Below, piece after piece: positions 1 to 64,000 of a stretch of 64,000 nucleotides of DNA. The position numbers and the translations under genes were made by a program. The stretch comes from Phoronis australis (lineage: Eukaryota > Animalia > Phoronida): assembly GCA_002633005.1 (NCBI GenBank), contig NMRA01000348.1:297065-361064 (forward strand), written 5' to 3'. Below the pieces are notes generated by a model. That model was given only the letters and a program-made list of their open reading frames with translations, did not search any database and was not told where the DNA came from. Position 1 is the first letter of the stretch; the number at the start of each line of letters is the position of its first letter.

Positions 1-1240
1 ATTTGTGGGTGGCAGTGACCTAAGAATAGGGTTTACGGGACTGCCAAACCATTGAGCACATGATTTGTAATCTTCACGAAGTAAACTTGTATGATTTCCA
101 ATGTTTTCATGAAGTTTACTTATCAGTCGCAAAACGGATTAATGCACACCAATACAAACAACAATTTTCGATTTCAAAGTGTTTTACTAAAAAGCAACAT
201 TATATATAAAAATCAGCTTGTCACATCTTTGTTTTTCATCTTTTGTTGTCAGCAAGATTGATTTTGACCCCTGCTACCTAACTGACAGCCCCACAAATCT
301 CAAAATATTGTAAGTCTTGACCCATGCTGGCGTACTTATCAGAGTGTTATTAGGCTTGAAGACAGCAGAATGGAACACGGTGGATTCCGTTTCCCATTTT
401 CTTAATGTAATCTAATTCCTCAGTATACTCATCTCCAAAATTTAATTCTTGACATCTCAACACGATTTCCAAGGCATATGATATCCCACAATGCAAAACC
501 AAGTAAGCGCATTCACCATTGGTCAGTCCTTCATAAAGTAAGAGCAATTGACCAATCACGAAAGGGATATTCCATATGCAATTGCATGATACACGTCTGG
601 TGCTCACAGTGTTCTCAACAGAAAATTCAAACTCAAATGGAATTACCAAGTTTATGTGGGGGTTTGAAAGTCCATGTCCAGACTGTGGAGAGTTTGTATG
701 TTAAGTGTTGGAATAAATGCACTGAGCTGGTAATATAAGTAAAAAATGTCTTAACTAGTTTAAAAAATGACTTATCTCTAAAAACTTCAACTTTTTGCAT
801 AGGATTTCTAACTTGACACAACTAAACCAAGCCTGTCATGATAAAATTCAAATTTGACGCAATGACGAGTCAAAACAGTTTGTGGAGAACACTGCTTACT
901 GGTCGCATCTACCATTTTCGATCTGGTGCTTAGAAACACTGACAATTTTAAAAACGTTTTAACTTTCATTGATTTTTTGAAGAGAATTATATCCTAAAAA
1001 TCAAGATTTAATCGGCAACATAAAATCTGTACACAGCATATGGACACTTGGCAGCCCTACTTTGAATGATTTGGCTCAATGTACATGTATGACTTAAGCA
1101 TTGACCTCCAGCAGCAGTATTCAAGTGGCTAACACACTCAATAGTAAGCCTCCAGCCAACAAGCTTTTTCTACTCTGGGATAATCAGTTTTTCTCATCCA
1201 TAGGTAGGGGTCTAACCATTAGCAGCCTAGCTCAACTTAC

Positions 1241-4200
1241 ATTTGACACGACATTTCCTGTTTGAACACAGATGTGTCAATGAACGCATTACACAGGATC
1301 AGAGAGTGTATTCGAGGGGAGTTTGCCGTGTACTCTGCGAATACTTGCGCCAAGTAACCACCAAGTGAGGCTCCGAACAAATGGATCTAGCAAGAGAAGG
1401 GTACAGTGAATTTATACAGACGTTTAATTTTGAGTTTTCACGATCCAATCACGAATGTAAATCACTTCAAGGGATTTCATCTACGACGCTCTATGACGCT
1501 ACTGCCCTTTATCAAATGAATTGTGGGATGTTGGGTCACGACGTGCCAGAAGACTTCAAGACAACTAGAAGCCTGGGCTGTGTTCAGTAGTTGGTGTGAT
1601 CGCTTCACTTGTACTCTATGGCGTTTTCTCAAGAAGCCTTATGCAATCTTTCATTTTTGCGACTTTCATTTGTCTATGGAATGCCGACCTGTTTTAGGAG
1701 GTTATAAAAAATTTCATGCAAAAGATTTGCTAAAAATTTGTAGGTATTCACTTCATACATGTTGAGGCTCACTTTCCCTTTTTATTTTTTTGTTTGGCTG
1801 TTTAGTCCTATTAACACCAAAAGTAGTTGCGTTGGTCTCATGTTTTCAATTGTGATGAAGTTACAAGTGTTGTTTCCCATCACAATTTCATAAGGCACCA
1901 GTGCATGACAATGTTAAAAACGACTTCAGCGCCATTGATGAAATGAGCAACTTTACTCAACATGTATTTCACAAATTATTCCCTTTCAAACTAAATTGAT
2001 TTTTTTTCTTTCAAATTCAGAACAGAAAAGATAATAAAACAGTCTATTTTCTAATAATATTAGGTTTTGGCCAAAAAACAAGTATGAAGTGGAAAACAAA
2101 AATCACCCCATAGCGCAGCATGAAAACGACATACAGGCTCGCAATGCTGAGAGTTCACTCAATAGGAATGATGCATACAGTCTAGAGTTGTGGTAGAGTA
2201 TCTAGTAGACCGATATTGTGTCATGCACTGAGATGTGAACTTTCTGCTTGATATTTTGTTTTCTGTCTACTACTGTACTTGAGGATGATGTTTGATTATC
2301 ATGGAAATGTCATTTTCATGCTGCACTCTAGCATGATTTTTGTTTTCCACGTCTTAATTCTATGTTCTAAGCATGATAATTAGACCACACTGATTGTATG
2401 AAATAAAGCTCACCTTGTCAGCATGAAGATAATCCAAAAATCTTCTAAAACCTTCACACCACTCAGGAAGACTCCAATAGACAGGATATTCTACCTTTAA
2501 GGAAGAAAAAAAACAAGACTACTAAAAAAACTACGACATCTCTTCAGTTTTATAACACATTTAAAATATCAATTGGAAATCAACAGAATTCTGATCCTGT
2601 TGCACAACAGAGCAAAGCAAATGTAACTGGACAAAATGACTCGTAATTCCCGGTGATGGCAGCTGAACAAAGGCGTACGTCCCTCCCAGTGTGAAGGTGA
2701 CTGTGTGCAACCTTACATCCCATGTCAGTGCAATGGGAGGCAGAAAACGTATGTCATGCAGTCTCCCAGAAGTCCTATAAAGTCTGTGAAGTGAAAACCA
2801 GCTCAAGGACAAACAAGTCTCATAAAAACTTCCATCTTTAAAACTAGGTGACGTCACAAGTGGTGTTCAGAAATTATAATCGATAACTGACTTGCTTTTA
2901 CTCCATTCTTGACCACATTGCTGTCCATTTCAACTGAGCATGACACAGGACCATACATCAGTTGGAAACTTTGTTTAGCCCATTTTAAAAACTTACAGAG
3001 ATAACCCTGTAACCGACAGCAGATAGGGACAAAATCTGTTTGAAGAAGACATCTGCTGTGCCACTAGCAGGCGGGAGGAATATCAGCGGACAACGAACAG
3101 AGCGAGGTCCGGCATCATAATACGTCCATGCCTTCTCGCCATCTTCATCCACAATAGTCTACACATGAAAGTAACACAAATCATGAATATTTTTGAGGAA
3201 AATGTCCATAAAACATTAGTCATTTCAGTTTAACATTGAAATCAAAAACTCTGCACTCTTAACTCATTCCTCCGTGATCCCACCACATGGTGTGACTGTT
3301 TGTTTTCACTCAAGACCTGATGCCATCTGGAGGCGATATCTAAACAATGTATCTCACAGGCAGATCATGCCTTCAGGAGGGATAGATGGCAGCAACGTAT
3401 TGGTTTAAGTTTAAATGTATCTAGGCTATTTCCAGTTTCCTGTCCAATAAGGATTGAGACACCAGACTATGTATTAACTTGTTGGTTCTGAAGTTAATGT
3501 CTATTGCTTGTTCTTTCTGGATTTTAGATCCATTTCTTCACAAGCAAATTATCAATTCAAGGAAAAACCAGGAAGCATGTTAACTTTGTAGTGGCTGTTG
3601 TGGTAACTTTTGAAAGGTTATAGAGATATTTGTTTGATATGAAGACTAGAATGAAGATAACTGCCCTGAAATGGAGCCTAATTGGTATTACATAACAGTG
3701 CTGTCACCACTTAATCATCTGCTAGGGTGCTCCGGTTTATTTTATTTGAACTGACCAGAAACAATAACAAAATGTTCAGTTACTACTCTGTGACTAGCAC
3801 TGTGCACACACTCACTTGAAATTGCTGCCTTGATATTATACGGACATCATCTCTGCTGCTCTCTCACAGCAATTTAAGTTTTTATTATGGAGGATAGTGT
3901 GGATACTGATGACACTGGTCACATTTAGATAGACTTCAGTGATTATGGATGTGAAATTGTGGATACTGATGGCACTCAGTGGTCAGATTTAGATACATAT
4001 TTCAGTGATCTAGATTATGATTGGGATATGCCACATGGAAAACTTTCTTGACATGTTTTCTGGAAATTTAAATGAATTATTTGTAAACAAATGTCTTTGT
4101 TTCTGGAAAACAAAAAGTGAAACTATTTGTTGAACCCTTTATCAATATTGAACTTGGATAAATGTTATATCAACATAAAGCTCATTTACTTAAGATGTGT

Positions 4201-4928
4201 TGCTGAAAGTTTGGTAAGTATATGTTTACTAATGACTGAGTGACAAGGTTTTAATCCTATGCAGTGCTTCTGACCTAGTTCTGAGTGAAATACCCTCCGA
4301 CTTCAAGGGGGTAGACATTCCACAGTTCAGCCAGGGCAGTAAGTTGTTTATGCCACATGGTGCTCAGGGTCGAGGAAGTTAATGAGTGCAAAACAAACTT
4401 AACTCTATGCTAACTCAAATGCTATAGGAAGCAGCTTGGATGCATGAAAACCAAGTCTGCACCAGGCTTATCTATTGAACTTGACATTAAACTGGTAATC
4501 ATGCTAACCACACTGCCAGACAGGCAAAATTACATTTCATGGCAAAAGTAGTTGCAGATGCACGGTTAAGGTAAAAATTCCCCAGATTGGGACGCATTAC
4601 GGCAGACTGTGAAATTTCATTTTGTCAAATATCTTAAAAGAAATAACATTTCCGGAAATTTCACTTTGCTTTTAGCATGGTTTCTATGGAGTAGCTATAA
4701 CCAAGCAACACTTTGTGCATTGTCAACAAAGTGGAAAGCCTCTTAAAAATAGAAATGCCGCAATTTTAACAATAATTTTTGCCTCAAATTGAAGAATTTT
4801 TACTTCATCATTGCAAAGTAATTAGACATAAACACCAGTTGGCGTGGCGGACTGACAACCTTTTTCTGTGGTACTGTACTCCTGAAGCTCTGATATTCCT
4901 GCGATGACACTAAGACGGTATCACCCAT
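1241..4928 (-). CDS. SPG21: Maspardin (spastic paraplegia 21 protein, alpha/beta-hydrolase fold); 5' part, 4 coding exons, gene continues beyond the left edge
   Basis: GT-AG exons 4928-4860 ([23 protein letters not shown]), 3158-2997 ([54 protein letters not shown]), 2494-2414 ([27 protein letters not shown]) and 1386-1241 ([43 protein letters not shown]...) splice in frame. They match recalled human maspardin motifs [17 protein letters not shown] and [20 protein letters not shown]. Confidence 0.96.
3883..4018. repeat. Two-copy ~62-bp tandem repeat in an SPG21 intron
   Basis: TGTGGATACTGATG(A/G)CACT...GGTCA(C/G)ATTTAGATA...TTCAGTGAT occurs twice head-to-tail. Confidence 0.75.
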
Positions 4929-5462
4929 TGTACTTTCACATCACCAAAACTTGTAACCTACAATATATCAAAACATCTGCAGACCATAACTCGAGGTATA
5001 ATAACGCAAGTGAATTGCCTGTCATGGCTGCCAGTGTGCTCAGGGTCAACTAGAAAGATGATAGGTGGGCACTTAGTATGTGTTTTCCACAGACCTCTTT
5101 GCAAATGCATGCTCTAAATTTTAAGTTTAGCTTTTAATAAAAGTTGGTATCAACAGCTCCACATATTTGACAAAGCAGACTGCTCAAAGGGAAATAACGT
5201 CAATTGGGGCTTAAACTTTTTCAGACCATCGTAAAGCATCGGCCTTTTTTCATTTAGGCCTTTTGAAATTGACATGCAAATTCAGTGTGACATAGGAGCT
5301 CAATTTGACCATTCAAAGACAAAAACTTGTAGGTTCTAGTGTTTTAGAATTACCACAATCGTCACTGCTTGACACGCTCTTCTACCTCTGTGGGCCATAC
5401 TTGTAACAGCTATCTACTTCCGCCTTAAAGTATTGTCAAGTGATGTGTATTGCTATGAAAGT

Positions 5463-5602
5463 CATGGACGGCGCGGCGCTGGAAAAAGTGGGGGGCTAAA
5501 GCCCCCCCATCCACCCTGTAGACCATGTCCATAGGCAGCGTAGCCCTGAAAAATGTGGGGGCTATACCCCCCCCCCCACCCCCCTATGGTGCACCGCCCA
5601 TG
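5463..5602. mobile_element. 140-bp GC-rich MITE
   Basis: Ends CATGGACGGCGC ... GCACCGCCCATG are imperfect inverted repeats, flanked on both sides by AAAGT (candidate TSD), with internal G- and C-runs. Confidence 0.7.
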
Positions 5603-5985
5603 AAAGTCCAGAGTTGACTTGGCAGAAAGCCACTTGGCTCCAAATGGGAAATGAAGCCACAAATACAAGGAAAAGGGTTGTTGCCAAACAAATGCGAATC
5701 CCATCATTTTAATTACAACTTTTTAAAAGCAAATGGTCGATGCTACCGGCAGGTTTAGCCTCATAACTATTTCATGGATCGAATTGGCGACTTGCAACTC
5801 GTCAATGCGACCTCAGATTTTGTTTGGCGACCTGGCTTTGTCCGTTGTCACGAAGTAGCCGGATTTTTGCTTGTTAAACCAAGTCCTGGCTAGGTAAAGT
5901 CGAGCCCTGCATTTCAGAAACGTTGTGCAACAGATATTGAGTGATACCCTGAATACTTAATAACACATATCATGTATGGTTTTAC

Positions 5986-6051
5986 CTTTTTGCAGTGATT
6001 CTATTTTTCACACAGGATATTTCCGCAAGCACTCGAAGTTAACCCGGAAGT
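5986..6051 (-). promoter_or_regulatory. Probable SPG21 non-coding first exon and promoter with ETS-type CCGGAAGT motif
   Basis: Minus-strand donor AG|GTAAAA at 5986/5985, acceptor at 4958 just upstream of the ATG exon, and CCGGAAGT at 6044-6051 in a locally CpG-richer stretch. Confidence 0.45.
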
Positions 6052-7967
6052 CACAAGAGCAACATATACAACTCCGCATATCGGAGAGCGACGATAAGCC
6101 ACCTGTTGATTGAAATTAAAGCCAATCAGTGCTGGGCTGCCTCCTGGCTCAGTATTCATCGTTTTCCGTACAATGTTATAATACAAATTTAAGTAGAACT
6201 TGGGAAATGTTTCTGCTGCCAGGTCGAACCTTTGAATTTTCTAACGGATTTTTAAGGATCTGAAATTGTTTTTGAAAAGCCTAAAATCTACAGACATTGA
6301 TGATCGATAGCTGGCTTCAGTGAACATCACGGCGTTTCAGTTCTCGTTGCTCCCAGCTTGTTCGATTCTATAGCTCAACAACAATTTGGGGAAGTTTACC
6401 CCTGTAGCCAATAACTTATACGACTGATTAATTCCATTCTGGCATTTACGGTTGGAGGGCCAGCTCTCTTTTGTTCGATAATTGCTCAAATCTCCGATAA
6501 GATCGTATCTACCCTGACTTGGTTGTGCTATTAAAAATAAAAGTTAAAATATAACACATTCGAACCAATAGTGTTAGTGACATTTTTTGATGCTGCTGAT
6601 AATTAGTCTAATTAAAAGCAATGTTATGCAATTTTAGTGACTAGTGTATAATTAATTAAACATATTGGTTGTTTACCAAAATTTGTAACCTCCTATAGGT
6701 GTTCATGGGAAGTGATTCACCACATGTCTGTTACCAGTTGTGGGATGTTTATGATAACAATTGTGCCTTGTTTTGCAAGTTGTGTTACTTAAAGTCTTTG
6801 AAAACCTGTCAGCTTTGGGATGAGGCATTTCCGACAACAACAATAATCTGTTATTTGTCCATCGGAATTACTCAACTCTTGATTGTCCTGCACCATAATT
6901 GGTAATGACTTGGGTTCATTGCTGGAGTCCAGCAGATTGATTCACAGAATTGGTTTGGAACCAGCGACCTTGTTCAGAGAATTGTTTTGGAACTAGATGT
7001 AGCATTTTGGAGGAAGTTTGTGGGGTTTCATGTTTTGAATTATCTCGCCCACTTTTCTTGTGTTCAGTATAAATATTCTGTTAGCTACTCTAGAATTCAT
7101 ATTGCTTGGAGAGAGGCTGCTGCATGCTTCAAAAATATCACAGATACCCAGCGTTGGTAAGAGACAACTTTGTTTCTTGATGTTTTACTATAAACTTTGA
7201 CTTTAGAAACAACTATTCTCAGTTTCGGTTCTTTGATTATTTGATTAACTCATAGAAATTGTTGTAACTACAAGTTTCTGCTAACTATTGTTTGCCAAAT
7301 TGTGAGTTGATATAATATTATTAGACATGCAATTTTCTGTATTTTAGTATGATGTATTTGGTACCTCAATTTGTATTAGATATTGTATTATCTTTATTAA
7401 TTGTTTCAGGTTTAACCGTATCTCACCGTATTGAATATCGTATTATTACTCGAATCACATCATAAATAAAGTTTTATGAGCCAATGTTACGGTATTATTA
7501 TTATACGCGTGTAAACCGCTGGGTCAACAACAACAACAAGAGAGACAATATATCTAATGTGCGTGCGACTGTACGCTACAAATAGCATTTCTGAAATCTT
7601 CTTCAAATGGTGATCATGCTTAGTTTTCGAATCGCCCAACTGGAACCGAAGTTACGACAATGTATTCTTTCCGAATACACCAATTCACTGACTGTGTTCA
7701 GTCACACGTGGTCTGAAATAAGCCTCACTGGTAGATAATTGGCCTGCTTAATTGTTGTCGTAACAGACAAAAGATTGTGCTTGACTGTTAACAAAGAAGC
7801 AAGATGTTATCACACGCTCAGAACCCCCTACGTCTGGTAAAGTCACTGAACGTGACAACGCTGTCATAAGGCTAAATGTATGACCATTCACCGATCTGCC
7901 ACGGAGACGACTGCCAAGATATTAGTGCCTATCCTTACAGCCCCTGAGTTTGACGGGACATACATGT

Positions 7968-8060
7968 AGGCCGCGCAGCACTGAAATAAAGTGGGGGACT
8001 CAGTATAGTCCTATACCCGCTCCCACCCTGGCCCCCTGTAGTAGACCAGGTGCGCTGCCT
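7968..8060. mobile_element. Short MITE-like element related to the 5463-5602 element
   Basis: TAGGCCGCGCA ... TGCGCTGCCTG imperfect TIRs. Internal CTGAAATAAAGTGGGGG resembles CTGGAAAAAGTGGGGGG and CTGAAAAATGTGGGGG in the 5463 element. Confidence 0.5.
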
Positions 8061-9325
8061 GCAATGCGGGATATTCTTTCAAACCTCCAAATAGTGGCAA
8101 AGTAATGTGCCTGATGTCTTTGACACGGAAATCACGTGGACGAACTTGGCGGTACAGGTAGTGTGGCTGCGGGCCATTCGTCGATCGCCGAACTTAGGCA
8201 CTCAGTTGAAACCCCGGAATGCCGCAGTCACATCACTAGACACACGTTACCTACTAAGGTTGCTCTCAAATGATTCGTCCCTGTACATATCAATTCATAG
8301 GAGACAACTCTTCCTGATTGCACGAGGACACTGTGTCTGTAGACCTACGTGTACTGGATCGGCTCACGGAGGTGGTCAATTTGCCATGTTTCAAAAACAA
8401 CTCAGTTATTTGTTTGCGATAAAGGCAAATACACCAAAACATAACACAAATGTTTCAGTGCTAAGCCACTGAGGCAAGCTGACTATGATTTGAATCGAAG
8501 CTAAAGACGCCCGAACACGTCGGCACGCTCACAGGGATGTCAGTGACCGTTTGACATAAGAAAAGTACATGAGGTAAGCTGAGATCAAAGCGAAGGACAT
8601 AGCTTATCAACAGGTACTGTAGGGTTCTCAAATTCGACATAATCGCCTAGCTAATACAAGTTCAAATGAATTTTCTCGTAATGTTTGCCGATATCTCACA
8701 AAGACATGTGAATGCTCTTGTAAGTTTTCGAGATTCCTGCGTCTGACGCCGCCGGGGAGACAACCCCGCGCTCGTCCTCAAAAGTTTCAGCCATGAAGAC
8801 AATGCGATCATCGGGACCTACAGTAGCTACGTACTGAACTATAGTATAAGCCGGGCTATAATTAACCAAAAATAATATTCGTCATATTTGAATACGTATC
8901 GCGTGCAAACGTCTAGCCCTTGATTTGTCACCACTATTCCCTGTAACCAGTAAACTACAGTGGGTCATTTGGGTGATTGTGTCGCCTTAAAACTGATACG
9001 CACGTTACGAACGTTAAACAAAAAGTGTCACGCGCTACGCGAGCAGGCAGCGACTGAATGTTACCGAGTATTTATCTTATATGTTGTTGACTTGAAAACA
9101 TGCTTTTTCAAAGCAAACTGAATCAGATTTTTAAGTCCAAGAAAACAATGTTTACGAAATGTAAAGCTGTAATGCTCCATGGGTCCCAACTTGTCTCAGG
9201 CTGGCAAGGGATGACGTAGTCTTTCGGTATCAGCTGGCGTTCTCTTTTTCCGTGAAACTGGATACGATTGAACATAACGCCCAACTCTGGGCTACCCTTA
9301 GTATTTATATCTGTATTTTAGTTAA

Positions 9326-10146
9326 GGGTCCCCTCACGGGATTCTCAATATTGACCCTCTTTTCCTGTTTTTGTGACATCCCTTTTCACTTTCCAGCGTT
9401 AAGGAGAGTGAACCCGTTATCGAATCATTTGTTTCTCTTTTTCGTGATATTGGCTTTTATAATAGAGTATCGGGGCAGCATGTCTTTCACATCAAAGACA
9501 TATTTTAAATGTTTCTTATACATGAGAGTACGGGTTTTAGTCTAACATGAGGTGAATATGATGATTTTGGATCAATATTTGGTGCTCATGTGCAGTGAAT
9601 ATTAGCAGAAAGTGTTTCATTTGTGGCTGTGCATAAGAAAACATGGAAGGCCGGCGTGAAGCAGTTGCCCTGTCTTTTCCACCCCAGTAAACAGCACGGT
9701 CACGTGATGCAAGTGGGTTAAGGTAGAAAACATGCAAAATAATTGGTCGTGAAAACCGCAGAATATTCTCATGAACCGTCATCAATGTGATTTCCTACGA
9801 AACCAGCAAAGCTGACGTCGATACCAAATATTTCAAACAAATATTTTCCCTTAAGTTGCCTAATGGAATGTGGATATAGGCCTACATGTTTATACTCATT
9901 GGATTGAAACGACACGGCAGTCGCACTCGTTTCTGACACAAAGGACTCTCCGGTAACTGACCACGAGAATGACATCGGCATCCTTGTCTTTGTAACATGT
10001 TGCTCGTTAGCAATTTCCGTTCACGCTGCCGTTGTTTATTACACTCAGCCCATGCGTGTTGTGTAAGAATACGTGTACGTGACATTAATCGTCACGTGAC
10101 CGTGTGGAACTAAAGACCGCAAGCGAAGTAGACGGTAAGCTTACCC
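9326..10146. mobile_element. Possible TTAA-flanked non-autonomous DNA transposon (Kolobok-like ends)
   Basis: TTAA|GGGT at the left and ACCC|TTAA at the right, with only short imperfect inverted similarity beyond that. Confidence 0.4.
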
Positions 10147-12294
10147 TTAAATTTAAGACCTGTATTAGCTACCAGGGACGTTGCTTTTTATGCAACGTGT
10201 GTAGAGGATTAATGGTGACGAAAAAGCATTAAAACAAAACGTTTCTTGGTTACCAGTTTATTTTAACAAAGAAAACATGATATTCGAGCAAAGTCTACAC
10301 TCTTTTAAGCCTAAAAAAGCTTGGCTGAAACATGATCTTTAAAAATGCGATGATTTGCAGATTTTGTGACACTGAACACTTTGCGCTTCACCATGTAAGG
10401 GTATAGTGCGCATGTGCAAAGTACAAGGATATTAACTTATGCGGCTGAGCGTTCTGTAAAACTGATATAGCAGGCAAATGTGGCAGGTAAGCCCATGTAT
10501 ATTCAACTTTGTCACAGAAGCTCAAGAATATTACATTTTCTGACAAGCTTATACGACTAGCTGCATGGAACTCTTACTTTCACCGGTTTCTTCAACAGAA
10601 TGACTATACGTGCAGGGATCATTTTAGAAAAAAATATCTTGGTAATTGCCTCAAGTATACGGGTCATCTTTGAGGATCTATGGGCCATTTTAATTTTTGT
10701 CCTTTTCAGTTCCAATTATAATGGGATTTGGTGCCTCGAGTTAAGCAACCACAGAGCCTAAATTAACATTTTTTTTCGCCAAATGATGGAGAGCGCTCCT
10801 AAAATTACCCCTGTACACGTCGGCTAGATGTGTAACAAAACTAGATCATAAAAGATACACCCTTACACACAAGTACCAGAACTTGAATATTACAAAAATA
10901 CAAAAATGAAAACAACACACACACGTCTTGGACATTCTGGTTCGAATAAAATTGTGCGGAGTATGCCCACTTAGGTCTAACGCTCAGAATGTCATAAATT
11001 GCTATTAACAAATATTCAAAAATATATTAAAGTATCTCGATTAATACTATAATACCATACCTCACCCAGTCGTTGATTTATAACGCAGTGAGCAATGAGG
11101 CACTTAAAAGTAATTTGCCTTTAAAAAGCGAACAGTAGCAATAGTTAGGAACTGATGAAGGAAGGGCCTTCATTATTTGTTTGGGTTTTAGTGCCCATTC
11201 ATGTCGAAGAAAAAACAATGCAGGTACACTTTTTAAAGTAGGAAATATATGTCTAAGTTGCTCACTGTTCGACAAAACAATTTGACACAAAACTTGTGCC
11301 ATCAAAAATACGAGAATCATTTTCCTGAACAACGGGGATAAGCGACGTCAGTCTTGAAAGGAGTACAGTTTTGCACTCAACTCTCGTTTCATTCAACATC
11401 ACTACTCGAAGTTTGCCTTTCGACGCGTAAAATCTAAAATGGTGTGAGATGGACTCATTGGATGGACTTGATTGACTTCCGCCATGTGAGCCGACAAAGA
11501 CATCTGATTGGCCCGTAAGCCAGACTCGTGATCAAGAAACAACCAATTGTCTTCACCGGTTGGGCCTATGTAACCAATGGAACCAATCAAGTGCAGCAAT
11601 TGCCAAGCGTCACTTCTTACCCAGCACGAGGACAACGGTAAGTGTTTTACCACTTCCAACAGCGCGTTGGTTAAGACAAAAATTCAGATCTTCATGTTTA
11701 GCTTTTGATGACCTTTTTAAGATTAATACAAAAGCGTAAAAGTGAAAAACATAGAGTCCTCAGGCACAGGACCAAAGATATTACCTCTCCCTTCTATCGG
11801 ATCTTTGCTGGTCTTTGTCACACAGATATATAACTATCAACAGAAAACTTAAATAAGACATTAAGAACTAGCCTCTAATTCTCTGGATAAATGCTGTCAC
11901 CTCAGTAGCGTTCTTACTGCCCAATCTCCATCAAAATTACACACGAGTAAACATCTCGCGGACGTTATCAACGACCGGTCATGACTGATGAAGACTGCTA
12001 ATCGTAAAGAACTTTCACGGGTTTCAACAATATAGCCGAGACGATATAGGATATCATAGGGTGCAAAAGTCAGACGTCGGTGATTTTAAAATGGAATGTT
12101 GGGGTCCGTGTTTTGCTTACACCATTAGTGCAGCGTAGGTACCCCAGCACCCCAATCCCACGAATGTACTGCAACAGAGTTCCAAAGTGCACTGGATCTA
12201 ACATATTAAACGGACATTTACTGACAAACAGAAAAAATATATCAAACTAAATTTTGAAAACTCTAGGACTAGACCTCCTGTTCATGTCGTGTAG

Positions 12295-13260
12295 CTAATC
12301 TTGATGGCCAGAGTGACTGGTTGCCATGACGCGTCCTACAAAAACAAACCACATGTTTAGCATGAGGTCATTGTGGAGATTTGGACATTGTGGTATGACA
12401 TTGAAGTGCCAAATTTAGGAATAAAAGTAAGTAGGGGAATCTAAGCGCCACAAAGTGGGTGGAGTGTGACAATACATTGTACTTTTGGTCTCTCATTTTT
12501 CACATTACTCGACTCTTCCGTAAACGGTATGAGGTGATTTACCTTTTCCAGAACTATTGCTCTTAAGCGACGTTTGTGATCTATTGTCCACTGCCGTCTC
12601 ATTTATCGTGTTATAAGCCGCCGGCTCGTCAGCTGAAACAATGCAGACCACAATAAACGGAGAACAATGTAATGAGGATTGACATATCGAAAAGGTGGCG
12701 AATCCAATGTGTAATTAAGTGGACATTTCAAAGCAAAAATGTCAGCGTGGCATCTAGTAGGACACGTCGAATGCCTTGTTTTAGTCGAGTTCAGCTGGGG
12801 CCGGGTCCCCTTCCCTCCCTAAACCGACCTATGCAAAGTAGGTAAAGTCACGTGATATCAGGTTTTGATTTACCACGGTTTCGATTCAAAGCATTAGTTG
12901 CTCACATTCACGGTTCATGGTCGGGAAAAGGGCTGCACCATGGTAGAGGTTTCGTTTAGATTTCCACAAAACAAAATGTCCATATATTTATCTCCAACTT
13001 GTACTCGTTCGTAAATACCACGTTACACCATAAACGAATACCGTGCGTGTATTTCCTACCTGTCTGAGGTTCCATAGCAGTTTCTTGAAGGCTCTGTCGG
13101 GATCTGTCGTCCATTGAAGAGCTTCCAACGCGTTTGTTCTTCTTCAACTTAGAGCACACAACGATAGCAATCACTACAGTCAGGATTAGGACAAGAACGC
13201 CACCTACGGCCGCACCGATGATTATTCCTATGTGCACGCCGGCGGGAGCCTTGGTTGCCA
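12295..13260 (-). CDS. Large gene exons encoding the single transmembrane helix and cytoplasmic tail
   Basis: IGIIIGAAVGGVLVLILTVVIAIVVC followed by basic stop-transfer SKLKKNKR; tail ends GRVMATSHSGHQD*. Confidence 0.9.
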
Positions 13261-16200
13261 CTGAAGAACACAATCGGATAACGCTTGAGCCATGAAAGGT
13301 AACGGAACGGAGTGATTTTATTCATAAAAGACTACTACATTATGGACACTAGGCTATTAACAGAATTGCCATGTGAAGGAAAAATTGTACGTTAATCAAG
13401 GAACAAAGGCATTTCCCGATAGATGTAGCAGTAGTGATGCATTTTTCAACCTCATGCAATAGAAATGCTTGGATGTTATGTTATAACCAACCAGAATGTT
13501 TGGATGTTAAAGCAATGAGAAATCACGTTGCAGGGCCAATCTATAAAGTTTCTTCTCACAGTTTTAAAAAGAATGCACACAGGTTAGTAGAATTGGCGTC
13601 GTTGAAGTTTCAATTCACATACAGGTGTAGCAATGTTGTTTTTCCGTAGCATGCAGATGAGTTAATTACGAAGGACTTACCGGGTTGGGCAGTGGTCGGA
13701 GCAGCGGTAGTCACTGCAGTCGCGACAACAACGAGAGACCCGGGCACTGTACTCAATGTGTTGCCACTCAGATCTTTTATGGCTAATGTACCGTTTGCGA
13801 TGGCAGTAGTTAGGACGTTCATGACGGCACTCGACAGAACAGTCGATGCGCCTGTTGGCGGCAGGAGGTCAAATGTCACGATTATACTTCCTGAAATGAT
13901 CAAATCAGCAACTTAATCAAACAAAATGCCTTCGACCACAGACTGCGAAGGTAATATACGAACATTTGTAACAATCTTTTTTAAAAACACTTATGGTATA
14001 CATGTCCCTGTGTTGCCTTATTGCTTTCAAAATGTGCCATTTTCGCAATCGGAATTTTATGATTTTCATGAAAAAACAAAAGAAGATGCATGAAATAAAA
14101 ACAAAATGATTTCTTATAAATCTGTATGGTAATTTTTAAAATTTAGTCTTGAAGAGTAATATCAAATAAAATTTGATCATATTACTGATACCGTTTTTTG
14201 TTCTCTGCATTGTTCTTTTTGCCAAATATTATCAAAAAGGCATGGTCACGTGACTTTATCTCCGGCAGATTGGTTAAAAGTAAAAAAACTAAGTTGTCTG
14301 TTTTAAGAAATCATGTACTCTTTGTTAAACTCTAAAGTTTTGTAGATAAATACAGGTTATAAATGTACAACGTACTGTTTGCACCAGTGGTTAAAAGTAA
14401 GAAGTCAAGTAAATTAGCAACGAACGACGGGACCTTTATAAGGTCATTATCTGCGCAACCTGCGCTGATGATATTTGGCAGTAAATACACGCCACTACTG
14501 GAAACATTATTTTATGAATGTACCTGCACACCACATTAACAAACAATAGTTATAAATCTGGGCCATAATCTCGCGAAGGAAGGGTGTGTGGTCACGTGCT
14601 TCGCTTGCACAGTACGTGTATTACATGGCGATATCTCGGCAGGCAGAAGTGGCTAGGGCATATGTTTATGTAGCTTACCGGATTTAACATCCAGGTTCTG
14701 AATTCTGGTTCCATCAACGCCAAGTTTGGTGGCGAGCTGGCTTTTGAGCGAGACCAAGAACTCAGATTTGTTATTGCCAACCACGTCGCTGTAGTTGGCA
14801 TCGAGCTTGAAGGTGACCTCGACTTTGGGAGCGACATCATTCGGATGGGAGGATTTTGTTGTTGCGACTGGAGTTGCTGTAAGATTAAGGTCAATTTGGA
14901 AATGAGACGCTCTTCATGGTGATAATGCCCGGCTTCGGTGCCAGAAAAACAAATCAGCACATGTGCGCAGACATCACATTCACAAAGATATACAGTAGGT
15001 TGCACAAAGATATGTCAACTGAACATGGTTCCAATCAGTTATGGACGAATGTTGAGGAAGAAATAGCTACGGACCTCGCTTGCAGTCGATGAACATTTTC
15101 CCGCCAAGTAGCCAGTCCCATATCGCACACTTCGGATTTGCATGCAACTAATTTCGTACACAGTCATTTCATTACAAACATAACCTGTCTATGTATGTGA
15201 TGAGGTGAGAATCACAATTGCAGTATTTCGCACACATAAGCTGCCGCTGACGTTGTACCATAAGGATGGTCAACTATCCAGGGTATGGTTCATGAAATGT
15301 TACTTAAGACTTCAGACACAACTTTGGTTGTAGGCTCCAACTTCACAATTCTTGAACACGGATTTAGTCACGTGATCACGAGCGCGTCGAAATCAAGAAA
15401 TAGCTTACGGAGATTATCTCAGTAACTATCAGTTTTGTGTATATTCTCAGACATGTAATTATTTTTTAGAAATATTTGTTTGGAGCCACTTAAATAGACC
15501 CCAAGTGAAGCATTATGGGTGAAAACAGACTATTGGCCCGTTTAATGCAAAGACTGCAACGACCTGCAAGCGTGACCCATAAAACATGCCAAGAGCAGTT
15601 CACGGCGATTATTGATAAACCTACAGCATATAGTACATATACGACGACAATGTTCTTATCTATTCACAGCATTCCAAATGTGTAGTGCCCATCGTATTTT
15701 TTATTCTTGAGCTGCTATCATCAAACAAGAGGGGAGTCCGGCATGCGTACGCGTATATTAGTTTCCAAAACAAACTGGACAAGGTGGAAATTAAAGTTCG
15801 GATGCACAAAGCCGTGATTAAATATCCACTTCTATTGGTCTAGGATCCGTTTCAATGTTCGACATCTTGAAATGTTGATAGATGTTACTCCACGCATTTA
15901 GCCGAAATTGCTGCAACTTACATGTAACGAATGAGGCATTTACATGTACAAATAAGCAATGAGTGGTTGGCTACAATTGCACCCATTAAACTAAATATAA
16001 ACTTTGTTATATTTTATTATGATAAAAGCTCGACTTAATTAATCTGGCAAGACGTTCGTCGTAGTATAACGGAGACTGACGGAGTTTTGTCGGAGTCTGT
16101 CTCATTCATTTTGAAAACTACTGCACGTGTAAACTGTGTAGCAAAATGTCATGATTGGATAGAGTGTGAAAGCGGACATCGCCTAAGGGTACTACACAAT

Positions 16201-19200
16201 CGACGCGAGCACAATGCAACATAAGAATCAGATGAGGAAAGATCAGGTTAACGTTAGTGGTACGGGAGAAGAGGTACTCAAGTTTGGTTAGTGCTCAAGG
16301 ATAAATAACTTAAAAATAACAAGGAATTGTATTGCAGATTTTGTAAACTGAAATCTGAGGGACGCTACATGATGGTAAGGGGGGGGGGGTGTAGGTGGCG
16401 TTTCCTCAAGTGAGGTGGCAGTTTACCTGACGAGGCGTTAGCCATGGTTGAGTTGTCTGAAATATCCGAAGTGGGACGAACCCTTAATACATTTGCTATT
16501 TCACCTGTTCACTACATAATGCCTAACATTTGATATTATATTTATTTCGCTGTGACAACAACGTTTACTATCTATAAATGTACACAAATAAAAAGTTTGT
16601 CTATGTGAAAGCACGTGGACTAATTATGGCTTTTGCCAGAAACACTTCCAAATATTTGAAGATTACCAATGACTTCAAACTGAATATTTTCTGCCTTTGT
16701 TCATTTTACTTGTCACGGAACGTTCAAATAAAATAACTTCACCAATTAAGGAACTTAGGAAACGTAACCAATCGGTGTTTCGATGTCGTGTTTATAAAAA
16801 GACGTCCTTGCAAATGTCACGTGACCAAATGTTGTGTTACCCACAATCCCACGGTGACGTAAATGAATTGCGCAAAGGTCAGACTACGCATCATGCAAAA
16901 CTAATAATGGGACAGTTCTCGGGTCCCGGACTTCTGCGACGAAATGTTGGGAAATAAGCAACTTTCCCAAAATATTCATCATAAGGAATGACATTGATAA
17001 TCTCTAAGACTTTAAAGCAGTATTTGGATCAATAACACATCTGTATTTTCTGCTACACGTGCTCAGCGTTCAATTCCGTAGGCCACTGCTTACATACATG
17101 TATAGCTGAATCGCGTTCGTCTGTACAAGCAACCGTTACCATTATCGTCGATTGAGAAATGAGTGCATCAACAAAATGTCACTGCAGTGTACAGTGGACT
17201 TTAAAAGAGACATTTATTTTAAAATGAAGCTAGTTTACACTTATAACATCAAGTAGGAATGAAAACACCAGTCAAGTAACAGAGCTAACTTAACAGTCAC
17301 GTTACAACATCCTGAGATGACGTAACTGGAGGGGTGACACAACATCTAATTACCTGTTGATAACGATACTGGAAGGCATTAATAATATCCATTACAATAT
17401 ATTAAGGTAAATGGAAGATGGTTGAAACATTTCATTTGAAAAATTGATTGACAGTATTGCAGTCATCACTTGCAAGAGATTTTTCGTTCTCCCTTCGACT
17501 TCTTTTCAAACCTCTTTACGGACAGAAGGGAACCCAACCGATTTTGGAAAATAGCTTTCTTCATGGCCGAATTTTTTGGTCTCGAAGTGAAAAAAACAGA
17601 GATTTCCCACAATTCGTTATTGTAGGTAGGGGAGAAAGACGTCTCAGATACGAATAGCGGGAAATCGGTAGCTGAGCTGAAATGGTAAACCACCTGACAT
17701 CGCAGAGAGCTTGATGGTTAATGTCTATGCAGCAAACTTCTGTAGGTTCATGCTGCTCACAGTACATTATAATTTTGCACATAACATCAAAACATTTTGC
17801 ATGCCGACACCTGTGGTTCGTGAGCAAAAATGCCCAAGAAGTACAATTTTCTAAGATTCCCCTGGAAACTATTCAGCGCTTCACAGAGAATGGTAAATGG
17901 ACAGATCACAGAAAATTACCGGTCAACAGAAGCTTACTCTGAATCATCTTCATGTATACGTGCCCCAAAATATTTGCTTTAAAACTCACTAACATCTTGT
18001 GCTGCGTGAACCGAGGAGATTTGGTTCACACGCCAGTTTCTCATGTGCGTTGCAGTGCCCCAAGTGCACGCGGACCGAACTCAAGAAGTACATGTACGTT
18101 GGTCTCTGTTAGCGTGTGTTCTACTCATTCACTACAGTGTGTGCAATGTGCTTTGTCGTGCGAACAAGCGAATAAAAAGCAAAACATAGATTGCAAAAGC
18201 AAAGGTTAGTTCCCTTGCATTATTTCTTGCGTGTACACGTAGTCTACCGAGAAAATGCCAAGGTCTATTTGTTTGCAACTGAGTGAAGAACAATGTAACG
18301 TAAGCCAATTAATGTTAACCACAAAGTTAAACCAATGAACAATGCGTGCCAAGCCTGATTGTTTATGCGAAGCGCACGGACATGTCAATATTGCCATTAC
18401 CTGTGGTTGCGGGATCATCTGTATTATAAAAGTGCATACGAACAATTATAAACTGTATATAACACAATGCTATGTATTAAGTCACCGTTTACCAATTTGC
18501 CTAAAAACCCATACCTGAGGCGCGTTAGATAGGGCACTGACACAGCAAGATTGTTCTGAGAACAACCTCGAGAAGAGGGAACAGCTTGTGGAAACCGACC
18601 AAACGTAGACAACATGTGATCTAAGTAAAAACACAGTGGACGCTACCGAATATGATGCCTGTTTTTGTACAGAGTTCCTTTTTTCACACGTCCCGAGTCC
18701 GATTTATTATTATGTTCGGGAGGGGCTCCTGATGATATTCTGAGGACGGATTTGGTACCCCATGGCCTAAATGCAAGACTGACGATTGCAGTGTCTAACT
18801 AAAGGTCAAACATGCGGAAAAAAGAAATAGAGTTTAGGTAAAAGAGTTTTATCTTTTTTAAATCCGTTCAAAAAATCTACCACAAACTACGTGACTTTTC
18901 GCGGAGCAACTGTTTGTCACAACATTGCGTGGCCTTAGGACACAATATGTCGTGATAAACAGATCCACTGTGAGTTGTCCCAATTTTCCCACATACTTCT
19001 GTGTCTTTTTTACCATAACAATCAGCGTTCTTCTTTGCTGAAATGTTTGATTGGTCTGACATACTATCGAGTTACGTCACACGCTAGCTTTCGAAAGAGA
19101 GGCTATTGTCACAGCGTATACATATACATGTACATGTACATGTAGGCCAATGTCGCACCTTACTTGCACTGTCTGCCGGCAGAAACCATGAGTCAAGTGC

Positions 19201-22200
19201 GACACAAAAGTCACAATCTTAGGCTGCCAAGTAATCACTACTAGGTTGCAGACGTTTGGGAGAATTTTATTTCATAAACCGAATCGTGCAGACTTACTTG
19301 TTGTAGCAGCTTCCGTTGTTGGAGCTTCTGTGGTCGTAGTGGTTTCACTTACAGGGTCTCCTTCAAATACACTGGAAGAAAAGAAATTGTGTGTTATTAA
19401 AAATGCATAGGTCCCCAGTCACTTGCCCTCAAACAATCTCCTACAGACATGTACCGCAAGAGTTGCAGGGCCTATTTCATAATAAGTGACTTCAGATTAC
19501 AGTGAGAAATTCCGTCTTGCTCACCAAACATGTAGTTCTGAAAGGTAATTTATCTCGCAACGAGAAGAAGAAGAATGCTGAATGTCATTGAAAATCACCC
19601 ATTATTTCTAGCTGTTGTGATCATACTAAATTTTCTCGAAACTCAGTGTGACATGGCAAAATATATTTAGTACATGATGTTTGCGCTTAAGTTTAACTTT
19701 CGAACTTAATTATTTGTAGACTTTAATATCGTTTTTAAAGAACCACCTCCTGCAGCATGAGGCACTGCCCCTGTACAGAACTGAGTTTGTCATAACTGAT
19801 CATACACATATACATGTACTCAGACAAATTGTTGTGAACATTCCATAGCACAGACCGGTAGAAAAAGGCCTGGCGTTTCTCCAAGCAGTCATCATAGCAT
19901 TTGGTGAAGGTGAATGTAAATGCTGACAAAAAACAACGTAAAGAACCACCGTTTGATTTCAATGTCAATTGATGAAGTGGGTAACACAACAATGAAAATT
20001 ACACTATATGTGTGACTAAAACTCACGCAACAAATCCGAGACTAGTGCAAGAGCACGTGACGTAGTTCACGCCGTTTTCTTCAAACGGGTCCGAAGAAGT
20101 ACAGTCGGTTGTTGTCCAGTCATCAACGTAACTCCACTTATGGCACTGGAATATAAATTGGTAACTTTAGAAACAAGTGTGGTTTCTTCTACGTACACGT
20201 TTTGAACAAAAAACAAAACGATTCTAAATAAGGTCACCTTTGAGGGAGTAATAAAAATACACGGGCATTTTACTGTCTGAAGCTACATGTACATGTACGT
20301 ACTGTACTTCCTTGAAGCAGCGTTGTTTGGGAATAACTTCGACATACATGTAATTAGTTTGTTTTGCATTTCGCTTCACAAAATCTCGGAGAAAATAAAG
20401 TGAAGTGGGATATTATCTTTAAAGGTTTGTAACCAGGTGACGTCAACAACTTTACGAATATAAAATACCTGGAGGCTGTTGATGGTTGTATTGACCTCTC
20501 CTGTGACCGGTATCTTGATTTTCATTGGCTTAGACAGCCCCGTCACGTGCAACATGGAGAAGACCACAGTCTCTTCATATTTGTTCGTCTCGGGATTAAT
20601 AAATCGGACTCCTATCACATCACTTCTAATGTTCTTCGTCAAAGGAGACAATGCCGTGGTGTTGATGCTGATGATATTGTTGGGGAGTTGACTAGTTGCC
20701 AGGCAACCACCGTAACAGGTCAGTTCATTAGTACAATTCCAGGTAGTGAACTGATCTTGCATCGATTCTCCTAGTTCCACCTATTATAGACAGAAAACGG
20801 AAAATTTGTACATGAGGCGTGCTGGGAGATTATTTCTCCATCATTCACTCGAGAAGCAGGAGGGCAGAAATCGAAAAATCCAGAAACCGAACTTCTATAT
20901 AAAAGATTAGTTAACTTAACAAGTGTCAGTATCAGTTTATACTTACAAGCACAACTACAAGAGAAAGAATTGTTGTCAGCATTGTAGTAAAAGTGCCAGT
21001 TTGCTAGCGGAAACTAAGAGACGCGGGATTGCGTGTAGGCTAAGGTAGCCGATGCCGTGCAACCTAAAAAGGACATCTTTCGCAGTCTTTCTGCTTTGTC
21101 GGCACTTTAATTGTCTTGTATTTCAAGAATTAGCAGAAATGTCAAGGTTAAAAAGAAATCGAATCAAATTCGAAATTACTATCTGTCCAAAATTGTGCTC
21201 TGAACTATTTGTATTAGAAAACCCATAAATTAACTGCGTCTTGTAACGTATTTTAAAAGTTGAGCATTATATGTGGTGTACACTTGTATGTTATGTCACA
21301 TCTAGTCAGAAATGCAGTACAGCAAAGTCGGTCCTGAAGGTATTAGGTCACAGATACAATGCCTCTTGGCTCCTTTTGGGTCTGCATACTCATTGTACTG
21401 AATATTTCACAATAAACATTAAAAATGTATTATGTACCGACATACCGTTGCCGTGTTCTTTATGGCCGTGCAGTTTTCGCACGCAACGTTCAGAGAGGTG
21501 TTGAATACGTCATCAAACAAGCGCATGTCCATTTTCATTGAGATATACTTGTCGTCAGTTGCGTATAGCGTCATTCCAGTTCCCATTGAACGGCAGAGGC
21601 CTTTCGTATAGGTATCAATAGCGGCAAGATAAGTTTCAACGTCGCTGCGCGCGGACGATTCGTTGACAGTAGCCTTGAAACCGTTCAGAAGAGTTTCAAC
21701 CTAATGAAAAGAAAAGTGGTAACTATAAACGAATTGAAGGCAATAAGTTGTAATAAAATTCTAAATGACTCAAATTATTTGCCTGATTGGCAGAATCATT
21801 AAAAACATACTTTTAATCTTCAACGAAAAATTTACCTCAGACACTTCGAAACTATTCAACTCCGTTTGAGAAGATACTGCCCTCTTCCGCCGACTGGAAG
21901 ATGAGGATGAAGACGACGTGGCGGTGTCTTTCGTCATGGTCGAAGTCACATCTGTGACCATCTGTAAGGTTGCCTGTCTGTTGGACTCAGAAAGAGGGAT
22001 ATCTCCTGTACTCTCCAAATAATCCAGAGCACTTTCTTTGTCACTGTAAGCAAACAAGTACATGTACTCAGTGCGGGAATCGAAAGAAAACGTCAACATA
22101 ATGAGAATTATCAAACAATAAGCGTGATCCGCAAATGACCCGTCACTTTCATTTCCGAGGTACGGAAAGGTCTGCACGTAAAACTCTATTTCAACTATTA

Positions 22201-25200
22201 CGCGCAAAACACCTTTGACTTTTTCATATAAAATTTTGGGGCGAAAACACATTTCTCATATACGTGTATCTTAGGAGCAAGTTTAAAAACTCTATCTGAA
22301 GTCTGCACTTGTTACTAACGATGTGACTGGGGCAATCGAAAGATTTATGCTATACAGCGATGGATTGTCACGACTGAATGGTGATTTACTTTTGTATTTT
22401 CCATTCACTATTTTCATGTTCTATCTTCAAGAAAGTGACTGTCAAATTTCATAGTTGGTCTTCAAGCGAATTGGCAAATACATGTAGAGAGGCGGGCGTA
22501 CTGAGTAATAAAAACCGACAAATGGCACATAATACGTCTAATAAGTTCGATGAAAGAGAGGCGTTATGGACTTCTTAATTAATTCTTATTTTTGAAATTT
22601 TATGAAAATTTGTCAAATGATTCCGAAGATAGAGAGAAACGTTGAACATAAAAATGAACATTAATTGTCGAATCTGCCCGAAAGTAGCATCCGTCGCAAG
22701 CTTCATAGGAACAAACAGTCCAACTTCCATGCAGATTAACCAAAGGATTGTGGGGATACATTAGTTGCGGAAGTCGAAAATTCAGACAGAGATTGAAGCA
22801 ATATGGACCCAAATGTTTTTGCAGGCCCATGAAAACCGTTGGAAGGCATTCAATACAATAACGGTCATGTGCTCAACACTGAGGCCAACATTCTCGGAAC
22901 CGCTTGAATTGACCAGCATTGCTATCAAGCTGAAGATTGAAAACATACCTGGTGTCAACATTAATAAGCATGTCAGCTAAGAGGGTATCCCTTTTAGCTT
23001 TAATTTGAGCCAGCAACGAAGAGTCGTTGATCGACGCAGTGAGCTGAGTAGTCGCTTGCAGAAAGCCAGAAACATCCGCTGTAATAAAATGTAAATGTGG
23101 ACTGTTAAAACACTTAAGAGGCAGTCCATATAAAAACCAGTGGATTTTCAAAAATCAGTCTATACGTCAAAATTTAAAACAACTTCATTTTTTGTACATG
23201 GGTAGGTATCCTAACAAAAACCCAAATGCCAAATTTTGTGCACTCAATGACCCCTAATTTCGCCGCTGGAGCATGATAACACAAATTGGCACAATTGGGC
23301 ATATTAGCCGTCTCAAAAANAAATGTGGCCGAAAATGGCTTCAGTGAAAACCTAAAAAATAGCCGTTTTTGCCTCACAAATTCAAAACGTATCAATTTAA
23401 AAATGGATTTTGAAAGTTATGCCATTAAATTATTCAGCCATTGCCCTTTCAATTCGTATTATTCATTTGTTTTGACCCTATCATACATGCTAGTAAAATG
23501 CATTCAAACATGCCTACTTCGACGCCCAATTTTGTTGCAAAATGGAGGTACAGGTCATAAAAAGAAAAATAATGAATGAAAATTCTTAAAAAGTGAGGTT
23601 TTTCTACTTCTCAACAAACCAAACGCATGTGCTAAGTTTCAAAAAAATCGGTGATTTTGGGTATAGACTCTACCTGTTGGTTTTTATATGGAGTCACTCT
23701 TAACAGTTTGCGAGATTAGTAATGAAGATGCAACATATATCATGCCTGTATTCTGTAAGTGTCTTTCATTTGTGTCTTCTATTTAGAACACAAACTAGTT
23801 TTTCAATGGACAAGTTACATATTTACGTTTTTTCATTGAATTTCCTAAGTTTCTACTTAGGATCGATATTGGTTTTAGTGCTATTTTGACTGCCATATTA
23901 TTGGAAGGTAGGCCACCATGAAGAAATTTAAAAAATCAAACTAAAAATTGCGTCTCGTTTCTGCCTACTCCGGACTTTTTAATGTAACATTCAGAAACAC
24001 ACCTCCTATCTGTGATTCGCCCTCGACATCCTCCATCAGTGCCAATAAGCTAGTAGGGTCCTGGAGTTCATTCATAACAACCTCGTAAGTAGACGACTCT
24101 GTACAGATTCCGACAGAGCTACAGGCGACGCCACGAATGTAATGGGTACCTATGAACATAAGTGACAGTATCCTTTGCAAGAGCCATTATCGTAAGCGTT
24201 TGAAACTTTCCTGACAGGGAAGGACAAGTTACAGATTGTACGGCATTTTTTATGGTTGTTGATGCCGGAAAAAGGATGGCCAAAAGTAATTATGCCATAG
24301 GACTTAAGGGGGCGATGACTGCAATTCCTGGGAAGGTCTTCATTTTGTATGGAAACAAGGTGATTTGGTTTACCAAAGCCTGGGAACCCAATGCACTAGA
24401 TGAAGAACATTTTTGTAAATACATGTAGTTGCGATCTGTGTTGGAATTTGGAATACATGTAGTGCGTGATGACTACGGAAATGGGAAGCCCTAATGGTGA
24501 TTGGTAAAGAGTGTGTGGGTAGCGAGACCCAATTTTCACACCCCTCCGCTGTCAAAGTACCCACACCCCTGCCTGTGTCTGTCAGGGTAACTCCTAATCT
24601 CAGACACATAACTGTCTTGCAATTGTGGGGTTAGACATATTACCAAACTGACATTAATGCCCATTAAGTTCCATACCTGCCGGTAATGTAAGCTCTTTAG
24701 TGTCGCTGGTAGTTGGTAACCCTAGTCTTTTACATTCTTTAATTTGAGTTTCAGCAGATTCACACTTGAAGGCGTTGGTGCTGACAGAGGACATGTCCCA
24801 GTTCTGCGACGTTAGCGTTATTTTATCTTGAATGGCGGTGCCGTTTAATGAAGAAAGCTGCAGAAACATACAATAAGGCATGCTTAATGCATACAGGTAC
24901 ATGAACATGGAACCCGTTGTGAATATTAGAATCATGGTTATTGTAACATGTCTGAACACAGCAATGGGCGACTCGAAATTCGCTAGGTGGTGCTAATGAA
25001 TGAAATCCCCTGCAGTTTGGGTTTGACATCCGAATGGTGAAAGGGAAGAACGTAGCACGCATCAGTATGGTGACGCTCGGGTGAAAAGAGACACGTGTGA
25101 TTTGCCTGTAGAGAGACACTTCTGTTCTATACCTTCCTTGTGAATCCTATGCAATGCCTACTGTCCTATTTGACAAATTTCAAAAGATGCACGTCAGCCA

Positions 25201-28200
25201 GGGGTTTCTTAGAAACTATCGCCTGCAAAACATGACCCAAATTCTACGTACATGTATACACGTGCGATCAGAATGAAAGGTTTTTGATTTCATTTGTCAA
25301 CTATTAGGATGCATTTGAGAGTTTACTTACACCGAAGTCGCCCTCAGCAGGCGCACCGTAGGTTTCGAACTCCGTCTCCACAGATGACAGAAGGTCGCTC
25401 GCTAGTCCGGAGTGACTAATGGTGATTACCAGTCGAACTTTGTACGTACACGCTGGGCAGAGGTAACAATCCTCTAAGTTGTCTTGTTTGTACGTCAAGG
25501 TCACTTTGTAGTTCCTAAGATTCCCACCGTTCCTTACCATAGTATGTTTCTTGACGCAGTTTTCAATGTCTATGAGACTGTAACCTATAACAATGAATCG
25601 TATGCAGCACTGCATCACCTTCCATTTACATCGCAAGCATGAGAGAGTGCTACGCTTGATTGATGCTAGTGCTCTGGTTCGCACCTGAACTGGTACAGTC
25701 AACTCAAGTTCGTAGTCCGTTATTTGCTCATCAGAAGTAGCGTATTGCTTCCGCAAAATGTCACGCGGCGTAACCTTATTATACAGGAGGCCAACTCAAA
25801 AAAATTTGAAAAAAAAACATCGTGACACGAGACGGCTCTTTAGTTCCAGTCACGTTTAAATTAAATTTGTGTCCAGGTCTTTTTTCAAGTTAAATTTCAC
25901 ATTTTTTATAATACCATGTAGACCATATGAATTATCAAAATATTTTGTAACACGTCTAAAAGAGCACATTGACATGAATCTCAATGACACAACAAGTTAG
26001 CAATTTACTGCGACATTTAATTAATTTTAATCTTTGGTCAGTTCTTTATATTATCTTATTAGACACTTACCGTCTTCTTGAACACTCTGCCATGACAGTG
26101 AAACAGTATCAGCCTCCCCGGGATAGTCGATAACTGCTCGTATCTTCAGAGGTCGCTTCGGGTGTTTCTTTTTATTACCTTCCCCAATAAATTTAACAAC
26201 TGGCAATGGGAAATTTGCCTCGTATTTTTTCACCCACTTTGCCACCCAATCTGTACTTGTACGTTGGCCATTCCTCATGGTTACGGTAAACATGTACCTT
26301 AAACGAAACGATCACAACGTATCAATACCCAATTCAAGCATGCTAACACTAAAATGAACACATACATGTACACTACTTATTGGTACATTAGTTTTTGTAT
26401 TACCAAAAGGATGTCGTTTTCTTATACATGTACATGTGGGAAATAAGCCACTTCACGTTGTCGCTGTAAGCATTTTTATATTGATAATGGTCATGTGAAC
26501 GTCAAGTTCAGCCATTACCAATACGGAGCTGTAGGTACGTGAGATGAAGCTAGGGAGTCAATGAATATAATGTTACATTCATTCGAGGTACTCACAGTCC
26601 CACGTTGAGTGTGTTGGGGGCGAGTGTAACTTGAGCAGTTGTGTCCAGTATCGACTGTAGGTTGACGTACGTGTTGTTGGATTTTACGATGCACTCGCCT
26701 GTCTCGGTAAGGCTTACTTCATCTAAAACCTGGAAATACACTCAATCACCTGAGGTACAATTCCAATGGCAAATACAAAAAAAAAACGAAGACAGTGGGC
26801 TTGCACAGTATCAAAGGAAGTTGATTATTCAATAACTATGTCTATACTAATAACCACTAACCTTGCATCCCCAGCTGAAAGCAGTGTTCTCATCGTAGAC
26901 ACCACCTTCGTTGTTAGGATCTATTGAGGTGGACGCGTCCAATATGAGATCCTTCTCAACGTCAGCTTCTGATAATTTGGGCCCAGCAATCTCGGCTTCC
27001 AGGTCTTGTTGACGGGTCTCCCATTCAACACTTGCACTTATCTGATTGGTGAAGTCGTTGTTTATTGCCACTGAAATGCAATAAGCACACTAGTAGAGAA
27101 ACGGTAGTGTTGGCGACGGTGGCTGTTTGTGCTGCAACTGTCAATGTCATCGCTGCTGGTGCGGGTGCTGGTGCTGCTGATGCTGCTACTTCTGCTGCTG
27201 CTGATGATGATAGTGATGCTGATAGTGATGATACTACGGATGCTGCTACTAATGACGGTGCTAACATTAGGAACAGTAGCATTACTTCTAGCAATATTTA
27301 AGGTGGAAGTACATCGTAGTTGTTGTGGTAGAGACCACGTGCTCTCACTAAAGACCACGGTGATATCTCGCGAGATCTGGCTTTATCGAGACATTAACCT
27401 TATTCAACTAGATCCTGTACTACTATAAACGTCTTTTAAACAGTACCTGTCACTGTGAAGGTATATTTTCGTCCTCCGAGCATGTATCCATCGGGTATAA
27501 TAACCGCCCTCTTTCCAAGTTTACGGACTGTGACCGTTTGGCCGGTGTCAGACTTCGCTTCCCACAGAAACTGCACAGAGAACATTTTATTAAATGTGCC
27601 TTAGGCCCTACCAAAAAGATTTGTGTTATAATTTCCGACAACATTTAATGTGACTTTTAGTACTAAACTATTTTAAAGGACATGGTACTGTATTTATGCT
27701 ATTATTTGTAACAGCGTTTCTTATGAATGAAACGTCTCTTTGAAAACCAAATAGTGAGCTCTTTGTTTGATCTCCATATTCAAATTATGCACACGGTGAC
27801 CAGGTACCTGGGTGGTGTCAAGCGACACGTTTGCACATTTCGATAGAACAGTCCTTGCAAACAAGATCTGTCGCACGGTAGAATCCACGTCTTTCCTGTT
27901 GCCTCCGATGAGGCTCACCGTCAAAGCCTTAACGCTGGCCGATCGAGTTACGGTGTATTCGGAGACTTGGCTTTCCAAACCAAGCCGATTGGAAACCCAC
28001 ACTTTGAAAACGTACGAAAATCCGGGCGTAAGCTGAAAGGATTAAAAGGAAACGCAATTAACGTTTCTTAGACACTTTGAATATAGCAACCAAAGGTTTA
28101 ACAAACAACTATCACGTGTCCTTCATATTGTTTGAATTAAATGACAATGGAACTTGATAAACGAGTAGAAGTCATAATCGGTGTTTTGGTTGTCGTTAAT

Positions 28201-28205
28201 TACAG

Positions 28206-28295
<90 letters not shown>

Positions 28296-31200
28296 GCACA
28301 CACACACGCAGACGCAAATGCACACACAAATGTGTTTGTATGTGTGTGTGCGTGTGCGCAAGTGTGTGTGTCTGTGTCTTTCTGTCTGCATCTGTATGCG
28401 TGCCTGTAAGCTCACGTAGCGTGTGTGCGCGCCTGTATAAATGTATATATACAAACACGAACAACCTTGTGTAAAGAACATTTAAAACAACGTTAGAATA
28501 ACCACAAAATTATCCCACACAGCTGCCAGCACATCATGCCGTTTACGTTGTACGTTTATGAAACCGGACAAACCTCGTTGCCTGCGATTTCCAACAGCCT
28601 TTTATCTGTGATGGAATTGAGACGTGTCTGCAGAGTAGCTACAGAGCTGTTGGCATTGCTTCCGGTTGCTACAAAGACGTAATATAAATTCCGTTTAGGA
28701 ATAGAGAAAGTGGTTACTGCAGAGGATGTCTGTGGTCAACATGGTTTATTACACATGTCCCTTAAGATCTTTTGAGTGAGATGGAGTACGCTAACAAACT
28801 CATTGTACTTAGTTTTGTTACGGAACATACACCCTGTATCTGCCTTCCTTACCACAATCTATTTTCATAGCCAGCGTTTCTCGTAGCTTGGAACAAATAA
28901 CACCTATTACCAATCAACTATTCTACTACGTTCGAGGTGAACACGGATAAGGTTTCTGACGTGTTTTCTCATTACATGTTATCAACTGAATCTGGTACCG
29001 AGTGATCGTATCGCCATGCAATGTACTCAGGTGTAAGGCCATTGTCTCGGTTACTATCTAAACAAGCTATTTTATTTCAAACTCAATTCTTTGTTGTTTT
29101 TGCTGAAAAATATCGAATTTTTCATTTTATGTTAGACCGTTCGCAGGCAATTGTAAATGGTGACTGCAAAATTAGGTAGGACATTTTTGACCAGTCTCAG
29201 ATTGTGTTGACCCGTGTATCTACAAAATTATAATTTGTAACTTAGTAAAATAATTTCTTGGAAGACCCAGAAATTGCTTTTAAACTTTTCACTAATTTAA
29301 TTTTAACTGTGTCACGTGCCGAGGATTCATCAGTAAAACTCACAGAATTAAAAGATAAATTGGTAAAAAATAACCTGATCAAACATGATCAACTTTCACT
29401 TGAAGTAATTATTATTCAAGAAGAAATCTAAAAAAACCGATACAGTTTCCTAAATTATCATTTCGTTTACGCTCAATACCTTTTTGCTGAATGTCATAAA
29501 AACCTTATTTTTGATTGAACAATTTAAACATAATTCCTAATACCGTTTTTGATAAGAATGCTTAAAAGGAGGAACTTAAATTCCATTTGAATCCATGAAG
29601 CTATTTCTGAGATATGATGTTCCAAACTTAGCCAATTTTTGGCAGATTTCAAAAGGCCCTATACACGTGTGTAGAAAACCTTAAAATGGCGTAGACATCC
29701 TACACATTTTGGAGTTGACATGTGACTGAATGAGTGGCTTTAACTATAATTTTCAAATCTCTTAGCGCTACGAGGCTGTATTTATAAAACACTGTTGGAA
29801 TTGTTAATACTCACTGTTTTGCCCAGCAGCTATCTCGACGGTCCAATTGAATCTCAGCGTGTCACATTGGGCCTTGCGAATGTTGAACGCTCTCATTCTG
29901 AATGGGTTGCAACTCCCGACTTCCGGTGGACCGACAAGAATCGGAGTTGGGATCTGCAACAAATATTCAGAGCGACTTTGCCTTGAGTGATTTGACAGCA
30001 AAACTGGCCTTTTTGTCAAATAAGCAGGACTAACGTAAAAAACTGTAGCTGTAAATATGTCCAAGTTATTTTTTCATGAATAGAGTATTCTGCATTTACT
30101 ATACGAAAACAAAGGCGATATCTAAAACGGGATATTTCCAAAGTTTTACTTTGAATGTCCTTTTTGGCCACACAGGTAGGTAAATTTAGTTGCGTACCAT
30201 ATTTGAAAAAATTGGAAAAGTCCAGGCCTATATCTTTTTAATGTAAATAAAAATACACATACATGCGGTTGAACGCAAACTTCATTTGCCAACTAAGTTG
30301 TAATAATAAAATTTTAATTATGAAATCTTAAGCGTATTTTGCCAATATTATCTATAATGGTCAATTCGTATGTTACCAAAATCAACTCACCGACATTCCG
30401 CTGGGAGTTTGAAGATTCACGCCGCCTGTGGCGTAGTTTGGGGTATCGGCGTTTCTGCTTGCAATAGCGTTGCTGGCAAGTGTAATGGCATCTCCGGACT
30501 TTAGTGTCGCGGAAGAACCAAGAAGGATCACCATTCGTTTTCCGTAAATTCTACACGAAGCTCCTGAAAGTGCAGAATTATTGCTACTTGAAGGGTTGCA
30601 CCATGTCACGGCAGCAAACGCTCGCCTAAGCAGCAATTTATTTTTAGTTAAATATACATGCACATGTATGAATTTAAGCAACTATTCAAATCTCCAGTGT
30701 CCTACAGGCATGTTGGTCAATCAAATGGACACATGTGAGTTGAGTCACTAGTGCGGTGGACTTCTAAATGAAGCAACACAAGCCACGTTACCACATTGGC
30801 AAAAGCCCAATTCTTTGAACTGCGCTAACTAATCACTATTTATCAAATAGTGCCGGATACTCTATTTGAGTTGTCCTATAACTCGGTCAAACTTATGGAC
30901 AAACGCCACCGCCACACCTACTGCAGCTCCCTCTGTAGCCCACAACCACCGCAGCCACGACTACCACCGCCACAATCAAAACAACCACTACCACCACCAC
31001 CACTAACCCCACCTGCATCACTAGTGAGTAATTCCAAATTAAGAGACAGGAATTTAAACATTCCTCATACACACTTACGTGGTACAGTTTCAGTTTTTAA
31101 TAAAGAATACGACTAACCTGTGCCGATTTTACCGGTGGTCGAGCTGTCAAGTAAGTCTGAACACGTATACTCGAATTTGTTCTTCCCTGCATTTCTGATG

Positions 31201-34200
31201 GATTTGCTCGTCTCGACGTTAATGTCAAACTCCATCAGTACTTTACAAGGGGACTTGGCGTCAAGGACAGCATTGCGAAGCACGGGCTTCGGCGCGTTGA
31301 TACTGAACGTGGTCGTGCTGAGGCTGAAATTAACATATACATATATTAGGGTGAAAAACCAATACCAACGTACTTCTATATGCAATGCAACTGTGTCTAT
31401 AGTGTTCCTGTGCGAGAAATCTCACAGGCAACGTAAAAACAAACTAACTGAATCCAAGAGTAAGACACGGACCTAGATATGAATGGAACCAACGCACGAC
31501 TAATCATTTAATAATGCATTCATGGGTTACGATATTTAAAGGGAATTATAGTATAACAAACAATCTTTACTCAAGTGGAGTTTTATGGTATTTAAGCTCA
31601 TGACACAGAGAGAAAATATGATGATCACAGGCATAGTAATTGAATTGGTAAAAGATGAACCGGTTGCCATTAAGCAACTTGCCACATCAATGACGTGTTA
31701 TATATGTTCTGCCTAACCTAGAATTCGCAGAATCACGAAATGAACGGTATCTTACTGAGAAATATCCCCGGGCTCCGGCATGCCCACGATCACACCGACT
31801 TGGGCTGTTATAGCTTGCTGGACACCAGCTGCCCTGCCGAAATCGCATTCAACCAGTGTATCGCTGAAACGAGTGGCCGGGAAACGGATTAGCGGAAGCT
31901 TCGAGACACATTCTCTGGCTTCCAGCTTCGGCGGGCATTTGGCAAAGCATTCCACGAACCCAGTGTCGACAAATCCTGCACCAGTTACGTTGATCTGTAA
32001 ATACACACAATAGTCGATAAAAATCAAATCACCAGAAGACATTTACGGACATTTTTGCTTGGTATTAGACATGTACAACAAGTAATTAAATGGCTATAAA
32101 ATTGCGCATACCTAAGCCTACGTCGAGCCGTTCAGACGTTTCTAACTATATTCTTGGCTACGAACAAACGTTCAAATTCACGAGTTCTCTAAAACTACAA
32201 AACAAATTAACTAACTTGGAATGCGCAAGCCATAATAGACAGATTCAATTGTAGTTGTTATTGGTACAAAAACTTGTCTCATTTGTGATAAAAGTCGCCC
32301 ATTTCTGTGATGCCGAGGCTATCTACATCAACCAGCATACATGTACCACGAGTTTTACACGTTTATTAAGATGTATCCGACACTATATTTTAGAATGTTA
32401 CTAGCCTGACATGTCGTGGTAATTGAAAATGTTAACCTCCATCGTTACCTTGACTTTTTTCTCCTTCAAATTCATCGAAACCTTACTCAGCGAGTTGACG
32501 ACAACTGGTGAAACTACGGTGACGTCCTCACTTGTCTCTTTTGTAACTTCTGATCCTGCGCTGTCTTGAAGTACACACGTTATTTTGTACTTGCCAGCGG
32601 CAGTGTTATTGGCGATCAGCCCGCGCAACTGGTCTTCATTGTTTCTTGTTTCAGAAACTACGTTCAAATCAACCTGAAAGACCGACGAACCAATCTAGTT
32701 ATGCAAAATTCTAACCTTGCAAAACGTCACATGAAGCAATTGTATGTTTCCACAATCATACTGAAATAAAACCGAATGGTCATCAGTACAGTAGTTTTGC
32801 AGCAGTTCAAAATGTAAAGCACACCAACTGTGACGGTATGTTTTATTGCATATGGTTGAACAGCTAGGTCTAAATCACTATGTAATCGTCTATCAACAAT
32901 GGATGGGAACCTCATATTATATCACAGCAATACAAAAAATACACGTTTAGTGAATGAAAAGTTATCCTTATCTCATAAAATATAATAGTTCAAACAAAAC
33001 TTTATGTAAAATTCTCACATTGGTGCCCTTCAACTTGCAAGATTTCACCGTGAACGTTTTCAGGAAGTCGGCACTTGTAGAGACGTAAACTGTCGCAGCT
33101 TTACCAGCAGTCAAATACACCACTTTTGGGGATGTTTGCCCGAGGGCAGAACAGCCTGAGAAAAATAGCAAACATTTCAAGTTTAGCACCCTGTATTAAA
33201 CGGGAAGCAGTGATAATTCTTATCAATGTCGACTTAAGAAAATGACTCTGGAGAAATATAGATTTTAATCAACAGCTGTTAAGTTTACTTTTTAGGATAT
33301 GACGGTTTCAAACGATAAATTGACATAATTGTCCCTGTCGGCAGTGCGGAGCTTTCCGAATTTATGCCGGCGTACAGCTGGCGATATCGTGTCAAGGTCA
33401 ACAGACGCAGCAGTTGAATAAGACAAAAGTCCAAAAATTAAAGAAAATAAAGCTTTGCAATGAATTTAAGAAATATCAATTTTGATAGAGGAAGAAACAG
33501 TCAAGCATAACACGTCAATGTTTCAGGGCATTATCGGCGATCAGCAGTTCAATTAACGGAAGTATACATACCTTTATTGAAGTTGGGGTCTTTTGGCGAC
33601 AGGCATTTGCCACATGCGTCCGAGATTTTGCCACCCCAAGGGACTCCCGCGCAGTCTACACATTTATTAGAACCCTGGCACGTACCGCACTGGTCTTTTC
33701 CCGCGTTTTTGTCGCTCGAGCAAATTCCACAACTGGAACATGATATCGATGGAATGACAAAATATCATATTCAACTTTTAAATAGTTCTATGGAGATATG
33801 ACGAACACACATACATGTAGCATCACGTGAAAATAAACTCGTTACGTCAATGCATACATGTGTCAGTGAACCTTGTTTGGCAAAACTGACCTGCCAGCAA
33901 ACACAGGTTATGGAAGGTTTTGCCTGCATACACACCTAGTTGTATATTAACAATTTACCGGATATTAAAACATAGTCTTTCTGTACATTCAAAGTTACTT
34001 TTTTAAAACAACGCAATGATGTTCCTATATATCTTTCGTTTATCTTAAAAGTGGTTGATGTGATCTGCCTTGCAGCGACTGACTGCCATCAAAGTTCGGC
34101 GCCTAATACTAACCCTTAGAAACAAGGAAGTATTGATAATAATGCGTTTTCTGTTCTTTTCAGATCTATAATCTCACCTGATAGGAGTATAACTGATGCA

Positions 34201-37200
34201 GAGCGTGCCTAAAATCACGCACAGCGATGTTTATTGCAACTTTCCATTGAGACACAATGTGTGTGTGTGTGTAAGAAGTTTAAACAGAGAACCCCTGGGA
34301 ACCAATACTAACACGCTTATGATCTTATCACTTCCGAAGACCCCGTCACAGAAGCGTTCTTTGATTATTGCACTTTCGTCAACGCCTTTCTTTAGGCACA
34401 AATGTGTCCCCATTTCGTACAGACGTTCGCAGTTGCCGGCACAGTCGGCAGACGCTCCGGGCTTCACCCCGGTGTTTCCGCCAGTACAGTTCCCACATCT
34501 GTCGTACTTCGCGCCTGCAACGAAGACGGATATTTTATGCCAATGTACAAATAAACCACACCCGGGAACTTAACAATAAAATCGGGGTTCATCAATGTAC
34601 AAAGCAGCGGCCGGGTTTAGGGAGATTGATTCCTGCTCCTAAACAGTAAGTGCGTGGACATCCTAAGCATTTTAGGCCTTTTGTAACTATAAAAGGCTTC
34701 TGGTTGTTGGTCCCCCTTAAAGCTGTATATGTCCCCTCGATCAATAATAAAAGCTCTCAAGAGGAAGTTCGTTTGACGATCTCACGATTGTGCTAACATT
34801 TAAAGCGGCTACACGTCCTTGTTGATTGCATAGTGTTGATTTAATGTACTTGCCACTAAACACTGGTGTCAACTTGCTCCTCAGGAGTAACTTACTCAGT
34901 GAGAAGGATTTCTGCGTTTGCAAAGAAGGTTATTTCTTGAGATCATGCTCGGCTCAAAAGCAACACGCTCTCAGGCATGGCAAGTGGTAGAGTCTGGCCT
35001 CATACCATAACATAATTGTCAGTTCGTTCAAAGAACTTGTAAGCCTATCGGCTTTACAGTAATTTAACAAAATAATAATTTGCGACCAATTTCATCACGG
35101 CAAATAGTTTAAATCAGAAGTCGGGAGGCGGATTTAGTGAAATCTCTAGCCCTACATGTCATGCCACGATTTCAAAACTCGTACCTCCTTTAATAGTGCC
35201 GCTGCAGTCAACGCATTTGTCAACACCTCCACACACGCCACATCTGTCGACTTGTGCGACGGATCCAATCCTGCCGTCGCACCCAAGTCGATGAATGACA
35301 AGGGAGATAATACCGATACCATATGCGGAACTGTCGCCACAAGCCTATAATGTAAAGAAGGTGCTATAAAAGAGGCTTATGACTTAACCAGTCATGATTC
35401 GATTGTCGCGCATGACGGTCATAAAGGATAACAAGCACAAACGGATTGTCGCATTCGGGTTTGTACAGGCTTGATGATATGTGAGAGTAATGGAGCGCGT
35501 CGTTTTCAGCGCAAAAATGTTGATACGTGGTGTAATCTGTGGACACAAATCAATTAGATTATTTGCCAAAAACAACACATCATATTCATGTAGAACAAAG
35601 AAAAGACTGAGCTCCAGCTCAAATAATTAACAAACGTGACTTTCAGTTCGAAAAAAATTCAGCATACGATAATAACATATGCCAATCTGAATGTGCAATT
35701 CGTATTGTTTTGTCAAGACAATTCGGTCGACTAATGAGATCACTAGCTAATCACTCAATAAAATCATAAGAATGGGTAATATGTATGACGTTATCAGAAT
35801 GTTCTATGTATGTAAGCAAATCATGGAGGCTAGTGCCTTCGTTCTGGAGCCCTACTGTTCCGGTACTAATGCAGCACACAGTTACTGCAGGTAAGATAAC
35901 CCTATCTTTCAGGTTTTTGTCCGATTCTAGAATGCAATAATCAGATAGCCCACATGCATGTAAAGGCGTGCTGTGCCCATGGAGCCTGTGATATACATGT
36001 ACGTGTAGGTTTCATAACGATGCAGTGTATAACTGACATCTGCAAAAGTACCTGGATTTGACAAGTGTACGTGAAAATTTGGTGCGCGATGAGTTTACTC
36101 CTTAAAATAAGTCCTAGAGCTGTCAGGATAACCGGATGCCTGAAGGGATACTTGAATTAAGAATATTCCATGGGAACTCAGTAATATAACGTGCTGGCGT
36201 TTTACTCCTACCCTGTGTATGCCTGACACGCCGTAAAATGTAATGATTTCGCAAAATGTAACAACTGTTACTGGCAACGCAAAGTGTAACAATGCTATAA
36301 AATGTAACAGTTGTTACATTATAGCATTGTTACACTTTGCTTCTAAAATGTAAATAAGTTGTTGCATTTTACGTAATTGTTGAATTTACGTCGCATGCAA
36401 GACATTGTCCATTGTTAGAGTTTACAAAACCAACGCTATATCACAAAGCAGGTGACCAAAATCAAGAACAAGTGGAATCTGACAAGGCCGAGGGTACTCG
36501 AGTATTTTTGGACGAGGGGTGAAACCCGAAAATTTGGATACCCACCCATTTAGAGGATCGGCTCGTACAAAACAGTGACCCAAATTTTGTGTAAATCACT
36601 ACAAGAAATAATTCTGTGTTGCTCGTGATACGGATATTTTTAACTTCAAAATTTTTACTACGTGACAGCAGAATTGTTGGTAAATTGAACCTCTGTGGAG
36701 TTATGATTTACATTCTAAACATAAAAACTCACTTTTGAAATTTACCGAATGACCTTCAACAATTTTGGGATACCAAATGTGATTCCAAAGAATTATCAGT
36801 ACAAATTCTGGAAATTTACCAAATGATAAATGCTCTTCTTGTGAGGATGAGTCAGATCTTTTGCATTTGTACTGGTTTTGCAATATTGAGCAGTGTTGAT
36901 GGCGTTTACTGAATGGATTTGTTTAAAGAAGATGGGTCATTTGAGGTAACGCCCGATTGTATATTTTAACTATTCGATGGGTGTGAAATACGTAAATTAA
37001 TACTTTGTCTTAGGAAACTATGCTTATACAGAAGGCTAGAAAATTAACCAAATTTAGAAGTTGCCGAAATGGAAACCATCAGTTATCATGGTGTAGATAA
37101 ATGAATATTTTAATCACAATAAAAATTCTTGGACAGGTCGACCCCTTTGTCGTACATGTATTTAGTTCTCTTAGGTATTTAGCTGTTCCCCAATGTGTGT

Positions 37201-40200
37201 GTGCGCGTGTGTGGAGCAGGACAATTATTGCATTACCGGTGACCTCATGGCAATAAAACACTGACTAAATTAAACCAGACTAATTCAAACGGGTGATTTT
37301 TCTGTCAAATTGACTTCCTAAATTGAATTCTCTTTGAAAAAAAAAATGTTTTGGTCGGATTTTCTCACTGAAATTCGACAATGGCTATCCAAAATACATG
37401 TACGATGTCATACATTCTGTTGTGCTTACCAAGAGTATGTTTACTGTAATGCCAGTTACACAATTCGTTTACGACGAGTGTGCGCAAACAAAAGATTGCA
37501 AGGAAGCTTTAACTGGTTACCTAATCCTGGAAACTCTTTTAGTCTGGAGTTGAAACTGCATGGGCCACATTTACGACTACACCAGAAAAGTATTTATATT
37601 AAAAAACAATAAAAAGCACATCAGGACGCATCTATAAACTCGACCTGGCACATCAACAGAATTTCATTCAAACTATCCGAGAACGAAACCGTTAAATGTG
37701 TGAATCGTTTTTCTTCGTGTGACAAATACATGCAAACTCATAAAATAGGACGTCATTTTCGTAAAATGTAACAATGGTGCATTTCTTTCATGTGCATTCC
37801 ACGTAATGTTCAACAATTACATAAACTGTCACAGCTTATTACAGTTCAGGAGAGGCCGGGCAATGTAAAATGCAACAATGCCGTAAAATGAGCAATTGCT
37901 ACATTTTACGAAATCGTTACATTATACGTTTTACCGGAGTTTGTCAAAGTGGAACATCACTGTCTATCCTGCGTGACATGGATCTTGAGTCGTGTGGTCA
38001 TGGGAAAGAATGTGCGATCAAATTTCTTCGTACGATTTTTGGGTGCTTTTCATACTGCACCCAATATGTACTTACAGGCGGTAGGCAGATCGGCTGCGGA
38101 AGAGAAACATTGGATCTCGCAGTCTTGTTGTCGCTCATATCCCAAGCAGTGAAGAACAAGTTTGTATATTGATACGACTCGGAAATTCTCCATACGCCAC
38201 TGAAAAAGAAATTATGCAAATGGAACGTATAACAAGCGGAAATTCACTTCAAGGTGACACAGTGAGCAACAGATAATCTGTTATTATATCTTATCATGGA
38301 ATGCGAATCCTGGTGCAAAACAAATTGTTGGTTGGACTAACGATCTTCATTCACTATTTTTTGCATGCAGAGTGAAAAAACTGAAGTCGAATTACAACTT
38401 TTAGATAACCGGCGCTGCCTTACTTTACGGAGACTCTCAGAACAATTTTCAACGAAGCTCAATTGACTTCCANATATCACAAAGCAGATGACCAAAATCA
38501 AGAACAAGTGGAATCTGACAAGGCCGAGGGTACTCGAGTATTTTTGGACGAGGGGTGAAACCCGAAAATTTGGATACCCACCCATTTAGAGGATCGGCTC
38601 GGACAAAACAGTGACCCAAATTTTGTGTAAATCACTAAAAGAAATAATTCTGTGTTGCTCGTGATACGCATGTTTTTAACTTCAAGAAGAATGATTTCAA
38701 AGTGAACCTTGGATTTTTGGCCTGAAATTTTCACTACGTGACAGCAGAATTGTTGGTAAATTGAACCTCTGTGGAGTTGTGATTTACATTCTAAACATAA
38801 AAACTCACTTTTGAAATTTACCGAATGTCCTTCAACAATTTTGGGATACCAAATGTGATTCCAAAGAATTATCAGTACAAATTCTAGAAATTTACCAAAT
38901 GATAAATGCTCTTCTTGTGAGGATGAGTCAGATCTTCTTTTGCATTTGTACTGGTTTTGCAATATTGAGCAGTGTTGATGGCGTTTACTGAATGGATTTG
39001 TTTAAAGAAGATGGGTCATTTGAGGTAACGCCCGATTGTATATTTTAACTATTCGATGGGTGTGTACTACGTAAATTAATACTTTGTCTTAGGAAACTAT
39101 GCTTATACAGAAGGCTAGAAAATTAACCAAATTTAGAAGTTGCCGAAATGGAAACCATCAGTTATCATGGTGTAGATAAATGAATATTTTAATCACAATA
39201 AAAATTCTTGGACAAGTCGACTCCTTTGTCGTACATGTATTTAGTTCTCTTAGGTATTTAGCTGTTCCCCAATATGTGTGTGCGCGTGTGTGGAGCAGGA
39301 CAATTATTGCATTACCGGTGACCTCATGGCAATAAAACACTCACTAAATTAAACCAGACTAATTTAAACAGGTAATTTTTCTGTCAAATTGACTTTCTAA
39401 ATTGAATTCTCTTTGAAAAAAATTGTTTTGGTCGGATTTTTTCACTGAAATTTGATAATGGCTATCCAAAATACATGTACGATGTCATACATTCTGTTGT
39501 GCTTACCAAGAGTATGTTTACTGTAATGCCAGTTACACAATTCGTTTATGACGAGTGTGCGCAAACAAAAGATTGCAAGGAAGCTTTAACTGGTTACCTA
39601 ATCCTGGAAACTCTTTTAGTCTGGAGTTGAAACTGCATGGGCCACATTTACGACTGCACCAGAAAAGTATTTATATTAAAAAACAATGGAAAGCACAGCA
39701 GGACGCATCTATAAACTCGACCTGGCACATCATCATTCAAACTATCCGAGAACGAAACCGTTAAATGTGTGAACCGTTTTTCTTCGTGTGACAAATACAT
39801 GCAAACTCATAAAATAGGACGTCATTTTCGTAAAATGTAACAATGGTGCATTTCTTTCATGTGTATTCCACGTAATGTTCAACAATTACATAAACTGTCA
39901 CAGCTTATTACTGTTTAGGAGAGGCCGGGCAATGTAAAATGCAACAATGCCGTAAAATGAGCAATTGCTACATTTTACGAAATCGTTACATTATACGTTT
40001 TACAGGAGTTTGTCAAAGTGGCCCATCACTGTCTATCTTGCGTGACATGGATCTTGAGTCGTGTGGTCATGGGAAAGAATGTGCGATCAAATTTCTTCGT
40101 ACGCTTTTTGGGTGCTTTTCATACTGCACCCAATATGTACTTACAGGCGGTAGGCAGATCGGCTGCGGAAGAGAAACATTGGATCTCGCAGTCTTGTTGT

Positions 40201-43200
40201 CGCTCATATCCCAAGCAGTGAAGAACAAGTTTGTATATTGATACGACTCGGAAATTCTCCATACGCCACTGAAAAAGAAATTATGCAAATGGAACGTATA
40301 ACAAGCGGAAATTCACTTCAAGGTGACACAGTGAGCAATAGATAATCTGTTATTATGTCTTATCATGGAATGCGAATCCTGGTGCAAAACAAATTGTTGG
40401 TTGGACTAACGATCTTCCTTCACTATTTTTTGCATGCAGAGTGAAAAAACTGAAGTCGAATTACAACTTTTAGATAACCGGCGCTGCCTTACTTTACGGA
40501 GACTCTCAGAACAATTTTCAACGAAGCTCAATTGACTTCCAAAGTTGTGTGGTTCCCACTGACAGTCTGTTTTTCCTACTGTATAAAGAAGCCCAATAAG
40601 ACTATTAATTCAAAACCGTTGACTTCTAGCTCAACACTTGCAACGAAACGGCAGGTCATCGCCACAGATTCTAAAGCAGGAGATAATTAAATGGGACGCA
40701 AAACACTAGGAAGAAGCTGATGTGCTCCTACTGACATGAATTCTCATGAAGTTAATTAAGTGCAAGGTTCGTCATTTCCTGTGACGTACAACTGTCCCAA
40801 CAAAACAGTTTATGTTACATAACAATTCCGGGACATCTTGTGTTGTTGTTTACTATGTCACTGACCAGTGTCTAATCAGAGTGAAACTCTATACAGCCTG
40901 GTCACTTATTTTCAAGGCAATATAGAGCATGTAAACAAAAAAGGTAAACCCATTGTCACTCTGGTACTCGAGTTAAACATTATAACAGATGAACATCTAT
41001 GTGTACCTACATGTAGATTACCAGCGGACAACTCACCCAGAAGAGTTATATCGAATTCTGTAATTAGGGGGCAGCAGTAGAGCTGTGACATTGATGTTGT
41101 ATTCCATAACTTTATGGACGGAGTTTAGTGAAAATATATCTTCAGGGTATTCTCCGGTCAACTTCTTGATATTGCTCTGTGTGAATCGAGGCACCTTCTG
41201 CAGTTCTGTGACGATATCTACCCAGTTGCCTCCTGGCGATTGATACTGAAATTTTCCTGGAACACCCAAACATGTTTTAGTGCTAAAACGCACAGATATT
41301 GACCAGTAATTGATGATCGTGTAAAATACTAATTAGAACATTGAAGGAAAAGTAATGGTAAATCAAGTTAACGTTACCCTGGAGTAGAACCCATTCGAAA
41401 CCAAATGCTAGCATCAAAACTCAATGAATGTTTTCAAATTAAGTGTTATTGCACGAACATGTACTGCGTTTGTTATTACCTAGAACTCAAAAGGTAGACC
41501 GGTGTGCATTGGTACCTAACTATCTTTGGTATAATAAACAACGACAAATAGCGTATGGATGAACGTGACTCGTTAAAAACATATTTGTCCAATTCCAACA
41601 TTCGCCCCCACCTCATCAAGAGATAAGTCATGGCGCTAACCTTTCACACTCTCTTGAGCTACAAGTACAGCCATTCCTGTTCCGCGCCCATCGTCGTCCG
41701 AGTCCTCGAAGAAGGTTGCAACGAGGTCTTTGACCATTATACCTTTGTTCTTCGACGGCTCGAACGGGACCAACAAGTCTTGCGGGGTCTTGGGACTGTT
41801 TCCAGTAAGTATCTCAAGTTGAGTCTTAGGACGCATGACAGGCGCATCATTCTGATCTTGTACCTTTGTAAATGCAAAATTTCGAGTGCTGATGATTACA
41901 ACGGTCAAGCAAGAAACCCAAGTCAATGAAGAGATGCAATGCTGATTCCAACAGAAACAATTAATTAATGGTTACACTGTTCCTACCTAATTACGTTTAA
42001 GTTGATATGCGTCCAGTCCGAGGCCCGGGGTCTAATCTTTTTATACGGACCTGGGTTACCAGTCCAAGCTACATTACCATTTATAGCCTTGTTAAGTTAA
42101 CGTTGCCATGGCATAGAGAGTTTGCAAGAAAAGAACTTGTATCCACGGAGACCACAGGTCTATAATTATAGGAGATAATTGTCTTGGTATTTTAGTTGCT
42201 TCGTAAAACAATAACCATTTGTAAAACCCTTTTACCTGAAATTCTAAAACCGTCAGGTTACCGCTGATATCCCATGGTTTCGGGAATTGGAACGGATTCT
42301 GAAAGGTGTCCTTGAGGTATGGGCGTACGGTGAGACGGATAATGCCGGTGAAGTCTTTTGTAGGTCGCAGAGTTATTATGCTCCTGGCTCCGACAGGCGT
42401 AAATACCTTTTGTGCCAACCTTCTTCCCGCTGGATAAAACACCACAGTTTATGTTCAGTTACTCGTGACGTCCTTAACGTATTCGACAATAACAAAATAC
42501 ACTTACCAATTTCTTTCGAAAAATGCATGCGACTCTGGCACATCTATCTATTGTCGTGATGTTGCACGTCGCTGCACGATTTAAAGCACTGTGATTATGT
42601 CTAGATTAATGTACATTTTGTATTCTAAATGCATGATCACACTTTCACTCCAAATCCATTATGTCATAACCACAACATAGCTTGAAGCTGGCAGTTCAAT
42701 TAAGCCACTGCCGGAATAGCCAGTGCACCAACACCACTAGTTGAACAGCGTTGAACATATCTTACCGACGGTAAACGTGCCGTTGATGTCCTTGTAACTC
42801 GTTGGTATATCGGTGGGGCCAACTAATAGCATCGCCTCCTCTTTATCCTTGCGAGTCCCCAGCATTTTAACATACTGATCAATCATGGCTGCATCCGCTT
42901 CACCAAGGAGGGGTACCACTTTGGAATCGAGTCCTTTGTTAAAAAAAAAAAAATTCCTTTCGTGACTGGCATTATGAACGGGAACTCATTACAAATCACA
43001 AACATTTCAAGTGTCGTCTGCTCGCCACCTATTGGCCACATGAGGTGACCTAACTAACATACAAAGAAAATCTTGTCCTGGTAGCCTTTCATTGTTCTCT
43101 TCACTTGAGGCTACCAGAGATCCACCCCGAAAGAATGAAACAGTGCATTCAAAACAAACCAAGTTCATAGCAGTTTTTATTAAAACTCCATAAAAACACA

Positions 43201-46200
43201 GAAAAAAATAACGATAATATCTCGAAAGCCCGAACACACTTGACACACTCCCTTTGGGTTTTAAGGAAAAAAAACTACAAACTAGTCTACTGAGTATTGT
43301 TCTGTTCATGTCTGTGAAGCTCAGGTCGGATTAATACAGTTCTCATTATCAGCCATTACCCCAAGTGTTGCGATAAAGCACTTAAACGTAATTTAGTCTG
43401 TGTAGGTTTGCATCTTGCTCGCGTGCATGTTTCAAATTGTGTTTTTGAAAGAAAAGGTCATATCAACCACTTTATGACAAGTTTTCGTTTTCCATGAAAT
43501 TGTATAAAGTCCTACCCTTCGTAACCCTTATTCTAAAAGGCATGTATTTGACAACAGTTTCTAACGTATTTCAGAGAACAGTTCTTAAAGCAAAGTAGCA
43601 GAAAATTTCACTTGAATCCAGTCACTAGATTTCAATTTTGCACGCTTTCTCAGGGTCGTACAAGACCTTTAACCAGACAGGTCTGTATCTTACATGTATT
43701 TATTGATGTGAACCATCTTCCGTGACAGGTTTTAATACTTATATTTTTTACAGTTTAGCAGCTCCAAAGATTGATAACTGAGCTGCGATCACTCAATAAA
43801 TTTTCCCGTAAGATTAATTTACATGGTCTACAAGGAGAGTGAATCCCAGACGATGAGGATTAGTTTGACGACGAGAGGAGCAAAGTGAGTTCAGAAAGTT
43901 TTGACAATGAAGAATAACGTGTATTAGATTCTAATGAATTACACCACGTGTAGATGTATTTAGACCTACGTGTTTTCACAGTCACATTCTGTATAGCAGT
44001 TAGACATCAGTATCCTAATATCCCTAACGTACATGAGTTTTAATTGCTAATTAAAAATTCCCCAATAAGAAAACCAATATGATACCGTTTCAAAATTTAA
44101 GGACGCGTTCCTTAACTCAAACACATTTTGAAACAGGAGATGTCTTGCTTCACGGAACGAAAACCGGGATGATTTTCCAACAAGTCGATTTAATTACGTA
44201 CTGCGATTACTCGATAAGCGCTTGTATTTCGCTCTCGCGATTTTGCTTGTTCTCGCGTGATCTTGCCTCAAAACGTGGTTTTAGTGAACCCCATCATGGA
44301 ATTAGCCTACTTCAACTTACGTGCTTGGTTGTTTAGTTTGTCTTCGTCAATAACTTCGACGACTGATGTCAAGTTGACCTCTACGCTACCATCTTCTGGC
44401 AGTTTAAACGGTGGAACTTTCTTGAACTTGTAAGTTGCTTGGTTACTGGAAGGCGGAACCAGTATTGACACTGTGTGGTTCAGTGCACCTACAAAAGCAG
44501 GCTGAGATCACCAGCTGGCTAACGTCGTACATGCATAATGTAATCAAAAGTACATCTATATGATTGTCTATCTGCCACTATAGTCAATGTGGGCCGACGA
44601 GTATATTTAAATTCTAATTATCTCATCCATCATCAACTGTACTTTTATCCATGTAACCCAACCTATCATATTTTGACGAGTGTTTGGTACAATCCTTAAG
44701 TGTACGCATGACGCCCCCTCTTTTCAGTCAGGCTTCATAAAGGTAACAACTCGTCATAGTGAAACTTTGACCAAAGATCGACAAAAGCGAAAACGAGGCT
44801 ACATGCATATTCCGTGTACCTTAAACACTGCCTTTCCACAGTTGCGCATGAACTGATGCAAAAGTTTGTAGAACACTCTGTTTTATAGCGTCATGTAAGA
44901 CAGTATTCCATCTGTTTTGAATAAGTGCTTTCCCACTATCCTCTTCTCATACAACGCATCCCTCTATCCGTAAAAAGTTTAACTTGTGAACTACTTAACA
45001 TGACTTAACAATTGACACTGATAGTCTCGTCTGACAAACATTTTCTTCCTCAAAGTTTTTCAAAAATAGCTTATCACACATGACGCTAGAAATTGGCCAT
45101 TGCCCACAGACCAATCGAATCTTTGATCCAACAAATACCAAAAATACAGCGGTTTTACATGGCCGCCTAAACAGCGCATTTTAAATCGTGTGAGGTTCTG
45201 TGTAGCACATATTATTAAGCGCAGTTCCCTACAAAAGGCTATCTAATTTGATCTCAAATGACTATAGAAATCCTTAATTGTCGCAAATATCTTTGCGCTA
45301 AAAGTTGGAGACGAACATCGAATTTTAAATTTACAGTAGAACGGTAACGGACTAGAAAACACGAAGTGTTTGTAATCTGGTAGAATAGGCACCCATTCGT
45401 AGTTTGCTAGCGATTTCTTTTAGAGTAAAGTGTTTTGAGTCAGCATATAGAATACAAAGTACCACGTACTTACGTTACCCGCTAAGTTTAATACTACAAT
45501 CATCTCATACGTGGGGTTGCACAAGACATAACCTCACCTTCCCCATCGCCGGTCGTGACATGAACCGTGAACATGCCATGCGACTTAGCATCCTTTGGCA
45601 TCAGAGTGACAACGCCACAGAGATCCTGTTTGACACTAATCTCGTCTCCTTCCTTCAAATTCCGTACATCTTTCGTGAATTCGGGTTCGATTTGACCTGT
45701 GAAAATCTTCGTTAGTTCTTCTTTTACTTTGTCCAACGTTGGTATTTCTCTCTTTGTCCTTTTCCCTAGCTGGCCTATGTTACCGTCTATTGTAGGCTTT
45801 GTGAACGTCTCCCCGGAAAAGCTGAACGTCATAGTTTCTGGAATTTGTTTTGTGATGTTTCCAGGTCCGAAGAACGTCTGTACATGATGAAACAGGTTCA
45901 TCACTTGCGATGCGTTACACCTTGCAACTGCAATGGTAGAAAACGATACCAGCCTTGATTAACGTAAAAGTGGTGTTTCACGCAAAATGTATCAAATTAC
46001 CTTTTAGTTTGTATTATCGGCTCCTAAAGGCATTACACTTTCTAAAATTTTAAAACAAGCCAAACTATTAATCCGGCTTAAAATCACGTTGAAGCCATTT
46101 ATGTGAAAATTCCCGTTCGACACAGTGATAATTTTGAACAGCGAGTGCTCAAGGCTTAGAAGCAGTACGTGTAGACATAGCTACATCTGTACGCATACTG

Positions 46201-49200
46201 AAAAAGCTCCTTCCACTTATTTTGTTCCATGATTACACAACTCTAGCAAACACCATCAAATAGTGTTCTGTAACAAAATGTTTGTTTTTGCGAAAACTGT
46301 AATAATCAATAACTAAAGCAGTTTGATATTTCTCAAGCAGGCCTGGATAACTGCTCAGTATAAGCGGGTCTTAAAGCGCAGTGTCTGTTGCAATCGGCCT
46401 TTAGAAGACCAAAGTAAAGTGTCGGCCTTTTTGGCTAATTTAGTGCTAAAATTCCGATATCGATGTCCTAAATTTAGTGTTTATTGGAAATCTCAGACAT
46501 TCCAGTGCTTATAATCATTTGTCCATTTCCGCTCCACCCAACAACATGTACATATTAAAAGTTGCCACAAATAACTACCCAATCTAGAAGATGGGCAACA
46601 GTAAAACAAACAGACTGAATGTGTTAAATTGCAGTTGGACATTGGGCCACCGAGAAAATTATGTGTAGAGCAAGAGGCCTGTATGACCCGGAACCTCATT
46701 TTTGTCGGCGCTTGCGCAACACCCTTCACGATATGGGAATCGTAGGGAAGATACACTTACCTTCGCGAATCGCAACGTGAACGTCTGGAGGCAACTGTGC
46801 AATTCTTACAGTCTCGTTCACGCGCAATTTCAACCCTTTAATGATCAAAGACACTGGCGCATACTTCCAATACATGACTGCTTGACTGGTTCTGTTCTCG
46901 GCCATCCCTATCAAGACAATTGATTTTTTTAATTTAAAATACGGAAAGCGAAAAGGCGTGAAAAAGAACCCAAAGCTAATGCAACCGTGACGTCTAGTCT
47001 TTAGAGATCGTCTGCGATTTTCAGCTCAGGCAAAATTAACTTGTTGGTGAATTATAATAGCCAAAACTTTCCGATTGAAGTGATGCTCTCGTACGTTTGC
47101 ACGTCACTGGACTCACATGTTTGTTGTAAACCATTATTGTTTAAATGAAATAGCATTTTTCTCAAACTACTCTCTCGAGTCTTGTAACAGTACAGCTGAT
47201 TGAGCTTAATTACAATGTTGGCGTGAACGCATTATCACACAGAAGCCAATTTCATTCTTTCAACAGCAACGTCTTGTACAGTTCAGAAGCCAATACCAAG
47301 GGAATTTCAAAAAAATATAGATTGCAGACAAAATCACGTGGTAGGCATTCCAGGTTTTGTGTACAGTAGTATTCTATGCATTGTCTGGTTTCAACTGCTT
47401 CTGGTTTTAAAAATATGAACATTTGGTACGATAGTGTCGTCCTTTATTACGATGTGAGATTCCATGTGAGTCTTGTGCGAGACTCGACGTATGCTGCTTT
47501 AAATTCGCGCACTACAAAATAAGTTCTCCATGTAAACATATAACAAAAAATATTTGCAATACATGTACACGCGATAGATTGCTGGGTCACTCGCGTGAAA
47601 GTAATGTCATATGTTTAAGACAGCAGACGTTTACCTTCTTGTCGGTCCAATAGACACGTGAGGGTCGGGCAGCCTGCGTTGCAGCACCTGTACGGCTCTA
47701 TGCAGTCACCGTCGGTCCTGCAGCCCTTTCGAGTAGAACAGTATTCCTTCTGTTTATCGATGCTGGGGAAGGTCGGCTTGGGGGGACACGGGAGCGGCTT
47801 CTTTAGCGACAAACAAGAGATTTTAAGTACTTCAAAATACATATAGCGTGACATTTTATACAGTATAAATTATGCGGCATATTTAGAATACAATTACGAA
47901 AACAGTTACCGTGCACCTTTGTGTTTTTTTTTTTTGATTAAATGAGGTATCTGCACGCGTAACAAGCGAAATGTCCTTTACTGGTGATTGGGTACCACAA
48001 ACGCGTTTCGTAGAAGGAAGGAATTTCTGTAAAATTGCTAGTGGCTAGTTGCAATAAATAGCGATATATCGCAAAGACGTGAGTGATCTTGCGTTTTCGC
48101 GTGAGTTTTGGCGTGTATGGAACTCAGCCCTGCAGGGTATTGTTTTTTTCCAACTCTTGCGTTGTAGACATGCGAAGGAGAGAATTTAAAACTAATTAAT
48201 TGAATGAAAATACACTTAGTAACGGTATATAGATGACACACATGTATATCGAAGAGAAATTGTCCTAACCAGGTAATCGTAACATTATAGGACGATTGTT
48301 CCTTTTAAAACACGAGTCCTGTTTTACTGACGCACATAGTTTCGAGATCATGGCTGCGTGTTTGTTGAAGATGTACTTAATTCTGTTTCATAACGCCAGG
48401 TTATGTTAATGGCAGCTAAATCTCTAAAAACAAATTACACGTCCTCTATTATAAACTGTTTTCAACATTAAAGAGTTTAGACCAAGCTACACACGAAGGT
48501 AGACCAGAATCGTCTTTGTTACTCACGAGGATCATGTCTGCCTTTCTCTGGAGATATATACACTGTAATAGTTTGGCAAAAGCGAGCTTTATAAATAGTT
48601 TTTTCCTCCAAAACTGTCCAGATTTAAATAAAACCACTTACCATAGTTGTCATGACAGGCCGAGTGGTCATGCACAATCTAGGATTCAGTTTACACTCGT
48701 CTTCCGGTTCCTTTGGCGGCATTTTAGGGTGAAAAAAGAAGCAGCCATCTCCAAGGAAGATCGGAATGCTCGCATTTGTGTTACCGTCAAGTCTGGGACG
48801 CGGGATACTGACATTGTTCATCATGAATACTTCAAAGGAAAATGAAACATTTCTCGGTGGTAGCCATCGATTTGGGCCATTGGGGTGGCTGTTGTTATTT
48901 GAATGTTTTAATGCCGGTTGCACTCGATCTATGACGTCAAACCACGTAACGTTCTGGCTCCCCGGCTTTGGCTTTATGGCGCTAACATTTCCTGCTAATT
49001 CTCGAACAGTCTCGTTCAATTTTTGCAGCCATTGCTTCGGGTCAACAGCTAGTCGCTCTACTTTGTGAAATAGCTCAAAAAGTTGTTGTGGAAAACGGAA
49101 AGGTTCGACATGGTGACAATTATCAGCGGTACTGTTGGAGTTGCTTGAGTTACTAGACACGTTTCCATGATTCTGAGCTGTACCATTGACGGTACAGTTA

Positions 49201-50370
49201 TTCATCGGAGGCCCCGTTTCGTTTTTTGGCGGCGCATTGCTTTCTCTGTCCTTGATGAACTCAAACAGCTTATCTCTCGCCATCTGCGTTTTATTTGCAG
49301 CATAACGGCCGAAAAACCATTCCATGTACTTGTTGTAGAACATGTTTGTCATGTTTTTGATTTGAGCTGCATCCAGCATCGACTGGCCGGCGCTAGCATT
49401 TCCTCCAATGGGCTGATCCTTTGTTTTCAAGTACTCCACCAGAGGATAATGTGCGGATAGATTTTTTGGAATGAAAGGCCAAAACCGCGTGTTGTTCGAA
49501 TCAAAACACTTCACTTCGCCCATGGTTGTATTGTCGTGTTGAGGTGTGTGGGGCTGGTGTGTAACTTTTGGCGCCCCGGACATTGAATGCGTCATCATTT
49601 CTTGTGTTGGCCCTCCTGTCGTCATTGAATGCGTCATCATTTCACGCGTTGGTGAGAAAGAACCCATGGGACCCCTTGTAAAATCTGACTTATGGTAAAA
49701 ATTCGGCATGTCGTTGCTAAAGTTACTACGCATGAACCGCCAAATAAGACACTCCAGAAGTTTTGTGCCGTTGAAAATTTCGCAACTTCTGTTTTCGGCC
49801 TTGTCTGGCTGTGGCCATATTTTGGTATTGTTGCCCTCAAGGAAGGGCCACTTGAGAGAGCCGTTTCCTCTGTTCGGAATAGTTAGGTTCTCATGCGTCA
49901 GGAAGTGGTCAAATTTTAACCAGAACCTCGTTTCATTAAAGTCCGATGGCATTCCCTGTCGTTGTGGAGTCGGCCCAGTGGTTGGTTGCTGATTCGTGCT
50001 AGCCTGTGGCGCCTGGCTGGAACCGGCTGGTGGCTGTTGAGTACCGGTGACGGACTGCTGAGTTGTCGTTTGATGAGAGATTCCCACCAAAGCGAGCGTA
50101 AGGATGGCAAAGAATACCCCGCCTGTAATATAAAATGCATGATTGCTGATCATTGCATTTACATGTACCACTATTATCCCGTAATCATTATCGTAAGCAA
50201 CACCTTCTTCATAGCGGTTATTGTTGATTTGTTTTTTGTCGTCGTTGTCGTTATCAAGAAAATGGCTTTAGACTTTTTATGCGAAAAATGCAATAATTAT
50301 GTGTTGGAAACTTACGTAAACACTTCCCCAAATATCGTGGATATTCTTTTTCAATTGATTTACTTGACAT
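12295..50370 (-). CDS. Giant single-pass polycystin-1/REJ-like adhesion receptor (~2,803 aa, 40 coding exons): SP-WAP-cadherin-like-Cys-rich-IPT-REJ-GAIN/GPS-SEA-TM
   Basis: Phase-consistent GT-AG exon chain: 50370-50316, 50122-48642, 47800-47635, 46907-46761, 45927-45538, 44488-44321, 42933-42766, 42429-42236, 41863-41641, 41256-41037, 40268-40145 (or duplicate 38199-38076), 35344-35185, 34514-34313, 33732-33572, 33155-33019, 32673-32449, 31994-31756, 31323-31118, 30563-30391, 29953-29815, 28668-28574, 28032-27808, 27570-27447, 27070-26862, 26729-26596, 26297-26071, 25584-25331, 24857-24677, 24149-24003, 23078-22949, 22043-21836, 21700-21446, 20780-20469, 20145-20027, 19371-19298, 14876-14679, 13890-13681, 13260-13060, 12632-12543, 12335-12295 (TAG). 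Total 8,412 nt, divisible by 3. Confidence 0.88.
13681..14876 (-). CDS. Large gene exons encoding a membrane-proximal SEA-like module
   Basis: VEVTFKLDANYSDVVGNNKSEFLVSLKSQLATKLGVDGTRIQNLDVKS-GSIIVTFDLLP, flanked by Thr-rich linkers. Confidence 0.7.
20027..22043 (-). CDS. Large gene exons encoding a GAIN domain ending in a GPS motif
   Basis: SDVIGVRF...LHVTGLSKPMKIKIP followed by CHKWSYVDDWTTTDC...VTCSCTSLGFVAVF (C-W-W-C-CxC GPS pattern). Confidence 0.85.
23118..23699. mobile_element. TTAA-flanked non-autonomous DNA transposon (Kolobok-like MITE) in an intron
   Basis: TTAA|GAGGCAGTCCATATAAAAACCA ... TGGTTTTTATATGGAGTCACTC|TTAA: ~22-bp TIRs with TTAA TSD and purine-purine 5' end; contains one N at 23320. 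Confidence 0.85.
24003..28668 (-). CDS. Large gene exons encoding a REJ (receptor for egg jelly/polycystin-1) module
   Basis: LTPGFSYVFKVWVSN, YTFTVTV, LEAEIAGP...LILDASTSIDPN...FSWGC, LAPNTL..YMFTVTM, APAEGDF..LNGTAIQDKI..NWD and LTLPAG follow the REJ pattern (LDGSxSxDP; PxxG..GxAL..WxD..LPxG). Confidence 0.85.
27100..27295. repeat. Intronic degenerate (GCT/GAT)n low-complexity tract
   Basis: gctggtgctgctgatgctgctacttctgctgctgctgatgatgatagtgat; produces spurious ORFs in four frames. Confidence 0.8.
28207..28380. repeat. (CA)~42 microsatellite followed by a degenerate (TG)n tract
   Basis: Pure CA run 28207-28290, then CGCA/CA variants, then TG-rich 28330-28380. Confidence 0.95.
29815..33155 (-). 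CDS. Large gene exons encoding IPT/TIG-like and other Ig-like beta domains preceding REJ
   Basis: INVTGAGFVDTGFVECF...ATRFSDTLVEC resembles IPT/TIG (xVxGxxF...xxxxxIxC); six phase-compatible exons. Confidence 0.6.
30905..31020. repeat. Intronic (CCA/CCG)n low-complexity tract
   Basis: gccaccgccacacc...ccaccactaccaccaccaccactaacc. Confidence 0.7.
33572..35344 (-). CDS. Large gene exons encoding Cys-rich DxCGxCxG / DCAG repeats (ADAMTS Cys-rich-like start)
   Basis: GCDGRIGSVAQVDRCGVCGG, DRCGNCTGG, DCAGNC, CDGVFGS, DQCGTCQG, DCAGVPWGG and DACGKC across three exons. Confidence 0.8.
36232..37928. mobile_element. Foldback-like element with long TIRs built from AAATGTAAC units
   Basis: Left CGTAAAATGTAATGATTTCGCAAAATGTAACAACTG matches the reverse complement of the right end CAATTGCTACATTTTACGAAATCGTTACATTATACG; near-perfect hairpin at 36279-36340. 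Confidence 0.65.
36438..40541. repeat. ~2.05-kb near-identical tandem duplication (36438-38472 and 38474-40541) joined by a single N
   Basis: Both copies begin ATATCACAAAGCA and end AATTGACTTCCA. They differ by scattered SNPs and small indels, including a ~38-bp segment near 38686-38724 absent from copy 1. Confidence 0.95.
38076..45927 (-). CDS. Large gene exons encoding cadherin-like/bacterial Ig-like repeats
   Basis: Motifs LPEDGSVEVNL...IDED, LRPTKDFTGIIRLTV, FQVQDQNDAPVM, FEDSDDD..GMAVL, GKFQYQSPGGNW, ALLLPPNYRIRY and LFFTAWDMSD. Confidence 0.65.
47635..47800 (-). CDS. Large gene exon: WAP (four-disulfide core) domain
   Basis: CPPKPTFPSIDKQKEYCSTRKGCRTDGDCIEPYRCCNAGCPTLTC has eight Cys in the WAP spacing CP...C...CxxDxDC...CCxxGC...C. 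Confidence 0.85.
48642..50370 (-). CDS. Large gene exons 1-2: signal peptide plus 1,481-nt exon encoding a Gln/Pro/Thr-rich, N-glycosylation-rich N-terminal region
   Basis: ATG at 50370 (ACA-ATG context) with GTAAGT donor gives MSSKSIEKEYPRYLGKCLR-GVFFAILTLALVGISHQ (hydrophobic core). The 515-aa ORF in the track covers exon 2. Confidence 0.8.
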
Positions 50371-50721
50371 TGTCAGTTTTATAGTAGTTGATATTCATAT
50401 GATGTTGACTTATAGCGTAGTAGTGGAACATGGATTTTTGGGATTGTTGATGGACGGTATAAACTTCTTGAAGTTCTGAATTTTGACCAGAGTTACAAGT
50501 AAAAAACAACACAGTTCGTTGTGTTTTTGTGCTTTTATTGCAAATCACCAATTTTCGCCGATGCCTGCCAGATATTCGTTGAAAACAAGGCTGAAATTTT
50601 TACTATTGGAAAATGCTTGAAATACTTTGCTTTTTGCGCGTGGTATATATAATTTCTGAAAGTTGAATAGACTTCCTTACAAACTTTTATATTTTCATTG
50701 ACTTTTCTTTATGTTTTAATG

Positions 50722-51055
50722 AGATATGCGTGTTTCAGTAAAATATATTTTTTGATTTTGATCAGAGTTTTTTAAAATATCGTTCCTCCAATCATCTTGG
50801 CCTTTGCAACATGTTGATAACAGCATTTTCGAAGGAACCATGCCTCAGATTTTTGAAATAGGTCTTAGTTTTTTATTAATCGACTTTTTAAAGCATAGTC
50901 ATGATATTTGAAGTACATACTTCAAAAATCTGAAACAAGGTTCCCTCAAAAATGCTCCTCTCAACATATTGACAAGAGTCCAATATAATTGGAGGAACAC
51001 TACTTTTAAAATCTTTTTCAAAGTCAACAAGTTTTTTACTAAAAAACGCATATCT
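50722..51055. repeat. Long imperfect inverted repeat (foldback/MITE-like), ~135-bp arms
   Basis: AGATATGCG...GTTCCTCCAAT...CAGATTTTTGAA (50722-50857) mirrors TTCAAAAATCTG...ATTGGAGGAAC...CGCATATCT (50921-51055). Confidence 0.8.
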
Positions 51056-54000
51056 TTTGAAATCAGACGAATAAATAAGAATAATAAATTTTGTTAAGAA
51101 ATTTATTCACCTTTCATAAATTATATATTTTGTATGGATTAAAGCTAATGGAATTTAAAATGTTTGCACATTTGTACAACCTACTAAACAAGGTTAACAG
51201 ATACCTTAATTCACTTTTCCCCTCAAAATCTCTCTTTATGGTTTTTACGCATCAACCTTCACATGGTCAAAGAAAAATCCATGAAAACTGATAGGTTTGA
51301 CAAGTGGGACCTACATGTATACAAGTTGAAAGTACGCAATGGTAAAACAAATACGAGACAACGGATTAATTGAATAGAGCTACGTTTTGTCGGACAATTG
51401 AAATACAAGAAAACGCACCTAATATACGAGTAATATTTGAATTTAAATCACAGAAACAGAGTACAGCACCAGACATTTTAAATACTAAATTTAAGGGATA
51501 CTTTAAAGATTGAAGCTTACCGTATTTCTAGAAATATTTCTTAATGAAACATAACTGATTGTACAAACTATTTACCCCTGGTAGTTTGACGATGTCAAGT
51601 TGAATTCGACAACATTTTAACGTAGTTCATCCCTGTAAAAAATACATCTCCGTAGCTAATGCGTTCTGACGCATGCGTTCTGACGCATATTTTCTTACGT
51701 AGGGCATACATGTATGCTTTGTACGAACCAGTGTCCCCCCTAAGTTTATTGTTGAACACTCAGTCATACGCCCTTGTAGCCGCTGCACATCCTGAAACTC
51801 CTGCAGTGTCAAGCATACGGTTTGATCACATTCTCATGGGCAGTCCGTCGGTTGCTGTTGACCTGTATTTTTAGTTTTATGAGAGATCTTCAACCTCTTG
51901 TGTTGCTTTTAGTTATGTTTGCCTCTTGTGTTCATTCCCTAACAGTATCTGTGACGTGAAGTTTATCCATCCTGATTTATTACTCAACCTTTTGTCTGTA
52001 AGTTGCTTTGGTACTGTCGAATCATTGGTATCAAGAACGATGTTTGTGGTGTAAACCATTTCCCATGATACTGAGTTCAATTTTCATTAAATTCATTTCC
52101 GTAAATTTGAATACCAATTCCACTTTCCTTTGTACAAAAATGCTCAAAAAGTGTTTAGATGTCATGAGTTTCATACAGTCACATGATTTTGGAAAGTCCA
52201 ATATCTCTACTAAACTGTTCAAACGAGTCTATTTCAAACAGGTTTCAATGACAAAGTACACCTTGTGGTGACGACTCTGTTCCGCATCTCTAATTTCCAA
52301 ATACGATACCTTAAGCGCAATTCCTCGACCACAATCCGGGGCCGGTCTTTGGTTGCATGGCACAGCATAGTGTTTGTCACCTGGTTAGGATTGTGCATGT
52401 TTTCGGTGAGTGCTTGCATTTCAGGCGTGTGCATGGAATTCGTATCGTAGATTTGTTGCTTATTGCGGGAAGAGGTTTAAACGATGGTATCGAGAATTTA
52501 GACGTACAGCCCTCGGACTGTTTCTAACCTCGAAGCAGCAGCGTGAACACATTGTATGCCAAGAATAAATCGGGCGTGTGTAAGCGTTTCCCGTTTTGAA
52601 AGGCCTTTTCAGTAATAAAAACACTGTGCTCCTCTCTATTCGTATCTCAACAATAGTTGTTAAGCCAATATTTTACATCGTTTGTTATTACTCTAAACTG
52701 TGCCACATAAACGTCATTATTACAGTCAATGAAAACACGTCAATTGAGGCTCATGGAGCACACTCTTTTCAGTCTGTCAATAACCGCGAAAAATAAACAT
52801 TTGGCACTTTCGGAAATCCATATTTCAAAAATGAGACACTAGGTTCGAATGAAACTTCAGAAACTATAGCTTTACCTAAAATCTTTTTTTGTTATTGCTT
52901 ACAATACTCCACTCTTGGATCAGGTGAAACGAATTCTGGATCTATAGGTCATCATGGGCTTTACTATTTTTATTCATCTTCAGCGAGTAGTCACTACTGT
53001 TGTAACATGACCAGAAATATCAGAGTTTATTGGTCTTTCTCATTTTTACTAGTTTAAAATAGGACCTGACACATTTCTAAAATGTTTCAGGAGCTGGAAG
53101 TACTCACTGACGTCACTACACCGAAACAGTTTGATGTACATGTACTTTGAATTCGAATCAAATCCTAAAATTTAGTCTTTTTGGGTTTGGTTGCTCACCG
53201 ATTATACGCAAAACATGACAAAATCCCCGTTACGTGTTTTACTTGTCGGAAAAACCTTGGCATTTGAAATATACAGAGGCAAATTGAAAGCATCTAAAGA
53301 GGATCGTTTTCAGATTTCAGTCTAAAGTGAGGTTAATTTACAGTCCATTTTTTTCTAAAGTTTGTCTTAGTTTTCTGCGCTTATTGTTCATCAATTTCCA
53401 GTTTAATAAAGTCCCATAATAAACCGTTGTCTTTCATATTTTGATGCCTACCTCTACTTCAATCAATATCGTTCGATATTAGACGGATATACACGTCATA
53501 ATGATATTCGTTTTCAGGATGACTGGCTATCGTTTTTAATTTGATGCTGCAATTTTCAATTCCACAATATTAAAAGATTTAATAAGACTTGAGGCTCTTA
53601 AAACTTCTATATGGTCGCCAATGAGCCAATAATCAATTTTGTAGGGAGCTTTATCAACGTTTATCTCGACATGGGCATTTCGGCAAGCATGGGTTTCGTA
53701 TTCACCTAAAACCGCATTGTTTTTATTACTTAAAGCAACATTGATGTTTCCCCTATATACATGTAAATAGTGTTTTTGACTGACACATGTTTTTAAGAAT
53801 TTTGAACGTAATGTATTGAACACCAATGAAGTCACCAACGCCACAAAATGATCGTGCATGCTTTAACCAGCAGCTGGGGATCATTTTGTGGCGAAGGTGA
53901 ATTAACTACTAAATGGTAAACTTATTTGAATATGAATTGTTAACTATTCTACTTAATTTCACATTTCGTTTGGGAACTATAAGAAAATGATCTTCATTAG

Positions 54001-56300
54001 GGAAAATAAACACAAAATATTATATTTTACTTTGTCACCTTTATCTCGCTGCGTATTTACTAAGAATAAACTCAAACCTATTTATTTTTCTTTGTCATCT
54101 TTATCTAGCGGCATCAAACGTAAAGACAACGTGGAAAAAGAGGTGTAGCGTTTTGATATTTCATTTTATGCGAGCGTTGTCATCATGTCCATTTCAAGGT
54201 ATACATACCGTTTTTTATCTTGTCATACAAATTATAGTACAGTATTTAGAATGTTCCCCCAATTACGACGAGGAAGCACTCAGAGAGGCTTGGACCAACA
54301 TTTTATAATGTTGACGTAGTATTTGGTAATCTTAACGCAACAGCCGACACACGTTTACCGTCAACTACCCATTTCAGCATTCTTATCGACTGAAGATCTT
54401 ATGTCTCCCTACAACTGAGCGCCAGAGAAGCGACAGCTGAGTTTGAAACGGAAATCAGATTGATAATGTAAAACTCATCACCGGTATATTTACCCATGTT
54501 TTCAAACTTCTTCCACTTCTTTTGGAGGTTCTTGCAATGTCGTACGAAGAAACTAAGTACAAGTGTTCTCTATCCCTTGCTTCCAACGCAAATGTTCGAT
54601 TCCCATTAACGATTGTGAACAATGTCCAATGTGGGAACGATTTTTGAACAAACAATAAAACTGAATGCGATTGTTCGCTATTATGGCAACCCGACGTAAA
54701 CTTAAGCATCGAATTCCGATATGCGAAGTGAGCTCATTGATTTTCAAAACGATAACGGACAATAGATGTCTCATTCGGTAAGCACATTGTCACGGGATCC
54801 CCATGTCTCCAATGCGTGTCAACCAGAATATTTCAAAAAATGACGTCATGGGAAACCCAGCAGTACTACTGATCAATAATGTTTTTTTTTAAATATTCGT
54901 GTAACTTGAATCGTCTTGTATCAACCGATGGTGATGCACACAGACTCTATTCTGTGTTTGGTTTCCAAAGCGGCCGTCAACTAAATAGCGCATTAGTGGA
55001 AGTATGACCCAACGCAGATCCAATATCAGGACCAGAGGGTATATTTAAATCCACTAGGCATTAGCGCATTTAAGACGACTCGCCTCCCAGCATATTTTAA
55101 TGCTTAAAACATTACCGTTATGAGTCGGTCTCAATTTCATTCCTATTCCAAATAAAAATGGTTTCAGGCTTGAGAAAAAAATGACACCTTGCCTTTGCTC
55201 GAGACAATGCACTACACGGTGACTTGTCACGGAGTGTCGTTTTATTCACCGACTTCGGTCATACTTCTTTGGCAGTCTAACATCACTTCTCGTCTGAGTA
55301 AGGAACAAGCCGTGACCAAATGTATAGCGCTTAGCTGTCTTAATCTAAATTCTTCTCCCTCGACGCTACGTGTGTTTATTGTCGTTTTTTAACATACCTT
55401 CGTTAAACAGATGTAGCAGGTCGAAGCAGGAATGACCTGGTCGTTAATGGGTGACGCACGACTTCAAATTTTAAGATTTTTTTTACATGTAAAACGCAAA
55501 ATGCTACACTGTTCATTAGTGCTTTGGTAGCAAAATTTTTCTTTTAGTAAACTCTCTTAGTTAATGCAACTCAATCTACAATGTTGAACGACAGTTGTGA
55601 TTTTTATTGTGACCCTCCCGTCGTTTTCTCCTACATGTACATGTATATCAGTGTTGATCATCTCTATATTGACTTCCCTTTCTGTGCTGAGAAAGTTATT
55701 CCTCGCCTGGAACTTTTGCGCAGGAACACTTTAATGCGTCTTGCATTGAAGTAGATCAATAAACTGTAGTTTCACGTATTCTATTTATCAGCGAGATACA
55801 TGCATGACTAGATTAGATACGACGCCGCCTGTGATGTGCAGGTACCTATACATGAACCTCAGTGTTGTGTTTTGTCGGCATCGGTCAGTGCTCCCCACTT
55901 GTGCACGTACATGTACCTACAATCGTGTGTCACTGGCAGTGTTGGAAACAAACAATGTTTGCTTTTAATTAAATTTATTTTCACACGCAAAATTTGACAA
56001 CAAAAAGCATGATTTCATTGACCCTTTTATGAATAGACGAAAACAAATTAGTGCTAATCAAAAATAAGAGATATATTAGTTCTGAACTTGACATTGCTTG
56101 ATTGGATTCATACCCGGGTTAATGGTCACCGTTGGATCTGGGATATCGTGTGGAGAGGCAAACCTAAGCGAACATTGTATTTTGAATATTATTCCAAATT
56201 CAATGTTCGCGTAAAGCCTAAAGGCGAATTGGCAACGTGTTTTCAATATTTTGGATTTCTGCTGACGGCGTCTGCAAGGGAAGTGCCCATATCTGCCAAT

Positions 56301-56329
56301 GGGGGGGGGGGGGNNNNNNNNNNNNNNNN
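56301..56329. other. Poly-G run abutting a 16-N assembly gap
   Basis: G13 followed by N at 56314-56329. Confidence 0.95.
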
Positions 56330-58545
56330 TTCAATTTAAATTTACGGCAGACGGATACAAGAGCTATTCGTAAAAAGATCAAGAATGAACATATAGAAAA
56401 CAAAAAAATATCACAGTAGTTAAATATCAAGTTTTCACATACGGAGCAAGAATAGGTTAAGGCAAATACCGTTTATATTGCCGCGGAAAAACTTAGGGTA
56501 ATTTTTTTCGTTACCAAAGGTATTTACCTGGTAGCTGAAATTAAAATGATTGCCTGGAAACTTTCGGTACAGAAGTGAAGTAAAACGCATTTGTCTTATG
56601 CGTGACAGTTTGTAAAGCATGGCCGAAATTTGGAGCAAAACTACGCAAATGTCGCAGATTTCAAAGACAAGCTCTATTACATCTGTATGTGACAACCATT
56701 TTCGAAAGCCATTCTACAGGTTGGGGCAGCGCGGTAGATTTAAGTTTAATACTTCCAATTCAGTACTCTTGAATGTCTCCACAGTGCGCTACCGAAAGTC
56801 CACCAGGCTCTACTATGAAAAGAGACCAGCGAAATGCATTTATGCTACTCAAATTGAATATCGATTATAGGAATTTATACACGTACAACAGGTATATCCT
56901 TTCGCATTACTAAATTCAAGTACATATGCATGCATGACTTAACCTTTCATTGAAGACTATTTTTTAGAAAAATACGAGTGCATTCCCGAAACTGAATTTT
57001 GAAAATCTAAACCAGTGCATGAGAGAGTCCAAACAAATTCAGCCATTTGTGTAGACTAACTAAAATTTTGAAGTTTTAAGAGGAGCCTTAGCTCTTGTTG
57101 TGGAAACTGTTTGTCTAGATTGCGTGAAACTGTGAACCCCATTTCATTTGACGTGGGTGGTAGGTGTTCAAAACCATCAGTAATAGTAATAGTTAATTTT
57201 ACTTAAGGGGTTTTAGAATGTTACCCTAAGAAAATGTCAGTCAGCGCAACACTTAGCAAAATATATCACCTACACTGTAGGACAAAAAGCAGAGCGAAAT
57301 CAAAGAGCGTTAAGTCACCTGATTAAATTATAAATTCACAACGCATACATCGGTGGCAATGTAAACTAACTAGATCGGAGTCATTCTTAATAACGGGATA
57401 TACGTACATTTCGACATCACAGTATTTTAATGGTGTCTTTGCACTTTATTACCGATATTTTTCAAAAATATACTCGTTTTCAAAACAAACTGATCAGTGT
57501 CAAGATTTGACAGATATTCGGTGCACAACCTGCGACCAAACATGCGTTATTTTGGACAAGAGTCCGTTTCGATCCTGGTTAAAGAAAACTGCAAGGTTAC
57601 TTTGCACGATCAGTTGCGAGAAGGGGTTTATGTCACGTGACATGAAATGTACGCTATTGCATGCAAATTAATTTCATGAAAACGCAGTGACAGCCGCGTT
57701 CACTTCGGATTTGTATTGTGTATTGCAAAGGAATGATATAATATTGATGCCGGGTACGCAGCTGTGATTGAGTGGGCAAATAAGGATTAATTATTGAACA
57801 AAGGCAAACAACAAACGCGTCTGTTTATAACGACAACGGAACTTTCATGGCTACCGTCGCTAAAAGTTTCGACAACTGGTCGATGCAATCGAGTAGTTAG
57901 TTTACATTGCCGATCGATAATACAAAGACAATTCCATTGATCTGAATCCGGTTCCAATATCTTTACCATTATGATCATCGATCGAGAACAGCTAAGGTCA
58001 AACCCATACAGTCGTCGTAGTAGCGACAGCTAGCGGTGTTTTTGCAATAATGAATAGCGGTATAATTTTACAAAGAAAAACAAAAACAAATGGTCAGTCG
58101 AATGAACTTGTCATTTAGTAAACAGTCACTTAGCGATGGGTTTAATACCTACGACTGTCAAGGTGCATTTTTATATATGTTAAAAGTAATTTTCATAATA
58201 TAATTCTCGTCAGAGGTCGTTGCCCTCGATGTTCATTTAAATAGCTATAAATACAGTGATTAGGCCTCATAAGCCTATTAATTTCAAGTTAAAAAATGGG
58301 CGAGTGGCTTTGCTTAGTTTTCCAGTGTGTTTTCATGTTTGCACAGGCCCTCCTATCCAGGGGTAACCATCCTTTATTAAAACGGGAGCATTTTCAAATT
58401 TGAAAGAAGAAATATATCTAACAGACCGCGTGGCGTACGAGCAGGTCTATTTAATAAACCGTGTATCTCAAAGCTACTTCAAAACGCCACTCAACGGCTT
58501 CAGGATTTGAACAAGTGGTTTTCAATCGATTAAATTTTTCGTCAA

Positions 58546-61500
58546 TTACTGGCCGTTGTATGAAGGAGCTCCGTGACTCGTCAGCATTAGTCGGCCTGAA
58601 ACACAAAAGCACATAAATGATTTGAATCAATATGGCACATTTAATCAAGATTGTGAGAACTTTCATGTACCAGCCACTGGCACTGTTGAAATGTTCACTT
58701 CGCACTCTGGTCAACATTGTGTTACAGAACACAACGATACCAACTGTGTCCATTTAAACAAGACAAGTTGTAAACATTTGGAAGGATAGGTATGCCGCTT
58801 TTTTAGCCATGTAAAATACCATCCGTCTCTCGGGGACTTTTCAAAGGGTATTGCATTAACAGACATTGATTGAAAATGATGCGACTATCTGGCTCTCGAG
58901 AGACGTTATTCTGAACTTTGGTCAGTATACACGTACATGTACTGTCACACATTTACTTTGGACATGCGAGCGCAGATTTAATGAAAACGAAGATTGAAAC
59001 TTTTGTCAGTAAAAACACGCGAGATGAAGCAATTCAGAGGCAGGACGCAATAATCAAATAAATATCTTAATGTTAACGTGTAGTCACTGTGCATTCATAC
59101 TGAATGGGATATTTTGAAATAAATCTAGTTTTGTTTCTCGTAAAAATCATTGTCACAAAGACAGTTTCTGACAGGAGGTAACACGCCAAAAGCCAAAACA
59201 CGGTGGAGTGCGTTGCAAATCTTTTATGGATGGAGATTTTCTGCAAACGGGTTTCCCAGCATATTTTGGAAATTTGTAGACAGTCGCTCCGCGGAATATT
59301 TGAATTATCCCCGCAAAAAGACCACCGCCTCAAAATGTTGGTAGAACAAAGAAATTGCGTTAGTCTTAATCATTTAGACCCGACCTGGTCACTAGTGAAA
59401 GGTCGTCCAGTTTAAGACCATAACGTCCTCTCCCAACGTCAATGTAGCACGGAACCTGAACAATAGGCTAAATTACAGTATCTAGACTGTTCACCAGATC
59501 TTTTTGCGTTTTTTTTTTTTTAGCAAAAACTTTGAATTTATTTTTATGTCAAAGCCTTCCTTTAATGTAAGATTTCAAAAAACGACCAGTTAACTCCTCG
59601 TCACTTCGTCGATTTTTCTCCCAGAATGCACAGCACCCCTCCCTAATAAACATGCTTAGCACATTTTCCTGATATGGAAAATATTACCTTTGACCTTTGA
59701 CGTAAACAAAACAAGACTGACTTCTTTAAGCGCATGCGCGCATACAAAATGTATCATTAGGGGCGGAGAATTTGAAAACAGTGTCGAGACTCAATTAAAG
59801 CGTTTTATTTTTCTCCCTACTTCAAAAATAATGAATCCGACTATGCTTTCTAGAAACTCTAGCAATATTCAAAGTGAAGAACTCTCACGTTAGCATCCCG
59901 AACAATAAGACTAGCAAGAATCTGTTTAAAAAGTATTTTCAGGAGTTCGCGCTGTTCATGCCTCTTTAAGTGTTTGTACATTTAGACAGTGTGTTATTGA
60001 AAGTTGTGGTTTCAAGAGGAAAATTGTCCCGTCTTTCTGTGTGCTGGTAATACACATTATTTTCCCAGTGTAGTTGTCAAAGAAAAACACAAAAGTGAAC
60101 ATAAATGCTATGCTATCAAGTATTTGAGGACTCACCATGTCCACTACTAGACAATGACGTCTGCGAGCCTGGTCGGTTGGTACTGTCGACGTTGTCACTT
60201 TTGTTGGACTTGAAACCAACCGGTTTGGTGGAAATTTTGCTCGCTGGGCCACCAAGAGCTACTGGGTGAGCTGTAGTTGCTGGTGACCTCAGATTCACAC
60301 CAGTTGGCGTGACAGGCTTGTGCAAGTACAGGTCTCCATGTTTGCCAACGTTGTCATAAAGTAACGTCTCGTTGACGCTTGTGCAGCCAGCAGGGGAATT
60401 GCCTCGATCTGGAAATGTGCAGATCTACGTTAATATAACGGGTACAATATCTCCAAATAATACGGTAACAAACCCGTATTTCGGTAAAAATCTAACTTTC
60501 TGGGTTTTTTTTCAATAACCGCCGTAAACATGGTCTCTTCTTGTTCCTTACATGAACAAGAAGCAATTGACAAGATTTCGAAGAATTGACAGTACTTGTA
60601 TGTCTTTCTTTGAGACCACAATCGGTTCATGGCATGTAAGCCACACGCCGCGTCAAGCCTTTGAACTGTAGCTCATGGTGCCCAGCAATAACGAACTGCC
60701 GTGTCATAAGAGGCCAATACAGCACAACTAATTTAATTAAGAATGGTCTGAGACAAATTTCACGATAGGTGGCGGTCTGAGTCAAAAGTTGATTACGCGA
60801 TGATAGGCTGGTTAGTAGCCTCTAAATTGTTAGTGCATTCAGGTACATGTAGCAGGTCAACTGTGTTGAATACGATACAATTTTGTTTCCCATTTTGTTT
60901 GCAACCGAGCTCGATTAGGATACTTCAAGCTTCAGGCTGTGCACTAACCGGCCAAAGAAGTTAACTACATGCAAATGACACTAAAAGAACGTAATTGGAG
61001 CGACGAAACCAAGATAGCACCCACTGCCAGGGCAGCAGATGTAGACAAATTTCACATACGTGCGGGTGGTGTAACAGTGCGAGATCTCGAGGAGAACAAT
61101 TGAGCAGATGATCTGTCGTGCATTTCCTGGCTCGAGAGCAGCTGCGAAGTCCTGGGGCTGTCCGACACGCGCTTGTTCTGGCTCTTTTTCTTCACAACAA
61201 CAACGACGACGCAAATAATTACCAAGATTAACAGTCCACCCAGTGTGCCGCAGATGATGAGCACAATCGGTGTCTTTTCTAGAAAATGAAAAAAATAAAT
61301 AAATGTCAGTAGAATTTTGATGTTCCCCGACTCTGAAGTACCTAGATCATACTAGGATTTGCCCCCGACCGTACACAATAATTTTCTAGCCACGAACAGA
61401 GGGGCTATGTTACTCATGGGTAAACATTCCCTGACCGACGCATTAAAATGTAATTAGACACTGTCTTTCGCAAAATAGGCCGACTGCGTGAGTTGGCAAA

Positions 61501-62810
61501 GTAGTCAAAAACGGTTAATACAGAATGTGGTTTTGTTTTCCTTCAAATTTATTTAAACCTTCCAATTCCAGGACTGCATATTTCTGCCTAAATGAATCTG
61601 TCGGTAAAGTACATTGTATTTGAGATTTTATTAGAAAAAAAATGTGACTTTGAATACAGTGAATGTCGAGTTCATAGCCTCCTTTAGCAAATACAATTCA
61701 TTTTCTTTCACAACAGATACTCATCTTTTTGTAGCCTTTTTAATAGTTATTGGTGAAACCAAGAAATACACAAGACGGACCATCACTTAAAATATTCTTT
61801 GGCTGTAAAATCTGAAGTCACAACATTGTGCTAGACATCATGAAAATAAGCGTTTAAATTTTGGTATAACTGCCCCCCAAAGTAGATTTGTGTAGCATTT
61901 TTACTCCTATACATGCGACTGGATGTTCTTAGTAGACATGACAACATCGTTCTATCGTGCTCAGGACAAATTTCGAGGCAAACTTTTAACAGGAAGATTG
62001 GATTTCGGACAACTAACAAGAAAAAATGCGGTTTTAATAGGTCTACACTCCTTACCCGCTTTGCGGGTCGTAGCTCGGGTTGTAGTTGTTAAACCGTCGG
62101 TGGCAGTCATGGATCCGGGTATAGCTTTCAAAATGTTCCCATTGACATCGGACACGGTCAAGGTCCCGGACTCAATTGAGGAGCGCAGTTGCGCAACGGC
62201 GTCGCTGGTTTTCGTGTCGCTCGTGGTGGTAGGAGGTAGAAGGTCAAACGTCACCACGATACTTCCTGTAAAAGTTGAAAATTGTGTTGATTTAATTTAC
62301 ATGCATAGCGATGTAACCACAGTGGTATATTGCCAACAATTCACCTGATTCCATCCACCAAGCAACAATACAAAATGTCCTTAGTTAAAAAATCTGCTAA
62401 CTTCGAAGTCCCGTAAGGGTATTGTACATGTTCAGCGCCATTTCAGCCCAAGATGCATATGCTATTTGATATAGCATGTACACTGCCGTGCTTAGAATCC
62501 TATCAAATTGCACTTTAAGATAAGCCTGGCGATGTAAAATGCAGTTCCCAACCAGCACATAGACGCCCTGGGTAAAAAAGACAACGTGTACAATTACCTG
62601 GTTTAATGTCCAAGTTTGAAATCCTGCTCTGCTTCACTTTGAGTTTTGTTGCCAGCTGCGGCAGCAGATTGTTAACAAACGCCGTCTTGTTGTTGCCGAC
62701 GACACTTGTGTAGTTGGCTTCCAAACTGAAGCTGATGCGAACAACCGCCGCTGGGACGTTGGTCTTTGACGGTGTGGTGTCTGCGACCAAGTTGGTAGTC
62801 GTCTGGGCGT
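58546..62810 (-). CDS. 3' end of a tandem paralog (SEA-like module, TM helix, cytoplasmic tail); gene begins beyond the right edge
   Basis: Exons 62810-62598 (VRISFSLEANYTSVVGNNKTAFVNNLLPQLATKLKVKQSRISNLDIKP), 62265-62056 (GSIVVTFDLLPP...), 61278-61060 (TM IVLIICGTLGGLLILVIICVVVVVV-KKK), 60408-60136 and 58595-58546 (GRLMLTSHGAPSYNGQ*). All are phase-1 junctions homologous exon-by-exon to the large gene. Confidence 0.88.
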
Positions 62811-64000
62811 CTTCAAGTCATACAAAGATGAGGTTACAACTATGGCAAACACGGAATAAATGTAGCTTTTGAGTTTTACATGCAGGTTTGGATTTGAAGA
62901 TAGGCTGCCATTGAAAAGCCAATAACTAATTTAAAACTCTAAGGATCTACATGTAATTACAGTACTCCAAGATAGGCGGTTAGAAAATGTCCAAAGAACG
63001 TATATAACACTTGTGCCCGACTCGGCTCCCAATACGACGGTCCTGGATTGCAGAGCGACACTCAAATCACACTAGATTTCCAAACATCAATCCGGAAAGC
63101 CGTTATCACTGCTGTACAATGTATGGGCTGCAATTACGACGGAAGAAAGTTAATCAAACTTGACAAATATCCGTGGATGCGTGGTGTTAAGTTCGTTGCC
63201 GTCCCGACTGGACATACACGTAAATCAAAACAAGAAACAACGGAATGATTGAGCAAAACAAGTTTGTTGGGTAAATTTTTAACTGAACTGGGATTATCCG
63301 TTCTTAAGGATACTTTTCAATTCAGTCCGGTACTTTTAAACCGTTGAAATAGGAAACATTTCGACGGTTGCCGACATAACGAACATGTGTAAGTATATCG
63401 GACAACCGAAAACTACAGTAGGTCAATAGCAAGAACGCGCTTCAAAGTTGCCTCCGGTACAAAGGAGAGTTCTATGGCCGTGTAATCTGGGACGTCCATA
63501 TTGTACATGTAGATAAGGCTTCAAGAAATCTTACGACTTTGTACTCGACTGAAACGGCGTGAATGGTAAATTTTCGAGTCCGAGCCTTGGTCGAGTCTGA
63601 GCTGAGACTTTGGGCGATGAATCCAGATTAATACCGATAAGTCCATGAAACAGTTTTATGGCTACATGTATGTCTGCGCGATGGCGAAAACTGGGAAAAC
63701 CCCAAGGGGAACCAACTATAGGTGTCGTGAAATCTAAGTAAGGTTCTCGTTTCCAGTGTCACATTCGAGGCATGTTTTGTCCAAAGGTAACGTCGGACAT
63801 TCTAAGGACGAGTTTGGTGTGACATGGTACTTAGAACTCTTCCCGCATTGACTATTCACTTACCGCGTCCGTCGAAGAATTTCTCGTGGTCTCAGACGTT
63901 TAAATACTAATAAACTTAGATTTCATCTAAATTCATAACGCGCTGCAACAACGTACGCAGTTTAAAAGGAAAGGAGAAACCAACCATACGTATCGCAAAA

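Follow-up and report, generated by a model that had tools for sequence, protein, structure and literature searches.

Our analysis of a 64,000-nucleotide stretch of Phoronis australis DNA (contig NMRA01000348.1, positions 297,065 to 361,064; hereafter the window) suggests that a 40-exon gene on the minus strand encodes a predicted single-pass surface glycoprotein in which the GAIN domain is likely unable to cut itself, the juxtamembrane SEA domain likely does so, and the large adhesive ectodomain would be shed, MUC1-like, under the pull of force or ligand. We assign this reading a probability of about one half. Because the catalytic residues of the GPS are missing and a mucin-type motif lies beside the membrane, the protein, best read as an adhesion or glycocalyx receptor, probably releases its sticky outer part in the manner of mucins. 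The degenerate GPS, the SEA cleavage motif, a conserved furin-type site and a tandem paralogue are all absent from the preliminary description of this locus. The order of parts given there, namely WAP, bacterial-type cadherin-like region, Cys-rich repeats, REJ, GAIN, Thr stalk, SEA, one transmembrane (TM) helix and a 74-aa tail, is supported by Pfam matches to WAP and REJ and by GAIN and then SEA folds predicted in low-confidence models of relatives.

In sequence terms the 40-exon gene is real. It extends from an ATG at 50370 to the last base of the stop codon at 12295, and its 40 GT-AG exons contain a single stop and encode 2,779 aa. The chain was rebuilt independently, and the in-frame succession of 40 exons from signal peptide to stop that had been proposed before was recovered with the same limits, with phase agreement at 39/39 junctions and with colinearity to P0016, a full-length relative of 3,417 aa from the annelid Dimorphilus gyrociliatus that parallels the window protein from WAP to TM. 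The first rebuild comprised 38 exons (2,740 aa, one stop); a splice-and-codon scan added exons 46835-46761 and 12632-12543, which raised the total to 40 exons and 2,795 aa, and the acceptor at 28668, favoured by P0016, brought the model to its final length. The acceptor at 28716 was rejected since it creates an insertion missing from P0016, and the open frame 25795-25585 was rejected as exon sequence since the alignment of the model works without it. When the 38-exon version was scored by leave-one-out, the 90th percentile of all GT sites was reached or exceeded by 36 of 37 donors, and that of all AG sites by 32 of 37 acceptors, a test that is partly circular because the sites were chosen in part by consensus; in the same version GC content was 48.2% in exons versus 37.9% in introns. 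Independently of site choice, 13 of the 40 exons individually match P0016 at E<=0.002, with order kept in 13/13, and aa 712-2745 of the model form one HSP with this protein (~2,030 residues, 24% identity, E 1e-137). Rfam returned 0 matches. RNA from four runs with the same species label, compared with positions 31150-51149, gave 58, 54, 39 and 12 records per run, mostly partial matches outside exons, with no splice joints, and is evidence neither for nor against expression; the check by spliced reads envisaged in the preliminary description yielded no junction in this interval.

The assembly within the gene is interrupted by a tandem duplication of ~2 kb (36438..40541, 97% identity) with one N at its join (38473), which likely represents an assembly overlap of two haplotypes. 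It contains a second copy of exon 11 (38199-38076), and the two copies are identical over 124 bases; a transcript with both was rejected since the phases clash. This interruption, together with the lack of homology support for exons 1, 2, 4 and 5 in the comparison with relatives and the long basic lead of the signal peptide, could point to a chimeric model in which exons 1-2 (or 1-5) are part of a different transcript, or in which the start has been put at the wrong site. However, phases fit throughout, the match of the WAP exon to P0016 falls where it should, P0016 is colinear across the duplication, and the N-terminal hydrophobic stretch (hydropathy 1.81) is the most hydrophobic in the model except for the TM helix, so that we consider a chimera quite improbable.

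Exon 1 (50316..50370; this and all following features on the minus strand) has a strong donor and contributes the ATG and the basic start of the predicted signal peptide, and exon 2 (48642..50122, aa 19-512) its hydrophobic core, a Thr/Gln/Pro-rich stretch and an Asn-rich region with 26 N-glycosylation sequons; exon 2 gave no Pfam match above cut-off and no similarity to the N-terminus of P0016 (z 0.7). The WAP four-disulfide core occupies the single exon 3 (47635..47800; Pfam PF00095, 21.7 bits, cut-off 20.8) and matches the P0016 module in the corresponding place (z 5.0). Exons 4-5 (46835-46761 and 45927-45538, within 45538..46835) form a linker with no significant homology to P0016 (z -1.0) and with a furin-type RTKR at aa 649 that P0016 does not have. 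The bacterial-type cadherin-like (Big_9 / Cadherin_4/5) region of exons 6-11 (40145..44488) gave no Pfam match in the four exons scanned; the part of P0016 aligned to it scores 0.95 with Big_9/Cadherin_4/5 clusters, and exons 9 and 10 match P0016. Cys-rich repeats of the D-x-C-G-x-C-G-G type follow in exons 12-14 (33572..35344; ADAMTS_CR_3 at E 0.0014, below cut-off) and match P0016 and an unnamed ENA protein, P0028. Exons 15-17 (31756..33155), which lie inside the single HSP to P0016 and gave no Pfam match above cut-off, encode probable Ig-like domains, presumably of the IPT/TIG type judging from their pattern. Exons 18-29 (24003..31323) encode the REJ module together with the domains just before it; the P0017 model of a relative has FN3-like folds here. 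In the window REJ was recognized on exon 27070-26862 alone (PF02010, 27.4 bits, cut-off 25), and it was also found in P0016 (E 9.5e-16, profile 12-391 of 452).

Exons 30-32 (21446..23078) encode a helical region taken as GAIN subdomain A from the helices in the P0017 model, with a furin-type RRKR at aa 2262; R-x-K-R is present in 3/3 sequences covering this site. GAIN subdomain B, the GPS motif and the start of the Thr-rich stalk are found in exons 33-35 (19298..20780), the SEA domain and a short Thr/Ala/Pro stalk in exons 36-37 (13681..14876), and the TM helix (hydropathy 3.1) with a basic stop-transfer stretch in exon 38 (13060..13260). Exons 39-40 (12632-12543 and 12335-12295, within 12295..12632) supply the tail, whose one Tyr (aa 2743) stands in the context A-x-Y-x-x-I, and the stop; exon 40 lacks homology support. 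This TM segment is the only strong hydrophobic helix. Neither the 7TM region of adhesion GPCRs nor the 11 TM, channel and PLAT parts of polycystin-1 are present, as the preliminary description had stated, and the relatives likewise stop after one TM.

That a GAIN/GPS unit follows REJ is indicated by the GPS Cys/Trp pattern in exon 34 and by a GAIN fold, at modest scores, in the bryozoan Bugula neritina. In the VIA comparison of the Bugula model P0002, adhesion-GPCR GAIN domains were placed on residues 1-181 in 8 of 50 rows (best Z 8.6), and the top Foldseek row for the Bugula model was the GAIN domain of BAI3 (best E-value of the search 0.0049). GAIN was not among the 50 fold-comparison rows for the P0017 model, for which Foldseek returned mostly FN3/Ig chains, and an Atlas search with the GAIN-SEA part of P0017 gave leads all below 0.9, two of the three being GPS clusters. 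The Pfam GPS profile did not match the GPS exon of the window and scored 16.5-17.6 bits in Bugula, below its cut-off of 22.5. The canonical GPS triad is His-Leu/Ile-Ser/Thr (PMC13197933). The window protein has S-L-G instead of H-L-T/S, and the canonical form was found in 0/6 GPS-bearing sequences, which represent only four independent genes because the Bugula entries, three in number, share 96-97% identity: T-T-G occurs in the three Bugula entries, and P0016 and P0017 have no His. The two substitutions of the window protein are those engineered to abolish cleavage in latrophilin-1, where H836S and T838G each block cleavage and still allow folding and surface transport (PMC3321182). Since BAI3 is cleaved in brain despite its missing His (PMC3321182), and since one alignment register of P0016 and P0017 puts a Ser at P+1, GPS cleavage can be called firmly lost only in sequences with Gly at P+1, as in the window protein and Bugula. 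Judged by its residues, the GPS of the window protein likely cannot self-cleave. In addition, stalk and SEA place ~170 residues between GPS and membrane, whereas the GPS of adhesion GPCRs and of PKD proteins directly precedes TM1 (PMC3321182).

The SEA cleavage motif, in contrast to the GPS triad, is intact. GSI[I/V]V was found in 6/6 aligned sequences and in the window paralogue, hence in 7/7, and in the window protein it reads GSIIV at aa 2600 and straddles the junction of exons 36-37. The models predict GAIN and then SEA folds, and the turn that joins SEA strands 2 and 3 contains the Gly-Ser: the motif is at 261 between strands 253-259 and 263-270 in P0002, and at 661 between strands 653-659 and 662-670 in P0017, both being models of relatives with a mean pLDDT of ~52. 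The ferredoxin-like SEA fold beside the membrane was likewise found on these models, with matches to Trop2 at Z 10.4 and 9.5; residues 204-320 of P0002 matched Trop2 (Z 10.4), MUC16 SEA (7.3) and Gpr126 SEA (7.0) in VIA, and Cas6 (Z 8.6) and RRM domains fit the SEA part at Z values similar to these. We take the matched Trop2 domain to be a SEA domain. The Pfam SEA profile had no match in any of 23 sequences. MUC1 is cleaved at GSVVV, and GPR110/116 at GSVVV or GSIVA, in the same strand 2-3 loop, and cleaved SEA domains come apart under force; a GS motif is no guarantee of cleavage, which depends on strain in the loop.

The paralogue lies ~10 kb upstream of the gene; its 3' end, on the minus strand at 60136..62810, consists of two SEA exons, a TM exon (61278-61060) and a tail exon. 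By tblastn the SEA exons share 53% and 48% identity with exons 36 and 37, respectively; GSIVV spans their junction, and the tail exon contains LLYDNV.

In the proposed mechanism the SEA domain would cleave itself at G|S while folding, its halves remaining bound, and a furin-type protease may nick the helical GAIN region. The WAP, cadherin-like, Cys-rich and REJ parts could bind matrix, other cells or microbes, and load would then separate the SEA halves and release the ectodomain; the remaining stub may signal by way of intramembrane proteolysis or its tail Tyr. GAIN would serve as an elastic or structural element rather than an enzyme or tethered agonist. More tentatively, an old invertebrate family may be involved in which GAIN is non-catalytic and the role of break-point has moved to the downstream SEA, that is, a REJ-GAIN/MUC1 hybrid with force-gated shedding, a Tyr-bearing stub and a swappable N-terminal recognition module. 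What GAIN contributes when it is neither cleaved nor joined to a 7TM or channel region is a standing question for work on adhesion GPCRs and polycystins, and this family, in which the catalytic triad is no longer present, keeps GAIN in distantly related invertebrates alongside an intact SEA motif.

By its REJ and GAIN/GPS domains the window protein belongs to the PKD1/REJ family in the broad sense (Gunaratne 2007). Polycystin-1 and PKD1-like proteins share the succession of REJ and GAIN/GPS but have 11 TM, PLAT, a channel region and a coiled coil, whereas the window protein has one TM, SEA between GAIN and membrane, and a non-canonical triad. Like MUC1-type transmembrane mucins and other juxtamembrane SEA proteins, it combines SEA beside a single TM, a GSVVV-type motif and a short tail; its ectodomain, however, consists mostly of folded domains including REJ and GAIN, while that of MUC1 is a tandem-repeat mucin. 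GPR126/ADGRG6, GPR110 and GPR116 also have SEA and GAIN in one ectodomain and are cut in the SEA loop by furin or by themselves, but in GPR126 SEA precedes a self-cleaving GAIN and a 7TM region, so that the order in the window protein is reversed and the 7TM missing. SpREJ1 is likewise a glycosylated surface receptor with REJ, GPS and one TM, but it is testis-specific, has 1,450 aa with EGF and C-type lectin domains, and no SEA has been described in it. The preliminary description treated single-pass REJ proteins as an exception of the SpREJ1 type, which is overstated, since SpREJ8 and SpREJ9, with one TM, GPS and a partial REJ, have been cloned as well (PMC1934368). These two resemble the window protein in being ~3,000 aa long, with a signal peptide, a long upstream region, a partial REJ, a GPS and one TM (PMC1934368), and there is nearly an even chance that the window protein is their orthologue, a question of identity that is compatible with SEA-mediated shedding; in that case the family already has cloned members, which are expressed in embryos. 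SpREJ8 (3,274 aa) and SpREJ9 (2,965 aa) have no known upstream domain, the N-terminal region of SpREJ9 is Ser-rich, and a 7-residue peptide from one SpREJ9 primer has its best P0016 match in the REJ region (28 versus next 18), a weak signal from one of four primers. Against orthology, the second primer of the pair finds no match at the distance expected, 0/2 SpREJ8 primers match, the genes have 30 and 29 exons as opposed to 40, no WAP, cadherin-like or SEA part is mentioned in the paper (PMC1934368), and no named echinoderm protein was among 10 sequences looked up. A further difference is that the GPS of SpREJ8 and SpREJ9 is assumed to be cleaved. The family may in turn account for the unannotated upstream regions of SpREJ8/9.

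Two further readings concern function. The wholly different N-termini of the window protein and of the Dimorphilus relative, which begins with ~1,050 residues of Cys-rich repeats, would suit a receptor for self/non-self or microbe recognition whose N-terminus varies and whose tail is Tyr-based, as would the tail Tyr in 4/4 sequences examined and the tandem paralogue, whose L-x-Y-x-x-V fits the ITIM consensus; the A-x-Y-x-x-I of the window protein, however, does not fit it, and the Tyr positions need not correspond between sequences; we regard this role as unlikely. About as unlikely is a non-signalling partner whose uncleaved GAIN-REJ arm would transmit force, within one membrane, either to an adhesion GPCR or to a channel of the polycystin-2 type. 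A one-TM isoform of Drosophila Cirl does pair with the 7TM form for mechanosensing, a non-cleavable GAIN still unfolds partly under force (PMC13197933), and the PKD1 REJ module unfolds stepwise under force, but the 74-aa tail is too short for PLAT, which comes after TM1 in PKD1 proteins, and the ~170 residues after the GPS set the protein apart from adhesion GPCRs and PKD proteins.

Returning to the family on which the shedding reading draws, the Bugula entries are partial relatives, colinear from GAIN-B to the tail. Records of relatives bear no functional name (a CDS number, 'hypothetical' or 'GPS domain-containing protein', as for DgyrCDS10766 and Bugula), in line with the uncharacterised family of the preliminary description, a claim qualified by the possible orthology of SpREJ8/SpREJ9. 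No paper on a single-pass REJ-GAIN-SEA family was found in the literature searched, most subscription papers being outside it; its status as not described rests on that literature, and SpREJ8/SpREJ9, compared by their description, may be members. The family is nearly invisible to Pfam, one scan of the whole Dimorphilus protein giving neither REJ nor GPS, as opposed to the separate REJ profile run above, and PDB sequence searches gave nothing useful. Word-based searches with exon 22 against proteins of 133-2,000 aa found no further member, those with P0016 residues 1400-3250 found only P0016 itself and P0028 among 2,560 candidates, and those with alignment A2 against proteins of 763-2,175 aa gave 0/7,808; these blanks mean little because members have almost no exact 5-mers in common. 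Among 20 homology matches P0001 (V-set repeats) and P0020 (filamin) were dropped as spurious, and P0015, a fragment of a Bugula sequence, and alignment A3, which placed short exons wrongly, were excluded. DgyrCDS10766 and DgyrCDS10767 were rejected as tandem paralogues; their last 3,148 residues are identical, and they are therefore likely isoforms.

The exon chain on the minus strand was assembled from six-frame translations and splice candidates, and its initial version comprised 38 exons, all bounded by GT-AG. This version started with an ATG at 50370, stayed open over 2,740 aa and closed with a stop whose last base is at 12295. A further exon scan yielded two extra exons (46835-46761 and 12632-12543), each running from phase 1 to phase 1, with which the chain reached 40 exons and 2,795 aa. 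The acceptor at 28716 was dropped in favor of 28668 because it yields an insertion that P0016, a relative from Dimorphilus gyrociliatus, does not have, and the final model thus encodes 2,779 aa. The in-frame chain of 40 exons with one stop, proposed in the preliminary description, could therefore be rebuilt with the same ends. In the 38-exon version, the 90th percentile of all GT or AG sites was reached or exceeded by 36 of the 37 donors and by 32 of the 37 acceptors, a test that is not independent of the model since consensus partly guided the choice of sites, and GC content was 48.2% in exons vs 37.9% in introns. For exons 1, 2, 4, 5 and 40 the support consists of phase and splice sites, no RNA junctions across exons 1-18 were seen in four RNA runs, and a chimeric 5' end of the model is considered rather improbable. 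Residues 712-2745 aligned with P0016 in one HSP (24% identity, E 1e-137), and 13 of the 40 exons matched this protein individually, with the order kept in all 13; it is chiefly for these two reasons that the span from WAP to the TM helix is regarded as one gene.

When exon 20780-20469 was queried against 1.84 billion representatives, 20 matches were obtained at E<=0.001, two of which were discarded as spurious (repeat proteins). Three relatives are long, namely P0016 (3,417 aa), the unnamed P0017 (921 aa) and P0002 from Bugula neritina (435 aa; cluster mates P0022 and P0023); Dimorphilus is an annelid and Bugula a bryozoan. The remaining 15 are short frames of 91-162 aa, and 13 of the 14 that were aligned lose the match at Q/E/K-V, precisely at the window donor position, which suggests that the intron is shared and that the family is wide. 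In GAIN subdomain B (20469-20780, minus strand) the window protein has eight inserted residues that are absent from 16 of 16 aligned relatives.

Hydrophobicity revealed an N-terminal hydrophobic stretch and a single strong TM helix. Exon 2 encodes a Thr/Gln/Pro-rich and then an Asn-rich region with 26 sequons, and 33 lie elsewhere. At the corresponding place in P0016, Cys-rich repeats that are nearly perfect extend over approximately 1,050 residues (40-1085); Pfam mislabels these repeats as phage tail tube, and in the entry P0021 they are longer. WAP was above the Pfam cut-off, the 400 residues after WAP in P0016 scored 0.95 to bacterial-type cadherin-like clusters, and in the Cys-rich repeats that come next ADAMTS_CR_3 was below cut-off. 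These window repeats (33572-35344, minus strand) also match P0028, an unnamed 2,780-aa ENA protein with bacterial-type cadherin-like Pfam domains. REJ was above cut-off on one window exon; in P0016 Pfam found neither REJ nor GPS on the whole protein, and most of the REJ profile was covered when the N-terminal repeats were omitted. Pfam gave no SEA match and only sub-threshold GPS matches. In the predicted structure of P0002 (m41944f8d2c42; mean pLDDT 51.8), Foldseek returned the BAI3 GAIN as top match (E 0.0049), and with VIA residues 1-181 gave 8 aGPCR GAIN entries among the 50 matches listed, the best being CELSR1 (Z 8.6, rmsd 4.4, 151 aligned). The same GAIN-B part also resembled axonemal doublet-microtubule chains (8glv_AE, Z 7.7; 9fqr_Hn, Z 7.2). 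Residues 204-320 matched Trop2 (Z 10.4, rmsd 3.1, 106 aligned), MUC16 SEA and Gpr126 SEA, with Cas6 and RRM domains reaching similar Z. The P0017 model (mean pLDDT 51.7) again matched Trop2 (Z 9.5) and showed FN3-like folds within REJ; GAIN was not among the matches listed for it.

The preliminary description had omitted the GPS triad substitutions, the SEA motif, the R-x-K-R site, the paralogue and the duplication. The GPS triad reads S-L-G in the window protein and T-T-G in three near-identical Bugula entries, and P0016 and P0017 are without His and may keep Ser at P+1. The canonical triad is described as H-L/I-S/T (PMC13197933), and in latrophilin-1 H836S or T838G is reported to block cleavage but not folding (PMC3321182). 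The SEA motif GSI[I/V]V occurs in all six sequences compared for GPS and in the window paralogue, and falls in the strand 2-3 loop in the models of both P0002 and P0017; self-cleavage in this loop is described for MUC1, GPR110 and GPR116 (PMC6954182, PMC9564314, PMC10327162). Furthermore, a furin-type R-x-K-R lies in the helical region ahead of GAIN-B in all three sequences covering that region. We propose, with a probability of about 0.5, that the window protein is a MUC1-like sheddable receptor, a reading that draws on sequence motifs and on folds modeled for relatives. SEA would self-cleave with its two halves remaining together, the folded ectodomain would bind a partner, load would free the ectodomain, and the remaining stub may signal via a tail Tyr, while GAIN would stay uncut and be retained in a structural or elastic role. 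Alternatively, the protein, with its one TM, might pair with a channel or a 7TM receptor, or it might act as a recognition receptor; we consider either role unlikely.

If the REJ family is taken broadly, the window protein is a member, and by their respective tests it is neither a canonical polycystin-1 nor an adhesion GPCR. To this extent the earlier proposal of an uncharacterised family of channel-less polycystin-like receptors holds; however, single-pass REJ-GPS proteins, the sea-urchin SpREJ1, SpREJ8 and SpREJ9, have already been described (PMC1934368). As described there, SpREJ8/9 resemble the window protein: they are of similar size, have a single TM and a partial REJ, and carry no annotation in their upstream region. 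Their expression is reported in embryos (PMC1934368, PMC13672419). Orthology with SpREJ8/9 is plausible, if tentative. GPR126 is described as combining SEA and GAIN, but in the opposite order, and neither the coral REJ protein, described as multi-pass (PMC4890752), nor PKHD1L1, with its reported juxtamembrane SEA (PMC11527881), has the architecture of the window protein. Our literature search found no paper on a protein in which SEA and one TM come after GAIN. The REJ-GAIN-SEA-one-TM architecture is unstudied and present across phyla, its novelty being limited by the possible identity with SpREJ8/9.

The 3' end of a paralogous gene (60136-62810, minus strand), with SEA, TM and tail exons, lies approximately 10 kb upstream on the same strand, its 5' part being beyond the window. 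Its tail carries L-x-Y-x-x-V, which is ITIM-like by consensus. A 16-N gap (56314-56329) separates the two genes. A tandem duplication of approximately 2 kb (36438-40541), whose copies are 97% identical and meet at a single N, contains an exact second copy of exon 11. It is likely that haplotypes overlap here in the assembly, mutually exclusive exons being a conceivable alternative. A short element within an intron (40735-40891) is a dispersed transcribed repeat: RNA reads that are diverged (90-95% alike) and have loose ends pile up on it in large numbers. A long TG microsatellite occupies 28200-28330, also intronic.
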